A DNA stretch of 64,000 nt from Parcubacteria group bacterium Gr01-1014_30. Lineage in GTDB: Bacteria > Patescibacteriota > Minisyncoccia > Minisyncoccales > 2-12-FULL-40-12. Below are positions 1 through 64,000 of this stretch, piece by piece (the first letter of the stretch is position 1; every line of letters starts with the position of its first letter). The translations under genes were made by a program, and so were the position numbers. The stretch is from positions 89,983 through 153,982 of the forward strand of contig VMFS01000003.1 in NCBI GenBank assembly GCA_007376185.1. Direction: 5' to 3'. Below the pieces are notes generated by a model, which was given only the letters and a program-made list of their open reading frames with translations, ran no database searches and had not been told where the DNA came from.

Positions 1-2
1 GC

Positions 3-719
3 CAAGAAGAAATTGCCCAAAAAGTAAAAGGCGCTTGCAGCGCCCAAGAGGAGGTCAGATTTCATTTTCAATGCCTGCACGGCTTGGGGCACGCAGTTAT
101 GTTTTTTCTTGATTACGACCTTGAAGAGTCTTTGGAAATCTGCGAAGACACGGGCGACAACTGGAGCCAAAGTTCTTGCCGAGGAGGCGTTTTTATGGAG
201 AACATGTTTTCGTCGTCTCCGGAAAAACGCGATTTTAGCTTAGACGACTATCATTATCCTTGTTCAAAGCTGGAAGAAAAATACAAAGCCGACTGTTATA
301 TGATGCAAACCTCCAGAATGTCGGAAATGGGTTTGGGTCTGGAAGGTCTTTTTACAGAATGCCGCAAAGCCGAAAATTTTGTCGCAAATTGTTTTCAGTC
401 AATTGGCAGAGATCTTTCCAACGACGCAAGGATTAATGATCCGCGCATTACTTCAAAGAAATGCGAGGGTTTGGAAGTAAGAGAACAAGACGCCTGCATA
501 AGAGGAGTCATTTACGCTTTAATGGACAACACTTGGAACGGCAGATATGCTTTTCCTTTTTGTGAGAGCTTTGAAGAAATGGCTCCAAAGATGTACTGTT
601 TTTCAGCAAGCGCTTCCTATCTTTCAAACACCTTTGTAAAAACAGGGCAAGAACTCTTAAAGGACTGCCAAACTTGGGCGCCTTCCAGTGAGGTGTGTTT
701 GGCGACAGTTGGATATTAG
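3..719 (+). CDS. Cys-rich hypothetical protein, 5' end runs off the window
   Basis: Frame is open from base 3 to TAG 717-719. Many Cys/His residues. No family recognised. Confidence 0.4.
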   Translation, partial: QEEIAQKVKGACSAQEEVRFHFQCLHGLGHAVMFFLDYDLEESLEICEDTGDNWSQSSCRGGVFMENMFSSSPEKRDFSLDDYHYPCSKLEEKYKADCYMMQTSRMSEMGLGLEGLFTECRKAENFVANCFQSIGRDLSNDARINDPRITSKKCEGLEVREQDACIRGVIYALMDNTWNGRYAFPFCESFEEMAPKMYCFSASASYLSNTFVKTGQELLKDCQTWAPSSEVCLATVGY

Positions 720-748
720 CAAAAAAACGCACACCAGGTGCTGTGTCT

Positions 749-1198
749 TCAGTAATCCAAAACCTCCAATCCCAACAAACTGCCATCAGGTTTTATGTTG
801 TAAAGGGTAAATACCGGATATTTGTTCTTGAACTGATTTTCTAGATTTTGATAAAGAGAAGCGTTCATAAGTATGGTGAAAGGCGGATCCTCAACCGATA
901 AAGCCGAGAGGGGGTCAATAACTCTGGAGGTTTGCTCCATTTCGCTGTTTTTGAAAAAACCTAGCCAAGCATTCCATTGGTGGCTTACGCCTCATGAATA
1001 GTAAGGGTATGAGGCAGAATCCGCCGCAAGATAAAAATCGTAGTCGGGAATGTTATTTTTGGAATCAACGTATCTGGCCGTGCCCCCCAGGTCGTTGCCC
1101 AAGCTATACCCTTCAAGAACAAATTTCCCGAAAGTAGATAAATTCCACAAAAAGATGAGTCCGACGCCGGTCCATAAGAATAACAGTTTAAAAGCTCC
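749..1198 (-). pseudogene. Same-frame continuation of the glycosyltransferase, cut by in-frame TAA and TGA
   Basis: Frame of 2344..1199 continues as GAFKLLFLWTGVGLIF... to 749. It is interrupted by TAA (1201-1199) and TGA (994-992). Confidence 0.4.
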
Positions 1199-2344
1199 TT
1201 AAACCTTGAGCGTTTTTCCGGCAAGACCGGCTAGCAAGAACAATCCTTCAACCACCAAATAAGCTACAAAAGGCAGAATAACCAGCATCCTTGTATAATT
1301 TGGGGTTTTGCCAGTTAGAAAAGCGAAAATCACCAACAGAAGGCAGAACCCAGATAGAACAAGAATTTTTCCTTCTTTTTTCTCCCTGTGGGAAAAACCG
1401 AAGACCAAACCCGCCGCCCCGACCCAAATTAATACGCCGCCAAGAGGGTCGACAAAACCACTGCCGTAATTGGGATAGATATAACCATGGTCGTGAATCG
1501 GTTTGTTAAACATAAAAAAGCCGTTTTTTATGTTTGTTAAGACCGCTTCGCGGATACTTGAAGCGTACAACCATTCTTTTTGGAGTTCCCGTCCTTCTTG
1601 ATAGATTAGGAGTTGGCGGTTTTGATAGGCGATGGATTCAGGCAGCAATTTCACCGTTTCAGTCAGTACCGGAAAAGCGATCAGAACAAAACCAGCCATA
1701 TTTAGGGCCAGCATTTTGAGCCGGATTTTTCGTTCGGTTCTGTCTGTGTTGAAAAATATGACCAGGCCCATAAAAAGCGCCCAGATCAAGATAACCGCTC
1801 TGGTCGGGAAATAAACGTAAAACGAAAACCCGGACGCCGCTCCGCCCAGGAAGCTTAATAAGAGTGATTTTTTCTTGAGTCCCGCGTATAAAATCACCAA
1901 AGCCAACACAAGCGTCAAAATAGCAGAATTATCTCTCATCGCCATGCGGCTTATGGCAAGCAGGACGTGGTTTGATCCCATAATTACTGCCGCCGCCGCG
2001 GCCGACCTTTTCTCAAACAGCAGATAAAAAAGGAAATAGCTGATTCCGATAACGGCCAGTCCAGATAGGGCGTGGATCAATCTTACGTTTTCCAGTTCTA
2101 CGCCGCCCAGCGCCGAGCTTAAAAGACCGAGCGAAGCAAAACTAAAGTCCGGAAAGTAAAAGTAGTCGCTGCGCAGTTTAAAGATCCCCGATAAAAAGTT
2201 TTCGGACAGGCTTCTTTCAGCCATCTGCATTATCGCGATCTCGTCGGTGTTTATCTGGAAAGGAACGTAATATAAGAAAGGGAGGTAAAACAGCGAAAAA
2301 AATAGAACTATGCTTAGGGCGATGTAAAGGTCTTTAAGAGACAT
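1199..2344 (-). CDS. Polytopic membrane glycosyltransferase, GT-C fold (ArnT/PMT-like), N-terminal part
   Basis: 381 aa with many TM helices. First loop has a TDE motif (QINTDEIAIMQMA), as in GT39/ArnT-type enzymes. Confidence 0.5.
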   Translation of the reverse strand: MSLKDLYIALSIVLFFSLFYLPFLYYVPFQINTDEIAIMQMAERSLSENFLSGIFKLRSDYFYFPDFSFASLGLLSSALGGVELENVRLIHALSGLAVIGISYFLFYLLFEKRSAAAAAVIMGSNHVLLAISRMAMRDNSAILTLVLALVILYAGLKKKSLLLSFLGGAASGFSFYVYFPTRAVILIWALFMGLVIFFNTDRTERKIRLKMLALNMAGFVLIAFPVLTETVKLLPESIAYQNRQLLIYQEGRELQKEWLYASSIREAVLTNIKNGFFMFNKPIHDHGYIYPNYGSGFVDPLGGVLIWVGAAGLVFGFSHREKKEGKILVLSGFCLLLVIFAFLTGKTPNYTRMLVILPFVAYLVVEGLFLLAGLAGKTLKV

Positions 2345-2354
2345 CTTTTGGAAA

Positions 2355-3320
2355 CTAAAGGTTTCTCAGCTTTCGCATAAGAGCGAAAACGTCTGCCTGA
2401 CGGTTGTCTGATTGCAAAAGAACTATGGCAAAGGGCTCTTCTTTAACCAAAAACACTCCTGCGAAAGTTTGTTTAGCTTTTAACAAATACCCCGTTTTTC
2501 CGCCTACAAAAGCCGAAAGGGGATAGAAATTATTCACGTTCTGAAACTTGAGCTGATTTCCGTTTCTATCTGGCAGCCAAAAGTCGTTGTTTTTCGTGAT
2601 TTCTAGAATTTCAGGATAGCTTTTGTAAATATAAGTCACGAGCTTGGCGAGGTCAGCCGAGGTTGAGACGTTGTCGGCGCTCAAGCCACTGGAGTCATAA
2701 AAAACGGTATTTGCCATTCCAAGGTCTTTAGCTTTTTGGTTCATTTTCTCAACGAACTCTTGCTTTCCCAGAAGGTAAGTCAGGGCTTCTGCAGCGTCGT
2801 TTGACGACTGAATCAGAGAGGCCTTCAAAAGATTTTCCGCGCTTACTTTTAAACCCGGATACAGCGAAGGGCTCCAACCTAAGGGCTTGAGCATTTGGGC
2901 GGTTAAGGTTATTTTCTGTTCATAGAGGCCATTTTCTTGCGATATTAAGGCCGTCATCAGCTTTGTTACGGAAGCTACGGGCAAGGGTTGGTTTGGTTTT
3001 TTTTGTGCTAAAACCGAGTTGTCGGAAAGACGAACCGCGATATACGAGGATGCGCCCACTTCCTGCCGAGCCTGCATGTTCAAAAGCAGCGATTGGAGGA
3101 GTTGTACTTCAAATTTCAAAATTTCTATTTGACGTTGCAACGTTTGTACTGTCAACCCCGTTAGAAAGTAATTTTCCAAACCAGTGAAAACAATATTTGT
3201 TTTATTGGGATGGTGATGCGAGCTTTCTAACGGGGTTGACGCTTGAACCATCCCCGTGTTAAAATGAAAGAGTGACAGTATAGCTAAAGATAGCAAGGTA
3301 AACTGGATTTTCTGTTTCAT
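2355..3320 (-). CDS. D-alanyl-D-alanine carboxypeptidase (peptidase S11, PBP5-like)
   Basis: SxxK (SVTKLMT), SxN (SSNDAA) and KTG (GGKTGY) motifs. N-terminal signal peptide. Confidence 0.85.
   Translation of the reverse strand: MKQKIQFTLLSLAILSLFHFNTGMVQASTPLESSHHHPNKTNIVFTGLENYFLTGLTVQTLQRQIEILKFEVQLLQSLLLNMQARQEVGASSYIAVRLSDNSVLAQKKPNQPLPVASVTKLMTALISQENGLYEQKITLTAQMLKPLGWSPSLYPGLKVSAENLLKASLIQSSNDAAEALTYLLGKQEFVEKMNQKAKDLGMANTVFYDSSGLSADNVSTSADLAKLVTYIYKSYPEILEITKNNDFWLPDRNGNQLKFQNVNNFYPLSAFVGGKTGYLLKAKQTFAGVFLVKEEPFAIVLLQSDNRQADVFALMRKLRNL
3156..3235. repeat. Palindromic element, family 1 (CCCCGTTAGAAAG...CTTTCTAACGGGG), inside the peptidase CDS
   Basis: 18-nt inverted arms at 3151-3168 and 3223-3240. 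Same termini occur at 34025-34134 and 44046-44128. Confidence 0.7.
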
Positions 3321-3392
3321 AACCTCATTATACTAAAATGTTCAACGAATCAAAGATTCTTTTCACCTTTTAATAAATTTCCATTTATTAAA

Positions 3393-3590
3393 ATGTTTGA
3401 CTACAAAAAACACGTTTCCACCAGCCATTGCTCTTCTTGCCACGGCCAAGGAGATGGTTTCAAATGCGTTGAATGCGGCCAGACCTCTGACAAACACGAC
3501 CCAAACCATTGGAGGAATTGCGAAAAGGGAGGAAAGATGAAGGTAAGGTGCAAAAAATGTGGCGAGGCAGAAGACAACTGCCCTTGTTGA
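3393..3590 (+). CDS. Small Cys-rich protein, possible zinc-ribbon or metal-binding
   Basis: 65 aa with CSSC, CVEC, CKKC and CPC pairs. Ends 8 nt before the RBS and start of the next gene. Confidence 0.45.
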   Translation: MFDYKKHVSTSHCSSCHGQGDGFKCVECGQTSDKHDPNHWRNCEKGGKMKVRCKKCGEAEDNCPC

Positions 3591-3597
3591 GGGAGTA

Positions 3598-4464
3598 ATG
3601 AGAAAATCCATATTGCTTTTATTTTTGGCAGCCCTTGTTTTGGGTGTTTTGTTTTTTTGGAGCAGTAGTTTGGACTTTTACTCAAAAATAGGCCTGGGTC
3701 TTTTGCAAGTTCAAGAAGATACGGGCGTTTTACTCAAAGAAGTCAAAGAACAGGTGTCTGCTCCGGCTCCTTTGATCATTGAGAAGCGTCTGCCAGAGTC
3801 CTTTTTAACTCAAGCAGGTGTGGTTGAGTGGACAAATGTCCAAAGAGTAAAGAACGGTCTGCCAGCTCTTCGCGAAAATGCCCAGCTCAACACGTCAGCT
3901 TTAATTAAAACAGAAGACATGATTGCCAAACAGTACTTTGGGCACGTTTCTCCCGAAAGGGAGGGAGCAGGTGATTTTGTGAACAAGGCAGGTTATGAGT
4001 TTGTGGCCATTGGAGAGAACTTGGCTTTGGGCGATTTTGAAAACGAAGAAATCCTTGTGCAAGGATGGATGGATAGCCCTGGACACAGAGCCAACATTCT
4101 GAACTCTCAATACCAGGAAATCGGCGTTGCCGTCCTGAAAGGAGAATATCAAGGAAGAGTAACCTGGTTGGCTGTTCAGCATTTTGGTAGGCCGGCTTCT
4201 TCATGCCCTGCGCCTTCTGAAGCAGTTTTGTCAGAAATAAAAGAAAACCAAGGGAGTATAGAAGAATTTGATTCTATTTTGGCGGAACTTCGCCAAGAGA
4301 TTGACTCAATGCGCCCCAAGCGCGGCCCTGAATACAACAGAAAGGTTGATGAGTATAACGCCCTTGTTGCGCAGTACAACTTGTTAATTGACCAAACCAA
4401 AGCTTTAATTGAGCAGTATAATGCAAAAGTCCAGCAATTCAACCAGTGCGTTCAGGGAGGGTAG
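3598..4464 (+). CDS. CAP/SCP/PR1-like domain secreted protein
   Basis: GAGGGAG RBS then ATG 3598. Signal/TM helix. GHVSP...GENLA...GWMDSPGHRANIL CAP-domain signature. Confidence 0.8.
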   Translation: MRKSILLLFLAALVLGVLFFWSSSLDFYSKIGLGLLQVQEDTGVLLKEVKEQVSAPAPLIIEKRLPESFLTQAGVVEWTNVQRVKNGLPALRENAQLNTSALIKTEDMIAKQYFGHVSPEREGAGDFVNKAGYEFVAIGENLALGDFENEEILVQGWMDSPGHRANILNSQYQEIGVAVLKGEYQGRVTWLAVQHFGRPASSCPAPSEAVLSEIKENQGSIEEFDSILAELRQEIDSMRPKRGPEYNRKVDEYNALVAQYNLLIDQTKALIEQYNAKVQQFNQCVQGG

Positions 4465-5113
4465 TAGAAGTAGGGAGCGTAAAAAGCGGGCGCTGATAGT
4501 TATTCAAGTTTTGAAAAAGCTTTTTCCAAAAGCCAAAATTGTTTTGAATTACTCAAATAACTGGGAGCTTTTAGTGGCGGTGGTGTTGTCGGCTCAGTGC
4601 ACCGACAAAAAAGTAAACGAAATTACCCAAGCACTTTTCAAAAAATACAGAACCTTGCAGGACTACGTAAAAGCCGACCAAAAAGAGTTTGAAGAAGATA
4701 TTAAGTCAGCCGGGTTTTACAGAAACAAAGCAAAAAACATCTTGGCTTCAGCACGAATCGTCAAAGATAAGTTTGGAGGCCAAGTGCCAGATACCATGGA
4801 AGGGCTTTTGCAACTTCCTGGTGTTGCCAGAAAAACCGCCAACATAATTTTAGGAAACGCTTTCGGAAAAGTTGAAGGCATAGCCGTTGACACGCACGTT
4901 CGGCGTCTCTCTAGAAAACTTGGTTTGACCGACAACCAAGACCCCAATAAAATAGAGCGCGATTTGATGGGGCTTTTGCCCAAAACAGAGTGGTTCAACT
5001 TCACTTACCGTTTGATAGACTACGGCAGAAAATTTTGTCCGGCAAGAAAACACAACTGTCAAAACCACCCTCTAACTAAAATCTGGCCCAAAGCCGCTGA
5101 CATTTGGCCATAA
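4409..5113 (+). CDS. nth: Endonuclease III (HhH-GPD DNA glycosylase)
   Basis: LLVAVVLSAQCTDKKVN, LPGVARKTANIILG and GIAVDTHVRR motifs. Start is uncertain because it overlaps the upstream gene. Confidence 0.85.
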   Translation: MSSIMQKSSNSTSAFREGSRSRERKKRALIVIQVLKKLFPKAKIVLNYSNNWELLVAVVLSAQCTDKKVNEITQALFKKYRTLQDYVKADQKEFEEDIKSAGFYRNKAKNILASARIVKDKFGGQVPDTMEGLLQLPGVARKTANIILGNAFGKVEGIAVDTHVRRLSRKLGLTDNQDPNKIERDLMGLLPKTEWFNFTYRLIDYGRKFCPARKHNCQNHPLTKIWPKAADIWP

Positions 5114-5175
5114 GGGGAGGACGAAGGGTAAATAGATTTTTTACAGGATTTGTGGTATGTTGAATTGTTAAAAAT

Positions 5176-6768
5176 ATGCTTCAAAAAGTTAAGGGATTTA
5201 TTTTTCAGCATAAAGTAGTTACGGGAGTAATAGTTGCGGTTTTACTGGTGGTCGGATGGCAGGCCTACAGAGCAATGACTGACGATTCTGGCGAGACACG
5301 ATATGTTTTGGCTCAGGTTCAAAAAGGAACCCTTAGTGTTTCGGTTTCTGGAACCGGGCAGGTTGAAGCCGGAACTCAAGTTGACTTAAAACCTAAAATT
5401 GCGGGCGAGGTGGCGCGTGTGCCCGTTCGAACTGGCGAGCCCGTAAAAGCCGGAACTTTGCTGGTACAGTTTGACTCAAGAGATGCGCAGCTGAACTTGG
5501 AAAATGAGAAGCTCGCGCTGGATAAATTAAAACTGGAACAGGGGCAGCGTTTGAGAGGGGACGTGCTGAATAAAGTTCAGGAGGAGGGTATGAGCGAGCT
5601 CGCGGGTTTTTACGGAGAATTTCTTGCTATTTTAGACGACCTTGACGATATTTTTTTCGGCACTGAAATATCGGGCAAATCATCTGAAGACAACATCACT
5701 TACTACGCGAAGTACGCTAAGCAGTCCAGCTTGATTCCCGCGCGCGCAAAAAATTTATTTGATGAGATACAAGGCCTGCACCAATCGGCGATTTCAGAGT
5801 TTGAAGGGGCCCAACGAGGAGGAAATTCTCAAAGAACGAGCGCTATTCAAAAAGGGGCTGAACTTGCCTCAAAAACCGCGGAATTAATAAAGCTTGGCAG
5901 AGACGCCGTAAGAGCCGTGCAGGATTTTATCATTGCTGAGGGAGTGGTCCACAGAAAACAGACTACCGTTGACAGCCATGGGTCCGACCTCGCCGACTAT
6001 GCTTTGGCAATAGACGACTATCTGCAAAGTTTGCTTGCCCTGGCCAACACTATCAATGGCGAACTTGACGATTTAGAATCCCAGCCACTGGAATTAAAAG
6101 CGCAGGAGCTGGCTGTTCTGGAGGCGCAAAATAAACTCGCCGATTACTACCTGAGAGCTCCCTTTGACGGCGTCATAGGGAGAGTTGACGTTAAAGCTGG
6201 CGAGCAGGTGTCTTTAGCAGACACGCTCGCAGTTCTTATTACCAGCCAGAAGTTTGCTGAAATTCCTTTAAACGAAATTGACGCGGCAAGGGTTTTGCCA
6301 GAACAGGAGGCAACTCTTACTTTTGACGCTCTGACCGATTTGGAAATAAAGGGTCAAGTTGCCGAAGTTGACGTCGTGGGCGACGTGTCGCAGGGGGTTG
6401 TAACTTATGATGTTAAAATTGCCTTTGAGTCAGCAGATTCCAGAATCAAACCATCAATGAGCGTTTCTGCCGATATAGTTACTCAAACCAAAACAGACGT
6501 TTTAATGGTGCCCAATTCAGCCGTGAAGACCCAGGGTAATGTTTCATACGTTGAACTTCCCGAGGGGGCCGGCAGACGAAATGTGCAAGTGGGCATTTCT
6601 TCGGACGAGTTCACAGAAATCGTTGCAGGGCTGCAGGAAGGCGAATCCGTTGTGGCCAGGATACTGCAAGGAAGTTCAGCGGCGCCTCAAAACAGCGGAT
6701 TTCCTTTTGGAGGCAGCAGAACTGTCGCTCCCGGAGGAGGTGGAAATAGGGTCTTCATCAGTCATTAG
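5176..6768 (+). CDS. HlyD/MacA-type periplasmic adaptor subunit
   Basis: N-terminal TM helix, barrel-sandwich plus long coiled-coil hairpin pattern. Followed directly by a MacB-type ATPase and permease. Confidence 0.75.
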   Translation: MLQKVKGFIFQHKVVTGVIVAVLLVVGWQAYRAMTDDSGETRYVLAQVQKGTLSVSVSGTGQVEAGTQVDLKPKIAGEVARVPVRTGEPVKAGTLLVQFDSRDAQLNLENEKLALDKLKLEQGQRLRGDVLNKVQEEGMSELAGFYGEFLAILDDLDDIFFGTEISGKSSEDNITYYAKYAKQSSLIPARAKNLFDEIQGLHQSAISEFEGAQRGGNSQRTSAIQKGAELASKTAELIKLGRDAVRAVQDFIIAEGVVHRKQTTVDSHGSDLADYALAIDDYLQSLLALANTINGELDDLESQPLELKAQELAVLEAQNKLADYYLRAPFDGVIGRVDVKAGEQVSLADTLAVLITSQKFAEIPLNEIDAARVLPEQEATLTFDALTDLEIKGQVAEVDVVGDVSQGVVTYDVKIAFESADSRIKPSMSVSADIVTQTKTDVLMVPNSAVKTQGNVSYVELPEGAGRRNVQVGISSDEFTEIVAGLQEGESVVARILQGSSAAPQNSGFPFGGSRTVAPGGGGNRVFISH

Positions 6769-6777
6769 TCGTGGGCT

Positions 6778-7515
6778 ATGATTGAGTGTAAAGATATCTC
6801 AAAAATATACAAAAGCGGCCCTTCGACAAGCTCAGGGCAAGCGATTGAAACACGCGCGCTAAAAAACGTTTCTTTCAAAGTTTCACAAGGCGAGTTCTTG
6901 GCCATTATGGGCCCTTCGGGCTCTGGCAAGTCAACGCTAATGCACATTATGGGTTGTTTGGACACGCCCAATGGCGGTCAGTACTTTCTGGAAGGAAGAG
7001 ACGTTTCACGGCTGTCAGATGATGAGCTTGCCGATATAAGAATGCAGAAAATCGGCTTTGTTTTTCAGGCGTTCAACCTTTTGCCAAGGGCAACTGTTTT
7101 GCGCAACGTAACTTTGCCGCTCTTGTACGCCGGGCTGTCAAGGAAGGAGAGAGAAAATCAAGCAAGAGAAGCTCTGAAAAGTTCGGCCTTTCCTGAAGAG
7201 TTCTGGAATCACTATTCAAATCAACTTTCAGGAGGAATGATGCAAAGAGTGGCTATTGCTCGCGCTCTCTGCAATAACCCGGCCATAATCTTGGCCGATG
7301 AGCCCACCGGCAACCTTGACACCAAAACCGGGAAACAGGTTTTGGACACTTTTCAGCACTTGCACATTAAGCAGGGCAGAACTATTATTCTGATAACTCA
7401 CGAGCAGTACGTAGCAGAACACGCCCAAAGGGTGATTCATATCAGAGACGGTTCTGTGGTGGGCGATGAAAAGGTAAAAGTGCGCAGGCTAGCCAATCAC
7501 CATTATGAAACTTGA
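6778..7515 (+). CDS. ABC transporter ATP-binding protein (MacB/LolD type)
   Basis: Walker [10 protein letters not shown], signature LSGGMMQR, Walker B ILADEPT. Confidence 0.9.
6818..6843. repeat. Short GC-rich hairpin insert inside the ABC ATPase CDS
   Basis: GCCCT-N11-AGGGC. Encodes the extra GPSTSSGQA between the first two beta strands. Other frames read PFDKLRAS and LRQAQGK. Confidence 0.5.
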
Positions 7516-8722
7516 GGACCTACTCCAAGAAACCGTTACCGCGCTCAGTTCCAATAAAGCTCGTTCCGGCTTGACTATTTTGGGCATTGTTATTGGTATT
7601 GCCTCGGTTATTGCTATGATTTCCATAGGCCAAGGGGTGTCAGAGCAAATAAAATCCAGCATTGAAGGTTTGGGTTCCAATCTATTAACTGTTATGCCTG
7701 GTTTCATACAGCCCGGCAGAGGAGTTGTGTCCGCCGGTAGAGGTACGGCAGAATCTTTGGAGCAAGATGACGTTGAAATAATACGAGAAATTGACGGCGT
7801 GGTTTCTGTTTCCCCAGAAGTTCAGCGCAGATTTCAAGTCGTTTCAGAAACGGGTAACAACACGAACACTTTGGTGCTTGGCATTTTGCCTGAGTACTTA
7901 GAAGCCAGAAACGTTTTTGTGCAAGAAGGGTCATTTATAACGGACGCAAACGTGCGCGCTTTGGGCAGAGTGGTTGTTTTGGGTCCGACGGTAGCTGAGG
8001 ACATTTTCTCTGCACAAGACCCCATAGGCAGGACTATACGTATAAGCGGCATGAATTTTAAGGTGATAGGATTGTTGCAGTCAAAAGGAAGCGCCGGTTT
8101 TTTTAACCCTGACGACGCGGTTTTTATTCCTCTAACTACCATGCAAAAAGTTATTACCGGAGAGGATTTTCTTTCAGCCATAGCCGTAAGCGTGGCATCA
8201 GAAGACAGAATGCCCTTGGTGCAGGCAGAGATTACTCAGGCCTTGGCTAAAAAACACAGAGTTGATCCTGAAAATCCAGATTTTTCCATATTGTCTCAAG
8301 CCGACATCATCGGAGCTTTGACGCAGGTAACTACCACTTTTACAATTTTCCTGGCGGCCGTGGCTGGGATTTCTTTAATTGTAGGAGGTATCGGCATAAT
8401 GAACATGATGCTAACAACTGTGAAGGAAAGGACGCGCGAGATTGGTCTTCGCAAGGCGATTGGAGCAAAAAGGTGCGACATAAGCAGACAGTTCTTGGCC
8501 GAAGCCGTTGCGCTTACTTTTTTGGGAGGGGTTTTGGGAATAATTCTTGGTTGGGCTGTTTCATTTGCGGTTTCACATTTTGCCGGCCTTGCCACAAAAG
8601 TTTCGCCAGGCGCGATTCTTCTTGCTTTTTTGGTGGCATCGGCCATCGGCATTATCTTTGGCTATTACCCCGCTAAAAGGGCGGCTGGTTTGAACCCCAT
8701 AGAGGCATTGCGCTACGAGTAG
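7505..8722 (+). CDS. ABC transporter permease (MacB periplasmic domain plus FtsX)
   Basis: 405 aa with 4 TM helices and a large periplasmic loop. FtsX-type C-terminus. 11-nt overlap with the ATPase gene. Confidence 0.9.
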   Translation: MKLEDLLQETVTALSSNKARSGLTILGIVIGIASVIAMISIGQGVSEQIKSSIEGLGSNLLTVMPGFIQPGRGVVSAGRGTAESLEQDDVEIIREIDGVVSVSPEVQRRFQVVSETGNNTNTLVLGILPEYLEARNVFVQEGSFITDANVRALGRVVVLGPTVAEDIFSAQDPIGRTIRISGMNFKVIGLLQSKGSAGFFNPDDAVFIPLTTMQKVITGEDFLSAIAVSVASEDRMPLVQAEITQALAKKHRVDPENPDFSILSQADIIGALTQVTTTFTIFLAAVAGISLIVGGIGIMNMMLTTVKERTREIGLRKAIGAKRCDISRQFLAEAVALTFLGGVLGIILGWAVSFAVSHFAGLATKVSPGAILLAFLVASAIGIIFGYYPAKRAAGLNPIEALRYE

Positions 8723-8730
8723 CTGGTAGT

Positions 8731-8778
8731 TTGACAACTCAGGCCTGGGGCGTAAAATACATAGATATACATCTATGT
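8731..8778 (+). promoter_or_regulatory. suf operon promoter plus palindromic operator candidate
   Basis: TTGACA (8731-8736), 16-nt spacer, TAAAAT (8753-8758). Then a perfect inverted repeat ACATAGAT-ATAC-ATCTATGT (8759-8778). Confidence 0.4.
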
Positions 8779-8803
8779 ATGTGTTTTAGTTCAGCGATTG
8801 AAT

Positions 8804-10240
8804 ATGTCAAAGAAACTTCTGGAAAAGTTTGTTAAAAAGGATTACGAGCTGGGTTTTGAAACTCGGGTGGAAGCAGAAACCGCCCCTCAAGGATTGTCTG
8901 AAGAGACCATTAAGTTTATTTGGCAAAAAAAGCAGGAGCCCCCTTTTATGCTTGACTGGCGGTTGAAGGCGTATCGCTACTGGTTGACGATGAAAGAGCC
9001 GACTTGGGCAAACCTCGCGTATGACCCCATTGACTACCAAAAAATAATTTATTACTCCTCGCCCAAAAAGAGGCCGGGTTCCTTGCAGGATATTGACCCT
9101 GAAATCAGAAAAACATACGAAAAACTGGGCATTCCACTCAAAGAACAGGAGGTTTTGTCGGGAGTGGTGGCCGTTGACGCTATTTTTGACAGCGTTTCCG
9201 TGCTAACAACCTACAGGAAAAAACTGCAAGAGCTCGGCATTATTTTTTGCTCAATTTCAGAGGCAACAAAAGAGTATCCCGATTTGGTTAAAAAATACTT
9301 GGGGAGCGTCGTTCCTTATACAGACAACTTTTTCGCGACTCTCAACTCGGCCGTGTTTTCAGACGGCTCTTTTGTGTACGTGCCAAAAGGGGTTAAATGC
9401 CCGATTGAACTCTCAAGTTATTTCAGAATGAACACACCGCAAGCCGGCCAGTTTGAAAGAACTTTAATTGTGGCCGAAGAGGGGAGTTACGTGAGTTACA
9501 TTGAGGGTTGTTCGGCCCCCCAAAGGTTTGAGCACCAACTGCACGCGGCCGTGGTTGAGTTGATAGCTAAAGAAGACGCACAAATCCGGTACGCCACTGT
9601 TCAGAACTGGTACCCGGGCGACAAAAAAGGCAAAGGAGGGGTTTTCAACTTTGTTACAAAAAGAGGAATGTGTGCCGGGGACAATTCCAAAATCTCCTGG
9701 ACCCAGCTGGAAACGGGTTCAGCCATAACTTGGAAATACCCGAGCTGTATTTTGAAAGGAGAAAACTCCGTTGGCGAGTTTTACTCTCTGGCGATTACCT
9801 CAAATTATCAGCAGGCTGACACCGGCACAAAAATGATTCACTTGGGTAGAAATACCAAAAGCAGAATAGTTTCCAAGAGCGTTTCGGCAATGAATGGAAA
9901 TAACAGCTTTAGGGGATTGGTAAAAGTGGTCAGGAACGCCGACAACTCGCAGAGTTTTTCAAGGTGCGACGCCCTGCTTATCGGCCCAAAATGCGGCGCT
10001 CACACGTTCCCGCATTTTGAGGTTTACAACAATACCTCGAGAGTGGGGCACGAGGCCTCAACTTCAAGAATCGGCAAAGACATAATTTTTTACCTGCGTC
10101 AAAGAGGGCTTTCAGAAGAGCAGGCCGTTGCCTTGATTGTTTCTGGTTTCACGAGAGAAGTTTTGGAGAAACTGCCTTTTGAGTTTGCCGCCGAGGCCAA
10201 AAAACTTTTATCCGTAACTTTGGAAGGCAGTGTAGGGTAA
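8804..10240 (+). CDS. sufB: Fe-S cluster assembly protein SufB
   Basis: Full-length SufB-like sequence, followed by sufC, sufD and sufS. Confidence 0.95.
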
Positions 10241-10264
10241 TGGTTCGGCTAGCTCACCACGAGT

Positions 10265-11002
10265 ATGCTAACTATAAAAAACCTGCAAGTTTCCACAGAA
10301 GGTAAAGAAATACTGAAAGGCGTTGATTTGGAAATAAAAGCCGGTCAAACTCATGCAATAATGGGACAAAACGGTTCAGGCAAAACAACTTTGGCCAAAA
10401 TCATAGCTGGCCAGCAGGAAGGATTTTTGGTGCAAGGCCGCATTAGTTTTTTGGGGAAAAATCTTTTGCAGATGGAGCCAGAAGAAAGAGCTAAAGCAGG
10501 AATTTTTATGGCTTTCCAAAGCCCTATTGAAATTCCAGGCCTTGCTCTTGCCAGCTTTCTTACGAGTTCTTTGAACGAAATCAGCAAAAGCAGAGGAGAA
10601 AGACCTTTAGATCCGATGGATTTTTCAGACCTCGCAAAAGAGGAAGCAGCTTTTTTAGGACTAAAACAAGAATTCCTGGCAAGAGGCGTGAACGAAGGTT
10701 TTTCCGGAGGCGAGAGAAAGAAAAACGAGATTTTCCAGATGAGGGTTTTACGGCCGTTACTCTCTATTTTGGATGAGATTGACTCAGGTCTTGACGTTGA
10801 CTCTTTAAAAAAGGTGGCTCAAGCCATAAACGAATCAAGGACACGGGAAAATAGTTTTTTAATAATCACGCATTATCAGCGAATCTTGAACTACATTAAG
10901 CCCGACTTCGTTCACGTAATGGTCGGTGGTAGAATCGCGCGCTCAGGCGGCGCAGAGTTGGCGCTGGAGATTGAGGAGAAGGGTTATGGACATCTTTCTT
11001 AA
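10265..11002 (+). CDS. sufC: Fe-S cluster assembly ATPase SufC
   Basis: Walker A GQNGSGKTT, FSGGERKK signature, ILDEIDSGLD. Confidence 0.95.
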   Translation: MLTIKNLQVSTEGKEILKGVDLEIKAGQTHAIMGQNGSGKTTLAKIIAGQQEGFLVQGRISFLGKNLLQMEPEERAKAGIFMAFQSPIEIPGLALASFLTSSLNEISKSRGERPLDPMDFSDLAKEEAAFLGLKQEFLARGVNEGFSGGERKKNEIFQMRVLRPLLSILDEIDSGLDVDSLKKVAQAINESRTRENSFLIITHYQRILNYIKPDFVHVMVGGRIARSGGAELALEIEEKGYGHLS

Positions 11003-11639
11003 AGAAAATGAGCATAGAGATTGCTTTATGCCGGATGGCGGCGGAGGTTGCAACGTTTATTTGGGAAGAAACAGTTCTTTGCGCTTTTTTACGTTTAATC
11101 TTGGAGGGAAATCTTTAAAAAACGAGCTCAATGTTGTTTTCAAAGGGAAAGGTGCGCGAGCCGAACTTTACGGGCTCTACTTGCCTCAAGACGGCCAGGT
11201 CATTGAGAACGAAACTCTTTTGCGTCACCAAGCGCCTTCTTGTGAAAGTTTTCAGCGCTACTACGGAATTTTGCCAATGGGCGGAAAAGCCGTTTTTAAC
11301 GGAAAGATTTTAATTGAAAGAAAAGCGCAAAAAACAAAAGCCTATCTTGAGAGCAAAAACATTCTTTTGAGCCCAGATGCGCAGATGCTCGGAAGGCCTT
11401 TTTTGGAGATATTTGCCGACGACGTTCAGTGCACCCACGGGTTTTCCAGTTCTCAAATTGAAGAAGACGAAATTTTTTACTTGAGAAGCCGAGGTCATAA
11501 CCTTGAGTCAGCCAAAAGAATTTTGCTCTTGAGCTTTGCTCAAAGAAATATAGACAAGGTCGCAGATGAGGAGACAAAAAATATATTATGCGAGAGGATT
11601 TCCCGATTTTTGAGCGAAAAATTGGAGGCAAAAAACTGA
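10986..11639 (+). CDS. sufD: Short SufD-like protein
   Basis: ATG 10986 follows GAGGAGAAGG. The C-terminal beta-helix region (QCTHGFSSSQIEEDEIFYLRSRG) matches SufB/D. About half the usual length. Confidence 0.75.
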   Translation: MDIFLKENEHRDCFMPDGGGGCNVYLGRNSSLRFFTFNLGGKSLKNELNVVFKGKGARAELYGLYLPQDGQVIENETLLRHQAPSCESFQRYYGILPMGGKAVFNGKILIERKAQKTKAYLESKNILLSPDAQMLGRPFLEIFADDVQCTHGFSSSQIEEDEIFYLRSRGHNLESAKRILLLSFAQRNIDKVADEETKNILCERISRFLSEKLEAKN

Positions 11640-12796
11640 TATATTTTGATTCCGCCTCGACAACTCAAAAGCCAAAAGAGGTCATTGACGCCGTTGCGTC
11701 TTTTTACAAGACCGCCAACAGCAATGTTCACAGAGGACTTTACTTCTTGAGCAGGGAAGCAACCGAGATTTTTGAAGCAACGAGAGAAAAAATCAGAAAG
11801 TTTATAAGCGCCGAGGAGGCAAGAGAAATAGTTTTTGTCAGAGGAACGACCGAAGCCATAAACTTGGTTGCAACTACTTTTGGAAAGAAGTTCGTTAAAA
11901 GGGGAGACGAAATTTTGATTTCTGAAATGGAGCATCATTCAAACATCGTGCCTTGGCAAATGGTTTGCCAGGATAGAGGCGCTAAATTAAAAATTATCCC
12001 GGTTACTGACTCTAGAGAGTTAAACTTGCAAGAGGCCGAAAAACTTATCACCAAAAAAACAAAACTTGTCGCAATAACGCACGTTTCTAACGTTCTTGGC
12101 ACAATCAACCCCGTAAAAGAAATAACAAAGTTGGCGCACAAAAAAAGAGTTCCTGTTTTGGTTGACGGCGCCCAGGCAGTGGGCCACATCAAAGTTGATG
12201 TTCGCGACTTGGATTGCGACTTCTATGCTTTTTCGGGACACAAAATGTACGGATCAACGGGCATTGGCGTTCTTTTCGGAAAAAAGGAGTGGCTGGAAAA
12301 ACTGCCGCCCTATCAGGGCGGCGGAGAAATGATAAAGCAAGTAACTTTTGAGAAAACGACTTATAACGATTTACCTTACAAGTTTGAAGCCGGCACTCCC
12401 GACATTGCCGGAGTTGTGGGCTTGGGAGCGGCGATTGACTACGTAACTAAAGTGGGCGCAGACCCGATACAGCGGCACGAGAAAGAATTGCTGAAATACG
12501 GACAAGAAGCACTATCTTCAATTGGCGGAGTAAAAATCTTTGGCAGAACAAGAAACAAAACAGGGATTATTTCTTTTATTTTGGAGAGAGTTCACCCCCA
12601 CGACGTTGGAACTTTTTTGGACGGAGAGGGTATCGCGATTAGAACCGGGCACCACTGCTGCCAACCCTTAATGGAGAGGTTGGGAGTGGTTGGCACTTGC
12701 CGGATTTCTTTCGGAATTTACAACACCAAACAAGAAATTGATAAACTAAAAACCGCTTTGTTAAAAGCAAGGGATTTCTTTCATGGAACAAACTAA
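11588..12796 (+). CDS. sufS: Cysteine desulfurase SufS (class V aminotransferase)
   Basis: HHSNIVPWQ, the PLP-Lys region FSGHKMYG, and RTGHHCCQP are present. Confidence 0.9.
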   Translation: MREDFPIFERKIGGKKLIYFDSASTTQKPKEVIDAVASFYKTANSNVHRGLYFLSREATEIFEATREKIRKFISAEEAREIVFVRGTTEAINLVATTFGKKFVKRGDEILISEMEHHSNIVPWQMVCQDRGAKLKIIPVTDSRELNLQEAEKLITKKTKLVAITHVSNVLGTINPVKEITKLAHKKRVPVLVDGAQAVGHIKVDVRDLDCDFYAFSGHKMYGSTGIGVLFGKKEWLEKLPPYQGGGEMIKQVTFEKTTYNDLPYKFEAGTPDIAGVVGLGAAIDYVTKVGADPIQRHEKELLKYGQEALSSIGGVKIFGRTRNKTGIISFILERVHPHDVGTFLDGEGIAIRTGHHCCQPLMERLGVVGTCRISFGIYNTKQEIDKLKTALLKARDFFHGTN

Positions 12797-13217
12797 GGAG
12801 CTTTACCAAGAAACAATCTTGGAACACGGACAAAACCCGAGGAATTTTGGTAGCATTAAGAAAGCGACTTATTCCACCGAAGTTTTTAATCCTCTTTGCG
12901 GAGACAGGTGTCGGGTTTACCTGAAAACTGACGGCGACAATATACGGCAAGTTTCTTTTGAAGGGCAGGGATGTTTAATTTCAATTGCGTCGGCTTCTTT
13001 GATGACCGAAATGCTTGGAGGCAGAACTTTAAAAGAGGCCTCCGAGATTTTCCGATATTTTCAAGGAATGGTAAAGAGCGGGAACTTGAGAAAGAAAATA
13101 GAGCTCGGGAAGCTGGCCGCTTTTTCAGGGATTGCAAAATTCCCCCAAAGAGTAAGGTGTGCTCTTCTGCCGTGGGAGGCAATGAGGCCGTTTACTAAAA
13201 CAACAAAATACATATGA
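12783..13217 (+). CDS. sufU: SufU/IscU-type Fe-S scaffold / sulfur acceptor
   Basis: NPLCGDR, GQGCLISIASAS and VRCALLPWEA conserved Cys motifs. Confidence 0.85.
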   Translation: MEQTKELYQETILEHGQNPRNFGSIKKATYSTEVFNPLCGDRCRVYLKTDGDNIRQVSFEGQGCLISIASASLMTEMLGGRTLKEASEIFRYFQGMVKSGNLRKKIELGKLAAFSGIAKFPQRVRCALLPWEAMRPFTKTTKYI

Positions 13218-13468
13218 AAAAGTGCGTGAGATGCATTGATGCTTTAAGCGTCGGGACCCGTTTGAAAATTATACGACGCTTGAGAAAAAGACCTCAAAAC
13301 GTTTCTGAAATTGAGGAGAGTTTTAATTTGACTCAGCCGACAATCTCTTACCACCTTGGAGTTTTGAAAAAAGCTGGCCTACTGAAAGCCAAAAAGTTGG
13401 GCAGAGAGACATACTATTCTTTGAATGAAAAATACTCATGCAAAAATTGCATCATACCAAATATATAA
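13214..13468 (+). CDS. ArsR/SmtB-family winged-helix regulator
   Basis: 84 aa. QPTISYHLGVLKKAGLL recognition helix. Last gene of the suf cluster. Confidence 0.75.
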   Translation: MKKCVRCIDALSVGTRLKIIRRLRKRPQNVSEIEESFNLTQPTISYHLGVLKKAGLLKAKKLGRETYYSLNEKYSCKNCIIPNI

Positions 13469-13472
13469 AAAC

Positions 13473-13501
13473 TTGACAGAAATTTGATTATATGCTATAC
13501 T
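13473..13501 (+). promoter_or_regulatory. Cassette A promoter
   Basis: TTGACA (13473-13478), 17-nt spacer, TATACT (13496-13501). Confidence 0.55.
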
Positions 13502-13506
13502 TCTTC

Positions 13507-13703
13507 CATTGAGTCGCACTTTGACAACTATAACTTTTGCTACTTGCAAAAACTTGCGAAAAGTCGCCATGGCTTTTTGGGTTCAATTTTGTTCGCTGAA
13601 AGCTTTGCTTTCCTCTCACCCCCTGCGCTAAAGTTTGGGGTTTTGAAGCTGAAAAGCTGTGGCGACATACCGTTGCCCGGTTCATCCGAAGGAGGATGAC
13701 GCC
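13507..13703 (+). promoter_or_regulatory. Cassette A conserved structured leader
   Basis: CATTGAGTCGCACTTTGACAAC...TGCTACTTGC...GTCGCCATGGC (13563-13573) pairs with GCTGTGGCGAC (13656-13666). AAGGAGG at 13689-13695. Shared with the other two cassettes. Confidence 0.6.
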
Positions 13704-14177
13704 ATGACTGAGATCATGCCCCCATCCGCTCGGCACGTGGAGGCAGTGAGCAAGATGTTCTGGCGCCGCGTACGCGTGAATCGCGCGCTCACCGCCGAGC
13801 AAGTGATTGACGATACAGGCCGGGTGCGGGGCTATGTCGACGAGAAAGTGCTCGCGACGATGCCTGGCGTCGGCAATGGGCCAGAAGAGGTCAAGGTGTG
13901 GTTTTTCGACCTCGACTACGACCCCACACCTAAAGAGCTGGAAAGCGAGTATCAGCTTCGGCGGCTCAAGCCTGACGCCGTCGCGCTCGCCAAGGCGAAC
14001 AAGGACGACCCAGCGCTCGCCGACGAGCGTCCCAACGCTTGCCAGTGGGGGCTCGGCGAGGACGGCAAGGCTTCTTGCGCCGTGTTCCTTCGTTTGTGCG
14101 ACTGGCGCAGCGTGCACGTCCACCGCCGCGACGATCGCTGGATTCGCCGCTACCGGTTCGCTGGCGTCCGCAAGTAG
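13704..14177 (+). CDS. GC-rich hypothetical protein, cassette A cargo
   Basis: ATG lies 8 nt after AGGAGG. 157 codons with strong G/C at third positions. C-terminus (...RYRFAGVRK) resembles the other two cassette proteins. Confidence 0.65.
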   Translation: MTEIMPPSARHVEAVSKMFWRRVRVNRALTAEQVIDDTGRVRGYVDEKVLATMPGVGNGPEEVKVWFFDLDYDPTPKELESEYQLRRLKPDAVALAKANKDDPALADERPNACQWGLGEDGKASCAVFLRLCDWRSVHVHRRDDRWIRRYRFAGVRK

Positions 14178-14235
14178 TACTTAGGTCTTGTTCCTTGGGT
14201 TTCGTGCCCTTGGAACTTGGCCGCACTCATTAAAT
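14170..14235 (+). promoter_or_regulatory. Cassette A conserved trailer (stop-codon box plus imperfect hairpin)
   Basis: GCAAGTAGTA (14170-14179) is complementary to leader 13538-13547. GGTCTTGTTCCTTGGG/CCCTTGGAACTTGGCC forms a stem with U-U mismatches. About 93% identical to 39526-39590. Confidence 0.55.
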
Positions 14236-14275
14236 GGGGCTGTGTCTGTTCGTTAGACCAGCCCTTTCTTTTTAT
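14236..14275 (+). terminator. Cassette A hairpin terminator
   Basis: GGGGCTGTGTCT-GTTCGTT-AGACCAGCCC followed by a T-run. Hairpin sequence is conserved in all three cassettes. Confidence 0.65.
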
Positions 14276-14455
14276 CCTTGTTTTGAAAAATTATCTATTG
14301 TAAAATTTTTAGTGAGAGTAGGCGAATGCGCGGGCGATCAAGGTTTCCCGTCGCCCAAATCAGTATCCATATAACCCAGAATATCTCCGACCAAGGTTTG
14401 AGGTAGATAGGTGTATGAGAGCTTAAAAAATGAAGTTACTTGATAAAGTAGCAGT

Positions 14456-15613
14456 ATGAAGAAAAAAATATACCTGGATTACGCTGCCACCACTCCGGTT
14501 GACCCGAAGGTTCAAAGGGCAATGATACCTTATTTGACACGGAGGTTTGGCAACACGATGTCTTTGCACTCTTTGGGCCAGGAAGCCAAAGTTGCTTTAG
14601 AGCAGAGCCGTTCAGAAATAGCAAGCATGCTTGGCGTCAGAAGCCCTCAAATAATCTTTACAAGTTCTGCCACAGAGAGCAATAATTTGGCTTTGAAGGG
14701 GGTCGCCTTGGCACGCCGTAGCCTTGGCGAAGGCGGCCATATCATTATTTCGTCAATTGAGCACGAGTGCGTTTTGGAATCGGCGGTTTGGTTAGAGAAG
14801 CAAGGATTTGAGATAACGCGACTCAAAGTTGATAAGTTTGGTTTTATTGACTTGCAAGAACTGGAAAGCGCCATTAGAAAAGACACGATTTTGGTTTCAG
14901 TAATTCACGCCAACAACGAAACAGGCGTTATTCAGCCTATCGCCCAAATCGGTAAAATATGCAGAGAAAAAGGAGTTTATTTACATTCAGACGCCTCTCA
15001 AAGTTTCGGCAAAATTCCCATTGACGTCAACAAGACGCAGGTTGACTTGTTGACAGCTTCCTCGCACAAGATTTACGGGCCAAAAGGAGCGGCTCTATTG
15101 TATGTAAGAGAAGGCATAAAACTTGAGCCTTTTCTTCACGGCGGAGGGCATGAGGAAGGTTTGAGGTCGTCAACCGTGAATGTTCCGGCTATAGTGGGGT
15201 TTGCGAAAGCCGCCAAAATTTGCAAAGAAGATATGAAAAAGGAGCTTGGGCGTTTGTCGCTGTTGCGAGAAAAATTTATAGATGGAGTCTTGAACAAAAT
15301 TCCTGAATCTAAACTTAACGGAAGCAAGGATAAATGCCTGCCCAACATCGTTAATTTCACTTTCAAAGGCGTGGAAGGGGAAACGTTGGTTATAAAGCTG
15401 GATTTGATGGGAATATTTGTTTCCACTGGCTCTGCCTGTTCTCTGACCACAATGGAGCCGAGCCACGTTTTGCTGGCAATGGGTTTGAATCCAAGAGACG
15501 CCAGAAGTTCCATAAGGTTTAGCTTGGGCCGTTTCATGACAGAAAAAGACATTGACTATGTTTTGAGAGTTTTGCCAGAAGCGGTAAGAGAGTTGAGGAC
15601 AAAAAGGTATTGA
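14456..15613 (+). CDS. Cysteine desulfurase (IscS/NifS family)
   Basis: IYLDYAATTP, SSHKIYGPKG (PLP Lys) and STGSACS active-site Cys loop. Confidence 0.9.
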   Translation: MKKKIYLDYAATTPVDPKVQRAMIPYLTRRFGNTMSLHSLGQEAKVALEQSRSEIASMLGVRSPQIIFTSSATESNNLALKGVALARRSLGEGGHIIISSIEHECVLESAVWLEKQGFEITRLKVDKFGFIDLQELESAIRKDTILVSVIHANNETGVIQPIAQIGKICREKGVYLHSDASQSFGKIPIDVNKTQVDLLTASSHKIYGPKGAALLYVREGIKLEPFLHGGGHEEGLRSSTVNVPAIVGFAKAAKICKEDMKKELGRLSLLREKFIDGVLNKIPESKLNGSKDKCLPNIVNFTFKGVEGETLVIKLDLMGIFVSTGSACSLTTMEPSHVLLAMGLNPRDARSSIRFSLGRFMTEKDIDYVLRVLPEAVRELRTKRY

Positions 15614-15813
15614 CCCCGCCCTTACTTTGCGATTGCGCTATTTTGCGAAGCGCGAGCGGCGAATAGCCGCATCCCGTTCATGGGCGCAGCGCTTCGCCCG
15701 CTCAAGCGACAGCGCAGAGTATAAGAAGAGATTTATCTCTTCGCCCAACAAGGGGTGCACCTATTCGGTGCGCGCACTGCGCAAAATAATACAAGGGCAA
15801 AGTAAGGGCGGGG
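15614..15813. repeat. 200-nt palindromic element, family 4 (CCCCGCCC termini)
   Basis: Arms CCCCGCCCTTACTTTGC / GCAAAGTAAGGGCGGGG. TTGA on both flanks (15610-15613, 15814-15817). Confidence 0.7.
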
Positions 15814-15849
15814 TTGACAAGATATATTGAAAATGTATATATTTAATAT

Positions 15850-16146
15850 ATGAACACCACTATACATGTTACCGTTGACAGGCAGACCAAAACCGAAGCG
15901 GCTAAACTGGCGCGAGAATTAGGTTTGGATTTGAGCACAGTGGTTAAGGCCGGGCTAAAGCAGTTTGTGGCCACCAAAACCTTCCTCGTGGAAAAAAGCC
16001 GCCGCATGACGCCATACCTGGAACGAGTTGTTGAACGGGCAAGGCAAGATTTTGCCGCCGGTCGAAATATTTCGGGTCCGTTTGTCACCGCTCGAGATGT
16101 TGCCAGACATTTGAACAAGTTCATCAAAAAAAGCAAGAACAAATAA
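15850..16146 (+). CDS. RelB/DinJ-family antitoxin
   Basis: 98 aa. Ribbon-helix-helix-like N-terminus (IHVTVDRQTKTEAAKLARELGLDLSTVVKAGL). Directly precedes a RelE-like ORF. Confidence 0.7.
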   Translation: MNTTIHVTVDRQTKTEAAKLARELGLDLSTVVKAGLKQFVATKTFLVEKSRRMTPYLERVVERARQDFAAGRNISGPFVTARDVARHLNKFIKKSKNK

Positions 16147-16147
16147 G

Positions 16148-16408
16148 GTGCGAGTGTTTTTTCATAAACATTTTGATAAACGCTTTGCGAAACTTCCGAT
16201 AAAAATTCAGAGAAAGGCCTTGGAGATAATCCAATTATTTCGAAAAGAACCGTACGCGCAAATTTTAGATAATCACGCACTGGGCGGGAAATATCTGGGT
16301 CTGCGAAGCATAGACATCACTGGTGATTTCCGCGCAATTTATGATCCTCTGGCTGACGACAGCGCTCACTTCGTTGACGTCGGCAAGCATAGCCAACTTT
16401 ACAGATAG
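16148..16408 (+). CDS. RelE/YafQ-family toxin
   Basis: 86 aa, GTG start 1 nt after the antitoxin stop. ...LGGKYLGLRSIDITGDFRAIY matches the RelE/ParE fold pattern. Confidence 0.7.
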   Translation: MRVFFHKHFDKRFAKLPIKIQRKALEIIQLFRKEPYAQILDNHALGGKYLGLRSIDITGDFRAIYDPLADDSAHFVDVGKHSQLYR

Positions 16409-16467
16409 CCCTGTTAAACGCCTGATGTCGGACACCAGGTGCTTGATAATCCCAGTAGAGAGGTTGA

Positions 16468-16545
16468 CCCCGTAATACAACTTCGACTCGCTTCGCGATT
16501 ACAGGATTTTCTAAAAGAAAATCCTGTCGAAGATGATATACGGGG
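16468..16545. repeat. Palindromic element, family 2 (CCCCGTAATACAAC...GATGATATACGGGG)
   Basis: Inverted arms. TTGA on both flanks (16464-16467, 16546-16549). A related copy lies at 45190-45298. Confidence 0.7.
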
Positions 16546-16573
16546 TTGACTTTTTTTGACTCATGAGTATAAT
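16546..16573 (+). promoter_or_regulatory. Cassette B promoter
   Basis: TTGACT (16546-16551), 16-nt spacer, TATAAT (16568-16573). Confidence 0.55.
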
Positions 16574-16578
16574 TGTTT

Positions 16579-16688
16579 CATAGTATTCCGCACTTTTACA
16601 ACTACACTTTTACTACTTGCGAAAAGTCGCCATAGCTTTTTGGTTTTGAATTTTTGAGACCAAAGAGCTGTGGCGAAAGGAGGATGCG
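16579..16688 (+). promoter_or_regulatory. Cassette B conserved structured leader (shortest version)
   Basis: CATAGTATTCCGCACTTTTACAAC...TACTACTTGC (16611-16620). GTCGCCATAGC (16626-16636) pairs with GCTGTGGCGA (16667-16676). AAGGAGG at 16677-16683. Confidence 0.6.
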
Positions 16689-17171
16689 ATGAATCAGGAA
16701 AAGCGGCGGCCGGACATAGCAATCGTGCAAACTTATCCCGCCGTTGGCGAGGCTTTTGAGTTAACTATTGACTTTGACGCGCCCGAGAACCAACCGCTTG
16801 AGATGCTTAAGCGCGACAGTTACAACCCCGAGGGCTGGAATTACACGGGCAAAAAGGTTACTGGCAAACACACCCGCCGCTTCAAACTTGTTCAGGTTGG
16901 CTACTCTGTCACTTTTGCTCCCTTTGCTGAGGTTAGGCAGAAAATTGTCTCGCACGGCGAGGTTCCCGAGGGCCAATGGAGGCAGGCCTTCAAGGCCACC
17001 TATCCGATTCACGACGGGAAGGGCGCTGTTAACGTGCTCGATTCCTCGTGGGTGGATTCAAATGGTGAAGCCAGGTTTCCGTACATCGAAACGCTTGGCC
17101 TATCGAGCTTCAGCTTGACTAGGCGCATATTCACAGAGCAGTGCCGTTATCTCGTCGCTATCCACGAGTAG
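16689..17171 (+). CDS. Hypothetical protein, cassette B cargo
   Basis: 160 codons, ATG 5 nt after AGGAGG. GC moderately above flanks. The C-terminal half aligns by eye with the cassette A and C proteins. Confidence 0.65.
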   Translation: MNQEKRRPDIAIVQTYPAVGEAFELTIDFDAPENQPLEMLKRDSYNPEGWNYTGKKVTGKHTRRFKLVQVGYSVTFAPFAEVRQKIVSHGEVPEGQWRQAFKATYPIHDGKGAVNVLDSSWVDSNGEARFPYIETLGLSSFSLTRRIFTEQCRYLVAIHE

Positions 17172-17187
17172 TATTGATTTTTACCAA

Positions 17188-17229
17188 GGGGCTGTGTCTG
17201 TTTTTTAGACCAGCCCCTCTTGTTTTTTT
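17188..17229 (+). terminator. Cassette B hairpin terminator
   Basis: GGGGCTGTGTCT-GTTTTTT-AGACCAGCCCC followed by a T-run. Confidence 0.65.
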
Positions 17230-17283
17230 GACATTTTTTGATATGCGATTTTGAAAAATGATTATAAACAATTATAGTGAGAT

Positions 17284-18411
17284 ATGAGAAAAACAAAGGA
17301 AAAAGTTATTGTGGCGATGTCTGGCGGAGTGGACAGTTCAGTTGCCGCCGCGCTTTTGAAAAAGCGCGGCTTTAGTGTGCGCGGTGTTTTCATTAAAACG
17401 TGGTCAGCTTCCCTGCCTTGCGACCAGAAGCAGGACCGGCTTGACGCGATGAAGGTGGCTTTGCAGCTAAAAATTCCTTTTCAAACCTGGGATTTCAGCC
17501 GCGAATATAAAAGAGACGTTGTTGATTATATGGTTTCGGGATACGCAGAAGGAATTACTCCCAACCCCGACATTATGTGCAACAAGTATATAAAGTTCGG
17601 GCTGTTCTTGGAGCGCGCGCTCAAAGAAGGCGCTGATTTTATTGCGACAGGACACTATGCCCGCATAAAGCGGGAAATCCGAAATCCGAAATCCGACCAC
17701 AGCCCATTTCCAATGGGCTGGGTCGCCCAGCCCTTTAGTAAGGGCTGTGGCGAAATCCGAAAATTACTAATAGGGAAAGACAAAAACAAGGACCAAAGTT
17801 ATTTTTTGTGGACTTTGACCCAGAAGCAGTTGCAACATTGTCTGTTTCCCATCGGCGAGTACACCAAACCAGAAGTCCGAAAACTTGCAAAAAAGTTCGG
17901 TCTTCATACCGTCGCACAAAAAAAGGATTCCCAGGGAATTTGCTTTTTGGGGAAGATTGACTTGCGGGATTTCCTTGAAAAGCGAATAGGCCCCAAACCT
18001 GGTTTGATTTTAACGGTTTCTGGCCAAAAAATAGGCAAGCACCAAGGGTTGTCTTTTTACACCATTGGCCAGCGAAAGGGAATCGGGTTGCCTGGAGGTC
18101 CTTGGTTTGTCGCGGGCAAAGATTTAAAAAAGAACGTTCTCGTCGTTACGAAAAGCGGAAAGTACTTGCTCAAGAAAGAACTGGTTGCCGAAAACGTAAA
18201 CTGGGTCGGAGGAGAACCCCCAAAATTTCCCCTGGAAATAAAAGTAAAAGTCCGCTATCTGGCGCCTTCGACTCCAGCCCTAGTTGACAAGAAAACTAAA
18301 AATGGATACAAAATACAATTGGTTTCGCCGCAAAGAGCCATTGCTCCGGGCCAGTCCGCCGTTTTTTACAAAAGCGGAGAGTTGCTCGGCGGCGGAGTCA
18401 TTGCTGTTTAA
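17284..18411 (+). CDS. mnmA: tRNA 2-thiouridine(34) synthase MnmA
   Basis: VAMSGGVDSSVAA PP-loop. NPDIMCNKYIKFG, DQSYFL and SQGICFLG motifs. Confidence 0.9.
   Translation: MRKTKEKVIVAMSGGVDSSVAAALLKKRGFSVRGVFIKTWSASLPCDQKQDRLDAMKVALQLKIPFQTWDFSREYKRDVVDYMVSGYAEGITPNPDIMCNKYIKFGLFLERALKEGADFIATGHYARIKREIRNPKSDHSPFPMGWVAQPFSKGCGEIRKLLIGKDKNKDQSYFLWTLTQKQLQHCLFPIGEYTKPEVRKLAKKFGLHTVAQKKDSQGICFLGKIDLRDFLEKRIGPKPGLILTVSGQKIGKHQGLSFYTIGQRKGIGLPGGPWFVAGKDLKKNVLVVTKSGKYLLKKELVAENVNWVGGEPPKFPLEIKVKVRYLAPSTPALVDKKTKNGYKIQLVSPQRAIAPGQSAVFYKSGELLGGGVIAV
17687..17760. repeat. Palindromic insert inside the mnmA CDS
   Basis: Core CCACAGCCC...GGGCTGTGG (17697-17750) flanked by a direct CGAAATCCGA (17687-17696, 17751-17760). 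Preceded by 3x GAAATCC. Confidence 0.6.
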
Positions 18412-18444
18412 AAAAAGAATATTGGTAAAGGAGGGAGAAGTGAC

Positions 18445-19047
18445 ATGGTGGAAAGAGTGAAGATTGCCCTGTTTGAGAACTTGGCGAACGTTCTTACCAG
18501 CTGCAGGCTTATTGCGGCTTCATGGCTGATAGTTTCGGCGCTTAACAACGGACAGGTCGTTTTGATGTTTGTTTTGGCCGCTTTTTGCGTTGCTTCGGAC
18601 TTTTTTGACGGGAAGGTGGCGCGTTACTGCGGGATTGAGAGCTGGCTTGGGAGTTTCTTGGACCGCTTGGCTGACAAAATCTTTGTTGTTCCAATAACGA
18701 TAGCTCTGATTTTGCATTATTGGCCTAATGAGGCATCTTTAAACATGCAGATCCTTACCGCTGAGTTGGCGATGGTGGTCATTTTGCTGGAACTTTTTTT
18801 GATTGTCAGCGTGTTGTACTGTCTTAAGACAGGGGTTTACTTGAGTGCTAACCGTTGGGGCAAGTTGAAAATGGGTTTTGAGTCAGGAGTAATTCTTGTA
18901 TGGCTTTTGTCGGTGGTTGTTGAGGAACGTTTGGGATTTTTGGTGTGGCAATGGTCCATAGCTTTGATTGATTTTGGTTTGGCATCGGCCGTGCTCTTTG
19001 CGGTAATGAGCATTCAGGGTTATTTCCAGCACTGGAGAAGCGCTTAG
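18445..19047 (+). CDS. CDP-alcohol phosphatidyltransferase family protein
   Basis: DFFDGKVARYCG...GSFLDRLADK matches D-G-x2-A-R...G-x3-D-x3-D. Multiple TM helices. Confidence 0.8.
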   Translation: MVERVKIALFENLANVLTSCRLIAASWLIVSALNNGQVVLMFVLAAFCVASDFFDGKVARYCGIESWLGSFLDRLADKIFVVPITIALILHYWPNEASLNMQILTAELAMVVILLELFLIVSVLYCLKTGVYLSANRWGKLKMGFESGVILVWLLSVVVEERLGFLVWQWSIALIDFGLASAVLFAVMSIQGYFQHWRSA

Positions 19048-19134
19048 AAAATTTTTTTAGCCAGCCCGGGAGAAATTCTCCCGGGCCTGATTATTTGACT
19101 AATCAAGTTGCGTTTCATATAATGGTTTCATATA

Positions 19135-19935
19135 ATGAATGTTAGAAAAGGTCTGAAAAGCTTAGTCAATAAAAAAATTATGGAACAAACAAACATAGAG
19201 CAAACAACTCAAAAACAAAACCCCGATAGTAGAGCAGAGCACACTACGGGGCACAATCCTTATTTGATACCCGGCGCCATTGTAATTGCCGGAGTTTTGA
19301 TTGCCGGCGCAGTTTTTTTGGCGCAGAGGAATCCTTCTTTGGGTCCCTCCGCCACTCCCGGCACAGGAGAGTTATCGGGTTCTGAATTGCCTGCAGGCAA
19401 CTTTCAGGTTGACCTTGAGGGTTGGGCTTCAAAGGGAGACCCTTCATCTCCTATTACCATAGTGGAATATGCCGATTTTGCCTGCCCTTTTTGTGGAAGG
19501 TTCTGGCAAGAAACTTTGCCCCAGATTGAGCGCGATTATGTTGATACTGGTAAAGTTCGCATCGTTTACAAAGACTTTATTGTTGTGGGGGGCGACAGAG
19601 CGGCAGAAGCCGCCCACTGCGCCAAAGAGCAGGGAAAATATTGGGAGTATCACGACCTTTTGTTTTCGCGTCAAGCGCAAGACAAGACGAATTGGGCAAA
19701 TTCTGAAGTTCACCGCGGTTACGCCAGAGAACTGGGATTAAACGAGTCGGCTCTCATTGAGTGCTTTGAAAGCAGGCGCTACCAGGAAAAGGTGAGCAAA
19801 TCAACCCAGGAGGCGGTACAAAACGGCGGACAGGGAACTCCTTATTTCCTCATCAACAACACTCCGGTTTTCGGCGCTCAACCCTATTCGTCGTTTCAAC
19901 AGGTAATTGAGTCCATATTGGCCGAGGAAAAATAA
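19135..19935 (+). CDS. DsbA-family thiol:disulfide oxidoreductase, membrane-anchored
   Basis: TM anchor. The thioredoxin-fold active site is CPFC (ADFACPFCGRFW). Confidence 0.8.
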   Translation: MNVRKGLKSLVNKKIMEQTNIEQTTQKQNPDSRAEHTTGHNPYLIPGAIVIAGVLIAGAVFLAQRNPSLGPSATPGTGELSGSELPAGNFQVDLEGWASKGDPSSPITIVEYADFACPFCGRFWQETLPQIERDYVDTGKVRIVYKDFIVVGGDRAAEAAHCAKEQGKYWEYHDLLFSRQAQDKTNWANSEVHRGYARELGLNESALIECFESRRYQEKVSKSTQEAVQNGGQGTPYFLINNTPVFGAQPYSSFQQVIESILAEEK

Positions 19936-19945
19936 GAATAAGGCA

Positions 19946-20419
19946 ATGCTTGTTTTGCAAGCTCTAAAAGAACCAAAATACCTAGCTTTGGCCGTTGTTT
20001 TTGCGGTTTTGGTAATGTCGCTTTACGCTTTTTTGCAGGTTTTGCCCCAAGGCGTGAATAATTTTTGGTTCTGGTTTACACTGCTCACGCCTTTGGCTTG
20101 GCTGCTTTACGTGGTTTACGGAATTTTGTTTGGGGTTACCTTATCATTTTTCATCTGGCAGAGAGTTAAAAAAAATTACCCCTCATCTAAAGCTGTGAAA
20201 GGAGGTTTATTGGGCGCTTTGGGCGGCGTTCTGGGGACAACGGCGCCGGTCTGCTCAGCTTGTCTGCCTTGGGCGGTTTTACTGTTGCCGGCAAGCCTTG
20301 CTTTTCCTTTTGTGCAGTACAACTCCCTGATTATGACTTTCAGCATTGGTTTACTCATTTTGGCCCTTTGGCTTTTGGGAGGGTTCACCCCCACACCAAA
20401 TGAGGATATCCGCACCTAG
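19946..20419 (+). CDS. Polytopic membrane protein with a CxxC motif
   Basis: About 4 TM helices and a CSAC motif, directly downstream of the DsbA-like gene. The last ~10 codons and stop lie in repeat 20388-20473. Confidence 0.4.
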   Translation: MLVLQALKEPKYLALAVVFAVLVMSLYAFLQVLPQGVNNFWFWFTLLTPLAWLLYVVYGILFGVTLSFFIWQRVKKNYPSSKAVKGGLLGALGGVLGTTAPVCSACLPWAVLLLPASLAFPFVQYNSLIMTFSIGLLILALWLLGGFTPTPNEDIRT

Positions 20420-20473
20420 GGGCTTCGCCCCGGTGCGTTTATCGTGAAACGAATCCTCGTTATGGTGTGGGGG
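20388..20473. repeat. Palindromic element, family 3 (CCCCCACACC...GGTGTGGGGG)
   Basis: Inverted arms with a GGGGCTTCGCCCC centre. Copies at 46525-46638 and 55552-55637. Confidence 0.7.
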
Positions 20474-20483
20474 TTTCAAAAAA

Positions 20484-21077
20484 ATGTCTAAGTTCGCTGA
20501 GCCTTCGGTTCCTCTCGCGCCTCGCTCTACTCCGCAGAGCCCGGCAGAAGAGTACAAGTTAAAACGGCAGGAAAAGATCCAAGCAAAAGATGCCGAAAAG
20601 CAGAAAAGAAGAATTAAAAAAACTGCAAAAAAGGCAGGAGTGGTTTTGTTAGTTTTGGCTGCATTGTTATTGTTTGGGGGCGGCTGGTATCTAGTTTCTA
20701 AAGTCGAGCCGGCTGAAAAGTCAGACATTGTCTCAAGAACCCCGATTCACTGGCATCCCGAGCTGAAAATTAAAATTTTGGGAGAGTATCAAGAAATACC
20801 GGCAAACATCGGCATTGGCATTGTTCACCAGACGCTTCACACTCATGACCCGGACGGTATAATTCATATTGAGCCAACAGGTTTGGTGCGGGAAAATGAT
20901 ATTAAACTTGGAAGATTTTTTGAAATATGGGGCAAAACTTTTAATGAAAGCTGCATTTTTGAATACTGCTCGGGCCCTCAGGGTCAAGTGAAAATGTTCG
21001 TTAACGGCGAGCCAAATTTTGACTTTGAAAATTACATAATGCGCGATGGGGATAGGATCGAGATTATCTTTGAATAA
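20484..21077 (+). CDS. Membrane-anchored hypothetical protein with a His-rich C-terminal domain
   Basis: Lys-rich N-terminus, one TM helix, then IHWHPELKI...HTHDPDGIIHIE. The first ~12 codons overlap an inverted fragment of the 25108-type repeat. Confidence 0.5.
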   Translation: MSKFAEPSVPLAPRSTPQSPAEEYKLKRQEKIQAKDAEKQKRRIKKTAKKAGVVLLVLAALLLFGGGWYLVSKVEPAEKSDIVSRTPIHWHPELKIKILGEYQEIPANIGIGIVHQTLHTHDPDGIIHIEPTGLVRENDIKLGRFFEIWGKTFNESCIFEYCSGPQGQVKMFVNGEPNFDFENYIMRDGDRIEIIFE

Positions 21078-21210
21078 TCAAAGGTCGTTAATCGTTAATA
21101 GTTTATCGTTTAGCGCGTCCCGTTTCGTTAAAAGTTAAGGGTTAACGGCCCCAAAACGCTAAACCCTAAACGATACGGGCATCGCTAAACCCTAACCGCT
21201 AAACGCAATT
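21078..21210. repeat. TAAACG/CGTTTAGCG-rich palindromic element
   Basis: Shares CGTTTAGCG...CCCGTTTCGT...ACGATACGGG...ATCGCTAAACCC..GCTAAACG blocks with 45527-45660. Confidence 0.6.
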
Positions 21211-21216
21211 TATATC

Positions 21217-21663
21217 ATGCAACAAAAAACGCTTATTGGTATAATAATTATTGCCGTTGTCATCGTCGGCGGCTACTTGCTTTGGACTGGATCTCAAAGG
21301 CAATCTGAGTTGCCAGAGATTGTTCTGCCGCCATCACTGGAAACGGCTCCCCAAGAACTTCCGCAAAAGGAAGCGACAGCTCCGGAAATCAGAGAAATTG
21401 CGGTTTCGGGCAAGGAATTCAGCTTCGACCCCGCCTCAATAACTCTTTCTGAAGGCGAAAGAGTAAGAGTTGTTTTCACCAACGTTGGCCAAGCTCCTCA
21501 TGACTTCACCATTGAGGGCTTGGGAATTAAAACACAGGTTATAGGGTTTGGTCAAACCGACTCGATTGATTTCACGGTTCCGGCTTCGGGGGTCTACACT
21601 TTCTTTTGCTCTGTTGCCGGCCACAGGCAAGCAGGCATGGAAGGCGACTTGACAGTTGAATAG
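21217..21663 (+). CDS. Cupredoxin (plastocyanin/azurin-like blue copper protein)
   Basis: TM/signal helix. Cu ligands are H (QAPHDF) and C-x4-H-x4-M (FFCSVAGHRQAGM). Confidence 0.8.
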   Translation: MQQKTLIGIIIIAVVIVGGYLLWTGSQRQSELPEIVLPPSLETAPQELPQKEATAPEIREIAVSGKEFSFDPASITLSEGERVRVVFTNVGQAPHDFTIEGLGIKTQVIGFGQTDSIDFTVPASGVYTFFCSVAGHRQAGMEGDLTVE

Positions 21664-21686
21664 TTGGTCAACTAAAATAAAGTATA

Positions 21687-22292
21687 ATGCACTCTCTGCC
21701 AAAACTTCCATACCCCTACGACGCTTTGGAACCCTTTATTGACGCTAAAACCATGGAGATTCACTACTCAAAGCACCACCAGACCTATGTGGACAAACTG
21801 AACGCGGCTTTGGGAAAATACCCCGAGCTTTTTGAAAAACCGCTGGAATACTTACTGAAAAACACGAGTCAGGTTCCGGAAGACATACGCCAAGCGGTCA
21901 TCAATCATGGCGGCGGTCACCACAACCACTCTCTTTTTTGGACGATTATGGCTCCAAATGCCGGGGGGATCCCAAGCGGCGCTTTATCCGAAGAAATAAA
22001 CCAAATCTGGAGCAGTTTCGAAAAGTTTAAGGAAGAATTCACTAATGCCGCGCTCGGGATTTTCGGCTCAGGTTGGGCTTGGCTGGGTATTTATCAAAGA
22101 AAACTGAAAATCTGCACAACTAAAAATCAGGATTCACTTTTAATGGAAGGAAAGATCCCCGTACTCGGATTAGATATGTGGGAACATGCCATGTATCTCC
22201 TATATCAGAATCGTAAAAATGAATACGTCTCGGCCTGGTGGAATACTGTCAGTTGGCCCGAAGTAGAACGCCGATACAAAGAAGTTAAATAA
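21687..22292 (+). CDS. Fe/Mn superoxide dismutase
   Basis: LPYPYDALEPFID, HHSKHH, and DMWEHAMYL (the canonical DxWEHAYY motif). Confidence 0.95.
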   Translation: MHSLPKLPYPYDALEPFIDAKTMEIHYSKHHQTYVDKLNAALGKYPELFEKPLEYLLKNTSQVPEDIRQAVINHGGGHHNHSLFWTIMAPNAGGIPSGALSEEINQIWSSFEKFKEEFTNAALGIFGSGWAWLGIYQRKLKICTTKNQDSLLMEGKIPVLGLDMWEHAMYLLYQNRKNEYVSAWWNTVSWPEVERRYKEVK

Positions 22293-22298
22293 AACCTT

Positions 22299-22655
22299 CT
22301 AAGTAAATAGGTGGATAGGCCCGTCTTTCCACTTATTACTCATCCATTTTTCTACATAAGAAACTTTCTTATCATAAAGTTTTATTGTTTTGATTTCCTT
22401 CAATAACTTCTTAACCCAACTCTTTTTATAAATTCTTAAGTGATATGTTTTTTTTCTAGGAAAGCCATCTTTACTAATATATGCATCTTGATTCGAGTAT
22501 TTAGCTTCTATACCTAGATAATTTTTCATTAAAATTCTTATAGCTTCCGTTCTTTTATTATCAGTACTGGTAATGTCCAGACATATTTTAGGTATTTTTC
22601 TAGCACTATCGTTAATAATTTTTACGCAACCATCAGCATCAAAAAATCCTTCCAT
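22299..22655 (-). CDS. LAGLIDADG-type homing endonuclease-like protein, short/truncated
   Basis: Begins MEGFFDADGC (single LAGLIDADG motif). 118 aa. The local sequence is much more AT-rich than its neighbours. Confidence 0.6.
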   Translation of the reverse strand: MEGFFDADGCVKIINDSARKIPKICLDITSTDNKRTEAIRILMKNYLGIEAKYSNQDAYISKDGFPRKKTYHLRIYKKSWVKKLLKEIKTIKLYDKKVSYVEKWMSNKWKDGPIHLFT

Positions 22656-22701
22656 TTGATTATATTATATCATTGAATATAGATAAAAATAGAGGACCTT
22701 T

Positions 22702-22947
22702 ATGCCAAAAATAAGGGTGGTTTATAACCGAGAGGGTTGCATTGGAGCCGCTGCTTGTGAGTTAGCCGCGCCTAAATTTTGGAAACTTGGCAAAGACAAC
22801 AAAGCCGACTTAGCTCAAGCTAAACTGAATCCCGAAACTTTGAAATACGAGTTAGAAGTTGAAGTGACGGAAGAAGAATTAAAGGCGCTGAAAGAGTCGG
22901 CTGACTCCTGCCCGGTCCAGGTGATTGAGATTTCTGAGATCAGCTGA
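22702..22947 (+). CDS. Small ferredoxin (single-cluster type)
   Basis: 81 aa. CIGAAAC...C near the N-terminus and SCPV near the C-terminus. Confidence 0.65.
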   Translation: MPKIRVVYNREGCIGAAACELAAPKFWKLGKDNKADLAQAKLNPETLKYELEVEVTEEELKALKESADSCPVQVIEISEIS

Positions 22948-23020
22948 AAGCCTGTTGTCTGGCTTGTTGAAGCCCTTCCATTTGCGGGCTTTTTTCATTT
23001 GGGCTACAATTAGGATAAAC

Positions 23021-24424
23021 ATGCGGAGTGTTGAAAACGCGCTTAAAAACTTCCCCACGGTTTTGATAATTTTTGGGGCTACAGGCGACTTTATGGAAAG
23101 AAAATTGCTGCCCGCCATTTTTGACTTGCACCAAAAGGGATTTTTGCCGACGCTTTTCCGAGTCATAGGTTTTGCAAAAGAGAACCTAACAGAGGTAGAG
23201 TACAGGAGCTGGCTCCGCAAAAACTTTCCCAAAAGAGGGAAACGCAAAAAGGATTTTTTACAAAAATTTACTTATCAGGCAGGTCTCTTTGAAGAAATTG
23301 CAAGTTATGAGGAACTTGGCAAAAAACTTGGTTTTATTGACGGTAGGTTCCGCGTGTGCGCGAACAAACTGTTTTATCTGGCCGTGCCACCCAACTACTA
23401 TGAGGCCATTTTTCAAAACTTGGCAAAGTCAGGTTTAACAAAGCCATGTTCCCCAGAGGAGGGCTGGACAAGAGTTTTAGTTGAGAAACCATTCGGTGAG
23501 GACTTGGAAAAAGCCAAAAAACTGGATAAACTCCTTGACAACCTTTTCAAAGAGGTTCAGGTTTACCGCATTGATCACTATTTGGCAAAGGAAACGGTTT
23601 CCAACTTATTGGTGTTTCGTTTCGCCAACTCTGTTTTTGAACACATTTGGAACAGGCGTTTCATAGAAAAAATTGAAATACGGCTTTTGGAAAAAGAAGG
23701 AGTTGAAAACAGGGGGCTTTTTTACGACACTTTGGGCGCCTTGAGAGACGTGGGGCAAAACCACCTTTTGCAGATGTTGGCTTTGGTTACAATAGATGCT
23801 CCTCTTTCTTTGACGGTCGACGACATCAGAGAAAAAAAACTGGAGATTCTTCAGAGCTTGCAAAAGATGACGCCCAAAGGAGTTAAAGCAAACACTGCAA
23901 GGGGGCAGTACCAAGGGTATTTGCAGACGCCGGGAGTTAAACCCGACTCCCGCAGAGAAACCTATTTTAAAATCAAAACATTTTTGAAAAACAAAAAGTG
24001 GAAGGGAGTCCCTTTCATTTTGGAGAGCGGCAAAAGAATGAATCAGCATTTGGCCGAAATCAAAATAACTTTCAAAATAGGGAAATACTGCCCTTTTTGC
24101 AAGGGTGCCGGCATTGAACAGCACAGCAATACTCTTACTTTCAGAATTCATCCCAAAGAAGGAATTTTGTTTTCTTTCCATTCCAAAAAACCGGGAACCA
24201 AAACAACTGTGGAAACAAGAGACCTCCACTTTTTCTACGAAGAATCCTACCAAAAACAAAAACTTCTGCCAGATTACGAGAAGTTGCTGGTGGATGCTTT
24301 TTTGGGCGACCAGACGCTTTTTTTGAGCACCAAAGAAATTTTGGCTTGCTGGGGATTTATTGACCCCATTTTAAGAGCTTGGCAGAAAAATGCTGTTCCG
24401 TTAAAAGTGTACAAAGCCAGGTGA
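23021..24424 (+). CDS. zwf: Glucose-6-phosphate dehydrogenase
   Basis: IFGATGDFMERKLLPA, EKPFG and RIDHYLAKE motifs. ATG 23021 is chosen by alignment to the conserved N-terminus. Confidence 0.9.
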   Translation: MRSVENALKNFPTVLIIFGATGDFMERKLLPAIFDLHQKGFLPTLFRVIGFAKENLTEVEYRSWLRKNFPKRGKRKKDFLQKFTYQAGLFEEIASYEELGKKLGFIDGRFRVCANKLFYLAVPPNYYEAIFQNLAKSGLTKPCSPEEGWTRVLVEKPFGEDLEKAKKLDKLLDNLFKEVQVYRIDHYLAKETVSNLLVFRFANSVFEHIWNRRFIEKIEIRLLEKEGVENRGLFYDTLGALRDVGQNHLLQMLALVTIDAPLSLTVDDIREKKLEILQSLQKMTPKGVKANTARGQYQGYLQTPGVKPDSRRETYFKIKTFLKNKKWKGVPFILESGKRMNQHLAEIKITFKIGKYCPFCKGAGIEQHSNTLTFRIHPKEGILFSFHSKKPGTKTTVETRDLHFFYEESYQKQKLLPDYEKLLVDAFLGDQTLFLSTKEILACWGFIDPILRAWQKNAVPLKVYKAR

Positions 24425-25041
24425 AAATAAAAAAAATAATTGACATATCTTTACCTCTGAGCGAGGGAATGGTTGTTTACCCCAACAATCCCAGGATTTC
24501 GATTGAGACAAGGAAGGGCCAAACCTCAACTTTATCAAAGATAGATTTCGGGTCGCATACCGGAACTCACGTTGACGCGCCAAAACACGTTTTTGACAAC
24601 GGAAAAGGCGTGGATAAAATTGAACTGGAAAAACTGATAGGTGAGTGCCGTGTGCTGGATATGACAAAAGTTAAGGAGTCCGTCAAAATCGCCGACTTCA
24701 AAAAAGCCAACATTAAAAAAGAAGAGAGAATTTTGGTGAAAACGAAAAACTCGCAAAGGGGTTTCACGAAGTTTTACAAAGATTATGTTTATCTTGACGG
24801 CGAGGCGGCAGAGTTTCTGGCAAAGAAAGGGATTTCGCTTTTTGGCATTGATTACTTGTCCGTAAAAAAGCGGGGAGGGGCGGATTTGCGGCCGCATACC
24901 TCTCTTTTGAAAAAGGGGATTGTGATTTTTGAAGGGCTGGATTTATCCAAAATGAAGCCAGGGAAATATTTTTTTATCGGGTTGCCATTAAGGTTTGTCG
25001 GTCTTGACGGTTCACCCGCCAGAGCAGTTTTGCTAAAATAG
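24421..25041 (+). CDS. Cyclase-family protein (kynurenine formamidase-like)
   Basis: HTGTHVDAPKH motif. GTG 24421 overlaps the zwf stop (GTGA). Confidence 0.7.
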   Translation: MKIKKIIDISLPLSEGMVVYPNNPRISIETRKGQTSTLSKIDFGSHTGTHVDAPKHVFDNGKGVDKIELEKLIGECRVLDMTKVKESVKIADFKKANIKKEERILVKTKNSQRGFTKFYKDYVYLDGEAAEFLAKKGISLFGIDYLSVKKRGGADLRPHTSLLKKGIVIFEGLDLSKMKPGKYFFIGLPLRFVGLDGSPARAVLLK

Positions 25042-25065
25042 AGAAGGGAGTCGCTCGGCAACGAA

Positions 25066-25239
25066 GTTTTCAGTCACCGATAGTCGCCTCGTCCAGCGAC
25101 TCGGCGCTATCTGCATTCCCGAGTTTTCGCGAAGCGAAAACGAATGGCGAGAGGAACCGAAGGTTCAGCGAGCTCGGCGGCAAATTCTTCGCTACGCTCA
25201 GAAACCATGCTTTGCCGCCTGCGAAAGCTGTCTGAAAAC
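25066..25239 (+). repeat. ~170-nt conserved structured element, copy 1 (upstream of pgi)
   Basis: Near-identical blocks to 48223-48393. Closing stem GTTTTCAG/CTGAAAAC. One internal hairpin differs between copies but stays paired. Confidence 0.6.
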
Positions 25240-25261
25240 TTGTTGCCGAGCTTGAAGCGAG

Positions 25262-25449
25262 TTATGAGTAATTTTGCAAATCTTACGAAGGTGAAGTATA
25301 CATACTTAATCGCCGAACAGGAAAAGTGTCTAGTCGGAAAACCCCGCCCGTCCGCAGATGGGCGGGGGCAAACGGAGTACTGGACAATTTTCCGTGGTGA
25401 GGCGTTATGCGTCCTTCACCGCAGCACCAATTCGCAAAATTACTCATAG
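25262..25449. repeat. 188-nt palindromic element nested between the 170-nt element and the pgi start
   Basis: Arms TATGAGTAATTTTGC / GCAAAATTACTCATA. CGAG on both flanks (25258-25261, 25450-25453). Confidence 0.65.
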
Positions 25450-25461
25450 CGAGCGCGTACT

Positions 25462-26463
25462 ATGCGTCAAGCAATTTTGGACTTACCTAAACAATTTGCT
25501 TGGACACCGGAAGTTGTCCATAAAGAAAAACTCGGAAAGTTTCAGAAGCTTGTGGTTGCCGGAATGGGCGGGTCAAGTTGGGTTGCGGCTTTAATCAAAG
25601 CAAGAGACCCCTATTTTCCTGTGACAATTCACCGAGATTACGGTTTACCGCCTTTGCCTAAGAATGAACTCTGGCGGACGCTTTTTATCGCCAGCTCTTA
25701 CTCTGGCAATACAGAAGAACCCATAGACGCTTTTGAACAGGCCTTAAAAAAGGGATTGCCTTTAGCGGCCATAGCAAAAGGCGGCAAGGTTCTTGATATT
25801 GCCAGAAAAGAAAAAGTGCCTTATATCCAAATTCCCGATACACAAATCCAGCCGAGAGCCGCCAGCGGCTTCTTGATAAGAGGGCTTTTGAAAATAATGA
25901 ACAGGGAAGACCTTTTGCAAGAAAGCTCAGAACTTTCCAAAACTTTGAAGCCAGAGTCCTTTGAGAGCCAGGGCAAAAAGCTTGCAAAAAAAATTAAAGG
26001 TTACGTTCCAATAATTTATGCTTCCACTCAAAATCTCGGCTTGGCTTACGTGTGGAAGGTTAAGTTTAACGAGACCGGCAAGATACCGGCTTTTTACAAC
26101 GTTTTTCCCGAGCTAAACCATAATGAAATGACGGGCTTTGACCCCGCCCTTGCCAGCAAGGGCGGGGCAGGTGTCAAGCGCTCAAGAAAAAAATTACAAG
26201 AACCGTTTCATTTTATTTTTCTGAAAGACCGCAGAGACCTCCCCAAAATCCAAAAAAGAATGGACGTTACCAAAAAACTTTACGAACAGAGAGGTTTACC
26301 CGTTGAGGTTTTGGAACTTGAGGGAGCTAGTTCTTTTTACAAAATTTTCTCTTCATTCGTCTTGGCCGACTGGACGTCTTTTTACACGGCAAAACTCTAC
26401 AGCTTGGAGGCAGAAAAAGTGCCCATGGTTGAAGAGATGAAATCTCTTCTCGCGCCTCGCTAG
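25462..26463 (+). CDS. pgi: Bifunctional phosphoglucose/phosphomannose isomerase (SIS domain)
   Basis: VVAGMGGSS, SYSGNTEE and the PELNHNE motif typical of archaeal-type PGI/PMI. Confidence 0.8.
   Translation: MRQAILDLPKQFAWTPEVVHKEKLGKFQKLVVAGMGGSSWVAALIKARDPYFPVTIHRDYGLPPLPKNELWRTLFIASSYSGNTEEPIDAFEQALKKGLPLAAIAKGGKVLDIARKEKVPYIQIPDTQIQPRAASGFLIRGLLKIMNREDLLQESSELSKTLKPESFESQGKKLAKKIKGYVPIIYASTQNLGLAYVWKVKFNETGKIPAFYNVFPELNHNEMTGFDPALASKGGAGVKRSRKKLQEPFHFIFLKDRRDLPKIQKRMDVTKKLYEQRGLPVEVLELEGASSFYKIFSSFVLADWTSFYTAKLYSLEAEKVPMVEEMKSLLAPR
26142..26167. repeat. Perfect 12-bp hairpin inside the pgi CDS
   Basis: CCCCGCCCTTGC-CA-GCAAGGGCGGGG. The termini match the family 4 element at 15614-15813. 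Confidence 0.65.
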
Positions 26464-26653
26464 TGCCTCGGCGGTTGAAGATTTCAAAAAACTTATCGCG
26501 TAACCTTTCGTAGCGGAGATTACTTGACTTTTATTTGAAGGTTGCGCTAATATCTTTGTAGTGTTCTTTACAAAGAAATAGTTTGGTACTTTTGACTTCT
26601 TGAGAGAATAAAATGCCCCACGAGCGGGCAGAAAGTAGGCGAACTTGAACGAT

Positions 26654-27700
26654 ATGAGGCAAGGTCAGGAGTTGGTCCTTAGTCAACGTTTTGAAGCCGT
26701 TAATCAGTTTATTGGCCAGAGCGTGGCCGCTCAGAAGGCGAGAGCTTTTGCCTTGCGAGTGGCGGCGGGTTCTGACCTAACTGTTTTGGTCCGGGGAGAA
26801 ACCGGAGTTGGAAAAGACCACTTAGCCGAGCTGATTCATGAGTTGGGTCGTTGTGGAAAACCATTTGTGCGTGTTGATTGTGGAGCTTTAACGGAAACGC
26901 TTTCCGAGGCCGAGTTGTTCGGCCACGCCCCCGGCGCTTTCACTGGCTCCGTTGGAGCAAAAGAAGGGTTGGTTAAGGTGGCAAGAGAGGGCACTCTTTT
27001 TTTCAACGAGGTTGCCAATATGAGCTTGGGTCTTCAGGCAAAGTTCTTGGGGGTTTTGGACAGGAAACCTTTCCGGCCCGTTGGCGGGAAAGAAACCTTT
27101 CCGGTTAAGGCCAGGATTATCGCGGCGACTAACTTTAAACTTGAGGAGATGGTTAGAGCGAGGACTTTCAGGGAGGATTTATTTTACCGCTTGAACGTGG
27201 TTCCCTTTTCTATAGCGCCGTTACGTGAGCGCAAGGAAGATATTCCGGAGTTGGCCGCGGCGTTCCTTGCTGAGAGCAGGAAGAGAATTTTGCCGGAAGC
27301 GGTGGATTTGATGACCGGTTACGATTGGCCGGGCAACGTTAGACAACTTAGGGACGTTGTTCAAGCCGCGGCTCTTATGAGCAATGGAGAGGAGATTGGC
27401 GTTGAAGAAGTTAAGCCACGCTTGGATCAGCAATTGAGGCAAGTTGCCGCAGACAAGAGGGTTATCAGTGAGTTCTACGACGAAGACCGCAGACTTTTGC
27501 CCATCAGAGAAATTGAGAAGCGATACCTTTCTGTTTTGCTCGAGGCCGCTGAAGGGAATATTTCGACTGCGGTAGCAATTTCCGGATGGGCCAGAGATAC
27601 AGTGTATAGAAGGATTTGTCAATTTGGTTTAGAAGATTTTGTTTTATCTCGCAGGAGAGATGCTTATCTTAAGAGAATGGTTAAGAGAAGGGAAGTATAA
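26654..27700 (+). CDS. Sigma-54-interaction-domain transcriptional activator (AAA+ plus C-terminal HTH), no sensor domain
   Basis: GETGVGKD Walker A. ELFGHAPGAFTGS GAFTGA-like loop. FFNEV Walker B. DWPGNVRQL. Fis-type HTH at the end. Confidence 0.8.
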   Translation: MRQGQELVLSQRFEAVNQFIGQSVAAQKARAFALRVAAGSDLTVLVRGETGVGKDHLAELIHELGRCGKPFVRVDCGALTETLSEAELFGHAPGAFTGSVGAKEGLVKVAREGTLFFNEVANMSLGLQAKFLGVLDRKPFRPVGGKETFPVKARIIAATNFKLEEMVRARTFREDLFYRLNVVPFSIAPLRERKEDIPELAAAFLAESRKRILPEAVDLMTGYDWPGNVRQLRDVVQAAALMSNGEEIGVEEVKPRLDQQLRQVAADKRVISEFYDEDRRLLPIREIEKRYLSVLLEAAEGNISTAVAISGWARDTVYRRICQFGLEDFVLSRRRDAYLKRMVKRREV

Positions 27701-27776
27701 TTATGATTTCAGCCCTGGCCGCGAATAACGGCGCAGGGCTTTGTTATTTCAAGGATTTTTGATAAGATACAATACT

Positions 27777-28769
27777 ATGAGCTACGAATTGATAATTGTT
27801 GGCGGAGGGCCCGCGGGGGTTGCCGCGGGTGTTTACGCCGCCAGAAAACGAATAAAAACGCTATTGATTACAGAAAGCTTTGGTGGTCAATCAACCGACT
27901 CAGTTGACATTCAAAATTGGATTGGCATTGTTTCAATGACCGGCGTTGAACTGGCAGAGCGTTTAGAAAAGCATTTAAAAGCTTATTCAGATGATGTTTT
28001 GGAGTTAAAGCCGCACGTCAAAGTAAGCCGAATTACCCAGCTGAAAAAAGCAGGAGAGAAAGGCGGCCCGCCTTCGCGGGGCCGTAGCCCGCTTCGGCGT
28101 GGCGAAGGCCCGTTATTTGAAGTTGAAACTGACGATGGCAAAAAATACCAGTCGCGGATTATTATTTTTGCTCTGGGTTCGCGCCGCAGAAAACTGCAAG
28201 TCAAGGGCGCGGACACATTTGAACATAAAGGAGTTGTTTACTGCGCTTCCTGCGACGCTCCGCTTTTTCGCGACAGAGACATTGTCGTGGTTGGAGGAGG
28301 CAACGCTGGTCTTGAAGCCGCCGAGCAATTAACGGCTTACGCAACGAGCGTTCATATTTTTGAGCTGGGGCCGGAGTTTCACGGCGACAAAATGACTCAA
28401 GAAAGAGTTTTCAAAAATCCAAAAGTTACCGCGCACACCAACGCCGAAACGCTTGAAATAAAAGGCGACACTATGGTGTCGCAGGTTGTGTGGAAAGACA
28501 AAAAGACCGGTGAGACACAAGAACTGTCTGTGCAGGGCGTGTTTGTGGAAATCGGTTCAATTCCAAATACAGAAATGCTAAAAGGCCTTGTTGAAATGAA
28601 TAAATACGGCGAAGTGGTTATTGACCACAAAAGAAGCAGAACTTCTGTTGAAGGTATTTGGGCTTCAGGCGACGCCACAGACCAGCCCTACAAGCAAAAC
28701 AACATCTCAATGGGCGACGCAGTCAAAGCTTTAGAGGACGCATATTTATATCTTCAGAAGTTGAAATAA
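27777..28769 (+). CDS. trxB: Thioredoxin-disulfide reductase
   Basis: IIVGGGPAGVAAG FAD site, redox-active CASC (YCASCDAPLF), VVGGGNAGLEAA NADPH site. Confidence 0.9.
   Translation: MSYELIIVGGGPAGVAAGVYAARKRIKTLLITESFGGQSTDSVDIQNWIGIVSMTGVELAERLEKHLKAYSDDVLELKPHVKVSRITQLKKAGEKGGPPSRGRSPLRRGEGPLFEVETDDGKKYQSRIIIFALGSRRRKLQVKGADTFEHKGVVYCASCDAPLFRDRDIVVVGGGNAGLEAAEQLTAYATSVHIFELGPEFHGDKMTQERVFKNPKVTAHTNAETLEIKGDTMVSQVVWKDKKTGETQELSVQGVFVEIGSIPNTEMLKGLVEMNKYGEVVIDHKRSRTSVEGIWASGDATDQPYKQNNISMGDAVKALEDAYLYLQKLK
28062..28112. repeat. GC-rich hairpin insert inside the trxB CDS
   Basis: GCCTTCGC (28070-28077) pairs with GCGAAGGC (28102-28109). Encodes the extra GGPPSRGRSPLRRGEGP. Confidence 0.5.
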
Positions 28770-28770
28770 C

Positions 28771-28843
28771 GGGCCGTTAGCTTAGCTGGTAGAGCGCGTC
28801 ATTTGCAATGACGAGGTCGCCGGTTCGAATCCGGCACGGTCCA
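28771..28843 (+). tRNA. tRNA-Ala (anticodon UGC)
   Basis: Manual cloverleaf. Acceptor GGGCCGU/ACGGUCC with G3:U70. Anticodon loop UUUGCAA. T-loop UUCGAAU. CCA follows in the DNA. Confidence 0.9.
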
Positions 28844-28848
28844 TAAAC

Positions 28849-28877
28849 AAACCCTCCAGGCGCCTGGAGGGTTTATT
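28849..28877 (+). terminator. Hairpin terminator after tRNA-Ala
   Basis: AAACCCTCCAGG-CG-CCTGGAGGGTTT perfect stem, followed by TATT. Confidence 0.6.
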
Positions 28878-28977
28878 CTAAAAATTTAAGCCCCACCTCG
28901 CAGAGGCGATTGATAATGTTTCCGGCTTTCGCTATTATTTAATATATTTGAGCGAATAATAAAATGAGAGATCAATA

Positions 28978-30093
28978 ATGAAAGATCAATTTGGGCCAGA
29001 GTATATTGTGAAAGTTTATGACGCCAAGCTAGGCATGGAAGGGTTTTTGGTTATTGATAATACGGCCTTGGGTCCTGGCAAAGGCGGCATTAGAATGACT
29101 CCCGACGTGACAGAAGAGGAAGTTTTTAGATTGGCGAGAACCATGACTTTCAAAAACGCTTTAGCAGGCATTCCTTTCGGGGGAGCCAAAGCCGGAATTG
29201 TTTGGCGCGGCGGTTCAGAGGAGTTGAAGAAACAATATATTCAGAGTTTTGCCAGAGCCATTAAAGTTTTTACGCCGAGAAAATATATCGCAGGCCCGGA
29301 TATTAACACAGGAGAAAAAGAAATGCAGTGGTTTGTGGAGGCAACAGGCAACTGGAGGTCTGCCACCGGAAAGCCGGCAAATCTTTGTATGAAAATTTTC
29401 GGAAAACCCGGAGAAAAATGCGGCATTCCCCACGAGTTCGGTTCAACGGGTTTCGGGGTAGCTCAAGCGACAAAAGTGGCTGCTGACATCGCCGGCTTGG
29501 ATATTAAAAACGCTAAGTGCGCCATTGCTGGTTTTGGAAACGTGGGAACATTTACCTGTGAGCACCTTTTGGAAATGGGCGCAAAAATCGTGGCTGTCTC
29601 TGACATTTCAGGAACCGTTTTTGACGAGAACGGTTTAGATTGCAAGGTGCTTTTACAGTTGAAAGAAAAAGGAAAATCGGTGGCAGAGTATAAAAAAGCC
29701 CAAAAATTAGGGCTGAACGATATTTACGAACTAAAAGTTGATATTTTGATACCGGCTGCGGTTTCTGATGTCATAAACGAGAAGAACTTTGGCAAAATTA
29801 AATCAAAAATTATCGTTGAAGCCGCCAACATTCCAATGACCAAATACATTGAGAAAAAACTCTTCAAAAAAAGCATAATGATTGTTCCTGACTTCGTGGC
29901 TAACGCAGGCGGAGTGATTTCTTCATACGCGGAGTACCGCGGCTACAATCCAAAGAAAATGTTTGATATGGTAAAAAGAAAAATTATCAAGACGACAAAA
30001 ACCGTTTTAAGAGAGAGTATAAAAGCCAAAAAGAGTCCAAGAGACATTGCTTTGGAGATTGCCAAAGCAAAAGTTAAAGACGCAATGAGTTAA
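28978..30093 (+). CDS. Glu/Leu/Phe/Val dehydrogenase family (glutamate dehydrogenase-like)
   Basis: GPGKGGIRM and PFGGAKAGI motifs. GFGNVG Rossmann motif. Confidence 0.85.
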   Translation: MKDQFGPEYIVKVYDAKLGMEGFLVIDNTALGPGKGGIRMTPDVTEEEVFRLARTMTFKNALAGIPFGGAKAGIVWRGGSEELKKQYIQSFARAIKVFTPRKYIAGPDINTGEKEMQWFVEATGNWRSATGKPANLCMKIFGKPGEKCGIPHEFGSTGFGVAQATKVAADIAGLDIKNAKCAIAGFGNVGTFTCEHLLEMGAKIVAVSDISGTVFDENGLDCKVLLQLKEKGKSVAEYKKAQKLGLNDIYELKVDILIPAAVSDVINEKNFGKIKSKIIVEAANIPMTKYIEKKLFKKSIMIVPDFVANAGGVISSYAEYRGYNPKKMFDMVKRKIIKTTKTVLRESIKAKKSPRDIALEIAKAKVKDAMS

Positions 30094-30129
30094 AATAAAA
30101 ATTTGATTTTATGGCCTATTCCAGAAAAG

Positions 30130-30177
30130 CCATCAAATACAAAAAACAAGCGGTCGCTTGTTTTTTGTATTTGATGG
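30130..30177. terminator. Long perfect hairpin, probable bidirectional terminator
   Basis: CCATCAAATACAAAAAACAAGC-GGTC-GCTTGTTTTTTGTATTTGATGG. Confidence 0.6.
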
Positions 30178-30296
30178 AAAAAGGTACAAGCATCTTGATG
30201 GCCGGAAAGTTGTTGTTAAAGACGCTTTATTGATATTTGGCATTAATTTGTTATCATCAATTGAAGGAAAGGTCGTATAAAAAGTTTATTCCATTT

Positions 30297-30683
30297 ATGG
30301 AAATAATATTTTTAATCGGCAGAATTTTACTGGGAGGGTTTTTCGTGATGAATGGATATAACCATTTCACTAAAACGGATATGATTGCCGGTTACGCCAA
30401 AAGCAAAAACATTCCCAGCCCTCGTCTGTCTGTGCTTGTTAGCGGAGCAATGCTGTTTTTGGGAGGGCTTGGAATCATTTTGGGCATATATATTGAGCTT
30501 TCAGTGTCGCTGCTTGTTATCTTTTTGCTGGCCGCGGCTTTTTCCATCCACACGTTTTGGAGCTTACCGCCTGAACAAAAGATGATGGATATGATGCTCT
30601 TTATGAGAAACTTGGCTTTAACCGGAGCTTTGCTGATGCTTCTGGAACTTTCAACTCCCTGGGTTTGGAGCTTGGCTTTTTAG
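30297..30683 (+). CDS. DoxX-family membrane protein
   Basis: GRILLGGFFVMNGYNHF start typical of DoxX. 4 TM helices. Confidence 0.7.
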   Translation: MEIIFLIGRILLGGFFVMNGYNHFTKTDMIAGYAKSKNIPSPRLSVLVSGAMLFLGGLGIILGIYIELSVSLLVIFLLAAAFSIHTFWSLPPEQKMMDMMLFMRNLALTGALLMLLELSTPWVWSLAF

Positions 30684-30699
30684 CCGCTCTCTCAAGGAA

Positions 30700-32235
30700 A
30701 TGATTTTGCCGAAAGTCGTCATTATTGAACTGGGCTCGCAATATACGCTTCTCATTGAGCGGGCTTTGCGCGAGCTCGGTTTTCGTTCCGTTATCTTGGA
30801 GCCCAAAAGAGTAGTAGAGTGGCTGTTGGTTAATTCGCCAAAAGCCGTGATTCTTTCGGGAGGATCGGCAAGCTGTTACGACAAAGACGCTCCCCAGCCC
30901 CCACACCAAATTTTGGTGTGGGGGCAAGCCGCCAAAAGTGGGTCGGCTGTTCTTGGCATTTGCTACGGTATGCAGTGGCTGGCTTGGCGCCTGCGCGGCA
31001 AGGTTAAAGCCGTGTTAAAGAAAAAGGAATACGGCGAATCGTCAATACGCATTTTGGAAAAACCAAATGGCATTTTTTCGGGAACACCAGAAAACCAGAA
31101 GGTTTGGATGAGCCACGGAGACTCGGTTACTAAACTTCCGCCCGGCTTCAAAGCCGTGGCGCGCAGTTCATCTGGTGCCATTGCCGCTATGCAAAAAGGT
31201 AACATTTGGGGCGTTCAATTTCACCCCGAAGTAACTCACACGCCTTTTGGCAAAACCATAATTCAAAACTTTTTGCGTTTTGCCCAATGCGAAAAGGACT
31301 GGAAACCCTCGTCAATTATTGAATCAATCAGGCAGGCGGCGATGGAACAACTGGGCAAAAACAAAGCTGTTTTTGGTTTTTCAGGAGGCGTGGACTCAAG
31401 CACCGTAGCCGCGATTATGGCGCCAGCTCTCAAGAGAAATCTGCTAGCTGTAACAATTGACGGAGGCCATTTGCGGGAAAAAGAACTTATTGAAGTCAGG
31501 CGCCACGCGAAAGCGGCCCGTGTTAACCTGCGTATTATTGACGCGAAAAGCAGATTCAACAAAGTTATGGCTCACAGTGTGGACGCCGAAGAAAAAAGAA
31601 AATGTTTCAAAAAAATTTACTTGTTACTTTTAACAAAAGCCGCAAGAGATTTCGGGGCTAAAGCCATTTTACAGGGAACTCTGGCTTCAGACCGCATTGA
31701 ATCGGGCGCCACTGGGGGAGCGGCAATCAAGTCGCACCATAACGTCGGGCTTGGCATGAAAGGTTTGCTGTCGCTGCACCCCGTAAGTCATCTTTTTAAA
31801 TACGAGGTTCGCGTCTTGGCAAAAGCAATTCGTTTGCCAAAAAGCGTGTGGGCGCGTCAGCCCTTTCCTGGCCCGGGTTTGTTTTTAAGAGTGGTCGGTG
31901 TTCCTGCCACCTTGAAAAATCTTGACATTGCGCGCTGGGCCGACGCAAGAACGCGCGAGATTTTGGAAAGACGTGGTATTTACCAAAACCTTTCTCAGCT
32001 CGTTGTGGCTTATATAGGAATTCCGACGGTCGGCGTGAAAGGGGACGCGAGAGTTTACGGAGGCGCAATTTTGGTCCGTGCCGTTGAGACCTCCGACTTC
32101 ATGACCGCAAAGGGCGTCCACTTTTCCGAAGAGGTTGAAGAAGAAATATCCTCTGCGCTCACTCGCCGCCCCGAGGTTGTGAGAGTTTGGTTTGACCCAA
32201 CCAAAAAACCTCCCTCCACGGTAGAGTTGGAATAG
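30700..32235 (+). CDS. guaA: GMP synthase (glutamine-hydrolysing)
   Basis: GATase domain (GICYGMQ, HPE). PP-loop FSGGVDSS. C-terminal dimerisation domain. Confidence 0.9.
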   Translation: MILPKVVIIELGSQYTLLIERALRELGFRSVILEPKRVVEWLLVNSPKAVILSGGSASCYDKDAPQPPHQILVWGQAAKSGSAVLGICYGMQWLAWRLRGKVKAVLKKKEYGESSIRILEKPNGIFSGTPENQKVWMSHGDSVTKLPPGFKAVARSSSGAIAAMQKGNIWGVQFHPEVTHTPFGKTIIQNFLRFAQCEKDWKPSSIIESIRQAAMEQLGKNKAVFGFSGGVDSSTVAAIMAPALKRNLLAVTIDGGHLREKELIEVRRHAKAARVNLRIIDAKSRFNKVMAHSVDAEEKRKCFKKIYLLLLTKAARDFGAKAILQGTLASDRIESGATGGAAIKSHHNVGLGMKGLLSLHPVSHLFKYEVRVLAKAIRLPKSVWARQPFPGPGLFLRVVGVPATLKNLDIARWADARTREILERRGIYQNLSQLVVAYIGIPTVGVKGDARVYGGAILVRAVETSDFMTAKGVHFSEEVEEEISSALTRRPEVVRVWFDPTKKPPSTVELE

Positions 32236-32295
32236 CTGATTAACAATAAAGGCGGCAAAAGCATAGCTCTTGCCGCCCAAGAAGTAATTTGTAAC

Positions 32296-32955
32296 TCATT
32301 TCCTCTCGGAACAGCCGTGTCCGTGAGGTTCTTGCAACATTTGCTCAAGCTGCCTCACGTAACCTTCGTAACCTGGCAACTTTCCCCTTTTTTCAAACTC
32401 GCTGAGAACGGCCCACTCAATAAGCCGTGTCTGTTGGGCGTCCTTGGCCCACGTATACCCCAACTCATGAGCAAAGATACCTGCCATTAAGTAAGCGGGC
32501 TGGGGCTCGTCCAATTCAAACCTTTCTTGCAACTGCCGCACAAGGTCGTTTTCCCAAACTACCCAAATGGGTAGTTTGCAGTTCCGGACAAAAGCGATAA
32601 AGTTTTGTCCTATAAGGCGCCAGTTCGGATTCAACACGGTAACCGCGGAGTTGAAACTCTGTAGATCAACAATGACCCAAATGTCGTCTTCATCAAGGGT
32701 TAAGTAGTCAAGTTGCCCAACCGCTTCCGCCAAGAGTTCGTTTAACTTGGCAACGGCCTCGGAGATCAACGGCGGTTTGTCGCCAACTGCCACGCCTTGG
32801 TGCACAAGTGCGTCAAGCGCAGGAAGGGTGGAAGCTGGGGAGCGCTGTTCGTTTAACAGGAGCAACAACACGGAAAAGGCCGCAATGATAGCGAGCAAAG
32901 CGCTCAGCAATATAATTGCTATAATTGTCCAAAACGGGCCTTTTCTCTTTTTCAT
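32296..32955 (-). CDS. Membrane-anchored hypothetical protein
   Basis: 219 aa with an N-terminal TM helix. Degenerate HExxH-like FAHELGY. GC somewhat above the flanks. Confidence 0.4.
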   Translation of the reverse strand: MKKRKGPFWTIIAIILLSALLAIIAAFSVLLLLLNEQRSPASTLPALDALVHQGVAVGDKPPLISEAVAKLNELLAEAVGQLDYLTLDEDDIWVIVDLQSFNSAVTVLNPNWRLIGQNFIAFVRNCKLPIWVVWENDLVRQLQERFELDEPQPAYLMAGIFAHELGYTWAKDAQQTRLIEWAVLSEFEKRGKLPGYEGYVRQLEQMLQEPHGHGCSERK

Positions 32956-33102
32956 TTTCTACCCTTTCTTCCGCCTCCGGACATGAGTTACATATATAAT
33001 TTTACGTTGACAAAGAACTCACTTGCCATTTATACAATAGATAAGCATATTTGTCCAGAGCTTACTTGTCTCCCCAAATTTTTTTTGTTAAATTTTAAAA
33101 AT

Positions 33103-35121
33103 ATGTATACGTCAATTCGAAACTACGGCATCATAGGTAATTTAAGGTCGGCGGCTTTGATTTCAAAAGATGGCTCCATTGACTGGCGGCCTTTTCCGCA
33201 TTTGGATTCTCCCGCGGTATTTTCAGCCATACTTGACGACGGAAAAGGCGGTTCTTGGAAAATCGCGCCAGAGGGCCCTTACGAATCGGAGCAGGAATAT
33301 TTGGGCAACACCAACATTTTGGTGACAAGATTCCGAACGAAGCAAGGAGTTGCAGAGTTGACCGATTTTATGCCCGCGCAGCCGGGCAGGGAAATGCCAG
33401 AGATTGAAAAAAACGAAATCAGGCGCCGCGTCTCGTGCGTCAAGGGCCTTTGCCGCTTGCTCGTGGAGTTTGCGCCAAGGTTTGACTGGGGACAAGGCGA
33501 GACCAAACTCGTCCGCACGCAACGCGGCTTAAAAGTAGAGAAAGAAGGCCAAGTGAGAGGAGAACTGCTTTCTCCGGGGGAGTACGCAGTTGAAAACAAC
33601 GTGGGCAGAGCGGAATTGGAATTGCGAGAAGGCCAGGTTGTTTATCTCACTTTTCACTACCACGAAGTTGCAGAGCTCGCCTGGCCCCAAGAACATTACG
33701 AATACGAGCTCACCGAAACCAAGAAATTTTGGTCCGACTGGGTTCACCACTGCGAGATTTCAAAGTGTCCTTTTGCCGGGCCCTGGCACGACTTGGTTGT
33801 GAGGTCTTCTCTAATGCTGAAAATTCTTTTTTTTGAACCGCCCGGCTCCATTGCCGCCTCGGCCACCACCTCGCTCCCGGAAACAATAGGCGGCGTCAGA
33901 AACTGGGACTACAGGTTCTCATGGATACGCGACTCTTCTTTTGTTCTGCAGGCGTTGATTTTGCTTGGTTACAAAAACGAGGCGGCAAAGTACCTGGATT
34001 GGCTTTTGAAAAAATGCTGCTCAACTCCGTTAGAAACCTCACAAACAAGTAGGTATTACCACTCTTCAGAGACGAAGTCGGCTTCGCCTTACAAAAAAGA
34101 TACTACCTTTAGGTCTGGTGGGTTTCTAACGGGGTCAACCGACAACGGTTTTGAGCCAAGCAAGTTCCAGGCCTTATACGGCCTAAGAGGCGAAAAAGAC
34201 CTCTCGGAAAAAGTTCTCGCGCATTTGGAGGGATACAAGGGCTCAAAGCCCGTGAGAGTCGGGAACGAGGCGTTTTTGCAGAATCAGTGGGACATTTACG
34301 GTTCTTTGGCAGATACGGTGTGGAGAATGGTTCGCTTGGACCCTTCTTACGAGCTGGAGCCCGAAACCTGGGGAGTTCTTTTGAAACTTGCAGATTACGT
34401 GTGCCAGATTTGGCGAGAGCCCGACGAAAGCTTGTGGGAAATGCGCGACGGCAAAAAACATTTTGTGTATTCCAAAGTAATGTGCTGGGTGGCTTTGGAC
34501 AGAGTTTTGAAAATAGCTGAACGCTATGGGTTCGCTGACCTTCGATCGTCGAGCCGAAGGCGAGACGGGAGAAGAAACTTGTTTCTGCGACCATCTCACG
34601 CCCAGCGCTTCGCTAGGGCCTTTGAAGGAGAAATTAAGCTGTGGTCTGGCGAAATGGAAAAGATTCACAAAGCAGTTATGAAAAGGGGCTGGTCTGAAAA
34701 GAAGCGCGCCTTTGCGCAGGCCTTTGATTCAGACGACATTGACGCTTCGGTTTTGCTTCTGCCAGCCATGGGTTTTATACAGGGAACTGACGAGCGTATG
34801 ATTTCCACCATTGAAGCGGTTCAAAAAGAGCTGTCAGCTGGCAACGGCTTGCTCTTTCGCTACAAAACACCGGATGGGCTTCCGGGGCAGGAAGGCGCTT
34901 TTTTGCTTTGTTCTTTCTGGCTTGTTGACGCTTTGGCTTTTGCCGGAAAAAGAGAACTCGCCTTAAAAAATCTTGAAAGCGTGGCAAAAATGGCCAACCA
35001 CTTGGGTTTGTATTCTGAAGAAATTGACCCCAAAACAATGGAGTTTTTGGGAAACTTCCCTCAGGCCTACACGCACATTGGCTTAATCAACAGCGTTTTC
35101 TACCTGTCCGGCGCGAGATAA
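33103..35121 (+). CDS. Glycoside hydrolase family 15 (glucoamylase/trehalase-like)
   Basis: YGIIGNLRSAALISKDGSIDW N-terminus. RNWDYRFSWIRDSSF. (alpha/alpha)6 C-terminal motifs. Confidence 0.85.
   Translation: MYTSIRNYGIIGNLRSAALISKDGSIDWRPFPHLDSPAVFSAILDDGKGGSWKIAPEGPYESEQEYLGNTNILVTRFRTKQGVAELTDFMPAQPGREMPEIEKNEIRRRVSCVKGLCRLLVEFAPRFDWGQGETKLVRTQRGLKVEKEGQVRGELLSPGEYAVENNVGRAELELREGQVVYLTFHYHEVAELAWPQEHYEYELTETKKFWSDWVHHCEISKCPFAGPWHDLVVRSSLMLKILFFEPPGSIAASATTSLPETIGGVRNWDYRFSWIRDSSFVLQALILLGYKNEAAKYLDWLLKKCCSTPLETSQTSRYYHSSETKSASPYKKDTTFRSGGFLTGSTDNGFEPSKFQALYGLRGEKDLSEKVLAHLEGYKGSKPVRVGNEAFLQNQWDIYGSLADTVWRMVRLDPSYELEPETWGVLLKLADYVCQIWREPDESLWEMRDGKKHFVYSKVMCWVALDRVLKIAERYGFADLRSSSRRRDGRRNLFLRPSHAQRFARAFEGEIKLWSGEMEKIHKAVMKRGWSEKKRAFAQAFDSDDIDASVLLLPAMGFIQGTDERMISTIEAVQKELSAGNGLLFRYKTPDGLPGQEGAFLLCSFWLVDALAFAGKRELALKNLESVAKMANHLGLYSEEIDPKTMEFLGNFPQAYTHIGLINSVFYLSGAR
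34025..34134. repeat. Palindromic element, family 1, inside the GH15 CDS
   Basis: CTCCGTTAGAAACC...GGTTTCTAACGGGG. TCAA on both flanks (34021-34024, 34135-34138). GGCTTCGCC centre. Confidence 0.7.
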
Positions 35122-35138
35122 AAGGTATATAGTAAACT

Positions 35139-35891
35139 ATGGAACCAATATCTTTAGCTTTTATAAGCGCGGCATTGATTACTTTTATTTCTTTTGTTGC
35201 TGCGCCACTTTTACTGCTGAGAGACCATGTCCTGCGCTCCCTATCGGTGTTCTTGGTGGCATTGGCTGCCTCGGCGCTTCTGGGCACTGCTTTCCTGCAC
35301 ATTCTTCCCGAAGTAATGGAACAAGAGCTTGAGGAACTGGTTTTCTTGTGGGCCATTTTCGGTTTTGTTTTTTTCTATGTTGCGGAAAAACTTTTGCACC
35401 TTCATCACGTTACTGAGATAGAAGGGGAAGAAAAAGAGCACACGCCCCGAGAACTTGGCATTTTGGGGCTCCTAGGCGACTTTTTGCACAATTTTATTGA
35501 CGGCGTAATACTTGCTGCGGCTTTCTTGGTTGACATTCAATTAGGTTTTGTTACCGCCATAGCCATCGCTTTGCACGAAATTCCCCAAGAGATTGCCGTA
35601 TTCGGCGTACTGGTTTACTCGGGGTTTTCCAAACTGAAATCGTTGATTCTAAACTTTCTTTCTCAAACGTCCATTATTTTGGGAGTGCTCCTTGTGGCGC
35701 TGACAGGAGAGGTTGTTGAGTCGCGCATAGCTTCCGTTCTTTTGTTCGCGGTGGGTTCTTTTGTCTACTTGGGAGCCGCCGACTTTGTGCCCGAGTTCAG
35801 AAGGGAGCGAGACCCCAGAAAGAGCTTAAATCTCTTTTTGGTGTTTCTCGTTGGTCTTGTTTTAGTTTGGCTCGTTGGACTTTTGGAATAA
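35139..35891 (+). CDS. ZIP-family metal (zinc) transporter
   Basis: HNFIDGV and HEIPQEIAVFGVL motifs. About 8 TM helices. Confidence 0.85.
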   Translation: MEPISLAFISAALITFISFVAAPLLLLRDHVLRSLSVFLVALAASALLGTAFLHILPEVMEQELEELVFLWAIFGFVFFYVAEKLLHLHHVTEIEGEEKEHTPRELGILGLLGDFLHNFIDGVILAAAFLVDIQLGFVTAIAIALHEIPQEIAVFGVLVYSGFSKLKSLILNFLSQTSIILGVLLVALTGEVVESRIASVLLFAVGSFVYLGAADFVPEFRRERDPRKSLNLFLVFLVGLVLVWLVGLLE

Positions 35892-35910
35892 GTATGTTAA
35901 GATTTCAGAT

Positions 35911-36153
35911 ATGCAGTTGCACGAATTAAGGCCCCTTCACCGAGGCAAAAAAAGAAAAAGAGTTGGTAGGGGAGGAAAAAGAGGAACTTATTCTGGCAGA
36001 GGGCAGAAAGGGCAAAAGTCGCGAGCAGGCAGGCGGTTAAAGCCGGTTATAAGAGAAATAATCAAAAGATATCCTAAGTTGAGAGGATACAAGTTCAAGG
36101 CAAGAGCGAAGGAGCAAAAGTATGTGGACAGAAAAACTCGTCCAACTGTTTAA
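35911..36153 (+). CDS. rplO: Ribosomal protein uL15, unusually short
   Basis: LHELRP...KKRKRVGRGGKRGTYSGRGQKGQKSRAG N-terminal signature. Position is just before secY. Only 80 aa. Confidence 0.6.
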   Translation: MQLHELRPLHRGKKRKRVGRGGKRGTYSGRGQKGQKSRAGRRLKPVIREIIKRYPKLRGYKFKARAKEQKYVDRKTRPTV

Positions 36154-37399
36154 AATTAAGGAGCTGCGCAACAAAACCCTTTTTGTTTTGGGCGTTTTTG
36201 CGGTTTTCCGTTTAATGGCAAACATTCCGGTGCCGGGCATTGACGTTGGCAATATCAGGGCCTTTTTTGAGCAGTTCCAGCTGTTCGGGCTTTTGAACGT
36301 TTTCACGGGCGGCACTCTTGAAAATCTTTCCATTGTAATGTTGGGTCTTGGCCCTTACATTACGGGAGTCATCATTATGCAGCTTTTAACCATGATTTTT
36401 CCTGCTTTGGAACGGCTTTACAAAGAAGAAGGCGAACAGGGCAGGCAAAAGTTCAACCAGTATGGCAGAATTTTGGCAGTTCCTTTGGCTTTGGTTCAAG
36501 GATACGGCATGCTCGCTTTGTTTCAGCGAGAAGGAGTAATTTCAGCTCTTGCGCCACAGGAACTTCTGACTTCTCTTTTGACAATTACGGCGGGGTGCGT
36601 GTTTTTGATGTGGCTTGGGGAGCTTATTACCGAGAAAGGCATAGGGAATGGCGTGTCTTTGTTGATTTTTGCAGGCATTGTGGCTGGCGTGCCGTCTGCC
36701 ATACGCCAGCTTGCCGTTACTTTTGACCCTTCGCAAATTCCCACGTATCTTTTGTTTTTCGTAATGTCTTTAGCCATCATTGCCGGCGTCGTTCTGATTA
36801 ACGAAGGCCGCAGAAACATTCCGGTTTCATACGCCAAGAGAGTCAGGGGTCAAAGAATGTTCGGGGGCGTTTCAACTTATCTGCCTTTGAACGTTAATCC
36901 AGCCGGCGTCATTCCCATAATTTTCGCTTTGTCGCTTATACTTTTGCCGTCAATGTTCGCCAGTTTTCTTGGGGGAGCGGGCGGCATTGTTGGAGTTATT
37001 TTTCAAAGCATAACTCGCGCCTTTGAGAACCCCTGGTTTTACGGCTCTTTGTTTTTCCTTATGGTTGTCATCTTCACTTATTTTTACACGGCCGTCACCT
37101 TTGACCCTAAAGCCATAGCCAGCAACTTGCAGAAAATGGGCGGGTTTATTCCTGGTATCAGGCCGGGCGAGTCAACTGCAAGTTTTATGTATTACATCTT
37201 AAACAGGGTTTTGCTCGTCGGAGCCATATTCTTGGGGTTGATAGCGGTTATGCCTTCAATTATCGGGGGAATTACCGGAGTTCAGGTTTTTCAGTTCTTG
37301 ATAGGAGGCACTTCTTTGCTGATTGTGGTTTCCGTGGTTCTGGAAACCATGCGTCAAATCAAAGCCCAGCTGCAAATGCGTGAATATGAGACCTTCTAA
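36122..37399 (+). CDS. secY: Preprotein translocase subunit SecY
   Basis: 425 aa with 10 TM helices. Conserved SecY blocks (GIGNGVSLLIF, NPAGVIPIIFA). Confidence 0.95.
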   Translation: MWTEKLVQLFKIKELRNKTLFVLGVFAVFRLMANIPVPGIDVGNIRAFFEQFQLFGLLNVFTGGTLENLSIVMLGLGPYITGVIIMQLLTMIFPALERLYKEEGEQGRQKFNQYGRILAVPLALVQGYGMLALFQREGVISALAPQELLTSLLTITAGCVFLMWLGELITEKGIGNGVSLLIFAGIVAGVPSAIRQLAVTFDPSQIPTYLLFFVMSLAIIAGVVLINEGRRNIPVSYAKRVRGQRMFGGVSTYLPLNVNPAGVIPIIFALSLILLPSMFASFLGGAGGIVGVIFQSITRAFENPWFYGSLFFLMVVIFTYFYTAVTFDPKAIASNLQKMGGFIPGIRPGESTASFMYYILNRVLLVGAIFLGLIAVMPSIIGGITGVQVFQFLIGGTSLLIVVSVVLETMRQIKAQLQMREYETF

Positions 37400-37970
37400 A
37401 AAGCCGCTGGTTGGGATTTTTTTAGGCAGATCGGGTTCTGGGAAGGGTACTCAAGTTAAGCTTTTGAAAAAGAAGTTGGGGCTTGACTACATTAGTTCTG
37501 GCAAGCTTTTGCGGCGCCGAAAAAAAATAAAGGACTTCACCGGCAAAAAACTCCAAAAAGTGCTTGACAGGGGCGGTTTGGTTCCCACACCAGTTGTTTT
37601 TAAGTTGTGGCTGGATAGGTTTGAGAAATTAAAAAAGAAAAAAAATTTCAAAGGGTTCATTTATGAAGGCAGTCCCAGAAAAATCTTTGAAGCTTATTTG
37701 ATGGATGAAGCGTTGGGGTGGTATGAATGGAACAAAAAATTAAAAGTTATTTTGATTGACATTTCGGAAAAAGAGGCGATTGCGCGTTTGACCAAGCGAG
37801 GCAGGGAAGACGACAAAATTTCCGCTATTAAAAGCAGATTATCCTGGTTTCAAACCAACGTTGTGCCGGTGATAAACTTCTACCGCAAAACCGGAAGGCT
37901 GATAAAAATAAACGGCGAGCAGACAGTTGAAAACGTTTTCAAAGACATCCTAAAAGCTCTCGGAAGATGA
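37386..37970 (+). CDS. adk: Adenylate kinase-like nucleoside monophosphate kinase
   Basis: P-loop GRSGSGKGTQ. Position secY-adk-map. ATG 37386 overlaps the secY end. Confidence 0.75.
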   Translation: MRPSKKPLVGIFLGRSGSGKGTQVKLLKKKLGLDYISSGKLLRRRKKIKDFTGKKLQKVLDRGGLVPTPVVFKLWLDRFEKLKKKKNFKGFIYEGSPRKIFEAYLMDEALGWYEWNKKLKVILIDISEKEAIARLTKRGREDDKISAIKSRLSWFQTNVVPVINFYRKTGRLIKINGEQTVENVFKDILKALGR

Positions 37971-38710
37971 TTCCTCTCAAGACCCCCGAAGAAATTAAAA
38001 TAATGGCTGAAGGGGGCAGGATTTTGGCGGGCATTATGAAAGAACTGGTAGGGGAAGTTGGGCTTGGAGTCGTTACCAAGAACTTGGAAGAAAAAGCTCA
38101 AGACTTGATTTCTAAAGCGGGCGCCAAAAGCAACTTTTTAGGATACGACGGATTTCCTTCCTGCCTATGTGCTTCTGTCAATGACGAAATCGTGCACTGC
38201 GCTCCTTCAGACAGGTTGTTGAAAGAAGGCGACATTGTTTCTATTGATTTGGGAATTTTGTGGCAAGGTTTCCACGCAGATATGGCTATTACTATGCCCA
38301 TTGGGAAAGTTTCCGCGGAAGCTGCAAGATTGATAAGGGTTGCCAAGAAGTCGCTGAAAAGGGGAATAAAAAAAGCCAAAGTTGGCAACACTTTCGGGGA
38401 CGTTGGCAATACGATTCAAAGATACGTTGAGAGTCAGGGTTTTGGAGTTGTTAGGGAACTAACAGGCCATGGCATAGGCAGAGAGTTGCACGAGGAACCG
38501 AAAGTATTGAATTACGGAAAAAGAAGGGAGGGCGAAAAAATAAAGGAGGGAATGGTTTTTTGCATAGAGCCCATGATTACGGCAGGGGATTGGAAACTTA
38601 AAAAAACCGACAACCATTGTTTTGCCACTGAGGACGGCTCGCTGTCTGCCCACTTTGAGCATATGGTGGCCATAACAAAAAACGGGCCCCTGGTCTTGAC
38701 AAATTTATAG
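37967..38710 (+). CDS. map: Methionine aminopeptidase type I
   Basis: Metal ligands in DIVSIDLG, HGIGRELHEEP and FCIEPM. Confidence 0.9.
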   Translation: MIPLKTPEEIKIMAEGGRILAGIMKELVGEVGLGVVTKNLEEKAQDLISKAGAKSNFLGYDGFPSCLCASVNDEIVHCAPSDRLLKEGDIVSIDLGILWQGFHADMAITMPIGKVSAEAARLIRVAKKSLKRGIKKAKVGNTFGDVGNTIQRYVESQGFGVVRELTGHGIGRELHEEPKVLNYGKRREGEKIKEGMVFCIEPMITAGDWKLKKTDNHCFATEDGSLSAHFEHMVAITKNGPLVLTNL

Positions 38711-38724
38711 AGAGATGTTAAAAT
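38696..38724 (+). promoter_or_regulatory. Cassette C promoter (overlaps the last codons of map)
   Basis: TTGACA (38696-38701), 17-nt spacer, TAAAAT (38719-38724). Confidence 0.55.
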
Positions 38725-38729
38725 AGGGG

Positions 38730-38891
38730 CATAGAGTGGCACTTTGACAACATATTTTTACTACTTGCGAGCAGTCGCCATAGCACATAGAGCGTTAGTT
38801 GATAGGCGCTTTATGTGCTGTGGCGAAAACAGGTCAGCTGCGATTCGCATAGTGCGTACGCGGTCAGCCGGTCATGGCGATGGAGGCCATC
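38730..38891 (+). promoter_or_regulatory. Cassette C conserved structured leader
   Basis: CATAGAGTGGCACTTTGACAAC...TACTACTTGC (38759-38768). GTCGCCATAGC (38774-38784) pairs with GCTGTGGCGA (38817-38826). GGAGG at 38882-38886. Confidence 0.6.
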
Positions 38892-39533
38892 ATGGCCAAC
38901 ATAACGGTAAGCGCGGAACAGAGACTCGAACTCGCTATGTCGCTCTTGAGGAACGCTGACTGGTCGCGACTCACGCCGGAATCGGTCCAAGTCGTGATCG
39001 ACGCCGCACCGAAGAGCGCGGGCAGGGAATTCACTTACTTCGTGGAAAACGGCGGGTGGGTCCAGGTTGGCGACTTCTTCCGCGAAACGGGAGAACTTGC
39101 GATCCAGATTCCGGCTTTGCCGCGCCTGAAACTCGCGGAACTCCGGGAGAAGTTCCTTTGGATCCGCGAGGAAGAGGGCATCGAGCGCGACGTCTCGCCG
39201 ACCGAGGCGGTAACGCTCCGGCTCGGCACCGTGCTCCGCGCCGACGAGGAATCGCTTGACGGCAAAGAGTACAAGCGCAGGCGCGCCTCGCTCACAGGTC
39301 TCCACGGCTACCAGCAGGCGGCCTGGTTCGTGGAACACCAGGACGAGTTCCCCGAACTCATGACCCTTCTCGGGAAGATATACATTGACTTCCCGGGGCT
39401 GGTCGTGGTGAGCGCGGACGGCGACCGGAGCTTCCCGTGTCTGCGTCAGAGCGGCGAGCGCTGGAAGTTGGATTGGGGCTGGGTCGGGGGCGGCTTCAAC
39501 TCCTTCGGGCGTATCGCGTCGTCCGGCAAGTAG
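38892..39533 (+). CDS. GC-rich hypothetical protein, cassette C cargo
   Basis: 213 codons from the ATG 5 nt after GGAGG. Strong G/C third-position bias. The C-terminus ...FPCLRQSGERWKLDW...FGRIASSGK resembles the A and B proteins. Confidence 0.65.
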   Translation: MANITVSAEQRLELAMSLLRNADWSRLTPESVQVVIDAAPKSAGREFTYFVENGGWVQVGDFFRETGELAIQIPALPRLKLAELREKFLWIREEEGIERDVSPTEAVTLRLGTVLRADEESLDGKEYKRRRASLTGLHGYQQAAWFVEHQDEFPELMTLLGKIYIDFPGLVVVSADGDRSFPCLRQSGERWKLDWGWVGGGFNSFGRIASSGK

Positions 39534-39590
39534 TACTTAGGCCTTGTTCCTTGGGTTTTGCGCTCTTGGAACTTGGTCGCACTCATTAAT
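39526..39590 (+). promoter_or_regulatory. Cassette C conserved trailer (stop-codon box plus imperfect hairpin)
   Basis: GCAAGTAGTA (39526-39535) is complementary to 38759-38768. The hairpin is near-identical to 14180-14222. Confidence 0.55.
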
Positions 39591-39632
39591 GGGGCTGTGT
39601 CTGTTCGTTAGACCGGTCCCTTTCTTTTTGTC
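39591..39632 (+). terminator. Cassette C hairpin terminator
   Basis: GGGGCTGTGTCT-GTTCGTT-AGACCGGTCCC followed by a T-run. Confidence 0.65.
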
Positions 39633-39718
39633 CTTGTTTTGAAAAATTATCTATTGTAAAATTTTTAGTGTAATTAAGGACATCGCAAGTCCTTAGATTA
39701 ACACTCTTATTCTAAAGT

Positions 39719-39970
39719 GTGGCCAGAGAGAACATTGAAATCCACCCAAATAAAATCTTCACCAAAACCCTTGCTTCTGGCGTTGACTTCCTGGGTTGGG
39801 TTCATTTTCCTGGCCACAGAGTTTTAAGAACGGCTACAAAATGGAGAATGTTAAAGAGAATAAGAAAATCGCCAACTTCCGGAACTCTAAACTCTTATCT
39901 TGGTTTAATGAAGTGGGGAAACACTTATAAGTTGAGGACTGAACTTTTAGCAAAGAAAATTGTTAGCTGA
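39719..39970 (+). pseudogene. Reverse transcriptase C-terminal remnant (about the last 80 aa only)
   Basis: IHPNKIF...ASGVDFLGWVHFPGHRVLR...NSYLGLMKWGNTYKLR matches the segment after YxDD of group-II/DGR/retron-like RTs. No RT domains 1-5 lie upstream. Confidence 0.55.
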
Positions 39971-40015
39971 ACGCCCCGTTTTATTTTAGGGAAATTTGTG
40001 ATAAAATAGCAAAAT

Positions 40016-40732
40016 ATGTATCTTTCAGTAATTATCCCGACTTACAACGAGGAAAAGCGGATTACGAGGACTTTGGCGGAAATTGATAAATATTTGCGCG
40101 GGCAAAATTACGATTCAGAAATCATTGTTGTTGACGGCGGCTCAAAGGACAGGACAAGAGAAGTTGTTAGAGAAAGACAAAGCGAAATTAAAAATCTAAA
40201 ACTTCTTGAAATTATCGCTTTAGGCAAGGGCCACGCCGTCAAGGAAGGAATGTTAGCGGCTCAAGGCGACTTCCGGCTTTTCACCGATGCTGACAACTCA
40301 ACGTCAATTAACCAAGTTGAAAATTTGCTCAAAGAATTTGAGCAGGGCTACGACATAGTTATTGGTTCAAGAGATGTTAAGGGAGCTGTTTTGGACCCTC
40401 CACAGCCAGCTTTTAGAAGATTTGTCGGTTGGGTATTTAAAGTTTACAGAAAAATTGTTTTGGGGCTTTGGGATATTCAGGATACTCAATGCGGCTTCAA
40501 AGGTTTTTCCGCCAAAGCGGCCAGCGATATATTTCCAAGAGCGAAAATTACAGCTTTCGCTTTTGACCCGGAAATTTTGTTGATAGGCCGTAAGTTTGGA
40601 TATAAAATAAAGGAAGTTCCCGTGCATTGGAAGAACGATTTGGAAAGCACGGTGAATTTCAAAAGCATGATAAAAATGGCTTTAGATTTATTAAAGATTA
40701 GATGGAATATTATCAGTCATAAATATGGATGA
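40016..40732 (+). CDS. Family 2 glycosyltransferase (polyprenyl-phosphate sugar transferase-like)
   Basis: LSVIIPTYNEE start, DGGSKD, and the DADNS (DxD) motif. Confidence 0.85.
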   Translation: MYLSVIIPTYNEEKRITRTLAEIDKYLRGQNYDSEIIVVDGGSKDRTREVVRERQSEIKNLKLLEIIALGKGHAVKEGMLAAQGDFRLFTDADNSTSINQVENLLKEFEQGYDIVIGSRDVKGAVLDPPQPAFRRFVGWVFKVYRKIVLGLWDIQDTQCGFKGFSAKAASDIFPRAKITAFAFDPEILLIGRKFGYKIKEVPVHWKNDLESTVNFKSMIKMALDLLKIRWNIISHKYG

Positions 40733-41735
40733 AAGCGAAAAGCGAAAAACGAAAAGCGTAAAACATAAGTTTCCCTCGGAGTTAAGGTTTGACCTAATCA
40801 GCAAAGATTGGGTTGTTATTGCCACGGGCAGAGCCCGCAGGCCCGAAACCTTCAAAAAAGAAAAGAGGGTAAAAGAAGAAATCCCAAAAAAGGAGTGTCC
40901 TTTTTGCAATATTGGAAAGGATGAGAAACCGACTCTTGTGCTGTCAAACACAATTGTCTTGCCCAACAAATATCCAGCTTTCACTCCCCATGCTGAATTG
41001 CACAAAAGGGTTGAGGGTAAGTTTTACCAGACAGTTAACGCAGTCGGTTTTCACGAAGTGGTTGTCACAAGAGACCACAAAAAATCACTGGCCCAACTTT
41101 CCACGGCGCAAGTAAAAGAAGTCATGGACGCTTATCACCAAAGGTACTTAGAACTAAAAAAAGAAAAGTTCGTGCATTACGTTTCTATTTTTCACAATCA
41201 CGGAAAAGAAGCAGGCGCTTCAATTTCCCACCCTCATTCCCAAATCATCACCACTCCTTTGGTCGATACAGACCTGAGGAAAGCTCTGGCAAATTCCGGC
41301 AAATATTTCATAAAAACCGGCAAATGCATTTACTGCGAGATGAATATCTGGGAGCGCAGAGTTAAAAAAAGAGTTGTTTTTGAGAATGAAGAGTTTCAGG
41401 TTATATGCCCTTTTGCGTCAAAGGCGGCTTTTGAGATGATTATTTCTCCGAAAAAACACATGGCTTACTTTGAAGACATAACCGAAAACGAAAAATGGCA
41501 GTTGGCCGATACTTTCAGGCAAGCGCTGCACAAACTCTACAAAGCTCTAGCTGACCCCTCTTACAATTTTTATCTTCACACGGCTCCCTGCGACGCGAGA
41601 ACCTGCTCTTATTACCACTGGCATTGGACAATAGTGCCCAAAACCGCCACTTGGGCCGGATTTGAAATAGGCACTAGAATTGAAATTTCAACGATTGAAC
41701 CAGAAAGAGCAGCGGAGTACCTTAGGAAACAATAA
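40725..41735 (+). CDS. galT: Galactose-1-phosphate uridylyltransferase
   Basis: CPFC zinc site. Active-site SHPHSQI (HxHxQ). Confidence 0.85.
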   Translation: MDESEKRKTKSVKHKFPSELRFDLISKDWVVIATGRARRPETFKKEKRVKEEIPKKECPFCNIGKDEKPTLVLSNTIVLPNKYPAFTPHAELHKRVEGKFYQTVNAVGFHEVVVTRDHKKSLAQLSTAQVKEVMDAYHQRYLELKKEKFVHYVSIFHNHGKEAGASISHPHSQIITTPLVDTDLRKALANSGKYFIKTGKCIYCEMNIWERRVKKRVVFENEEFQVICPFASKAAFEMIISPKKHMAYFEDITENEKWQLADTFRQALHKLYKALADPSYNFYLHTAPCDARTCSYYHWHWTIVPKTATWAGFEIGTRIEISTIEPERAAEYLRKQ

Positions 41736-41921
41736 GCAACGCTCGCCCCATCCTGATTCGGGGAGCACGCAGTCGGCTAAAAGAGGTAAATTATATAACT
41801 GGCTCGCGCCGCTGCTATCTCTCGCCCCGCCTCACATACTTCTAGATAACACATACTCTGTGGCAAGCGGGGCTGCGAGGTGCACCCCGAACAGGACGTG
41901 GCTCGCTCTAAAAATTACAAC

Positions 41922-42596
41922 ATGAAACCTCTAATCGTAGGAAATTGGAAAATGAATCCCGATTCGCCGGGCCGAGCGGTTTTGCTCGCCAAGAAAGTTG
42001 AACTCGGCATTGCCAAAATTAAGGGAGCAAACATTGTCATCGCGCCTCCTTTTCCTTTTCTTTTGCCCGTTGGCAAGGTTTTGAAAAGGGCGCGCCTCGG
42101 CGCGCAAGATTTATTCTGGGAAGCCGAAGGCGCTTTTACAGGCGAGGTTTCCTGGCATCAATTGAAACACTTGAGAGTTGAATACGTTATAATTGGGCAC
42201 TCGGAAAGGCGTGCCCTTGGTGAAAGCGACGAGATGGTAAACAAAAAAATAAAAGCCGCTCTACAGGCCGGTTTAAAACCGGTTGTCTGCATCGCGAATG
42301 CTATCCAGTTAAAAAAAGCGTTAAAGACCATTCAAGAGTCAAGAGTCAAGACTCAAGATTCTATTCTGGCTTTTGAGCCGTTATCTGCCATTGGCACGGG
42401 CAAACCCTACGACGTTGGAGCTTCAAAGAGAATGCGAAACGCAATAAAATACCCTTTTGTTTTGTACGGAGGCAGCGTTAACTCAAAGAACGCGCCAGAT
42501 TACGTCAAGAAAGCCGGCTTTCAGGGTTTTTTGGTTGGGGGCGCTTCTTTGAAAGCTGGGGAGTTTGTTAAAATAGTTCAGAAAATATGTCAATAA
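41922..42596 (+). CDS. tpiA: Triosephosphate isomerase
   Basis: GNWKMN, IIGHSERR and AFEPLSAIGTG motifs. Confidence 0.85.
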   Translation: MKPLIVGNWKMNPDSPGRAVLLAKKVELGIAKIKGANIVIAPPFPFLLPVGKVLKRARLGAQDLFWEAEGAFTGEVSWHQLKHLRVEYVIIGHSERRALGESDEMVNKKIKAALQAGLKPVVCIANAIQLKKALKTIQESRVKTQDSILAFEPLSAIGTGKPYDVGASKRMRNAIKYPFVLYGGSVNSKNAPDYVKKAGFQGFLVGGASLKAGEFVKIVQKICQ

Positions 42597-42997
42597 TCAT
42601 AGTGGCGGCTTCCTTTCACAAGGACATAGCTGAAGAAATGATAGAGGCCGCAACGTTGGAGCTTGAGGGTCGGGGCAAAAAAGTGGGAGTAAAAAAAGTG
42701 GCTGGTTGTTACGAGGCGCCTCTTGTTGTTGAAAGAGTTATGGCTGACAAAGATACCGAGGCGGTTGTGGTTTTGGGTTATATTGAAAAAGGCCAAACAA
42801 TGCACGGAGAGGTTATGGGGCACGTTGTGCACAAAGCCCTAATTGACCTCCAGCTGAAACATTCAAAGCCCGTTGGCATGGGAATTATTGGGCCCGGAGC
42901 TACCAAAGAGCAGGCGCAAGCGCGAGCAAAGGACTATGCCGCCAAGGCCGCGAAAGCCGCGCTGGAAAACCTCGCCATCATTAAAGATGAAGTTTAA
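42587..42997 (+). CDS. ribH: 6,7-dimethyl-8-ribityllumazine synthase
   Basis: 136 aa. VAGCYEAPLV corresponds to the VPGAFE(I/L)P motif. Sits next to other rib genes. Confidence 0.7.
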   Translation: MSIIIVAASFHKDIAEEMIEAATLELEGRGKKVGVKKVAGCYEAPLVVERVMADKDTEAVVVLGYIEKGQTMHGEVMGHVVHKALIDLQLKHSKPVGMGIIGPGATKEQAQARAKDYAAKAAKAALENLAIIKDEV

Positions 42998-43385
42998 GGG
43001 CGTTGTCGTGAAAGGCAAGGGGCGAGGTGCAAAAATGGGCTTTCCCACCATTAACTTGGATTGGGATAAGGCTACCTTAGCACGCTCGCCAGAAGGGGTT
43101 TTTACGGCTTTGGTAAAAGTTGGAAAAATGGTTCTGCCCTCGGTTGGATTTCTGGGAGCCGCTGAAACATTCCTTGAGAAAGAAAAAAGAGTTGAAGCCC
43201 ATATTTTGGACTTTAACGAAAACATCGTTGGCAGAAAAGTTGAAATTTTATTCTTGAAGCGCCTCCGCGGCAACAAAAAGTTCAAAACCACAAAAGATCT
43301 AGCAGCTCAAATGAGAAAAGACGAACTCTTGGCGCGCGAATTTTTCCATGTTTACGGGAATAGTCAAAGCAATCGCAGAGGTTGA
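42987..43385 (+). CDS. Riboflavin kinase domain protein
   Basis: GVVVKGKGRGAKMGFPTINL motif. ATG 42987 overlaps the ribH end. Confidence 0.7.
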   Translation: MKFKGVVVKGKGRGAKMGFPTINLDWDKATLARSPEGVFTALVKVGKMVLPSVGFLGAAETFLEKEKRVEAHILDFNENIVGRKVEILFLKRLRGNKKFKTTKDLAAQMRKDELLAREFFHVYGNSQSNRRG

Positions 43386-43917
43386 AAAAGCCGAGAAAAG
43401 ACGCGGCTCTCTTTTTCTTTACATAAAGAAGCCTAGAGCATGGCGCTTTGGGCTTGGAGAGTCAGTTTTGGTGAACGGTGTTTGTTTGACGGCAAAAAAA
43501 ATCGGAAAAGCAAGTTTTGTGACTGAGTTTATGTCGGAAACTTTAAGCAGGACGACTTTTGGCAGAGAGATTCCAAGACGAGTGAACCTTGAAAAGCCCT
43601 TGACTCTAAAGGACCCCCTTGGCGGGCACATAGTTTTGGGTCATGTTGACGCCGTGGGAAAGATAATTAAGATTAAGTCCGAGTTTTCCGAAAAAAAGTA
43701 TTTTTTTTCTTTCCCGAAAAAATATTCGCGCTTAGTTGTTGAAAAGGGTTCAATAGCCGTTGACGGAGTTTCTCTGACTGTTGCCGGTCGCTCAAAGGTG
43801 AACTTTAGCTGTTCTCTCTTGGATTACACTTTAAAGCTAACTATTTTGGGGCAAAAGCGGGTAGGCGATATTGTCAACATTGAGTTTGACATATTAGCCA
43901 AGTACTTGTTAGGATAA
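43348..43917 (+). CDS. ribE: Riboflavin synthase alpha chain
   Basis: MFTGIV start. Two lumazine-binding repeats (VNGVCLT, VDGVSLT). Confidence 0.85.
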   Translation: MFTGIVKAIAEVEKAEKRRGSLFLYIKKPRAWRFGLGESVLVNGVCLTAKKIGKASFVTEFMSETLSRTTFGREIPRRVNLEKPLTLKDPLGGHIVLGHVDAVGKIIKIKSEFSEKKYFFSFPKKYSRLVVEKGSIAVDGVSLTVAGRSKVNFSCSLLDYTLKLTILGQKRVGDIVNIEFDILAKYLLG

Positions 43918-43926
43918 ACTAACTAA

Positions 43927-45525
43927 ATGGCTAAAAAGAGACGAAAAACCGTTAGAAAAAAGAAGACTCGCGCCAACCTGAAGAATAAGGCGAAAAAGAT
44001 AAAACAGCCAAAACCCGCGCTAAAAGAAGCGGTTGATGAGGTTAACCCCGTTAGAAAGAAAATTAGTCATCACAGGATGGGGAAAATGAAACATACGGAG
44101 CGGTTGTCAAGCGAGCTTTCTAACGGGGTTAAAAAGACCAGAATCAGGGTTGTTGGTGTTGGCGGGGGCGCCGGAAACATTGTGTCGGAGCTTGCTTCGC
44201 GGCTAAAGAAAGCGTCTTTCGCTGTTGCCAACACCGACCGCCAGGCGTTAAGGCAGTTGCGTAAAAACGTTTTCACCCTCCAATTTGGTCAAAATCTCAC
44301 TCACGGTTTGGGCACCGGCATGAACGCGGAACTGGCTTGGTCAGCCGCCTTCGAGGAAAAAGAACGTTTAAAAAAACTCTTTGAAGGGTATGATTTGTGC
44401 ATCTTGATATCCTGCCTTGGAGGCGGCACGGGTTCTGGAGCGGCTCCAGTGCTTGCCAATTTAGCCAAGAAGGCAGGCTCTTTGACTTTGGGTGTGTTTA
44501 CTTTGCCTTTTAAGTTTGAGGGAGAGAAAAAAGAAGAGCAGGCAAAAGAAGCTTTGCAGAAACTGAAAGGAAGCGTCAACGCCATAGCTATTTTGCCAAA
44601 CGACAGGATTTTTCAGACGATTGAGAAAAGCACCCCTTTGCAGGAAGCTCTGTCTTTCATAAATAAAAACTTGGCCGACGCGTTGGAAGGATTGATTGAG
44701 ACGATTTATCTTCCCGGATTAATCAACATTGACTTTGCCGACTTGCAGACGATTTTACAGGGTCGGGGCAAAGTTGCCTACTTAAACACTGCAAAAGTGC
44801 AGGGTCCTGGAGGAGCATCCGAAGCGGTAGAGAAAGTTCTTAACTCCCCTTTGTACCCATACACAATAAAAGGCGCCAGACGTGTGCTGTTTAACATTAC
44901 GGGCGGCAGAGAGCTGGCGCTCTCAGACGTTTCTGAAATTTCGCGGCTTATCTTTGAGCAGGTTTTTTCACAAGCCCAGATTATTTTTGGCGTAACCCAA
45001 GGGCAAAAATCTTCAGACTGGCTTAGAGTTTCTCTTTTGGCAACGGGGTGTCAGGCAAAGGGGGTAGTAGAACCCCTGGAGGAGGTTCACTACCTCCCAG
45101 GGATTTTTTCCAAAAGGGGAGGGCGTGGGACGCAGGCCAAAGCGAAGCCAAGAGCGAGAAAGAAAAAGAAACCAAGACCTAGACCAAAGTCCCGTAATAC
45201 AACTCTCGGTGCGCTCCGTCCCGTAGAATCACCCGCAGGGAGCTCTACGGGGTTCCGCGCGAAATCGCCCAAGGGCGCCCGAAAGATGATATACGGGGCA
45301 AAGCCGTCAAAACCGCAAAAGCAAAAGCCGAAACCTAAGGCGAAGCGCAAACCAAAACCCAAACCCAGGAAAATCAAACTCACGGTCGAGGAAGAAAAAG
45401 CTGAGGACAAAGTGAGGAAAAGCGCTTTGCAGGTGAAGGAAGAAAAGGAGGTGGCGGAAAAAGAGTTTCTGGAAAAGGAGAAATTTTGGGAAATCCCGGC
45501 TTTTTTAAGAAAACAAAAGACATAG
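43927..45525 (+). CDS. ftsZ: Cell division protein FtsZ with long basic N- and C-terminal extensions
   Basis: VVGVGGGAGN and GGGTGSGAAPVLA tubulin signature. K/P-rich tail. Confidence 0.9.
   Translation: MAKKRRKTVRKKKTRANLKNKAKKIKQPKPALKEAVDEVNPVRKKISHHRMGKMKHTERLSSELSNGVKKTRIRVVGVGGGAGNIVSELASRLKKASFAVANTDRQALRQLRKNVFTLQFGQNLTHGLGTGMNAELAWSAAFEEKERLKKLFEGYDLCILISCLGGGTGSGAAPVLANLAKKAGSLTLGVFTLPFKFEGEKKEEQAKEALQKLKGSVNAIAILPNDRIFQTIEKSTPLQEALSFINKNLADALEGLIETIYLPGLINIDFADLQTILQGRGKVAYLNTAKVQGPGGASEAVEKVLNSPLYPYTIKGARRVLFNITGGRELALSDVSEISRLIFEQVFSQAQIIFGVTQGQKSSDWLRVSLLATGCQAKGVVEPLEEVHYLPGIFSKRGGRGTQAKAKPRARKKKKPRPRPKSRNTTLGALRPVESPAGSSTGFRAKSPKGARKMIYGAKPSKPQKQKPKPKAKRKPKPKPRKIKLTVEEEKAEDKVRKSALQVKEEKEVAEKEFLEKEKFWEIPAFLRKQKT
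44046..44128. repeat. Palindromic element, family 1, inside the ftsZ N-terminal extension
   Basis: CCCCGTTAGAAAG...CTTTCTAACGGGG. TTAA on both flanks (44042-44045, 44129-44132). Confidence 0.7.
45190..45298. repeat. Palindromic element, family 2, inside the ftsZ C-terminal tail
   Basis: TCCCGTAATACAAC...GATGATATACGGGG. CAAAG on both flanks (45185-45189, 45299-45303). Confidence 0.65.
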
Positions 45526-45526
45526 A

Positions 45527-45660
45527 AGTTAATGGTTTAGCGTTAAGCGTTTAGCGAAGCCCGTATCGTGAGGCGTCAAAGGTTTAGCGCAAAAGACGCT
45601 AAACGTTAAACTCTTAACGAAACGGGTATCGCTAACCCATAAACGCTAAACGAAACTAAC
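45527..45660. repeat. TAAACG/CGTTTAGCG-rich palindromic element, copy 2
   Basis: Shares its blocks with 21078-21210. Fills the whole ftsZ-nnr intergenic space. Confidence 0.6.
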
Positions 45661-46524
45661 ATGAAGGAAGTATCAAAATCAATTCTAAAAGAGATTTACA
45701 AAAAGAGGCCGCCTGACGCCAAAAAGTACGACTATGGTCTTTTAACCGTGATTGGGGGCTCTGACTTTTATTCCGGCTCACCGGCCTTGGCCGGTCTTGC
45801 GGCTTTCCGCGCCGGAGTTGACATGGTAAGGATTATCGCGCCAAAAAGAGCAGCCGACATTATCGCTTCTTTTTCGCCCAACTTGGCTTCATATCCTTTA
45901 AAAGACGGCTTTCTGACAAAAGACCACTTGGCGACCTTATTGACAATGACCGAGTCGGCCAAAGCCGTTTCAAACGGGAGAACCGCCGTGGTTATTGGCG
46001 GCGGTTTGGGGCGTTCTGAAGCCACGCAGGCAGCGATTCTGGAGTTTCTTTCTCAAGTTTCAGTTCCGGTTGTCATTGACGCGGACGCTATTCATGCCTT
46101 GGCCAGAAAACCAGAAGTCGTTTCGGCAAAGCCGTTCTTAATCACTCCCCACACTTACGAGTTTTTCATTTTGACAAAAAGAAAAGTTCGCAAACTGCCG
46201 GATGAAGAAAAGATAAAAGCTGTTCAGGAAGAAGCCGCTCGTTTGGGAACGACTATTTTATTAAAGGGACACGTTGACATAATCTCTGACGGGCAGGACG
46301 TTGCTCAAAACAAAGCAGGCAGTCCTTATTTAACCGTTGGCGGAACCGGCGACACTTTGGCCGGAATTTGCGGGGCTTTGTTGGCGCGCGGCGCAGATCC
46401 TTTTTTGGCCGCGCAAGCAGGCGCCTTTATAAATGGTGCATCGGGCGAGAAAGCCGCCAAAAAACTCGGCGAGTCAATGACCGCCACCGACTTGACTGAA
46501 GCAATCCCGGAAATTATCGCGTGA
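45661..46524 (+). CDS. nnrD: ADP-dependent NAD(P)H-hydrate dehydratase (YjeF C-terminal type)
   Basis: Carbohydrate-kinase fold. GGGLG and GGTGDTLAG motifs. Confidence 0.8.
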   Translation: MKEVSKSILKEIYKKRPPDAKKYDYGLLTVIGGSDFYSGSPALAGLAAFRAGVDMVRIIAPKRAADIIASFSPNLASYPLKDGFLTKDHLATLLTMTESAKAVSNGRTAVVIGGGLGRSEATQAAILEFLSQVSVPVVIDADAIHALARKPEVVSAKPFLITPHTYEFFILTKRKVRKLPDEEKIKAVQEEAARLGTTILLKGHVDIISDGQDVAQNKAGSPYLTVGGTGDTLAGICGALLARGADPFLAAQAGAFINGASGEKAAKKLGESMTATDLTEAIPEIIA

Positions 46525-46638
46525 CCCCCACACCTACTCCACTGAAAATTTGAGGTAACTCAAGTACGTAAGGCGAAGCCGCCTATCGGCTTGATTATTA
46601 TTTATTACCACAAGTCCTCGCAAGAGTAGGTGTGGGGG
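46525..46638. repeat. Palindromic element, family 3
   Basis: CCCCCACACCTACTC...GAGTAGGTGTGGGGG. Starts right after the nnrD stop (GTGA). Its right end abuts TTGACA-17-TATAAT. Confidence 0.7.
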
Positions 46639-46717
46639 TTGACAGGCGCCAGCGATATATATATAATAAAGCTATCGGTTTGCGAATTGCTGTTTAAAAA
46701 AAGAAAAGGAGGAAGCA

Positions 46718-46984
46718 ATGGCGACGATACTGGCGATAGAGACACGTAAGACACGTAAGACACGTAAGGTTGAGAAGGGAACCTTAATTGTGGGCGATTT
46801 GCGTACGAAGACTGTTATAATTAGGGACGAGCACGGCAACAAACTTTCCGACGAACCTTACTTTGAGTGGTTAACGGAAGACCACTTTGTCGGCTTGGCT
46901 CTGTTTATTGCCGAGACGCACGGTCTCAATGTTAAGTCAGTCGAATCTTCCGATGAGGAAGTTTTGATGTTCCGCTTCGTTTAG
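46718..46984 (+). CDS. Small hypothetical protein with a TRK tandem repeat
   Basis: 88 aa. Own promoter and AAGGAGG RBS. 3x GACACGTAA (46742-46768). A hairpin terminator follows at ~47006-47028. Confidence 0.45.
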   Translation: MATILAIETRKTRKTRKVEKGTLIVGDLRTKTVIIRDEHGNKLSDEPYFEWLTEDHFVGLALFIAETHGLNVKSVESSDEEVLMFRFV

Positions 46985-47068
46985 TTTTACTCCATTTTGC
47001 ACACTGCGGCAGGATTTTCCTGCCGCTTATTCATTTGGGTCGGGCATCTTTTTTGCTATAATGATTAA

Positions 47069-48223
47069 ATGTCATTTGACTCTGTTGTAAAAAAGGTAAG
47101 AGCTAAGCAGATTCTTGATTCAAGGGGGAAAAAGACGGTTGAGGTACAACTGACAACCGGCTTGGGAAAGTTTTTGGCTTCTTGCCCTTCAGGCACCTCT
47201 ACTGGTAAGTACGAAGCCAGGACCGTGGAAGTTAAAGAAGCCCTTGAAAATATAAACCGTATTATTGCTCCTGTTCTTCTGGGCAAATCGGCAGCTAACC
47301 AAAAGGAAGTTGACAAGGCGCTTGATAAAAAACTGGGCGCCAACGCGACTTTGCCTGTTTCCATTGCGGTTTCAAGAGCCGGAGCGAAAGCGAAAAATAT
47401 TCCGCTTTGGAAATATATTTCTAGAATCGCCCGAACAAAATCCCAGTTCCCAAAGCCGGCTGTTCTGCTGATTGAAGGGGGATTGCACGGGAAAACAGAA
47501 CTTGACATTCAGGAATTTATGATGATTCCGGAAGGAAGAACATTTCGCGAGCAGTTTTCAACGGGCAAAAAAATATACGAAAAGTTAAAGAAAATTTTAA
47601 GGAACAAGTTCGGCAAGAAGGGAGTTGTAACCGGCCTGGAAGGCGCTTTCAACCCTCCGATTTCAGATGTAAGAGCGGCGCTTGATTTGATAATGGCCTC
47701 GGCCAGGGGCTATAATGTAAAAGTCGGCTTGGATTACGCCGCTTCAAATATAAAGAAGGGGAAATATAATATCGCTTTTTACCAAAAACTGGTTAGAGAT
47801 TACCCAATTTTATTTCTGGAGGATCCTTTCGGCGAAGAAGATTGGAATAAATGGGAAGAACTAAACTACAAACTAAAAACTACCAACTACAAACTTTTAG
47901 TTGTTGGCGATGATCTGACCGTAACGAATTCTAAAAGAATTAGAATGGCTCACAGAAAAATGGCCTGCAACGCTGTAATCATTAAGCCAAATCAAATCGG
48001 CACGGTTTCAGAAACGATTGAGGCCTCATTGTTAGCAAAAAGTTACGGCTGGAAAACGATTGTTTCCCATCGCGCTGGTGAAACCAAAGACGATTTTATT
48101 GCCGACTTTGCAGTCGGCATTGGAGCGGATTTCATCAAGGCTGGAGCGCCTTCGCAGAAAGAAAGAATGGCAAAATATAATAGATTGTTGAGAATAGAAA
48201 AAGAACTTCGTTCGGCAATATAG
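47069..48223 (+). CDS. eno: Enolase (short form)
   Basis: SRGKKTVEV...PSGTSTGKYEA, IKPNQIGT and SHRAGETKD motifs. Confidence 0.9.
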   Translation: MSFDSVVKKVRAKQILDSRGKKTVEVQLTTGLGKFLASCPSGTSTGKYEARTVEVKEALENINRIIAPVLLGKSAANQKEVDKALDKKLGANATLPVSIAVSRAGAKAKNIPLWKYISRIARTKSQFPKPAVLLIEGGLHGKTELDIQEFMMIPEGRTFREQFSTGKKIYEKLKKILRNKFGKKGVVTGLEGAFNPPISDVRAALDLIMASARGYNVKVGLDYAASNIKKGKYNIAFYQKLVRDYPILFLEDPFGEEDWNKWEELNYKLKTTNYKLLVVGDDLTVTNSKRIRMAHRKMACNAVIIKPNQIGTVSETIEASLLAKSYGWKTIVSHRAGETKDDFIADFAVGIGADFIKAGAPSQKERMAKYNRLLRIEKELRSAI

Positions 48224-48393
48224 TGTTTAGCCACCGATAGTTCAAATCTCCAGCGAGATTTGAACTATCTGCATTCCCGAGTTTTCGCGAAGCGAAAACG
48301 AAGGGCGAGAGGAACCGAAGGTTCAGCGAGCTCGGCGGCTGATTCGCTTGTGGCGAAACCATGCTCATCCGCCTGCGAAAGCTGTCTGAAAAC
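48223..48393 (+). repeat. ~170-nt conserved structured element, copy 2 (upstream of the gpm-like gene)
   Basis: Aligns with 25066-25239. An outer stem GGCAATATA (48214-48222) / TATATTGCC (48394-48402) differs from copy 1 but is also complementary. Confidence 0.6.
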
Positions 48394-48411
48394 TATATTG
48401 CCTCACTCCTT

Positions 48412-49050
48412 ATGCCAAAACTCATCTTGTTGCGTCATCTTAAATCTCAGTGGAACAAAGAGAGCCGCTTTACGGGCTGGGTTGACATTCCTTTGGCAAA
48501 AGGGCAGCAGAAAAAAGTAAAAGAGATAGCCAAGAAAGTTTTTAAATTCAAGATAGACAGAATTTACACGTCCCCACTTTTCAGGAACGAGGATACGGTG
48601 GTAAAATTACTCCAATACGGCAAAAAGTATCCCGTTTTCGCGCACCTTGACGGAGGGAAGATGCAAAAATGGGCAACTTTTAAGCAAATTAACAAAGCTG
48701 GCGTTCCGGTTTTTGTTTCTCAAGCGCTCAACGAAAGACACTATGGCAGATTGCAGGGATTAAACAAAGAGCTTATGATGAAAAAATACGGCAAGGAAAA
48801 AGTCAGGGTTTGGCGAATAGGTTACGGGTCTAAACCGCCCGGCGGGGAAAGTTTGCGCCAGGTAGTTACAAGAACAACGCTTTTTTACAAGAAGTTTATC
48901 GCAAAGGATTTGAGGCAAGGCAAAAACGTTTTGGTTGTGGCAAGCCACCATTCCTTGCGCGCAATAGTCAAATATGTTGAAAAGATTTCAGACAAAGATA
49001 TAATAAACGTAGAGATACCCTACGGAGGCATTAAGATATACAACTCATGA
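48412..49050 (+). CDS. Histidine phosphatase family (dPGM-like phosphoglycerate mutase)
   Basis: LILLRHLKSQWNKESRFTGWVDIPL resembles RHGxSxWNxxNxFTGWxD. Later SHHSLRA. Confidence 0.7.
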   Translation: MPKLILLRHLKSQWNKESRFTGWVDIPLAKGQQKKVKEIAKKVFKFKIDRIYTSPLFRNEDTVVKLLQYGKKYPVFAHLDGGKMQKWATFKQINKAGVPVFVSQALNERHYGRLQGLNKELMMKKYGKEKVRVWRIGYGSKPPGGESLRQVVTRTTLFYKKFIAKDLRQGKNVLVVASHHSLRAIVKYVEKISDKDIINVEIPYGGIKIYNS

Positions 49051-49286
49051 AAATAGTTCGCATATATTCAACACCAACTTGCGTTTACTGCAATGCTTTG
49101 AAAAAGTTCCTTGGAGAACACCAGGTTGCCTTTGAAGACATAGACGTTTCCAGAGATCAAAAAGCGGCTCAAGAAATGGTTCAAAAGTCGGGCCAGCTGG
49201 GAGTGCCGGTGGTGGATATTGCTGGAGAGATAGTCGTTGGTTTTGACAAAAATAAAATAGCTCAACTGCTGAAAATAAATGATTAA
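49047..49286 (+). CDS. Glutaredoxin/NrdH-like small redoxin
   Basis: 79 aa. The CVYC active site follows the first beta strand. Confidence 0.8.
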   Translation: MKIVRIYSTPTCVYCNALKKFLGEHQVAFEDIDVSRDQKAAQEMVQKSGQLGVPVVDIAGEIVVGFDKNKIAQLLKIND

Positions 49287-50256
49287 ACTCGCCATTAACG
49301 GTTTTGGCAGGATTGGGCGGCCGGCTTTCAAGCGGATTACGGACAATCATCCCAACATTGAAGTGTCGGCGATTAACGACTTGACCGACCAAAAAACCTT
49401 GGCGCATCTGCTAAAGTACGACTCGGTCTACGGAATCTACCATAAATCTTTTGATAAGAAGACTCGGTTTTTTGCCGAAAAAGACCCGGAAAAACTTCCC
49501 TGGAAAGAATTGGACATTGACGTTGTTTTGGAGTGTTCCGGCGTATTTACCGACTACGAAGGAGGCCAAAAACACATAAAAGCCGGCGCGAAAAAAGTGA
49601 TAATTTCGGCTCCCTGCAAGTCAAGCCAAGTTCCCAGTTTTGTTTTGGGAGTGAACGCGCATGAGTACGACCCAAAAAAAGACAGCGTCGTTTCAATGGT
49701 TTCCTGCACAACCAATTGCCTGGCTCCGGTGGCTAAGGTTCTAAACGATAACTTCACAGTTGTTAAAGGTTTTATGAGCACCATACACTCTTACACAAAC
49801 GACCAGAAAATTCTGGATTTGCCACACAAGGATTTAAGAAGAGCCAGGGCAGCGGCTTTGAACATCATTCCGACCACAACAGGAGCCGCCAAAGCCATTG
49901 GTAGAGTTATTCCCGAACTGGAAGGGAAATTGGACGGCATTGCTTTCCGCGTGCCCACGGCCACGGTTTCGGTGCTGGATTTGTTCTGCCAGGTTGAAAA
50001 ACCGGTTACCGCCGAAGAGGTAAATTACGCTTTCAAGAAGGCCTCTCAAAAAAAAGAACTCAAAGGAATTTTGGGCATTGAAGACGCGCCCCTGGTTTCG
50101 TCTGACTACAGCGGCAACTCTTTCTCAGCCGTTGTTGACGCTGGCCTAACCATGGCAAGCGGCAACCTAGTTAAGGTAGTTGCCTGGTATGACAACGAAT
50201 TTGCTTACGCCTGCCGCCTTGCCGAGTTTGCCGAATACGTCGGCAAAAAGTTATAA
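49279..50256 (+). CDS. gap: Glyceraldehyde-3-phosphate dehydrogenase
   Basis: INGFGRIGR and SCTTNCLAP motifs. WYDNE near the C-terminus. Confidence 0.95.
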   Translation: MIKLAINGFGRIGRPAFKRITDNHPNIEVSAINDLTDQKTLAHLLKYDSVYGIYHKSFDKKTRFFAEKDPEKLPWKELDIDVVLECSGVFTDYEGGQKHIKAGAKKVIISAPCKSSQVPSFVLGVNAHEYDPKKDSVVSMVSCTTNCLAPVAKVLNDNFTVVKGFMSTIHSYTNDQKILDLPHKDLRRARAAALNIIPTTTGAAKAIGRVIPELEGKLDGIAFRVPTATVSVLDLFCQVEKPVTAEEVNYAFKKASQKKELKGILGIEDAPLVSSDYSGNSFSAVVDAGLTMASGNLVKVVAWYDNEFAYACRLAEFAEYVGKKL

Positions 50257-50287
50257 GTAGTAATTTATAGTTTCAAATCAAAGTTGA

Positions 50288-50650
50288 ATGATTAAATTTT
50301 TAGAACCACAAAGGCTTACGTGGCGACTGTTTTTCTGGTTAATCATTGTTGTCTCGGTTTTGTTAATTTTGTTTTACTACCTTCAAGATACTATATGGGC
50401 AAGCCGATCTTTAAGGTGGGCAGAAGTTGTGATTATTCTTGGAGCGTATTTACCGTTAAAATTCTTCAGTTTTCTAGGATTGCCAGTGTTGATGGAGGGT
50501 GATTGGTTTCCGTCAGGCCCAACCAATTTGGGTTATGGCTTGCTAATAATTTTTTATTTAATATTATTTTATTTAATTGCGAGTTTAGTTTCCTTGGTCA
50601 AAAATAGAAACCTCTTACGCCCCCGACCGTCCCGAAATTGTATACTGTGA
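50288..50650 (+). CDS. Hypothetical membrane protein
   Basis: 120 aa with 3-4 hydrophobic helices. No recognised motif. Confidence 0.35.
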   Translation: MIKFLEPQRLTWRLFFWLIIVVSVLLILFYYLQDTIWASRSLRWAEVVIILGAYLPLKFFSFLGLPVLMEGDWFPSGPTNLGYGLLIIFYLILFYLIASLVSLVKNRNLLRPRPSRNCIL

Positions 50651-50716
50651 GCAATGCTATCAGGCCGAGGTGGTGTAAATTGACACCCATTTCTTGTTGC
50701 GATACAATGGAAATAT

Positions 50717-50929
50717 ATGGCGAACAAAAAAGTTACAATTGAAGATTTAGCAAGAATGGTGAAGCGTGGTTTTGATGGAGTTGATAAACGGTTTGATAGA
50801 GTTGATAAGAAGTTGGAAAGGATGGAAAAACGATTGGAAGGTATAGTATATAGAACAGAGTTTGAAAAACTTGAGTTCAGGGTTAAAGAACTTGAGGATT
50901 TGCTTGCGGTTGGAAGCGGGAAGCGATAG
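50717..50929 (+). CDS. Small coiled-coil hypothetical protein
   Basis: 70 aa with heptad-like charged repeats. A TTGACA-17-GATACAAT-like promoter lies upstream. Confidence 0.35.
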   Translation: MANKKVTIEDLARMVKRGFDGVDKRFDRVDKKLERMEKRLEGIVYRTEFEKLEFRVKELEDLLAVGSGKR

Positions 50930-51020
50930 TTTTGTTTTCTAGAAAGCTTTTACTTCGCCGAGGTTCGTCTCGGCTTTTTGGTTGTCCATTTTGTTTTATT
51001 TGTACTTCTTGATATAATTT

Positions 51021-53039
51021 ATGAATATGCTCAAGAAAGGCGAGTTGTATTATCCATCTTCGACCACTAGAAAAAAGGCCTGGGTAAAGAATAAAAATAT
51101 ATATCAGGAAGCCAACAAGGACCCGGTTTTGTTTTGGGAAAAGCTGGCCCGAGAGCTTTTTTGGTTTGAGAAGTGGAATAAAGCGTTTGAACATAAAGCC
51201 CCTTATTTTAAGTGGTTTCTGGGCGGCAAAATAAACATAACCTCAAACATTTTTGAGAAAAATCCGCAGGGCTGGGAGAAAATCAAGAAAAAAACGGCCT
51301 TAATTTGGGAGCCAGAACCAACAACTGAAAAGCCGAAAAAAATAACTTACAGGGAACTGTTCTCTGACGTTTGCAGATTTGCCAACGCGTTGAAAAAGCT
51401 GGGAGTGAAAAAAGGGGACAGGGTTGGCATTTACTTGCCGATGATTCCAGAAGTGATGGTGGCTATGCTCGCCTGCGCTCGCATTGGGGTAGTGCATTCT
51501 GTTGTTTTTTCGGCTTTTTCGTCTAACTCTCTGAAGGTTAGGTTGCAGGACACCGAGGCAAAAGTTCTTATTACGGCCGACGGCTACTGGAGAAGGGGTA
51601 AAATAGTTGACTTGAAACAGTCGGCTGATGAAGGCGTGAAAGAAACAAAAGTGGAAAAAGTTATCGTGGTCAAACGAGCGGGCAATAACGTCTCTTTGGA
51701 CAGCCAAAAAGACCTGTGGTTTCACGAAATAGTCAAAAACGAGAAGGATTTTTGCGAAGCAGAACCAATGGACGCAGAAGACACTTTTTTTATACTTTAC
51801 ACGTCCGGCTCCACCGGCAAACCAAAAGGCGTGGTGCACACTTGCGGCGGCTACGCAGTGCAGGCGTACTGGACAGGAAAATGGATATTTGATTTTCAAG
51901 GAGGCGACATTTTTTGGTGCACTTCAGACCCTGGCTGGGTAACGGGACATACTTACACCGTCTACTCGCCTCTGCTCAACGGGATAACTACTTTGATGTT
52001 TGAAGGCGCGCCCGACTGGCCAAAGCCCGACCGCTGGGCGCAAACTATTGAAAAGCATAAAGTCAACATTTTTTACACAGCCCCCACCGCCATAAGAATG
52101 TTTGAAAAATACGGCGCCGCCTTGCTCAAAAAATACAAATTCAAAAACCTGCGGCTTTTGGGTTCAGTCGGCGAGCCAATAGACGAGTCCTCATGGCTTT
52201 GGTATTTCACAGAGGTCGGCAAAAAAAGATGCCCCATAGTTGACACCTGGTGGCAAACCGAAACAGGAGGCATTTTAATCACTTCTCTGCCGGGTCTGGG
52301 CCCTTTTAAGCCGGCTTTCGCGGGTTTGGCTTTTCCAGGGGTTCAAGCCGACATCAAGAATGGCAACTTGGTTATTTTGCCGCCTTTTACTCCGGGCATG
52401 CTGAGAGGAATTTATAAAAATCCGCAAAAATACGAGGAAACCTATTGGAGCAGTTACGGGAAAGACGTTTACTTTACTTCTGACGGCGCGACCAGAGACA
52501 AAAATGGTTTAATAAGAATAGTTGGCCGTGTTGACGACGTTTTGAAAGTGGCTGGCCACCGTTTGACAACCGGGGAGATGGAAGACGCCATCAACTTGCA
52601 CCCGAACATCACGGAGTCAGCAGTAATTGGCGTTTCGGACGAAATAAAAGGGGAGGTTCCTGTGGCTTTCATCGTCCCGAAAGAAAACAGCCAAAATTTG
52701 GCGCAAGAAGTATTGGCACAGATCAAGAAAGAAATAGGGCCAATTGCTCTGCCAAAGCAGGTTTTTGTGGTTGACGACCTTCCAAAAACCCGGAGCGGCA
52801 AAATTATGCGAAGGATCTTAAAGAAAATTATTTCTAGGGAGGATTTGGGCGATCTTTCAACTTTGGCAAATCCAGAAAGCGTTGAAAAAATCAAGCTGGT
52901 AGTCCAAAAAAACCAAGCTGGTTTCATTATCGCTTTGCTAAACATCATCTTTATCACCGCGGGAATTGCGGCCATAATAATCGGCCTTTTGTGGTCAACG
53001 GGCGTTTTGGAACAGATACCGGGAATATTCAAACACTGA
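51021..53039 (+). CDS. acs: Acetyl-CoA synthetase (AMP-forming) with a hydrophobic C-terminal tail
   Basis: YTSGSTGKPKG and WWQTETGG motifs. PKTRSGKIMRR. An extra ~45 aa hydrophobic tail. Confidence 0.9.
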   Translation: MNMLKKGELYYPSSTTRKKAWVKNKNIYQEANKDPVLFWEKLARELFWFEKWNKAFEHKAPYFKWFLGGKINITSNIFEKNPQGWEKIKKKTALIWEPEPTTEKPKKITYRELFSDVCRFANALKKLGVKKGDRVGIYLPMIPEVMVAMLACARIGVVHSVVFSAFSSNSLKVRLQDTEAKVLITADGYWRRGKIVDLKQSADEGVKETKVEKVIVVKRAGNNVSLDSQKDLWFHEIVKNEKDFCEAEPMDAEDTFFILYTSGSTGKPKGVVHTCGGYAVQAYWTGKWIFDFQGGDIFWCTSDPGWVTGHTYTVYSPLLNGITTLMFEGAPDWPKPDRWAQTIEKHKVNIFYTAPTAIRMFEKYGAALLKKYKFKNLRLLGSVGEPIDESSWLWYFTEVGKKRCPIVDTWWQTETGGILITSLPGLGPFKPAFAGLAFPGVQADIKNGNLVILPPFTPGMLRGIYKNPQKYEETYWSSYGKDVYFTSDGATRDKNGLIRIVGRVDDVLKVAGHRLTTGEMEDAINLHPNITESAVIGVSDEIKGEVPVAFIVPKENSQNLAQEVLAQIKKEIGPIALPKQVFVVDDLPKTRSGKIMRRILKKIISREDLGDLSTLANPESVEKIKLVVQKNQAGFIIALLNIIFITAGIAAIIIGLLWSTGVLEQIPGIFKH

Positions 53040-53101
53040 GCCTCGCGATAGCGAGGCGAGGTGTGAGAGGAATGCGAAGCATTCAGCGAACAGCCAAGAC
53101 C

Positions 53102-55483
53102 ATGAGCAAGAAACAAAAGTACATCCTGCCATTTAAAGCGATATCCAAAAAAGACGTCCGTTTGGTTGGAGGCAAGAACGGGTCTTTGGGCGAGATGCTT
53201 TCGCAGCTCTCTAGAAAAGGAGTTAACGTTCCCGATGGTTTTGCTTTGACCACAAAGGCGTACAGGTATTTTATAAAGAGGAACAAACTGGACAAAAAAC
53301 TTAAAGATATTTTCGCGGATTTCAACTCACAAGACATTAAAAGTTTGCAGGCAACTGGTAAGGCGGCAAGAGAGTTAATTTTGCGCGCCGAGTTTCCGTT
53401 AGATTTAAAAAAAGAAATATTGAGAGCTTATAAAAAGTTGTCTGCAAAGTACGGACAAGAAGAATCAGATGTTGCAGTCAGGTCTTCTGGCGTGGCCGAA
53501 GACGCGCCGACAATGTCTTTTGCCGGACAGTTTGAAAGTTTTTTGAACGTTTCTGGAGCAGACGGTTTATTGACCGCCATCAAAGAGTGTTTGGCTTCGG
53601 CTTTCGGGGACAGAGTGATTGTTTATAGAGAAGAGAAAAAAGTTCCGCATCTGAAGTTTGCCTTGTCCGTAGGGGTTCAAAAAATGGTGAGGTCTGACTT
53701 GGCTTCTTCTGGCGTGATTTTCACAGTTGACACGGAAACCGGATTTCAAAACGTGGTTTTAATCAGTTCGCTTTTTGGGATTGGGGAAATGATTGTTAAA
53801 GGAAAAGTTACGCCCGATGAATTTTACGTTTTTAAACCGACCTTAAAACAGGGATACAAATCCATAATCATTAAAAATCTTGGGCGAAAAACGAAAAAGT
53901 ATATTTACGGCAAAACAGGAGGGCTGAAAGAGGTTGGCGTGCCGCGGATTTCTCAAGGCAAATTTTCCTTGAAGGACGAAGAGGTTTTAACCTTGGCAAA
54001 GTGGGCCCTTTTGATTGAAGAGCACTACAGGCATCCCCAAGACATTGAATGGGCAAAAGACGGTAGAACAGGTGAGCTTTTCATTGTTCAGTCAAGGCCC
54101 GAAACCGTACACAGCCCTCAAAAAGGGAATGTTTATCAGGAGTACCAAATAAAAGCCGCCAAGAAACCGATTTTAACAGGAATCGCGGTTGGCTCAAAAA
54201 TAGGACAGGGGCCTGTTCGCGTGATTTCTGACGTTTCAAAGATTTCGCAATTCAAAAAAGGAGAGGTTTTGGTTACCAAAATGACTGACCCTGATTGGGT
54301 GTCGGTTTTCCCTCTGGCTGCGGCCGTTGTTACCGATGAGGGGGGAAAAACCTCGCATGCGGCCATTGTCAGCCGCGAGCTGGGTTTGCCTTGCATTGTT
54401 GGAGTTAAAGTTGCGACAAAGGTTTTGAAGCAGGGTCAGGAGGTAACAGTTGACTGCTCCCAAGGTGCTGAAGGCAGGGTTCTTTCGGGAAAAGTTCCAT
54501 TTAAGGTGAGAGAATACGACTTGAAAAAACTGCCCAAAGTTAAAACTAAAATCATGGTGAACATTGGAGCTCCAGAGGCCGCTTTCAAGACCTCTTTTTT
54601 GCCAACAGACGGCGTAGGTTTGGCGCGACAAGAGTTTGTTATTGCCGAAAAAATCAGGGTGCATCCTTTGGCTTTATACCACTATAAAAATATTCAAAAT
54701 AAAAAAATTAAAAAGCAGATTGATGAAATCACTGTTGAGCATAAGGATAAAAAGGAGTACTTTGTGAAAGAGTTAGCTGAAGGAGTGGCGCAAATTGCCG
54801 CGGCTTTTTGGCCAAAGCCGGTGATTTTGCGGTTTTCCGACTTGAAGAGCAACGAGTATCGGTCTTTGGTGGGCGGAGAGCTTTTTGAGCCGCAAGAAGA
54901 AAATCCTATGTTGGGGTGGCGCGGCGCTTCAAGATACTATGACGCAAAGTTTAGGCCTGCTTTCAAAATGGAGTGTGAAGCCATTAAAAGAGTAAGAGAC
55001 GAATTTGGATTGAAAAATATAAAATTGATGGTTCCCTTTTGCCGCACTGTGGAGGAAGGTCAGTTAGTGTTAAAGCTTATGCGCGAGTATGGGTTGGAGC
55101 GGGGAAAGGATGGTTTGGAAGTTTACGTGATGGCTGAAATTCCCTCAAACGTTTTGCTGGCGGATAAGTTTTTGGACATTTTTGACGGAATGAGTATTGG
55201 TTCAAATGATTTGACTCAACTGGTGCTAGGTTTGGATAGGGATTCGGCTCTAATTGCAAAAGTTGGGGACGAAAGAAACGAAGCCGTGAAAGAAATGATT
55301 GCAAAAGTCATTCAGACCTGCAAAAAAAGAAAAAAGTACTCTGGTATTTGCGGTCAGGCGCCATCGGACTATCCTGATTTTGCCGAGTTTTTAGTTAAAG
55401 AGGGCATTGGCTCAATTTCTCTGAATCCAGACACCGTAATAAAAACGATTTTAGCTTTAGCCGGAGCGAAAAGAGCCGTTTAG
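53102..55483 (+). CDS. ppsA: Phosphoenolpyruvate synthase (pyruvate, water dikinase)
   Basis: VGGKNGSLGEM. Phospho-His region GGKTSHAAIVSRELGLP. PEP-utilising C-terminal domain. Confidence 0.9.
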   Translation: MSKKQKYILPFKAISKKDVRLVGGKNGSLGEMLSQLSRKGVNVPDGFALTTKAYRYFIKRNKLDKKLKDIFADFNSQDIKSLQATGKAARELILRAEFPLDLKKEILRAYKKLSAKYGQEESDVAVRSSGVAEDAPTMSFAGQFESFLNVSGADGLLTAIKECLASAFGDRVIVYREEKKVPHLKFALSVGVQKMVRSDLASSGVIFTVDTETGFQNVVLISSLFGIGEMIVKGKVTPDEFYVFKPTLKQGYKSIIIKNLGRKTKKYIYGKTGGLKEVGVPRISQGKFSLKDEEVLTLAKWALLIEEHYRHPQDIEWAKDGRTGELFIVQSRPETVHSPQKGNVYQEYQIKAAKKPILTGIAVGSKIGQGPVRVISDVSKISQFKKGEVLVTKMTDPDWVSVFPLAAAVVTDEGGKTSHAAIVSRELGLPCIVGVKVATKVLKQGQEVTVDCSQGAEGRVLSGKVPFKVREYDLKKLPKVKTKIMVNIGAPEAAFKTSFLPTDGVGLARQEFVIAEKIRVHPLALYHYKNIQNKKIKKQIDEITVEHKDKKEYFVKELAEGVAQIAAAFWPKPVILRFSDLKSNEYRSLVGGELFEPQEENPMLGWRGASRYYDAKFRPAFKMECEAIKRVRDEFGLKNIKLMVPFCRTVEEGQLVLKLMREYGLERGKDGLEVYVMAEIPSNVLLADKFLDIFDGMSIGSNDLTQLVLGLDRDSALIAKVGDERNEAVKEMIAKVIQTCKKRKKYSGICGQAPSDYPDFAEFLVKEGIGSISLNPDTVIKTILALAGAKRAV

Positions 55484-55867
55484 CAGAGTTCTTATCCGGC
55501 TGGCTTCCTTTTTAACGGCAGGGCTTTCGTGTTCGCCGCTGTGGGCCCTCACCCCCACACCATAACGAGCAGCGGCTTCGCCGTTTACGCCACGGGACGA
55601 AGTTCCTAGCGGCGTATCTGCTCGTTTGGTGTGGGGGTAGCTGGGGCGCTTTTGGTCAAGGTGTAAGTTAAGGTGGAGAGCGCTGCCTTCCGTTTTGGCG
55701 TATATGTGAAATCGCGGGAAACCGCCCCGCGCCAAAGCTCTGACGGCTGACGTTTCCTTTGCACTTTCGTCAAATCGTTTGAAAGAGTAGCCGATTTTCC
55801 TCAACGCGCCAGCCAAACTATTCCGGCAATTTTCCACGACAATTTTCATAAGCTGATAAATATACAC
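55457..55867 (-). CDS. Hypothetical protein carrying a family 3 palindromic insert
   Basis: 136 aa. FPRFHIY...LNLHLDQK region. The central PHTKRADTPLGTSSRGVNGEAAARYGVGV is encoded by repeat 55552-55637. Confidence 0.4.
   Translation of the reverse strand: MYIYQLMKIVVENCRNSLAGALRKIGYSFKRFDESAKETSAVRALARGGFPRFHIYAKTEGSALHLNLHLDQKRPSYPHTKRADTPLGTSSRGVNGEAAARYGVGVRAHSGEHESPAVKKEASRIRTLLNGSFRSG
55552..55637. repeat. Palindromic element, family 3, inside a CDS
   Basis: CCCCCACACCATAACGAGCAG...CTGCTCGTTTGGTGTGGGGG with a GCGGCTTCGCCG centre. Confidence 0.7.
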
Positions 55868-55870
55868 CGC

Positions 55871-56896
55871 TCACTGTATTTCCAGCACAATTTTGCCAAA
55901 ATGTTTACCATCAACCATTCGCTTTTGCGCCTCGGCCGCGTCTTTGAGCGAGAATGTTTTATCAATAATCGGCTTTAGTTTTCCTGCCGCGACTAGCTCC
56001 AAAACTTTCTCAAACTCCTCTTTCTGACCCATTCTCGCGCCAAAAATGGAAAGTTGGCGAACATAAATATCGCTCAAATCCTGCGTACCCATATTGCCGC
56101 TTGTTGTTCCGGCAATGACGACACGACCGAAAGGGCGAAGCATAGCAAGCGTCATGCTCCATGTCTTTTCGCCAACACTTTCAAAAACCACGTCAACGCC
56201 AAGACCCTTCGTCAGATTTTTTACAGTACTTTCAACATTTCCGCTTGTGTAAATTACAATTTCATCTGCGCCAATCTCGCGGATTTGCTTTGCGTCTTCT
56301 TCGGATTTAGCGGCGGCGATAACTTTTGCGCCAAGATATTTTGCTACTTGAATAGCTGACGAACCTAACCCGCCGGACGCGCCCCAAACGAAAACCGTTT
56401 CGCCTTTGCGTAGATTTGCTCGCCCAACGAGCATGTGCCAAGCGGTGAGAAATGTTAGCGGAAACGCCGCCGCTTCAGCAAAAGAAATGTTTTTTGGCTT
56501 TGGGTAAAGTTGCGAGATTGGTGCGGTAATATATTCGGCGTAGCTACCCTGATTTTTAACGCCGAAAATTTTAACAAGTTCGCACGGCTCTCCATTTTTA
56601 CAGCGCGGGCAAGCAGAGCAGGGGATAGCCGGGTTCAACACAACTTCTTGGCCTACTCGCAGCGTGCTTTCGCCGTTTATCTCCTTAACAACTCCTGCGG
56701 CGTCCGAGCCGGGAATGTGCGGCAGAGGAATATTACTAGCGTTTTCTTTATCTTCGCGCAACCAAACGTCAAGCCGATTCAGATCAGCCGCTTTCACTCG
56801 CACAAGAGCCTCGCCTTTTTGTGGCCTTGGAGTAGGCAGTTCTCCATATTTGAGAACATCTAGCCCGCCCGGTTTTTCAAAAAACACCGCTTTCAT
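55871..56896 (-). CDS. Zinc-type alcohol dehydrogenase / quinone oxidoreductase (MDR family)
   Basis: GSDAAG. Structural-Zn Cys cluster (CSACPRCKNGEPC). GASGGLGS NAD(P) site. Confidence 0.85.
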   Translation of the reverse strand: MKAVFFEKPGGLDVLKYGELPTPRPQKGEALVRVKAADLNRLDVWLREDKENASNIPLPHIPGSDAAGVVKEINGESTLRVGQEVVLNPAIPCSACPRCKNGEPCELVKIFGVKNQGSYAEYITAPISQLYPKPKNISFAEAAAFPLTFLTAWHMLVGRANLRKGETVFVWGASGGLGSSAIQVAKYLGAKVIAAAKSEEDAKQIREIGADEIVIYTSGNVESTVKNLTKGLGVDVVFESVGEKTWSMTLAMLRPFGRVVIAGTTSGNMGTQDLSDIYVRQLSIFGARMGQKEEFEKVLELVAAGKLKPIIDKTFSLKDAAEAQKRMVDGKHFGKIVLEIQ

Positions 56897-57025
56897 AACT
56901 TATCTTTCCCAGATTTTATCATCTGGAGTGAACTCAACTTTATATTACTGTTTATCATGGGAGGTTGCGTGACCTGACCCTGCTAGGTTCAATTACGACT
57001 ATCTTTTTGCGAAAATCCTTCTCAG

Positions 57026-57184
57026 TCATTCCTTTGGTTTGTTGACCGCGTAATTAAAAATAACTTCGTCGGGCTGGCCGCGAAGTTCTTTTATATCTTT
57101 TACGCACTCTGCCTCAAAACCTTTTTCTTGAAAGACAATCTTTATTGAAGAGGTTGTATTTTCATCAACGAGAAAGAGCATCAT
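57026..57184 (-). pseudogene. DUF5615/PIN-like toxin partner, truncated to 52 codons
   Basis: MMLFLVDENTTSS... start overlaps the DUF433 stop (ATGA). A premature TGA at 57028-57026 removes the C-terminal half expected for this family. Confidence 0.4.
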
Positions 57185-57405
57185 CTTGCCATAACCAATT
57201 CTTCGCCAACAAGCTTCGCTGCGTATTTCAAGGCGGCAAGAATTTGTTCTCTAGTTAGCCCGTATTCTTTCATCACGGTTTCCATCTGGTCGCCTGCGGC
57301 AATATGGCCGACAATAACCTCAACCGGTACTCTGGTTCCGGTAATAACTGGTTTACCAAACTGAATCTTTTCGTCCAACGTAATTTGAGGAAAAATTTCT
57401 TTCAT
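57181..57405 (-). CDS. DUF433-domain protein (antitoxin-like)
   Basis: FGKPVITGTRVPVEVIVGHIAAGDQMETVMKEYGLTREQILAAL is the typical DUF433 pattern. Confidence 0.7.
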   Translation of the reverse strand: MKEIFPQITLDEKIQFGKPVITGTRVPVEVIVGHIAAGDQMETVMKEYGLTREQILAALKYAAKLVGEELVMAR

Positions 57406-57445
57406 AGCTGAAGAATAACAAAATTATATCTTAAAGTCAAATTTT

Positions 57446-57516
57446 TCGGGCCAGGGCGAATCGAACGCCCGCTGTACCCACCCCAAGGGCACGGACTACC
57501 ATTATCCGATGGCCCG
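57446..57516 (-). tRNA. tRNA-Pro (anticodon GGG)
   Basis: Manual cloverleaf on the minus strand. Acceptor CGGGCCA/UGGCCCG. Anticodon loop UUGGGGU. T-loop UUCGAUU. No encoded CCA. Confidence 0.85.
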
Positions 57517-57518
57517 TT

Positions 57519-57713
57519 TTACTTTCTCTTTTTAGCTGTTGCTTTGATGCATTTGGCGCAAGCCAAAACACGTTTGCCGTTGAGCAATCTGGTCCACTGC
57601 AAATTGGGATATTGTCGCCTTTTGATGGTTGGGTTATATTTGGTGGCTCTTAGGCGAACTCTTCGCCAGACCAGCATTGACCCTTTGCCGCAAATCGCGC
57701 ATTGTTTTGCCAT
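57519..57713 (-). CDS. rpmB: Ribosomal protein bL28
   Basis: MAKQCAICGKG...RR...PNLQ pattern. 64 aa. Confidence 0.85.
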   Translation of the reverse strand: MAKQCAICGKGSMLVWRRVRLRATKYNPTIKRRQYPNLQWTRLLNGKRVLACAKCIKATAKKRK

Positions 57714-57748
57714 ATGAAAAATGTTAACATATTAGCATAGTTTTTTCA

Positions 57749-58348
57749 ATGCGTATTACTTATTCAGAAGAAGAGCTTATTCATCTTTTGCACGCGTGGG
57801 CTGCAATCAGCTTTGCATTTGCTGTTGCTTTATCTGGCGGAGCGCAGGGGCTTGGCCCGCAATTCATGCCAAATCTTATTGTGGCGGCAATCGCAGTGGG
57901 CACGGCTTTTTTGCTGCACGAGCTGGCTCACAAGATTTTGGCGCAAAGATACGGCTGTTGGGCGGAGTTCAGAAAGTTTAATATGGGTTTGGTTTTGGCG
58001 GTTGTTATGAGTTTTTTCGGTTTCATCATCGCGGCTCCGGGAGCCGTAATGATTAGCGGCGCAATTTCCAGGGAGCAAAACGGCAAAATATCTGCAGTTG
58101 GCCCTTTAACAAACATTGCTTTGGCGTTATTGTTTTTTGCTGCCAGTTTTTTACTGCCGCCGATTATTGGAGGTTCACCTTTGCTTGCCAAAATTGTAAC
58201 CTACGGTTTTTACATCAACGCCTGGCTCGCTTTGTTCAATATGATTCCTTTTCCTCCGCTTGACGGTTCAAAAGTGCTGGCTTGGTCTTTGCCCGCGTGG
58301 CTTATCATCACGGCAGTCGCCGCCTTTATGATTTATGTAAGCGGTTGA
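57749..58348 (+). CDS. Site-2 protease-family (M50) membrane metalloprotease
   Basis: HELAHK zinc motif and [12 protein letters not shown] motif. Multiple TM helices. Confidence 0.8.
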
Positions 58349-58383
58349 CTTTGTCAGAGTTATTTGATAAAGTTTTTTTTGTT

Positions 58384-58794
58384 ATGCCAACCATTCATCA
58401 ACTAATCAAAAAAGGCAGGAAAAAAATCGTTAAGCGCCACAAGACGCCTGCTTTGACTTTCGGTTTTAACGTTTTGAAGAACAGGCCAAAAGATTTTCAT
58501 TCGCCGTTCAAGCGGGGAGTATGCATTAAAGTTTTCACGGTTACTCCTAAAAAGCCCAACTCGGCTTTGAGAAAAGTTGCGAGAGTCCGCTTGACCAACG
58601 GCATGGAAGTTACCGCTTACATTCCGGGCGAAGGGCACACCTTGCAGGAACATTCTGTGGTGCTCATTCGTGGGGGCAGAGTTAAGGACTTGCCCGGAGT
58701 CAGGTACCACGTAGTACGAGGTGTACTTGATACAGGCGGAGTAGAGGGACGCAAACAGGAACGTTCAAAATATGGGACCAAGCGAAGTAAATAA
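58384..58794 (+). CDS. rpsL: Ribosomal protein uS12
   Basis: [12 protein letters not shown]...[10 protein letters not shown]...[13 protein letters not shown]. Confidence 0.95.
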
Positions 58795-58925
58795 ATCCGA
58801 AGCACGAAGCACGAAATCCGAAACAAATCCCAATGACCAAAATTCAAAATTCTAAATACGTTTTGAATTTAGAAAATTAGAATTTAGACATTGTTTCGAA
58901 TTTCGGTATTCGAATTTCGAATTTT
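58795..58925. repeat. AT-rich palindromic element filling the rpsL-rpsG spacer
   Basis: CGAAATCCGAAACAA / TTGTTTCGAATTTCG arms. Shares the GAAATCCGAA motif with the mnmA insert. Confidence 0.55.
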
Positions 58926-58932
58926 CAAGTTT

Positions 58933-59400
58933 ATGGCAAGACGAAAAGTTGAAAAAAGAATAATTGCGCCAGATCCAGTTTACAGCAACGTCAAGGTTTC
59001 CAAATTCATCAATCAGGTTATGCGAAAGGGCAAGAAAATAACTGCGAGAAAAGTGGTTTATTCGGCTTTTGATATTGTAAAAGATAAAACTAAAAAAGAG
59101 CCGCTTGAGATTTTTGAGCAAGCGTTGACCAACGCCGGGCCTTTGGTTGAGGTGAAGTCAAAAAGAATTGGCGGAGCCACATATCAGGTACCAAGGGAAG
59201 TCAGAGAGGATAGGAGAGTTACTTTGGCTATGCGCTGGATACTTTTGGGGGCCAGAAGCAAAAAGGGAAAACCCATGCGCGAGAAACTGGCTCAAGAGTT
59301 GATGGACGCGGCAAGGAACGAGGGATGGGCAGTGAAGAAAAAGGTGGATACCCATCGCATGGCAGAGGCAAATAGGGCATTTGCGCATTTCGCGTGGTAA
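58933..59400 (+). CDS. rpsG: Ribosomal protein uS7
   Basis: MARRK...PDPVY...GGATYQVP...[10 protein letters not shown]. Confidence 0.95.
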
Positions 59401-59436
59401 ACTTTTTCTATAAAACCAAAATCTGAATTCTAAAAA

Positions 59437-59466
59437 ATGACCAAGCTGGCTTGGTCATTTTTTGAT
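59437..59466 (+). terminator. Hairpin terminator after rpsG
   Basis: TGACCAAGC-TG-GCTTGGTCA followed by TTTTTT. Confidence 0.65.
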
Positions 59467-59526
59467 TCCGCCAAATTGATAAAAAGCTGTTGACAGCCGT
59501 GTGTTATAGGTTATAATAAGATTAGT

Positions 59527-59766
59527 ATGACCCAAAAAGTGTTAAAAGTCGGCGACTCAGCCGCAGTTACCATACCCAAAGAATATCTTGGGGAACTAGG
59601 GTTGAAACCCGGCGATGAGGTTTCCGTTGAGTTTGACAGGAAAAAACTAAAGTTTTCAGTCGGCCTCTCAAAGGCCGCCGCTCGGCGCCAACGAAGAATT
59701 GCCGAGTTGACTTTGAATTTTATAAATCGCTACCGCAAAGACCTTGAAGCCCTTGCCAAAAAATAA
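59527..59766 (+). CDS. AbrB/MazE/SpoVT-fold antitoxin
   Basis: VLKVGDSAAVTIPKEYLGELGLKPGDEV swapped-hairpin motif. TTGACA-16-TATAAT promoter upstream. Confidence 0.7.
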   Translation: MTQKVLKVGDSAAVTIPKEYLGELGLKPGDEVSVEFDRKKLKFSVGLSKAAARRQRRIAELTLNFINRYRKDLEALAKK

Positions 59767-59768
59767 GT

Positions 59769-60158
59769 GTGAAGTATTTAACAAAGGAGAACATTTTGCT
59801 GATTCATTCAATGGCGATTGATGAAACAGGCGGCCTGCATGGCGTTAGAGACCATCAGGCCATTTTAAGTATGGAAGAATTGCCAAGGCAAGCGGTTTTT
59901 GGCAAAGAATTGTATCCCACAATTTTTGATAAAGCAGCCGTCTATGCTCGTAGTCTAATAATGAATTATCCCTTTGTTGACGGCAACAAAAGAACCGGAA
60001 TGACAGCTGCCTCCGTATTTTTAGGAGATAACGGGTATCAAGTTGAAGCTAAAGAAGGCGAGATTGAAAAGTTCGCCTTAAAGATTGTTTCAGATAAATT
60101 AGATATAAAAGAGATCGCCGCCTGGTTCAAAAAACACACAAAAAGAATAAAGGTATAA
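59769..60158 (+). CDS. Fic/Doc-family (death-on-curing) toxin-like protein
   Basis: YPFVDGNKRTGMTAA matches HxFx(D/N)GNKR, except that Tyr replaces the His. Confidence 0.75.
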   Translation: MKYLTKENILLIHSMAIDETGGLHGVRDHQAILSMEELPRQAVFGKELYPTIFDKAAVYARSLIMNYPFVDGNKRTGMTAASVFLGDNGYQVEAKEGEIEKFALKIVSDKLDIKEIAAWFKKHTKRIKV

Positions 60159-60160
60159 TT

Positions 60161-60367
60161 ATGGTACAGAAAAAATATCGGGCAATATTTCTACCAGATT
60201 ATGAAGATAAAAAGCACTATACCAAGGACGGTTTTTCGAGTATAGCTAAAGCCGAAAAATATATCATTGAAAATTTCTGCGACGCCTGCAAGCAGTATTA
60301 TAACAACCCCAAAGAAGCTGGTTGTTTTCATGAGTGGGACATAGAGGAATATGAAGAAAAACAATAG
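60161..60367 (+). CDS. Small hypothetical protein
   Basis: 68 aa, tightly packed between doc and radC. No recognised motif. Confidence 0.35.
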   Translation: MVQKKYRAIFLPDYEDKKHYTKDGFSSIAKAEKYIIENFCDACKQYYNNPKEAGCFHEWDIEEYEEKQ

Positions 60368-60382
60368 TAAAAAGCAATTATA

Positions 60383-61048
60383 ATGCCAAAAATTAAGGAC
60401 TTACCAAAAATTGAAAGGCCAAGAGAAAAACTCGAGAAATACGGACCAGAGCGGCTTTCGAATTCAGAGCTTTTGGCGATTCTTTTACGGACTGGCAGTG
60501 AGGGTGTGAATGTTGTTGAGCTTTCAAACAAAATTCTCAAAAAGTTCAGTGCTGTCGGATTAGCGAAATCTTCGGTCAAAGAACTAAAAAGCACCTTTGG
60601 ACTTGGCGCGGCTAAGGCATGTGAAATCGTGGCCTGCTTTGAGCTGGGCCGCCGGCTTCTTCAAAACAAGCAGTCAGTTTTACTGCTGTCGCCGCAAGAT
60701 GTTTGGGATCAATTGAAAGACATTCGCGACAATAAGAAAGAGCATTTTGTGATTTTCTTTTTGGATGCTCGAAATCAGGAAATTAAACGAGAGATCATCT
60801 CGGTTGGCTCTCTTAACGCCAATCTTGTTCATCCACGAGAAGTATTCGAGCCAGCAGTTCGGCATTTAGCCGCGCAGGTTATTATCGCTCATAATCATCC
60901 AGCCGGAGATCCAGCACCATCCAGTGCTGATTTAGAAATAACGAAACGGCTTGTTGAAGCCGGGAAAATATTGGGGATCAAGGTATTGAATCACATTATA
61001 ATTACCAAAGAGAATTATTTTAGTTTTCAGGACAAGGGTTTAATTTAA
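60383..61048 (+). CDS. radC: RadC-family JAB/MPN domain protein
   Basis: N-terminal HhH (ELLAILLRTG). JAMM motif AHNHPAGDPAPSSAD. Confidence 0.85.
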   Translation: MPKIKDLPKIERPREKLEKYGPERLSNSELLAILLRTGSEGVNVVELSNKILKKFSAVGLAKSSVKELKSTFGLGAAKACEIVACFELGRRLLQNKQSVLLLSPQDVWDQLKDIRDNKKEHFVIFFLDARNQEIKREIISVGSLNANLVHPREVFEPAVRHLAAQVIIAHNHPAGDPAPSSADLEITKRLVEAGKILGIKVLNHIIITKENYFSFQDKGLI

Positions 61049-61062
61049 CCTCACGAATCATC

Positions 61063-63105
61063 ATGGCTACTTATCATCAAATCTCAAATACGATCTGGAA
61101 CATTGCGAACCACTTGCGAGGCGGGTGGAAGGCGCATGAATATCAAGATGTTATTTTGCCACTCACGGTTCTAAAACGGCTCGATGCTGTTCTTGAGCCG
61201 ACCAAACAAAAAACCCTTGAGAGATACAACGAACTTCACGGCAAGGTAAATAACCTAAACATTTTATGCCGCGTTACCGGCTACAATTTTTACAACACTT
61301 CTCAGTTCACCTTTAAAAATCTTTTAGAAGATCCAACGCACATTGCCAGAAATTTAGAAAAGTATATTGATGGCTTTTCGCCGAATGTAAAGGAAATTTT
61401 TGAAAAGTTTGAGTTTTATCGTCAGCTCGAGCGGCTTCATGGTTCAAATATTTTATACTTGATTTTGCAGGAGTTTGATAAAATTGATCTTCATCCAGAG
61501 CGCGTGCCTAACCATATCATTGGTCTTGCGTTTGAGGACCTGATTCGTCGCTTTGCCGAGCAATCCAATGAAACCGCTGGGGAGCACTACACACCGCGTG
61601 ATGTTGTGCGATTAATGGCTGCGCTTATTTTCACCGGCGAAGAAAAAGAACTTTCCAAACCCGGCAAGGTTATTACCATTTACGATCCCGCCTGTGGCAC
61701 CGGCGGCATGCTTTCCATTGGCTCGGATTATGTTAAGGAAAACATAAATTCAGAGATTAAAGCGCATCTTTTTGGACAGGAATTAAATCCAGTTACCTTT
61801 GCGATTTGCAAAGCGGACATACTTTTACAAAACGAGGGAAAGGACCCGGAGGGCATCAAGGGTGGCGAAAAAGAGAACGACAAGGCAAGTACGCTTTCCA
61901 ACGATCAGCACGCGGACAAAAAGTTTGACTACATTATTTCCAATCCTCCTTATGGCGTGGAGTGGAAAAAAGATAAAGAGGTGGTAGAACATGAGGCTGA
62001 AAGAGGGCTTGCCGGCCGATTTGGCGCGGGACTCCCGCGCATTTCCGACGGACAATTTCTTTTTATTCAGCACGCGATTTCTAAATTTAGGCCAAAGACG
62101 GATGGCGGGAGTAATGCCGCGATTATTACCAATGGCTCACCGCTCTTTACGGGGGATGCTGGTGGCGGAGAAAGCGAAATCCGCCGGTGGATACTGAAGA
62201 ATAATTTACTTGAAGCAATAGTCGCTATGCCAGAACAGCTATTCTTTAATACTGGCATTGCTACTTATATTTGGATTTTCTCAAACCGAAAAGACGCGGA
62301 AAGAAAGGGCAAGATTCAGCTTGTAGATGCGCGGAAGATTCGGACTCAACTTCGCCGCAATCTCGGCGCAAAGCGTTATGAGATCAGCGAAGAGAACGCA
62401 AAAGAAATTCTCAAGTTATATTCCGAATTCAAAGAAAACGAGCGTTGCAAGATTTTTCCAAACACAGAGTTTGCCTATCGTGAAATTACTATCCAACGGC
62501 CATTGCGGCTTAAATTTGAAATAACCGACGAATCGCTCACGCGCCTTAAAGAACATAAGGATTTTATGAATGACCGACCGAGTAAAAAGAGCGGCGAAAA
62601 AGGTGAAGCAGAAAATAAAGCATGGCGGAAATTGCGTGTAGCAATTTATGAGATTTTAGAGACGATGCGCGGCAAGAAGTATGTGTCGCGCTCGGAATTC
62701 TTGAAAAAACTTGAAGTGGAGGCGAAGAAACAAGAGATTAAAATTCCCAAGAAAACGCTAAAAACAATTTGGCAGGAAATCGGCGAACGCGACGAAGACG
62801 CAGAAATTTGCTATGACGAAGACGGCAAATTAGAGCCAGACAAAGAATTAAAGGATTTTGAGCGCGTGCTATGGGGACAGGATATTCATGATTATTTTGA
62901 AAGAGAAGTGAAACCCTACGCGCCGGATGCATGGATAGATGAAACCGTGCATGACGCAAAAGACGGCAAAATCGGTATCGTTGGTTACGAGATTCCCTTT
63001 ACGCGCTATTTCTATGAGTACAAACCGCTCCGGCCGCTTGAGAAAATTAGTGCGGAGATAAAAACGCTGGAAAACGAAATCACGGGGATGCTAACCGATC
63101 TTTAA
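61063..63105 (+). CDS. hsdM: Type I restriction-modification methyltransferase subunit HsdM
   Basis: HsdM N-terminal domain. DPACGTGGML (motif I). NPPYG (motif IV). Confidence 0.9.
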   Translation: MATYHQISNTIWNIANHLRGGWKAHEYQDVILPLTVLKRLDAVLEPTKQKTLERYNELHGKVNNLNILCRVTGYNFYNTSQFTFKNLLEDPTHIARNLEKYIDGFSPNVKEIFEKFEFYRQLERLHGSNILYLILQEFDKIDLHPERVPNHIIGLAFEDLIRRFAEQSNETAGEHYTPRDVVRLMAALIFTGEEKELSKPGKVITIYDPACGTGGMLSIGSDYVKENINSEIKAHLFGQELNPVTFAICKADILLQNEGKDPEGIKGGEKENDKASTLSNDQHADKKFDYIISNPPYGVEWKKDKEVVEHEAERGLAGRFGAGLPRISDGQFLFIQHAISKFRPKTDGGSNAAIITNGSPLFTGDAGGGESEIRRWILKNNLLEAIVAMPEQLFFNTGIATYIWIFSNRKDAERKGKIQLVDARKIRTQLRRNLGAKRYEISEENAKEILKLYSEFKENERCKIFPNTEFAYREITIQRPLRLKFEITDESLTRLKEHKDFMNDRPSKKSGEKGEAENKAWRKLRVAIYEILETMRGKKYVSRSEFLKKLEVEAKKQEIKIPKKTLKTIWQEIGERDEDAEICYDEDGKLEPDKELKDFERVLWGQDIHDYFEREVKPYAPDAWIDETVHDAKDGKIGIVGYEIPFTRYFYEYKPLRPLEKISAEIKTLENEITGMLTDL

Positions 63106-63107
63106 TT

Positions 63108-63536
63108 ATGGAAAAGCAAATCGTCATCCAGAAATTAAATCAGGCATTGAACGAACTGTACAAGCGCGATTTTGTTTTGATAGAAAATAAAACCGAAGAA
63201 GAAACCATTATAGCTCAGTTGATTGCATACCTAAGACCACTTTTTGACAGCTGGAATGTTGATCCGGAATATAACCGCGATGGCAGAGAAACAAAGCGGG
63301 ATTCTGCGGGCAACCAAATTTTTCCAGATATTTTGATACATCACCGAACGCCCGACAGAGAAGAAAGATATTCCCCTGAAAATAATTTAGCTACAGCAGA
63401 GGTAAAGGGTTATTGGAATACAGAAGATAGAAGTAAGGATACGAGAAAATTGCTTGATATGAGAAAGCATTACGGCTATCAATACCTTTTTCGTATTGAG
63501 CTTGGCAAAGATGCTGGAAAGCTAATTGAAGTCTAA
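63108..63536 (+). CDS. Hypothetical protein with a PD-(D/E)xK-like motif
   Basis: 142 aa between hsdM and hsdS. FPDILIHH ... AEVKG spacing fits a PD...ExK nuclease core. Confidence 0.4.
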   Translation: MEKQIVIQKLNQALNELYKRDFVLIENKTEEETIIAQLIAYLRPLFDSWNVDPEYNRDGRETKRDSAGNQIFPDILIHHRTPDREERYSPENNLATAEVKGYWNTEDRSKDTRKLLDMRKHYGYQYLFRIELGKDAGKLIEV

Positions 63537-63538
63537 AT

Positions 63539-64000
63539 ATGCCCACAGCCACAAAATACGAATCATATCCCAAATATAAACCCTCCGGCATTGACTGGCT
63601 TGGGCGGATTCCTGACGGATGGAATGTTGAATATATGAAAAATTTTGGCCGTTTTGAATCGAGCGGTATTGATAAAAAAATTATTGAGGGCGAACCGCTT
63701 ATTCAGATGGTTAACTACACCGACATATACGGGAACGAATCTCGTGTGGTAGATAGTAATAGAGAACTTATGACTGTTAGTTGCCCGGCCTGGAAGGTAT
63801 CGGAAGCAAACCTCATTAAAGGCGACCTTGTTTTTACTCCGAGCTCCGAAACAATAGAAGACATTGGACTGTCGGCTTTGATCTCTGGAGATCTTAAAAA
63901 TACTGTTTTTAGTTATCATGTGATCAGATTTCGTTTTTCCGAAAAACTTGATCACGGATTTAAGAAATATTTGTGCAATAACAATTTTGTATTGCAGCAG
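63539..64000 (+). CDS. hsdS: Type I R-M specificity subunit HsdS, 3' end runs off the window
   Basis: ATG lies 2 nt after the previous stop. 154 open codons to the window edge. N-terminal TRD-like pattern (GDLVFTPSSETIEDIG). Confidence 0.7.
   Translation, partial: MPTATKYESYPKYKPSGIDWLGRIPDGWNVEYMKNFGRFESSGIDKKIIEGEPLIQMVNYTDIYGNESRVVDSNRELMTVSCPAWKVSEANLIKGDLVFTPSSETIEDIGLSALISGDLKNTVFSYHVIRFRFSEKLDHGFKKYLCNNNFVLQQ

What the first reader, a model, noticed from the sequence alone, without database searches (positions are those of the whole stretch)
3151..3240. Family 1 palindromic element sits in-frame in three unrelated genes
- The same termini (CCCCGTTAGAAAG ... CTTTCTAACGGGG) bound inserts at three sites:
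  - 3156-3235, in the PBP5-like peptidase (minus-strand gene);
  - 34025-34134, in the GH15 hydrolase;
  - 44046-44128, in the ftsZ N-terminal extension.
- They are read in different frames (STPLESSHHH... versus NPVRKKISHH...), yet none introduces a stop.
- Two copies have exact 4-bp direct flanks: TTAA/TTAA at 44042/44129 and TCAA/TCAA at 34021/34135.
- Element length plus 4 is divisible by 3 in every case: 80+4, 110+4, 83+4.
- This is the pattern known from Rickettsia palindromic elements, where selfish palindromes are tolerated inside ORFs.
Basis: partly seen in the sequence, partly recalled or inferred. Interest (0 to 1): 0.6.

Follow-up and report, generated by a model that had tools for sequence, protein, structure and literature searches.

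The report
Mobile hairpin element translated inside genes
Three unrelated genes of an uncultured Parcubacteria bacterium each carry an 80-110 base copy of one small mobile DNA hairpin that is read through as extra protein; the same element ends occur in over 100 genomes from many bacterial phyla, and the enzyme that moves it is unknown.

Summary
Three elements share the ends CCCCGTTAGAAAS...STTTCTAACGGGG. They sit in an S11 peptidase, a GH15 hydrolase and FtsZ, and each preserves the frame without a stop. Close orthologs lack all three. For GH15 the ortholog DNA shows the empty site, with TCAA once instead of twice.

The Rickettsia-like reading (a selfish palindrome tolerated in ORFs) holds as a description of how it works. 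The element is not an RPE. It behaves as a miniature inverted-repeat transposable element:
- 13-17 nt terminal inverted repeats with an unrelated interior;
- a 4-bp T-N-N-A target duplication, perfect in 82 of 126 copies.

More than 120 genome stretches carry it, in Patescibacteria, Planctomycetota, Desulfobacterota, Omnitrophota, Nitrospirota and others. Most copies lie outside genes, and about a third sit exactly on a start codon. Copies inside genes are almost only frame-preserving, so they are translated rather than spliced out.

The FtsZ copy is not lineage-specific. The same element type at the same site occurs in distant FtsZ orthologs, scattered among orthologs without it.

No transposase was found. 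A piggyBac/IS1380-like enzyme is an untested lead. I found no description of this family in the held literature. It is a new member of a known kind.

The parts
3156..3235 (.). Copy 1 of the element (80 nt). It lies in the S11 peptidase gene and is read on the minus strand as STPLESSHHHPNKTNIVFTGLENYFLTGL. Flanks are TCAA (3152-3155) and TTGA (3236-3239), which are inverted and extend the palindrome to 18/18.
   Evidence: RNA fold -47.6 kcal/mol, z = -9.2. Absent from 9 orthologs; it sits just after the signal peptide.
34025..34134 (.). Copy 2 (110 nt) in the GH15 gene, read as (S)TPLETSQ...GGFLTG. Target duplication TCAA at 34021-34024 and 34135-34138.
   Evidence: Absent from all 7 aligned orthologs. 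Ortholog DNA (L121) has the single site ...TGTTGC TCAA CCGACAAC. Model residues 309-347 have pLDDT below 50 and form a loop between helices.
44046..44128 (.). Copy 3 (83 nt) in the FtsZ N-terminal extension, read as NPVRKKISHHRMGKMKHTERLSSELSNG. Target duplication TTAA at 44042-44045 and 44129-44132.
   Evidence: Arms 17/17 complementary. Empty site in ortholog L123. Same element type at the same site in L129, L130 and L131.
45219..45251 (.). Related mini-hairpin (CCCGTAGAATCACCCGCAGGGAGCTCTACGGGG) in the FtsZ C-terminal linker, read as RPVESPAGSSTGF. Its ends lack one T compared with family 1. No matching 4-bp flanks.
   Evidence: 1 match, 0 expected. Absent from aligned orthologs. Comparable mini forms occur elsewhere (L055, L098, L010, L050; L129 3911-3961).
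2355..3320 (-). Host gene 1: S11 D-Ala-D-Ala carboxypeptidase (321 aa).
   Evidence: Pfam PF00768, E = 3.9e-36. 100% identical to a protein of Parcubacteria group bacterium Gr01-1014_30.
33103..35121 (+). Host gene 2: GH15 / trehalase-like hydrolase. The ORF opens at 32983, but orthologs start at the Met at 33103.
   Evidence: Pfam PF00723 and PF19291; alignment A2.
43927..45525 (+). Host gene 3: FtsZ (532 aa).
   Evidence: Pfam PF00091 and PF12327. 100% identical to G01um101430_404.

Best explanation
These are copies of a non-autonomous cut-and-paste DNA transposon (a MITE).

**Anatomy.** Each end is a 13-17 nt inverted repeat, (C/T)CCCGTTAGAAA(G/T/C). The interior is free to vary, from 4 nt in the smallest hairpins to about 110 nt.

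**Insertion.** A transposase supplied from elsewhere makes a 4-bp staggered cut at T-N-N-A targets and leaves that tetranucleotide duplicated.

**Selection afterwards.** In compact genomes, selection removes nearly all insertions inside genes. The survivors meet four conditions:
- element plus duplication is a multiple of 3;
- the host frame is one of the two frames in which the ends have no stop (NPVRK..SNGV or TPLE..FLTG);
- the interior has no stop;
- the site is a tolerant loop or terminal extension.

Those copies are transcribed and translated as 26-38 extra residues.

**Shown:** insertion, duplication, empty sites, frame filter, wide distribution.
**Inferred:** translation of the insert, and a DDE-type enzyme.
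**Unknown:** which transposase moves it.
For: **Ends and duplication**
My estimate of the chance expectation is about 1.
- The 4 bases outside the terminal pair are identical on both sides in 82 of 126 copies. They are inverted in only 3, plus 1 palindromic case.
- The duplicated tetranucleotide starts with T in 83% and ends with A in 88% of copies.

**Empty sites**
- GH15 ortholog L121.
- FtsZ ortholog L123.

**Copy number**
- This genome holds 3 intact copies, 1 mini form and 1 degraded copy in about 81 kb.
- One Planctomycetaceae locus holds 5 copies in 8 kb.
- DX4.bin27 has identical 92-nt copies on three contigs.

**Frame filter**
- ORFs open for at least 40 codons on both sides occur only when the core length is a multiple of 3: 10 of 51 against 0 of 76.
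- Removing the element in silico restores an ORF of at least 60 codons on both sides in 8 of 51 such copies, against 1 of 66 others.
- Each window copy is open only in the host frame.

**Tolerance**
- The GH15 insert is a disordered loop.
- The other two lie in N-terminal non-domain regions.

**Mobility of one subfamily**
- The FtsZ-type element also occurs at the 3' end of a different ORF (L135, L141).

**No RNA family**
- No Rfam family overlaps any copy.
Against: - **No mobilising enzyme found.**
  - No autonomous element with these ends and no transposase turned up in the 120 loci: an all-against-all ORF comparison found no recurrent family, and the ten largest families were housekeeping by inspection.
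  - None was among the 20 window ORFs scanned.
  - None was in the 9 kb on either side of the window.
- **Unusual conservation.** Ends this similar across phyla are unusual for MITEs.
- **FtsZ site.** At the FtsZ site, four lineages keep both 13-nt ends 26/26 identical. Four-fold degenerate sites of the host gene are only 31-43% identical between the window and the other three lineages. Simple neutral decay in place does not predict this.
- **Imperfect duplications.** 35% of copies lack a perfect duplication, including copy 1.
- **Alternative parse.** A 2-bp duplication with element ends A...T gives the same sequences and cannot be excluded.
- **No expression data.** Translation of the inserts is inferred from the frame filter only.
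Confidence: 0.82

Rival explanations
1. A host-useful hairpin. On this view the conserved palindrome is kept because a conserved protein or the RNA structure uses it, for example to control translation at start codons or inside ftsZ. Its spread would be secondary.
For: - Both 13-nt ends are 26/26 identical at the FtsZ site in four lineages whose synonymous sites are near saturation.
- About 43 of 127 copies abut a start codon exactly.
- All three window copies fold as stable hairpins, z = -3.7 to -9.2.
- In the NPVRK/LSNGV frame, each third codon position of one arm pairs with a first position of the other (read from the sequence). Pairing plus peptide selection would therefore freeze every site.
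Against: - The spacing between the arms ranges from 4 to about 110 nt with unrelated sequence.
- Copies occur in any frame, in either orientation, inside and outside genes.
- Most orthologs do without the FtsZ insert, and carriers are scattered among non-carriers.
- Type-2 copies at the same site are decaying.
- The FtsZ-type subfamily also sits at another locus. Selection on the element for its ability to move, plus repeated insertion, therefore explains intact ends.
- No Rfam match.
Confidence: 0.1
2. REPIN-like elements: two inverted REP sequences moved by a RAYT / IS200-IS605-type tyrosine (Y1) transposase acting on single-stranded hairpins.
For: - The size (30-130 nt), hairpin form and high copy number resemble REPINs.
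- The related FtsZ C-terminal variant contains GTAG.
- REP families with a GTAG tag are described in PMC3733652.
Against: - 82 of 126 copies have a variable 4-bp direct duplication, and real empty sites carry it once. Y1 transposition leaves no duplication (established knowledge, not tested here).
- The conserved sequence runs to the very tip of both arms and is not a subterminal hairpin with a 5' tag.
- The duplicated sequence differs between copies in one genome.
- No RAYT-like ORF was noticed in the loci. The ten largest recurrent ORF families were housekeeping by inspection. These ORFs were not scanned against Pfam, so this is weak negative evidence.
Confidence: 0.05
3. The segments are removed or skipped during expression, either by intron-like excision from mRNA or by ribosome bypass between the matching duplicated codons, as with the mitochondrial 'byp' elements.
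For: - A duplicated tetranucleotide on both sides could give matching take-off and landing codons.
- A strong hairpin is present.
Against: - Excision or bypass needs neither a multiple of 3 nor an open frame, yet in-gene copies are almost only frame-preserving and stop-free.
- Diverged copies at the FtsZ site stay open and keep peptide similarity.
- No ribozyme or intron family was detected.
Confidence: 0.03
4. An artefact of metagenome assembly or binning, or an ordinary conserved protein motif rather than an insertion.
For: - Nearly all carriers are metagenome-assembled genomes.
- Some taxon labels look unreliable. For example, the L061 element resembles those of a Levyibacteriota genome (L018, L060), yet its record is labelled Gammaproteobacteria.
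Against: - The same ends appear in assemblies from many projects and assemblers (by record title). These include a 3.3-Mb complete chromosome (CP113000.1), a 2.97-Mb contig and a 1.24-Mb contig.
- The duplication and the empty sites are biological signatures.
- The ends are read in two different frames and also occur outside genes. The conservation is therefore at the DNA level, not the protein level.
Confidence: 0.01

Closest known systems
Rickettsia palindromic elements (RPE)
   Same: Short palindromic selfish DNA found inside unrelated protein-coding genes, in frame and without stops, tolerated in non-critical parts of the protein. Summarised in PMC10969869.
   Different: - RPE families are defined by a conserved consensus of about 100-150 bp along the whole element and are confined to Rickettsia and close relatives (PMC10969869 and my own knowledge). 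Here only about 13-17 nt at each end is conserved.
- A 4-bp T-N-N-A duplication is present here.
- Sizes run from 30 to 130 nt.
- Carriers span many phyla.
- Most copies are outside genes.
- Sequence homology to RPEs was not tested.
Bacterial MITEs (Correia/CREE, ERIC, RUP, Nezha, Anabaena MITEs)
   Same: Small size, terminal inverted repeats, target duplication, many copies, hairpin transcripts, occasional in-frame fusions with host ORFs (PMC10969869).
   Different: - Known families are each limited to a genus or family and usually share ends with a known IS (my own knowledge).
- This family is found across phyla with near-identical ends.
- It has a T-N-N-A duplication.
- No parent IS has been identified.
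piggyBac (eukaryotes) and IS1380 family (prokaryotes)
   Same: - piggyBac duplicates TTAA and its end reads TTAA-CCCTAGAAAGATA (sequence confirmed in piggyBac papers).
- Copy 3 here reads TTAA-CCCCGTTAGAAAG, that is CCC[CGT]TAGAAAG, with a 4-bp T..A duplication.
- piggyBac transposases pair with IS1380-like ones (PMC5718144).
- IS1380 ends start with CC and give 4-5 bp duplications (recalled from ISfinder summaries, not tested).
   Different: - The target is T-N-N-A, not strictly TTAA. TTAA is 1 of 82 perfect duplications in the genome sample.
- No piggyBac or IS1380 transposase was found.
- The resemblance of the ends is short and was noticed after the fact.
REP/REPIN-RAYT systems
   Same: Short, abundant, hairpin-forming repeats of similar size.
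   Different: REPINs are extragenic, leave no target duplication and carry a GTAG or CGTC tag at one end of each REP (PMC3733652). None of this fits here.

Membership tests
MITE (miniature inverted-repeat transposable element) | Small, with no transposase gene of its own | tested here: met
   Elements are 30-130 nt.
MITE (miniature inverted-repeat transposable element) | Terminal inverted repeats | tested here: met
   Arms of 13-18 nt are perfect in copies 1 and 3. Copy 2 has 2 mismatches on the left end and 1 on the right.
MITE (miniature inverted-repeat transposable element) | Target-site duplication, with an empty site in relatives | tested here: met
   82 of 126 copies have a perfect 4-bp direct repeat. 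Empty sites are seen in L121 and L123. Copy 1 itself lacks a direct repeat.
MITE (miniature inverted-repeat transposable element) | Several copies per genome, including near-identical ones | tested here: met
   About 5 copies in 81 kb of this genome. Identical 92-nt copies on three contigs of DX4.bin27.
MITE (miniature inverted-repeat transposable element) | A parent IS with the same ends that supplies the transposase | tested here: inconclusive
   None was found in 0.9 Mb of loci, in the 20 window ORFs scanned or in the window's flanks. Whole carrier genomes could not be searched.
Rickettsia palindromic elements | In-frame, stop-free insertion in unrelated ORFs | tested here: met
Rickettsia palindromic elements | Full-length consensus shared by the copies of a family | tested here: not met
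   The interiors of the three copies do not align. Their interiors have no meaningful match in 124 further elements.
Rickettsia palindromic elements | Sequence homology to a described RPE family; host in Rickettsiales | not tested
   No RPE sequences were available to compare. The host is a Parcubacteria bacterium.
piggyBac / IS1380 superfamily | TTAA (piggyBac) or 4-5 bp (IS1380) duplication | tested here: inconclusive
   The duplication is 4 bp and fits T-N-N-A. TTAA occurs in copy 3 but in only 1 of 82 perfect duplications elsewhere.
piggyBac / IS1380 superfamily | DDE transposase of that superfamily acting on these ends | not testable with these tools
   No candidate protein was obtained.
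REPIN / RAYT | Insertion without target duplication; extragenic location | tested here: not met
   A duplication is present. Copies occur inside ORFs.
Introns / translational bypass elements | Removal or skipping makes frame and stops irrelevant | tested here: not met
   In-gene copies are restricted to frame-preserving, stop-free ones. There are no expression data.

The most novel reading that the evidence does not exclude
The elements are the non-autonomous relatives of an undescribed prokaryotic transposon group related to piggyBac/IS1380. The supporting resemblance is CCC...TAGAAAG ends and a 4-bp T..A duplication. On this reading the group still moves across at least eight phyla of uncultured, mostly anoxic-habitat bacteria and some of their phages. 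It lands preferentially on start codons and on a few tolerant in-gene sites such as the FtsZ N-terminal junction, and it can be lost precisely. Part of this reading is that the hairpin has been taken over by the host at some sites.
Probability: 0.2. Interest if true: 0.75.

Novelty: new member of a known kind. Interest (0 to 1): 0.55.

Why it matters
- **Protein variation in tiny genomes.** Small-genome bacteria of the candidate phyla radiation still carry active selfish DNA. That DNA adds new peptide segments to essential proteins such as FtsZ, which is a source of protein length variation in these lineages.
- **Cross-phylum spread.** One set of transposon ends shared across distant phyla points to a widely exchanged, still unidentified transposase. 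Phages are possible carriers, since one Mu-like phage contig holds two copies.
- **Annotation.** Insertions on start codons and in-frame inserts will distort start-site calls, alignments and domain boundaries in thousands of metagenome-assembled genomes.
- **A possible tool.** If the enzyme proves piggyBac-like with precise excision, it could be useful as a genetic tool.

Tried and rejected
- **Rfam:** the window and 18 loci gave only tRNA and rRNA.
- **Literature:**
  - A search by the end sequences returned only unrelated primer hits.
  - Keyword searches on MITE, palindromic, candidate phyla radiation, Patescibacteria and Parcubacteria found nothing on this family.
- **Solved structures:** a search with the GH15 protein gave no hit.
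- **Hunt for the parent element:**
  - End pairs 160-4000 bp apart with matching duplications turned out to be separate short copies.
  - An all-against-all comparison of 643 ORFs from the loci gave no recurrent family beyond housekeeping genes.
  - The DNA between two inverted copies in L007 holds an ordinary gene.
  - Pfam found no transposase in 20 window ORFs.
  - The called genes 9 kb either side of the window include no transposase.
- **Plasmid collection:** no match.
- **Viral contigs:** only 3 matches. One contig is a Mu-like phage. Its MuA transposase is not the expected mobiliser, because Mu makes 5-bp duplications (my own knowledge).
- **Integron attC sites:** rejected by inspection, because the order of the core motifs is reversed.
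- **6-bp duplication:** rejected. All 6 bases match in only 17 of 126 copies, against 82 for the central 4.
- **Leader-peptide coupling at start codons:** only weakly supported. In 7 of about 14 cases the leader stays open up to the TAA in the right arm.
Full report
**1. The observation**

The three sites are as described. CCCCGTTAGAAAG and its reverse complement bound 3156-3235 and 44046-44128 exactly. At 34025-34134 the left end has 2 mismatches and the right end has 1. With up to 2 mismatches the 13-mer occurs 7 times in the window against 1.9 expected, and none of 100 shuffles reaches 7.

The host ORFs are:
- a Peptidase_S11 protein at 2355-3320, minus strand;
- a Glyco_hydro_15 protein at 32983-35121;
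- FtsZ at 43927-45525.

Copies 1 and 2 are read as TPLE...FLTG and copy 3 as NPVRK...LSNGV. The flanks TCAA/TCAA and TTAA/TTAA are exact. Copy 1 has TCAA/TTGA, an inverted pair. Each length plus 4 is a multiple of 3.

Each copy is open in only one of its six frame and orientation combinations, and that one is the host frame. The chance of three frame-preserving, stop-free inserts is about 5e-4. All three fold as long hairpins. Only about 17 nt at each end is shared, and the interiors do not align.

**2. They are insertions**

The window is from Parcubacteria group bacterium Gr01-1014_30, on a 180,739-bp contig.

- **GH15.** All seven aligned orthologs lack the 38 residues. These include one that is 74% identical by BLASTP (82% in the alignment). 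They read CCST-DNGF where the window reads CCST[PLE...LTGST]DNGF. The closest ortholog's DNA has ...TGTTGC TCAA CCGACAAC. That is the same site with TCAA once.
- **GH15 structure.** An AlphaFold model (mean pLDDT 85, pTM 0.88) places the insert at residues 309-347. These have pLDDT below 50 and form an unstructured loop between two helices.
- **FtsZ.** The insert lies just before the conserved KKTRIRV. The closest orthologs lack it, and L123 shows the empty site CAAG TAAA AAAGACC.
- **Peptidase.** The insert follows the signal peptide directly, and nine orthologs lack it.

**3. The family is far wider than this genome**

I scanned one genome per species (185,579 species) for CCCGTTAGAAA, then 45-75 bases, then TTTCTAACGGG. 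My estimate of the chance expectation is about 1, from 22 specified bases, 31 gap lengths and 596 Gb.

By record title the carriers are roughly:

| Group | Loci |
|---|---|
| Patescibacteria (many classes) | about 55 |
| Desulfobacterota / Thermodesulfobacteriota | about 25 |
| Planctomycetota (including an anammox genome) | about 16 |
| Omnitrophota | 6 |
| Nitrospirota | 2 |
| Elusimicrobia, WOR-3, KSB1, Stahlbacteria | 1 each |
| Labelled Pseudomonadota | 5 |

Contamination by small contigs cannot explain this. Carriers include a complete 3.3-Mb chromosome (CP113000.1), a 2.97-Mb contig and a 1.24-Mb contig.

**4. Anatomy across 124-130 copies**

- **Terminal pair.** Outside CCCG...CGGG there is a terminal pair, C..G in 80 copies and T..A in 35.
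- **Duplication.** Beyond that pair come four bases that are identical on both sides in 82 of 126 copies. They are reverse-complementary in only 3, plus 1 palindromic case. The first of the four is T in 83% and the last is A in 88%. This is a 4-bp T-N-N-A target duplication. A 2-bp duplication with element ends A...T gives identical sequences and cannot be excluded.
- **Size.** Lengths cluster near 75-78 and 90-97 nt within the searched range. Mini forms that are little more than the two arms also exist, for example CCCCGTTAGAAAGTTCCTTTCTAACGGGG with TCAG on both sides.
- **Internal motif.** Nearly half of the elements carry an internal third copy of the CCCCGT-like motif near one end: 56 of 120 against 19 expected, with a maximum of 32 in 300 shuffles.
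- **Desulfobacterota subfamily.** This subfamily of about 92 nt keeps a conserved interior that, by inspection, contains two GC-rich hairpins.
- **RNA families.** No Rfam family matches.

**5. Where copies sit, and what that implies**

Most copies are not in genes.

- **Open frames through the element.** ORFs open for at least 40 codons on both sides occur in 10 of 51 copies whose core length is a multiple of 3. They occur in 0 of 76 others.
- **Virtual excision.** Deleting the element plus one duplicate in silico restores an ORF of at least 60 codons on both sides in 8 of 51 copies, against 1 of 66.
- **Inference.** Frame-breaking copies inside genes are nearly absent. That is the result expected if in-gene copies are translated and selection removes the rest. 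It is not expected if the segment were spliced out or bypassed.
- **Start codons.** About 43 of 127 copies abut the start codon of a long ORF exactly. The terminal A or G plus the duplicated TG re-creates ATG or GTG, and an upstream duplicate start codon is left behind in most cases. Depending on length, that upstream start gives one of three outcomes:
  - an N-terminal extension;
  - a short leader ending at the TAA in the right arm, 4 nt before the real start (7 cases);
  - a leader that stops earlier.

  I cannot say whether this pattern reflects target preference for RTGAAY-like sequences or simply which insertions survive.

**6. The FtsZ site**

Four FtsZ proteins carry NPVRKK...LSSELSNGV immediately before KKT: the window protein, P0144, P0169 and P0193.

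- **Type 1.**
  - All four have an 83-nt element at the same TTAA, in the same orientation. Both 13-nt ends are 26/26 identical, and the 9 nt next to the right end (TCAAGCGAG) are identical too.
  - Between the window copy and the other three, interiors are 61-72% identical, the FtsZ cores are 58-60% identical, and four-fold degenerate sites are 31-43% identical.
  - Among the other three, interiors are 77-84% identical.
- **Type 2.** A second, shorter type (62 nt, unrelated interior) occupies the same site in two more orthologs, with 1-2 mutations in its ends. A right-end remnant is left in another ortholog.
- **Patchiness.** Every carrier's nearest FtsZ relatives lack the insert.
- **Other loci.** The type-1 interior matches none of 124 other elements. 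A metagenome scan with its specific right end found 9 places: 7 at the FtsZ site and 2 at the 3' end of a different ORF.

So type 1 is a mobile subfamily, and the FtsZ junction is a site that is hit or kept repeatedly. I could not separate two scenarios:
- repeated insertion of ends kept intact by selection for mobility;
- one old insertion with many precise losses and in-place constraint on the hairpin.

The ends, the duplication and the empty sites show that it is still the same inserted element.

**7. Mechanism**

The best-supported account is a non-autonomous DNA transposon moved in trans by an enzyme that makes 4-bp staggered cuts. Survival in genes depends on frame, phase, absence of stops and a tolerant site.

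I found no enzyme:
- no long element with matching ends;
- no recurrent ORF family in 0.9 Mb of loci, where the ten largest families were housekeeping by inspection;
- no transposase in 20 window ORFs;
- none in the flanking 9 kb on either side;
- no plasmid match.

Three matches in viral contigs include a Mu-like phage contig that carries two copies. Phages may therefore ferry the element.

As a lead only, the ends resemble piggyBac: TTAA-CCCTAGAAAGATA against TTAA-CCCCGTTAGAAAG here. piggyBac transposases pair with the prokaryotic IS1380 family (PMC5718144). From ISfinder summaries I recall that IS1380 ends start with CC and give 4-5 bp duplications. This is untested.

**8. Comparison and novelty**

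In-frame MITE insertions are known, with the Rickettsia palindromic elements the extreme case (PMC10969869). This element works like them but is not a member. It has no full-length consensus, it has clear inverted-repeat ends and a duplication, and its hosts are different.

It meets four of five MITE criteria. The missing one is the parent IS. It does not fit REPIN/RAYT, which leave no duplication and are extragenic (PMC3733652). It does not fit introns or bypass elements either.

I found no description of this family in the held literature. I file it as a new member of a known kind. The unusual features are the cross-phylum spread of near-identical ends, the start-codon insertions and the recurrent FtsZ site.

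Noticed in passing
window 34531-34620: A second, unrelated 90-nt in-frame insert in the same GH15 gene (FADLRSSSRRRDGRRNLFLRPSHAQRFARA). It is absent from all aligned orthologs and from the ortholog DNA, and it is disordered in the model (residues 480-499). It does not have the family-1 ends. TTCGCT recurs near both of its ends.
   Followed up: partly
L001-L120 (43 of about 127 elements), e.g. L018 4316-4391, L032 1181-1256, L060 7195-7270: About a third of family members sit exactly on a start codon. The terminal A or G plus the duplicated TG re-creates ATG or GTG, and a duplicate start codon lies upstream. In 7 cases the upstream reading frame ends at the TAA in the right arm, 4 nt before the real start.
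   Followed up: partly
L129 2567-2647, L130 1213-1293, L131 330-410; L122 and L132 (type 2); L133 (remnant): The FtsZ N-terminal junction just before KKT[RK]IRV is occupied by the same 83-nt type in four distant lineages, all with perfectly identical ends. A different 62-nt type occupies it in two others. Carriers are scattered among non-carriers.
   Followed up: partly
L135 and L141 (JGI contigs Ga0066637_10047529, Ga0066631_10158811): The FtsZ-type subfamily also occurs at the 3' end of a different ORF, read in the same frame (…NPVRKEDIHHKTSKTKPLKPLSSELSNGVRSPW*). A partial extra end (CCCCGTTAA) lies directly upstream.
   Followed up: no
L125/L126 (IMGVR_UViG_3300038429_000794): A Mu-like phage contig (Mu transposase, TniB/AAA protein, terminase-like ORF) carries two copies of the element. 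A second viral contig with portal and Mu F-like proteins carries one.
   Followed up: partly
L011, L019, L028, L058, L084, L088, L095, L102 and others: A Desulfobacterota subfamily of about 92 nt keeps its interior across several species. By inspection it holds two GC-rich hairpins that share the motif AATGCCCCGCTG, which would give a three-way junction with the terminal stem.
   Followed up: no
120 distinct elements from L001-L120: An internal third copy of the end motif (CCCCGT-like) lies 10-25 nt from one end in 56 of 120 elements, against 19 expected. This suggests a subterminal binding repeat or nested mini-hairpins.
   Followed up: partly
window 43948-43958: ACCGTTAGAAA, one mismatch from the end motif, lies in the first codons of ftsZ (KTVRKK). 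It has no partner arm. It may be chance (about 0.5 expected per strand) or a relic.
   Followed up: no
L127 21905-21967 (about 9 kb past the window end): A degraded further copy (CCCGCTAGAAA...TTTCTAACAGG, no matching flanks) lies between a DEAD-box helicase gene and the EF-G gene of the same contig.
   Followed up: partly
window 15613-15814, 45535-45651, 46524-46639, 30130-30177: Other long inverted repeats that appear from the ORF list to lie between genes: 63-nt arms; 55-nt arms rich in GTTTAGCG directly after ftsZ; 35-nt arms starting ACCCCCACACC; and a perfect 23-nt palindrome. They are unrelated to family 1.
   Followed up: no
window 32983-33102: The GH15 ORF is open for 40 codons upstream of the Met at which seven of the eight aligned orthologs start (one has a 2-residue N-terminal extension). 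The longer start is probably not used.
   Followed up: partly
L129 3911-3961: P0144's FtsZ also has a mini copy in its C-terminal linker (SPVRKVTVRKGMTEFSNGV). This parallels the window's mini variant at 45219-45251.
   Followed up: no

Follow-up and report, generated by a model that had tools for sequence, protein, structure and literature searches.

Most described bacterial MITE families are limited to one genus or species. Integron attC sites, which occur in many phyla, act as folded single strands; these imperfect palindromes measure 57-141 bp and combine conserved ends with a variable interior. Rickettsia palindromic elements (RPEs) are in-frame palindromic inserts in unrelated housekeeping genes, whose products tolerate the additional peptide segments (PMC10969869). 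Natural occurrences of the DNA mini-hairpins have been documented for single-strand origins of phages and plasmids as well as for promoters (PMC13037366). Finally, piggyBac transposons have CCC ends and create a 4-bp TTAA duplication, and IS1380 forms the prokaryotic outgroup in a piggyBac transposase phylogeny (PMC10813416).

The window analysed here, a stretch of 64,000 nt from a groundwater Parcubacteria genome (candidate phyla radiation, CPR), carries roughly a dozen very short mobile palindromes, all non-coding, that duplicate 4 bp on landing. A preliminary description had grouped at least nine such elements by a near-central GCGAAGC motif and, for most of them, CCCC(C/G)...(G/C)GGGG ends. 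These ends are present in six of the nine listed elements (E2, E3, E4, E10, E12 and, as a CTCC variant, E6), but E5, E7 and E11, which have no CCCC clamp, represent repeats of other types, so that the nine do not form a single class. The best explanation, to which we assign a probability of roughly 0.7, is that the CCCC...GGGG palindromes are non-autonomous foldback MITEs, which are moved in trans and in which the GAA-triloop motif is accessory. This set comprises E1-E4, E6, E8, E10, E12 and E16 in at least four terminal-repeat families: family B (terminal repeat CCCCGTTAGAAA; E1, E6, E8), family A (CCCCCACACC; E4, E10, E12), the E3 family (CCCCGTAATAC; E3, E16) and E2 (CCCCGCCCTTAC). The earlier pattern also took in repeats of separate types, namely family C (E5, E11), E7, E9/E14 and E13.

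Within family B (all MITE copies are listed without strand) E1 (3156..3235, 80 nt, CCCCGTTAGAAAG...CTTTCTAACGGGG) lies in the 5' part or promoter region of a D-Ala-D-Ala carboxypeptidase gene and is free of GCGAAGC, its flanks TCAA/TTGA being inverted. The CTCC variant E6 (34025..34134, 110 nt, duplication TCAA, motif 34081(-)) forms a 38-codon in-frame insertion in a GH15 glycosidase, while E8 (44046..44128, 83 nt, duplication TTAA, motif absent) is read through in frame within the N-terminal extension of FtsZ and has a decayed counterpart at the matching site of a 59%-identical FtsZ gene. The family A copy E4 (20388..20473, 86 nt, CCCCCACACC...GGTGTGGGGG) is flanked by TTCA/TTTCA, is the source of the 3' end of a 154-aa ORF and contains the motif at 20422(-) as GGGGC-TTC-GCCCC; E12 (55552..55637, 86 nt, flanks CTCA/TAGC, no duplication left), which is 76% identical to E4 in inverted orientation, carries it at 55575(-) within a side hairpin. 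In E10 (46525..46638, 114 nt, flanks (G)TGA/TTGA, motif 46573(+)) the stop codon of a dehydratase gene serves as the left flank, and a 12/12 promoter begins with the right flank. A similar arrangement is seen for the foldback element E2 (15614..15813, 200 nt, terminal repeat CCCCGCCCTTACTTTGC, motif copies 15645(+) and 15691(-)), whose left TTGA overlaps the TGA stop of an aminotransferase gene and whose right TTGA begins an 11/12 promoter. The right TTGA of E3 (16468..16545, 78 nt, CCCCGTAATAC...ATATACGGGG, duplication TTGA) likewise begins an 11/12 promoter, and its motif at 16490(-) is part of the side hairpin TCGC-TTC-GCGA. The second copy of the E3 family, E16 (45190..45298, 109 nt, TCCCGTAATACAACT...GATGATATACGGGG, duplication CAAAG), is a motif-free 38-codon in-frame insertion in the C-terminal linker of FtsZ.

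The insertion event itself can be read from the GH15 orthologue of a relative (82% amino-acid identity). Its empty site is ...TGC TCAA CCGAC..., where the window has ...TGC TCAA (110-nt E6) TCAA CCGAC...; both window GH15 insertions (E6, E7) are missing in the orthologue, with a clean TCAA duplication at one of the two sites. The direct flanks reported previously were recovered as TTGA (E2, E3), TTAA (E8), TCAA (E6) and CAAAG (E16), while (G)CGAG at E13 requires the left side to be shifted by one base, and neither E1 (TCAA/TTGA) nor E12 (CTCA/TAGC) showed a direct repeat.

Furthermore, pattern searches of GTDB genomes (family B) and of JGI metagenomes (family A) yielded more than 120 loci for each family across at least nine phyla. 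Identical 4-bp flanks were found for 67 of the 121 family B copies with readable flanks (4 more with 5 bp) and for 68 of 124 family A copies, corresponding to 55% in both families. Together with the empty site, these 135 identical flanks in about 245 copies bear out the earlier proposal that the flanks are true duplications, unlike IS200/IS605 insertion. A real duplication is required because rare tetranucleotides (CTTG, CAAG, CTCG, CCCA, TATG, CATA) are also repeated exactly on both sides. Insertion proceeds via a staggered cut that duplicates 4 bp or, now and then, 5 bp. Read in one orientation, the target is TTNA, or more narrowly TT[T/C/G]A, followed by a pyrimidine (105 of 115 sites), and plain TTAA is rarely duplicated (3/135). 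In 1.7 Mb, inverted repeats with identical flanks go with a single terminal 4-mer, CCCC (158 cases versus at most 2 for any other); further CCCCG... variants are present in the same 1.7 Mb, and eight family B copies reside on family A contigs (0.77 Mb of family A loci). Among the observations that count against this model are the following: flanks are non-identical in about 45% of the census copies, with an unexplained TTYA...TRAA bias (25 times versus the reverse once), and family B interiors are mostly mutually unrelated (88/125 singletons), unlike a burst from one master copy.

The landing sites comprise -35 promoter boxes, stop codons and in-frame positions inside genes, with two in-frame inserts each in the GH15 glycosidase and in FtsZ. 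Copies are retained at sites of little cost: at the very TTGA of -35 hexamers, where the duplication rebuilds the promoter, on TGA stop codons, and within genes when element plus duplication is a stop-free multiple of three. A -10-like box is located 16-18 nt downstream of 15 of 17 TTGA duplications. Between 15 and 21% of the census copies are read through (25/118 in family B, 18/116 in family A), and among these the length plus 4 is divisible by 3 in 20/25 and 14/18 cases, respectively (Fisher p = 2e-4 and 4e-3).

Several repeats of the window fall outside the MITE set. E9 (45535..45651, between ftsZ and the NAD(P)HX dehydratase gene, motif 45554(+)) is a palindrome built from GTTTAGCG words, to which E14 (21087..21222, motif absent), composed of GTTTAGCG-type words, is related; both are without CCCC ends. 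E13 (25263..25448, 186 nt) is a separate inverted-repeat element with TATGAGTAATTTTGCAAAT arms and direct GCGAG flanks, and does not contain the motif. E7 (34530..34619), a 90-nt in-frame insertion in GH15 with its motif at 34607(-), is likewise devoid of CCCC ends (E7, E9, E13 and E14 are listed without strand). Its first roughly 17 nt are similar to a module of family C. The two full copies of that family are E5 (25053..25251, + strand, about 200 nt), which is intergenic upstream of pgi and contains TTTTCGCGAAGCGAAAA (motif at 25129) and AACCGAAGGTT, and E11 (48214..48402, + strand, motif 48287(+), CCGAAGG at 48315), which fills the eno-gpm intergenic region. A partial core module with CCTTCGG is situated at 20488..20526 (- strand), at the start of ORF 20484-21077.

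For family C (E5 and E11, perhaps with E7 and the 20488 fragments) a structured non-coding RNA or a cis-regulatory leader of glycolytic genes may tentatively be considered; the family would then not be a transposon and its GAA triloops would be RNA hairpin loops. The core is highly conserved, with 87% identity between E5 and E11 over the aligned region, both copies are on the coding strand and lack CCCC ends and a clear duplication, and compensatory changes occur in the closing stem and an internal stem, e.g. CGCC...GGCG versus TTCAAATCTC...GAGATTTGAA. Hairpin-templated correction can, however, also yield paired changes in DNA palindromes without selection. An Rfam search returned no match even at E <= 1, homologues were found neither in 1.7 Mb of related loci nor in viral contigs, full copies number only two, and core fragments lie within coding sequence. 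We rate this reading as possible, with a chance of about one in four.

The motif was located at all ten positions given in the preliminary description (15645, 15691, 16490, 20422, 25129, 34081, 34607, 46573, 48287 and 55575), with an eleventh copy in E9; about nine instances are independent, because E5 and E11 belong to the same family. Inside the elements, 11 copies in 1,754 nt compare with 0.71 +/- 0.83 expected from dinucleotide shuffles of the elements themselves (0 of 2,000 reach 11, maximum 5), and the density is 6.3 per kb within versus 0.16 per kb outside. GCGAAGC accounts for half of the GC-NNN-GC heptamers within the elements, about 35-fold over the remaining window, and no other such heptamer exceeds 4 copies or about 9-fold enrichment; the effect is specific to the GAA loop. 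CCGAAGG, the sister mini-hairpin, shows 15-fold enrichment, and perfect hairpins in which C(GAA)G or C(TTC)G closes a stem of 4 bp or more were counted 11 times versus 2.7 +/- 1.5 expected. The GAA-triloop module (GCGAAGC, CCGAAGG) is a real, strongly enriched internal trait of repeats in this Parcubacteria lineage, common to unrelated repeat families and recurring in a close relative, on whose contig a further CCCC family, the fifth, carries a TTTTCGCCTTCGGCGAAAA hairpin. Longer words are also common to different families, namely the 14-mer CGGCTTCGCCTTAC (E6/E10), TCGCTTCGCGA (E3/E5/E11) and CAGCGCTTCGC (E2/E7).

According to the preliminary description, GCGAAGC would be a conserved apex hinting at elements that act as single-stranded DNA (or RNA) hairpins; on this reading the motif would be functional, nucleating or marking a structure recognised by the mobilising or replication machinery. 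The unusual stability of d(GCGAAGC) invoked there is documented (Tm 76.5 C), and such mini-hairpins occur in single-strand priming signals, e.g. phage G4 ori and ssiA (PMC13037366). The loop-specific enrichment in several unrelated repeat families, extending to CCGAAGG, and the similar hairpin of the close relative's element are in line with this view; nevertheless, we consider it unlikely. The motif is present in 0/122 family B and 4/125 family A copies elsewhere, and the copies without it (122 and 121) have duplications that still look fresh. Some family A copies do have in common a terminal stem and two internal hairpins, but in the census of family B the apical loops vary and most of the interior lacks structure (median z = -0.48). 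The proposed near-centre location holds for about half of the elements, the relative position ranging from 0.18 to 0.9: the E7 motif straddles the right boundary, and those of E3 and E12 sit in side hairpins. On the leading strand five GAA and six TTC versions were counted, i.e. no preference relative to a uniformly positive GC skew. Furthermore, the motif-free E1, E8 and E16 keep intact ends, E8 and E16 (not E1) also direct flanking repeats. Because the same families elsewhere do without it, the motif neither defines nor moves the MITE families, and its near absence elsewhere and the lack of strand bias point to a lineage-specific hairpin module, not to a conserved functional apex. Its accumulation in this lineage possibly reflects selection for a stable folding nucleus, module exchange between repeats or binding by a host factor; the MITE model leaves the cause of the enrichment unaccounted for.

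With respect to mobilisation, the reported absence of a transposase from the window was corroborated among the called genes and holds likewise for 11.6 kb of flanks; neither the window nor these flanks nor 1.7 Mb of related loci yielded a transposase or an autonomous element with matching ends. A DDE-type transposase would move the foldback MITEs in trans, its gene residing at another place in the genome or in the community. Single-strand mobilisation by an HUH Y1 enzyme (RAYT or TnpA), with the elements as REP/REPIN-like or IS200/IS605-derived palindromes (PATEs), appears highly improbable. The apparent duplication would then consist of the target tetranucleotide and an element-borne end, which is impossible for the exactly repeated CTTG, CAAG, CTCG, CCCA, TATG and CATA. 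The asymmetric target (TTNA, then pyrimidine) does recall IS200/IS605, and the hairpin folding and the non-identical flanks in about 45% of copies would also agree, but the ends are true terminal inverted repeats instead of separate left-end and right-end hairpins, and a Y1 or RAYT gene was not found among the called genes.

That the shared motif arises from chance or from the composition of GC- and CpG-rich palindromes deserves practically no credence: the elements are richer in G+C (0.51 versus 0.45) and CG dinucleotides than the remaining window, and the whole-window excess is modest (21 copies versus 12.1 +/- 3.8 expected, reached in 2/100 shuffles), but the shuffles of the elements themselves refute it, the motif being commoner inside them than base composition predicts, a point on which the preliminary description had let its pattern depend, and the other GC-NNN-GC heptamers do not follow.

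Comparing the foldback MITEs with known systems, they resemble integron attC sites as imperfect palindromes with conserved ends and variable interiors across phyla. Unlike attC (RYYYAAC...GTTRRRY), their core motifs are arranged the opposite way (GTT...AAC), and they show 4-bp duplications and are scattered over genes and promoters, without cassette arrays or a nearby intI. With the d(GCGAAGC)/d(CCGAAGG) mini-hairpins of Hirao and co-workers the repeats share the exact heptamers, usually extended to small, here predicted, stems, but they are dispersed in the chromosome, unlike the documented cases.

To our knowledge IS1380, the bacterial piggyBac relative, is the only family combining CC-type ends with 4-5 bp duplications, and an IS1380/piggyBac-like enzyme acting in trans is a candidate. 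The elements also start with CC(C), their duplications are AT-rich and 4-5 bp long, and their targets are one-base variants of TTAA. On the other hand, the ends of ISEcp1 are CCTAGA...TTTAGG and two other IS1380 members start with CCTGAAT; these ends resemble CCCCG.../CCCCCACACC only in CC, and they go with duplications of 5 bp. The vicinity of the copies yielded no IS1380-type transposase (PF13701), and plain TTAA makes up only 3/135. We regard this resemblance as a lead and not as membership.

Like RPEs, the elements provide in-frame inserts, here two each in GH15 and FtsZ and 15-21% of census copies; they differ in showing no sequence relation, in occurring in other host clades, in their clear terminal repeats with 4-bp duplications and in being mostly intergenic. 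Bacterial MITEs in general (e.g. Correia/NEMIS, RUP, MITEAba12) are likewise non-coding, 75-200 nt long, able to fold back, bounded by terminal inverted repeats and a target-site duplication, present in several copies per genome and of influence on promoters and gene ends. Unlike these, the elements here have no known parent IS, 10-13 bp terminal repeats identical across at least nine phyla around mostly unrelated interiors, and several terminal-repeat families which have just the CCCC ends and the target in common.

The insertion of palindromic elements into coding DNA can be followed directly in the GH15 gene, which holds E6 (34025-34134) and E7 (34530-34619). Its open reading frame encodes 712 aa, compared with about 605-620 aa in homologues, the closest named ones belonging to Yanofskybacteria, Wildermuthbacteria and other Patescibacteria. 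Since the homologues begin at M41, 40 of the excess residues are attributable to an upstream start call, and the rest is accounted for by two clean inserts (38 and 30 residues), neither of which is present in an 82%-identical orthologue. The orthologue's DNA has the empty E6 site ...TGC TCAA CCGAC..., and the window has the filled one, ...TGC TCAA, followed by the insert CTCCGTTAGAAAC...GTTTCTAACGGGG and then TCAA CCGAC.... The E6 locus is thus a textbook filled/empty pair with a 4-bp duplication, as expected of a MITE, and the insertions of E6 and E7 are recent. A sequence search of the GH15 protein against the PDB gave no match, and Pfam and the close homologues served instead.

The FtsZ gene (43927-45525) is interrupted in a similar manner, encoding 532 aa compared with 430-455 aa in relatives; the encoded protein is identical to one listed by NCBI for Parcubacteria group bacterium Gr01-1014_30. 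E8 (44046-44128) lies in the N-terminal extension, and E16 (45190-45298), situated in the C-terminal linker between CAAAG repeats, is an in-frame insertion of 38 codons that is missing from five FtsZ homologues. A 59%-identical FtsZ gene on a fetched locus (L271) holds at 190-285 a decayed copy of the E8 family at the same N-terminal site, with the right end TTTCTAACGGGG intact and the left end eroded. Some insertions are therefore old, or the site was struck repeatedly, the shared position reflecting a hot spot or an insertion retained since ancient times.

These inserts belong to a set of CCCC...GGGG foldback elements, which are told apart by their terminal repeats. E1, E6 and E8 form family B with the ends CCCCGTTAGAAAG...CTTTCTAACGGGG, E4, E10 and E12 form family A with the ends CCCCCACACC...GGTGTGGGGG, E3 and E16 share ends of the type CCCCGTAATAC..., and E2 is a 200-nt singleton with the arms CCCCGCCCTTACTTTGC. 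E16 is not among the elements listed in the preliminary description. The elements measure 78-200 nt and carry perfect or near-perfect terminal repeats of 10-17 bp, and the three families are represented by 3, 3 and 2 copies in 64 kb, all of which are properties of MITEs. Of the nine elements listed earlier as mostly ending in CCCC(C/G)...(G/C)GGGG, six have such ends and the other three do not. Elements without CCCC ends are the 90-nt insert E7 and the two family C copies E5 and E11 (about 190-200 nt each), the likeness between E7 and family C being weak beyond about 17 nt. E13 (25263-25448) is an inverted-repeat element of 186 nt, whose 19-nt arms are 95% complementary and whose direct flanks are GCGAG, the left one being offset by one base; its core is the hairpin CCCCGCCCGTCCGCAGATGGGCGGGG, and it lies directly 3' of E5, before pgi. 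E9 (45535-45651) and E14 (21087-21222) are palindromes composed of repeated words of 7-8 nt (GTTTAGCG, TTAAGCG, TTAACG). In a distant relative (L271 1637-1777), the ftsZ-dehydratase spacer is occupied by a palindrome that is similarly designed but composed of other words (TTTCGTAA, GTACGAA), and the resemblance suggests that this may be a conserved architecture, e.g. arrays for protein binding.

Two-ended patterns of both families were searched for in other genomes and metagenomes. Among the matches listed, the family B pattern was found in more than 120 stretches of GTDB species genomes and the family A pattern in more than 120 JGI metagenome contigs, and the two families share contigs. The 80 titled family B loci among these matches, counted by title, stem from Patescibacteria (about 26), Desulfobacterota or 'Deltaproteobacteria' (23), Planctomycetota (10), Omnitrophota (4), Gammaproteobacteria or Pseudomonadota (4), Nitrospirota (2), and Elusimicrobia, KSB1 and Stahlbacteria (1 each). 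In viral contigs, the family A pattern returned only low-complexity GGGGGTGTGGGGG lookalikes and the family B pattern a single contig. The interiors of family B copies are for the most part unrelated to one another, 88 of 125 being singletons, and mostly lack strong structure. Minimal family A forms of 28-36 nt, in which CCCCCACACC and GGTGTGGGGG are separated by a few bases, and a tandem array of such units with TAAA between them occur at L155 505-532, L237 5583-5610, L234 7186-7221 and L195 4007-4106. Literature searches with the terminal-repeat strings, or on MITEs of CPR bacteria, yielded nothing relevant.

Identical 4-bp flanks were found for 67 of 121 and 68 of 124 copies in the censuses of families B and A, respectively, among the matches listed. 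Together, these 135 of about 245 copies and the empty E6 site with its TCAA bear out the transposon reading and the true target duplications proposed in the preliminary description. The duplications are mostly 4 bp, rarely 5 bp, and in the fetched DNA they are associated with CCCC ends only, of which further CCCCG... variants exist. TTTA, TAAA, TTCA, TGAA, TTGA and TCAA are the commonest identical flanks, rare tetranucleotides being repeated exactly as well, and plain TTAA is a rare target in the censuses. Once oriented, the target reads TT[T/C/G]A, and the next base is a pyrimidine in 105 of 115 sites. Of the copies whose flanks are not identical, 25 showed TTYA...TRAA and one the reverse. 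Inversion between copies, hairpin-templated correction and a piggyBac-like carry-over of donor flanks were each considered for this bias and rejected, as each predicts both orientations equally.

Of 17 TTGA duplications, 15 supply the initial four bases of a -35 hexamer and have a -10-like box at a distance of 16-18 nt on the downstream side. The promoters that E2, E3 and E10 adjoin in the window match the consensus at 11/12, 11/12 and 12/12 positions, respectively, and the left duplication copies of E2 and E10 hold the TGA stop codons of the upstream genes. Furthermore, an open frame reads through about 15-21% of the census copies, and in these the length plus four is divisible by three in 20 of 25 (family B) and 14 of 18 (family A) cases. 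This strong enrichment indicates that the in-frame behavior seen in GH15 and FtsZ is general. Evidently, the CCCC-ended MITE families combine an unusually wide phylogenetic spread with in-frame insertion as in Rickettsia palindromic elements and a precise landing on -35 boxes.

The mini-hairpin motif GCGAAGC (complement GCTTCGC) follows a different pattern. All ten positions at which it had been reported were confirmed, and an eleventh copy was found inside the palindrome E9. For the window as a whole the excess is modest (21 copies, expected 12.1 ± 3.8). Within the elements, however, 11 copies fall into 1,754 nt, compared with 0.71 ± 0.83 in 2,000 dinucleotide shuffles of the same elements, none of which reached 11; the remaining 62 kb hold ten. 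The frequency in the elements is hence above the expectation from composition. Half of all GC-NNN-GC heptamers within the elements are GCGAAGC, a 35-fold enrichment over background, and CCGAAGG, the other sequence documented to form a compact DNA mini-hairpin (PMC13037366), is enriched 15-fold. Judged by sequence, 11 GCGAAGC and 3 CCGAAGG heptamers would thus be exact candidates for such hairpins inside the elements, and of perfect small hairpins with a C(GAA)G or C(TTC)G closure there are 11, compared with 2.7 ± 1.5 expected. The window has a G+C content of 0.42-0.48 and a GC skew that is positive throughout, and the motif occurs on the leading strand in balanced numbers of GAA and TTC versions (5 and 6). 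Only about half of the elements have the motif near the middle; E3 and E12 carry it in a side hairpin, and E7 has it across the right edge. At its core the observation is real, though the elements are heterogeneous.

The suggestion that the motif is a conserved hairpin apex is not supported by the comparison with copies elsewhere. Among the matches listed, GCGAAGC/GCTTCGC was present in 0 of 122 family B and 4 of 125 family A copies, and the 5-mer CGAAG/CTTCG occurred in 18 of 125 family A copies, near the approximately 20 expected by chance according to a rough estimate by hand. Consequently, the motif is no part of the definition or movement of these two families. In this genome, longer words bearing the motif cross family lines: CGGCTTCGCCTTAC is common to E6 (family B) and E10 (family A), GGCGAAGCCGC to E10 and E12, TCGCTTCGCGA to E3 and family C, and CAGCGCTTCGC to E2 and E7. 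A 4.6-kb contig of a close relative (L131) contains two copies, at 3698-3776 (79 nt) and 4385-4459 (75 nt), of a fifth CCCC family, CCCCGTAGTGAATTTT...AAAATCTACTACGGGG, with duplications of the TTGA type, and a TTTTCGCCTTCGGCGAAAA hairpin is present in one of these copies. In the nearest metagenomic relative of E4 and E12, GCGAAG is retained at the homologous position. The enrichment of GAA mini-hairpins alongside the MITEs is clade-specific, and most economically the motif is a lineage-specific hairpin module, which was inherited or exchanged among the repeats of the clade or is favored by a factor particular to it.

For family C, a structured RNA is a reasonable rival to a mobile repeat. Over their aligned region, E5 and E11 reach 87% identity, and their highly conserved core holds both mini-hairpin sequences (TTTTCGCGAAGCGAAAA, AACCGAAGGTT); paired, compensatory changes distinguish the two copies in the closing stem and in one internal stem. 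The copies lie in intergenic regions, on the coding strand, E5 upstream of pgi and E11 between eno and gpm, whose true start is 48412; these sites and the compensatory changes speak for an RNA. However, two copies are too few, a homologue was absent from 1.7 Mb of related DNA, and Rfam 15 covariance models matched only a tRNA-Ala in the window, both at the gathering score and at E ≤ 1. A family C 22-mer had no match in viral contigs either. The Rfam tRNA model was silent even at E ≤ 1 for a tRNA-Pro(GGG) called by ARAGORN at 57446-57516 (-). Three paralogous cassettes (13496-14314, 16568-17264 and 38739-39670) each consist of a conserved promoter and leader, CGCACTTTGACAAC...ACTACTTGCGAAAAGTCGCCATAGC, followed by a small ORF without a Pfam family (157, 160 and 219 aa); each ends with a conserved trailer that has a T-run and a terminator-like GGGGCTGTGTCTGTT..TTAGACC.GCCCC hairpin, and two of these trailers are 92% identical over 157 nt.

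As stated in the preliminary description, no transposase gene was found; the called genes of three stretches (window positions -2.5 to 40.1 kb, 41.9-47.5 kb and 51.1-73.1 kb) included no transposase or integrase family. A Pfam rescan at E ≤ 1 of ten ORFs in or beside the window, most of them without a recorded Pfam hit, unveiled no transposase, the sole hit above threshold being a LAGLIDADG fragment already on record as a weak hit; a Cupredoxin_1 match (E = 7e-4) was below the cut-off. A free-standing LAGLIDADG homing-endonuclease-like ORF of 118 aa lies at 22299-22655 (-), between sodA and a ferredoxin gene (PF14528, E = 3.6e-6), and a type I restriction-modification operon (HsdM, HsdS, HsdR), with MazE/Fic and RadC genes upstream, spans 61063-68800 and beyond (L133). 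An autonomous parent IS with the same terminal repeats was found neither in the window and its flanks nor in the 1.7 Mb of loci, in plasmids or in viral contigs. Pairs of terminal repeats 250-6,000 bp apart with matching flanks, taken as parent candidates in all loci, enclosed ordinary genes between two MITEs, and a comparison of ORFs between loci gave no recurrent neighbor. No parent element came up in plasmids when the sequences of the two commonest subfamilies were used as BLAST queries.

The genomes of CPR/Patescibacteria are small, and the usual description is that they contain little mobile DNA. The present 64 kb holds about a dozen MITEs, which reside within FtsZ and a glycosidase as well as exactly on -35 boxes. 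Identical short terminal repeats occur in Patescibacteria, Desulfobacterota, Planctomycetota, Omnitrophota and other phyla, which points to an unusually broad-host mobilizing system that is not known to have been tied to an enzyme. Through these elements, in-frame insertions into proteins arise outside Rickettsia, and both gene calling and statistics on protein length can be confounded by them in metagenome-assembled genomes. The lineage-specific build-up of an unusually stable DNA mini-hairpin in unrelated repeats poses a small puzzle on how palindromic DNA is shaped.

Among known systems, IS1380, a family with CC ends and 4-5 bp duplications, resembles the elements with their CCCC ends and 4 (rarely 5) bp duplications. 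ISEcp1 has the ends CCTAGA...TTTAGG, two other IS1380 members start with CCTGAAT and have 5-bp duplications, and ISEcp1, IS1678 and an IS of Lactiplantibacillus plantarum all have CC starts and 5-bp duplications. Beyond CC, however, the terminal repeats have nothing in common with those of the elements, no PF13701-type protein was linked to any copy in the loci or the window, and a phmmer search of 2,299 ORFs of both, with the transposase of ISEcp1 as the query, found nothing; homology searches with ISEcp1 recovered no relative below 83% identity and are uninformative for distant IS1380 members. The likeness is therefore a resemblance and not membership. The piggyBac transposons, for whose transposase phylogeny IS1380 was taken as the prokaryotic outgroup, have CCC ends and a TTAA duplication (PMC10813416). 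With Rickettsia palindromic elements the GH15 and FtsZ inserts share stop-free, in-frame insertion into genes (PMC10969869), a likeness in behavior only. RAYT-mobilized REP/REPIN sequences were rejected in view of the duplications and the lack of a Y1/RAYT family among the called genes. PATEs derived from IS200/IS605 insert 3' of a fixed tetra- or pentanucleotide without duplication and lack terminal inverted repeats; here, the two flanks repeat rare tetranucleotides exactly and the elements end in true terminal repeats, so that this HUH-type origin was rejected as well. Integron attC sites, with R'' RYYYAAC 5' and R' GTTRRRY 3' in cassette arrays beside intI, are dismissed by the opposite motif order (GTTAGAA left, TTCTAAC right), the scattered copies and the lack of an integrase among the called genes. 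A further reading, which we regard as unlikely, is that the CCCC...GGGG elements constitute a pan-bacterial superfamily without a conventional parent IS, which would be recognized mainly by its foldback shape, CCCC ends and asymmetric TTNA-pyrimidine target and moved by an unrecognized enzyme, possibly host-encoded or piggyBac-like, the GAA mini-hairpins having been acquired in this Parcubacteria lineage as signals for single-strand folding or priming. If true, such a superfamily would explain why unrelated interiors have identical short ends in at least nine phyla, and also the TTYA...TRAA bias.

Follow-up and report, generated by a model that had tools for sequence, protein, structure and literature searches.

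Probable nested families of small structured repeats between central-carbon genes of a Parcubacteria genome

Two copies of a strongly folding element of ~190 bases precede sugar-metabolism genes of Parcubacteria group bacterium Gr01-1014_30, and on balance we think it probable that each combines two families of structured, lineage-specific repeats, one nested in the other: family A, a ~130-nt four-helix element, and family B, a two-hairpin module of ~54–60 nt (GAGAG-hairpin-AGCGA) lodged inside it. The element looks like selfish palindromic DNA kept foldable as RNA, and not like a metabolite-sensing switch, because the inner module also lies in-frame within protein genes; a riboswitch reading is unsupported.

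Members of the CPR/Patescibacteria have tiny, tightly packed genomes that are commonly held to contain few repeats and little regulatory RNA. If our reading holds, small repeats that fold strongly are present in several families in one Parcubacteria lineage or more; they fill few-nucleotide gaps where the genes of relatives abut or overlap, nest in one another and add peptide segments to proteins, in parallel to the Rickettsia palindromic elements (RPEs) of another reduced, host-dependent lineage. The organism, a tiny groundwater bacterium of the CPR, is represented by a MAG contig of 180.7 kb. We read 78 kb of its genome and ~120 kb of relatives; the window, meaning the whole stretch of DNA under study, is 64,000 nt long.

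Position and fold of the two composite copies

Composite copy 1 (family A core plus nested module) occupies 25053–25251 on the + strand, between a cyclase-family gene and pgi. Composite copy 2 occupies 48214–48402 on the same strand and runs from the last enolase codons to just before the ATG (48412) of a gpm-like (His_Phos_1) gene. R1, a covariance model built from these two copies, scores them at 212.8 and 227.4 bits, respectively. They are 82.5% identical over ~200 columns (blastn; also MAFFT and a repeat search), with blocks of 81 nt at 96% and 40 nt at 93% identity. An earlier interpretation made from the letters of the window (the sequence-only reading) had reported two copies of a ~170-nt conserved element upstream of two sugar-metabolism genes, and they exist as described; the gene identities that it guessed, pgi and a gpm-like gene, agree with the Pfam domains of the flanking genes (bact-PGI_C, enolase, His_Phos_1 and GAPDH). 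The nearest pgi homologue is 60% identical and the nearest enolases are 70–74% identical. Because 75 of the 86 called genes of the window lie on the + strand, placement on the ‘sense strand’ carries little weight.

Predicted folding energies are −89.0 kcal/mol for copy 1 (z −6.0) and −81.7 kcal/mol for copy 2 (z −6.9), and for each copy none of 200 shuffles folded as well. The RNAalifold consensus comprises the closing helix P1, P2 (GATAG/CTATC), P3 (GTTTTCGC-GAA-GCGAAAAC), an irregular P4, P5 (GGCGG/CCGCC) and P6 (GCGAAAGC). In copy 1, all on the + strand, P1 pairs 25053–25076 with 25229–25251, and the P2 hairpin (GATAG...CTATC, 25079–25111) has a stem unlike that of copy 2 around the conserved loop CCAGCGA. 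The nested P3-P4 module follows at 25123–25174, where P4 reads GGC/GAGAG/GAACC-GAA-GGTTC/AGCGA/GCT, and then come P5 and P6 at 25176–25228, P5 being GGCGGCAAA...TTTGCCGCC, which encloses a further hairpin and has an ACCATGC bulge, and P6 a mini-hairpin. The module of copy 2 (48281–48332, + strand) is one base apart from that of copy 1 (G 48303 vs T 25145). Sequences vary between the copies yet still pair in the GATAG/CTATC hairpin, as had been claimed, and also in the distal GGCGG/CCGCC hairpin and in the middle of the closing helix, and the GTTTTCGC-GAA-GCGAAAAC hairpin is present. The putative CCGAG/CTCGG helix is invariant, and shares two contested G's with the GGCGG helix.

The closing helix extends past the conserved core in both copies, as the sequence-only reading had seen, but its 5' strand is not the ‘unrelated sequence’ that was supposed. 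In copy 2 this strand (48214–48223) is made of the last codons and the TAG stop (48221–48223) of enolase. In copy 1 it is CGCTCGGCAACGAA, identical to the 3' coding end of enolase in the relative L061 (RSATK and stop), so that copy 1, although away from enolase, carries 14 nt of an enolase-type coding tail and thus derives by duplication from an element of an enolase junction. The suspicion that the insertion had truncated enolase was dropped, since close homologues are of equal length and KELRS-type enolase tails are common in Parcubacteria. The extended helix ends 9 nt from the gpm-like ATG in copy 2. In copy 1 it would end ~18 nt from the pgi ATG, once a 188-nt palindrome and one GCGAG duplicate are subtracted. 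That palindrome (25262–25449, between copy 1 and pgi) is a MITE-like insertion with 19-nt terminal inverted repeats, arms that are 95% complementary and a direct GCGAG on both sides (25257–25261 and 25449–25453); blastn returned only its match to itself.

Directly after pgi, 26645–27700 encodes a 351-aa sigma-54-type AAA+ activator (Sigma54_activat and HTH_8) that has no N-terminal sensor domain and is unexpected in a CPR genome.

The nested module and its insertion sites

Six instances of the module, in four or five sequence variants, were recovered, five of them in the 64-kb window (three sense, two antisense). Besides the two within the composite copies, the sequence-only reading had noticed an inverted 30-nt fragment; the fragment is real but longer (~20493–20546) and amounts to the complete inner two-hairpin module. 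This reverse copy (20493–20546, − strand) forms an in-frame 18-codon insertion, FAEPSVPLAPRSTPQSPA, after codon 3 (MSK) of the open reading frame (ORF) at 20484–21077. The insertion is absent from five 177-aa homologues that are 69–77% identical, and a homologous insertion occurs in the proteins P0243 and P0246. Its GAACC/GGCTC stem pairs at four of five positions, the lone mismatch being a G-U on the transcribed + strand.

Two further window instances had gone unlisted. The first is a stand-alone P3-P4 module at 53040–53092 (+ strand), between the stop codon of an acetyl-CoA synthetase (ACS) gene (53037–53039) and the ATG (53102) of a PEP-synthase/PPDK-like gene (pps), with P3 reading GCCTCGC-GATA-GCGAGGC and P4 TGT/GAGAG/GAATGC-GAA-GCATTC/AGCGA/ACA. 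The ACS–pps junction thus holds a 62-nt insert in the window, and nothing is inserted in the relative L058, where the genes overlap at ATGA. An R1 match at 52998–53161 had been a candidate for a 3'-truncated full copy and was rejected, its supposed 5' half being native ACS coding sequence that is homologous in L058. The ACS-like protein (window 52890–53039; L058 15846–16025) ends in a hydrophobic, membrane-anchor-like tail of ~40 residues, conserved in L058 and unusual for this enzyme family.

The second unlisted instance (~13593–13640, − strand; GGT/GAGAG/GAAAGC-AAA-GCTTTC/AGCGA/ACA) lies within the apical region of the 5'-UTR hairpin that belongs to the repeated gene 13704–14177. This gene belongs to one of three paralogous cassettes (13552–14314, 16615–17242 and 38763–39670), each with a conserved 5'-UTR hairpin (ACTTGCGAAAAGTCGCCAT...), an ORF of 157–213 aa that matches no Pfam family and, as a conserved terminator, a GC hairpin with a T-run; one of the UTR hairpins carries the module insertion. 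The sixth instance lies in the redoxin gene of L058 (L058:6003-6095, + strand) as a 31-codon in-frame insertion: aligned with the L062 orthologue, which is 67% identical, the protein shows 31 residues against a single one (a 30-aa gap).

The GAGAG...AGCGA motif is kept in all module instances (R1, blastn and a descriptor search), and the stems that it flanks differ but pair (GAACC/GGTTC, GAATGC/GCATTC, GAAAGC/GCTTTC and GAAC/GTTC). P3 exists in three different versions, each paired. The GAGAG and AGCGA strands can form tandem G-A pairs and are not Watson-Crick complementary.

Filled and empty sites can be compared at the ACS–pps junction, in ORF 20484, in the redoxins of L058 and L062, in family A with and without the module, and at the enolase–gpm junction against L060 and L064. 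The MITE family that had been suggested gains from these pairs, but not from target-site duplications: the flanks show no consistent direct repeat around family A or the module, and a GAG/CGAG repeat is conceivable at just one place, where the module sits within family A. Nor could a sequence-conserved outermost terminal repeat be defined for either. A repeat or mobile origin is in sum much better supported than a conserved leader of glycolytic genes, although in an unforeseen form, that of two nested families, and the earlier interpretation as a whole is partly supported.

The hairpins might instead act as DNA, as cruciform or single-stranded sites for a nuclease, a recombinase, a transposase (REP/RAYT-like or IS200/IS605-like) or a DNA-binding regulator, with the RNA fold incidental. 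GCGAAGC and GCGAAAGC, which are known to form unusually stable DNA mini-hairpins, recur in several repeat families of the genome; the invariant CAGCGA stands beside covarying hairpins, as GTAG does in REPs; the module occurs in both orientations; and the sense and antisense folding energies of the element are similar overall. However, no transposase, RAYT, TnpA or other recombinase gene was found among the Pfam-annotated genes of 78 kb of the contig and the L058 contig, the motif forms no duplex palindrome because GAGAG and AGCGA are not Watson-Crick complementary, and the G-U pairs of P1 are A-C mismatches on the other strand. We regard a DNA-level role as quite unlikely.

ORF 20484 also bears on the idea that the copies are genes of small trans-acting RNAs, with GAGAGGAACCGAAGGTTCAGCGA, for example, antisense to the first codons of that ORF. 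Complementarity to its 5' end reaches 88–93% over 28–34 nt, and weak promoter-like hexamers lie just upstream of each copy (25011–25039 for copy 1). The complementarity exists because ORF 20484 carries the inverted in-frame module, an insertion that two homologues elsewhere share; no terminator follows either copy; and copy 2 is squeezed between a stop codon and a start codon 9 nt past the helix, with no room for an independent gene. Such trans-acting RNAs are highly improbable.

The enolase-junction core among relatives

Family A was found only in the window and in L058 (GCA_964372865.1), whose enolase is 72% identical and whose gene order from FtsZ to PPDK is the same. The L058 homologue (L058:11010-11140; R1 E = 1.5e-10) overlaps the last six enolase codons and the stop, so that in this family the 5' closing strand is again the end of enolase; it has no P3-P4 (~58 nt). 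At the enolase junction, family A is absent from four of five relatives (L060, L061, L062 and L064). The enolase–gpm gap measures 18 nt in L060 and 13 nt in L064. The L061 junction holds a different palindromic element of ~175 nt, homologous to window 41736–41925 upstream of the TIM gene, and the L062 junction (4970–6478) an MjaI-type restriction-modification pair. The junction is thus an insertion hot spot for unrelated DNA. Because the enolase tree is star-like (identities of 72% for window–L058, 76% for L058–L061 and 74% for window–L061), the distribution of family A is patchy. In L058 the gene after family A (11150–12057) is a 282-aa membrane-protein ORF and not gpm; its first codons resemble a gpm start.

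The palindrome at window 41736–41925 and its counterpart at L061 4246–4425 (~180 nt, 67% identical; GGGAGCACGCAGTCGGCT..., CCGCCGCTGCTAT...) make up a second structured repeat family common to genomes, and both members adjoin glycolytic genes.

Upstream of pgi, the relatives L003, L005, L006 and L007 have gaps of 12–116 nt with no R1 match, so the element is not a conserved pgi leader. The gene before pgi is a G6PD–6PGD fusion 116 nt away in L003 and a 6-phosphogluconolactonase-like gene 12 nt away in L006. The proposal of a conserved leader of glycolytic genes does not survive comparison with the pgi and enolase junctions of relatives.

Structural constraint on the core was examined in an alignment of three sequences from two genomes (copy 1, copy 2 and L058) with the module removed by hand, a sample from which no probability can be obtained. 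In this alignment 89% of cells are paired against 33–48% in slid controls, 13 pairs in P1 and P5 differ in both partners, six of the nine P5a pairs show compensatory double changes and P1 is 94.5% paired; the compensatory changes in the second genome back the structure that had been proposed from the two copies. The window and L058 agree at 96% of positions in a 28-nt 3' block and differ nowhere in a 17-nt block, the invariant GCCTGCGAAAGCTGTCT, and CAYTCCTTATG is conserved before the next start codon in copy 2 and L058. Read on the sense strand, P1 has five G-U cells for every A-C cell, which fits an RNA-level constraint. P1 also acts like terminal inverted repeats, its ends being the best-conserved parts between the window and L058, while the bases of its middle change together from copy to copy and its 5' arm encodes the end of enolase.

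These features count against a purely selfish repeat. The double changes in P1 and P5 and a block 96% identical despite 72% enolase identity point to purifying selection on a function and not to neutral junk; copy numbers are low, and all three sense-strand copies precede central-carbon genes (pgi, gpm-grx-gapdh and pps). Core A, stripped of the module, may accordingly be read as a cis-acting intercistronic RNA at the enolase stop of a lower-glycolysis operon, serving processing, stability, translational coupling, or metabolite or protein binding; its duplicate would have put pgi under the same control, and the module would be a later parasitic or accessory insertion. Such a role would suit the shared position over the enolase stop in two genomes, the invariant and near-invariant blocks, the motif ahead of the next start codon, the pairing statistics, the multi-helix junction with its GNRA-capped mini-hairpin, the G-U excess, and the sense copies before pgi and gpm with promoter-like boxes just upstream.

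Several observations weigh on the other side. Only three sequences from two genomes carry the core, four of five related enolase junctions and the pgi loci of relatives are without it, and in L058 the downstream gene is a membrane-protein ORF and not gpm. The L058 copy folds with no exceptional stability (z −1.4), folding is much alike for the sense and antisense strands, and the junction accepts unrelated insertions. No terminator-like site was seen at any copy, no Shine-Dalgarno (SD) sequence precedes pgi, gpm or pps, and an SD-sequestering platform was not found, in a genome in which most genes have no SD anyway. We rate a cis-acting RNA as possible but doubtful.

A bolder version is less likely still. 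Core A would then be an undescribed intercistronic RNA of a Parcubacteria subclade whose P1 clamps the enolase stop to the next start region, tuning or coupling lower-glycolysis genes, with the invariant CUGCGAAAGCUGUCU / CAGCGA possibly recognising a metabolite or a protein; duplication would have extended this control to pgi, and the module would be the first RPE-like, protein-invading palindromic family described in the CPR. Were the enolase-junction core functional, it would give rare access to how an uncultivated phylum controls its central metabolism at the post-transcriptional level. The case also carries a caution: copies within one genome together with covarying stems are insufficient for calling a riboswitch, because palindromic repeats mimic that signal.

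Wider searches returned no relatives of the element. At the gathering threshold, Rfam reported only tRNA in the window, and at E ≤ 10 both copies drew only unrelated weak matches. The exact-core pattern GAGAGGAACCGAAGGNTCAGCGA had no matches in viral, JGI-metagenome or GTDB-genome collections. A degenerate P4 pattern, blind to AAA-loop variants, gave 20 and 26 matches, none with the hairpin or from the CPR, which we judged to be chance or coding. The conserved 3' block had no matches in viral contigs; blastn searches of plasmids and phages gave none either; the open frame through the element, compared with 1.84 billion protein representatives, yielded one spurious repetitive match.

Among 85 window genes, 65 have no SD, and many have TATAAT 6–10 nt before the ATG (upstream of 47069, 51021, 19135 and 59527, for example); boxes so close to the start codon suggest widespread leaderless mRNAs. 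SD or anti-SD sequestration via CACTCCTT was dropped as an idea, most genes being without SD. By eye, neither a sigma-54 promoter nor a k-turn nor a hammerhead core fitted.

Spread, known counterparts and other palindromes

On the favoured explanation, two nested repeat families, family A would have been duplicated once, helix-end to helix-end, from the enolase junction to the front of pgi, and the family B module would have entered family A and no fewer than four further sites. Spread was presumably duplicative, transposition-like or recombinational, as for RPEs and other MITE-like repeats. The elements are probably co-transcribed with the genes around them, which lie almost uniformly on the + strand, and could persist because a compact RNA fold (P1 or back-to-back hairpins) joins the two ends of the insertion. 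Such a fold would keep the upstream stop near the start of a formerly abutting or overlapping gene and so disturb expression little. The glycolytic link would then stem from the ancestral enolase location and a few nearby secondary insertions, and not from metabolite sensing.

Among known systems, stably folding transcripts and nesting are described for MITEs, and in-frame insertion for RPEs (PMC10969869). The module resembles RPEs as a short hairpin repeat of a reduced, host-dependent bacterium that is both intergenic and in-frame, adding peptide (here 18 aa and 31 aa). Unlike RPEs, it has an unrelated sequence, occurs in the phylum CPR/Patescibacteria in few copies, is shorter (54–93 nt against ~100–150 nt), surrounds a covarying hairpin with an internal loop, GAGAG/AGCGA, that never varies, and is also nested in a larger element. 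REP/BIME and pneumococcal BOX elements likewise set an invariant short motif by covarying hairpins, in both orientations and in modules alone or combined, but differ in sequence and size; there is no RAYT gene in the sequence read here, and the module enters coding sequence.

Correia/NEMIS, ERIC and Coxiella QMITE2 elements are imperfect palindromes of ~100–200 nt at gene ends that are co-transcribed, nest and cluster, and their terminal closing helix can serve as an RNase target or alter mRNA stability (PMC10969869). Family A shares their size range (~100–200 nt), a place at a gene end, a closing helix formed from the termini and nesting. Unlike them, it has no target-site duplication or cognate IS in the sequence examined, is a branched four-helix junction and not one long hairpin, uses the coding tail of the upstream gene as its 5' ‘terminal repeat’ and numbers two copies plus one in a relative. 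With orphan riboswitch candidates it has in common a P1-closed multi-helix junction near a start codon, conserved junction nucleotides, a GNRA mini-hairpin, variable peripheral stems and a position before metabolic genes. It departs from them as a composite that has no Rfam family or expression platform and is not conserved upstream of the same genes; its two in-genome copies are near-identical in the core, where paralogous aptamers have diverged, and the module, mobile on its own, makes up a third of the ‘aptamer’.

Many other intergenic gaps of the window hold strongly structured palindromes of other families, with z down to −9.7. Palindromes of ~90–115 nt with the ends CCCCCACACC...GGTGTGGGGG lie at 20387–20474, 55551–55638 (inverted) and 46524–46639. 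A TTGACA plus TATAAT-like box comes directly after the last of these and after the palindrome at 15614–15815 (unrelated, CCCCGCCC...GGGCGGGG), as if both were promoter-adjacent. The latter, a near-perfect palindrome of ~200 nt (CCCCGCCCTTACTTTGCG...GCAAAGTAAGGGCGGGG), is the most stable intergenic fold of the window (z −9.7). Palindromes of ~135 nt rich in TAAACG/CGTTTA, at 21078–21216 and 45526–45660, are ~72% identical in both orientations (z −3.7 and −7.3, respectively). A lone minus-strand ORF among + strand genes (22299–22655; 118 aa) has a weak LAGLIDADG_3 match.
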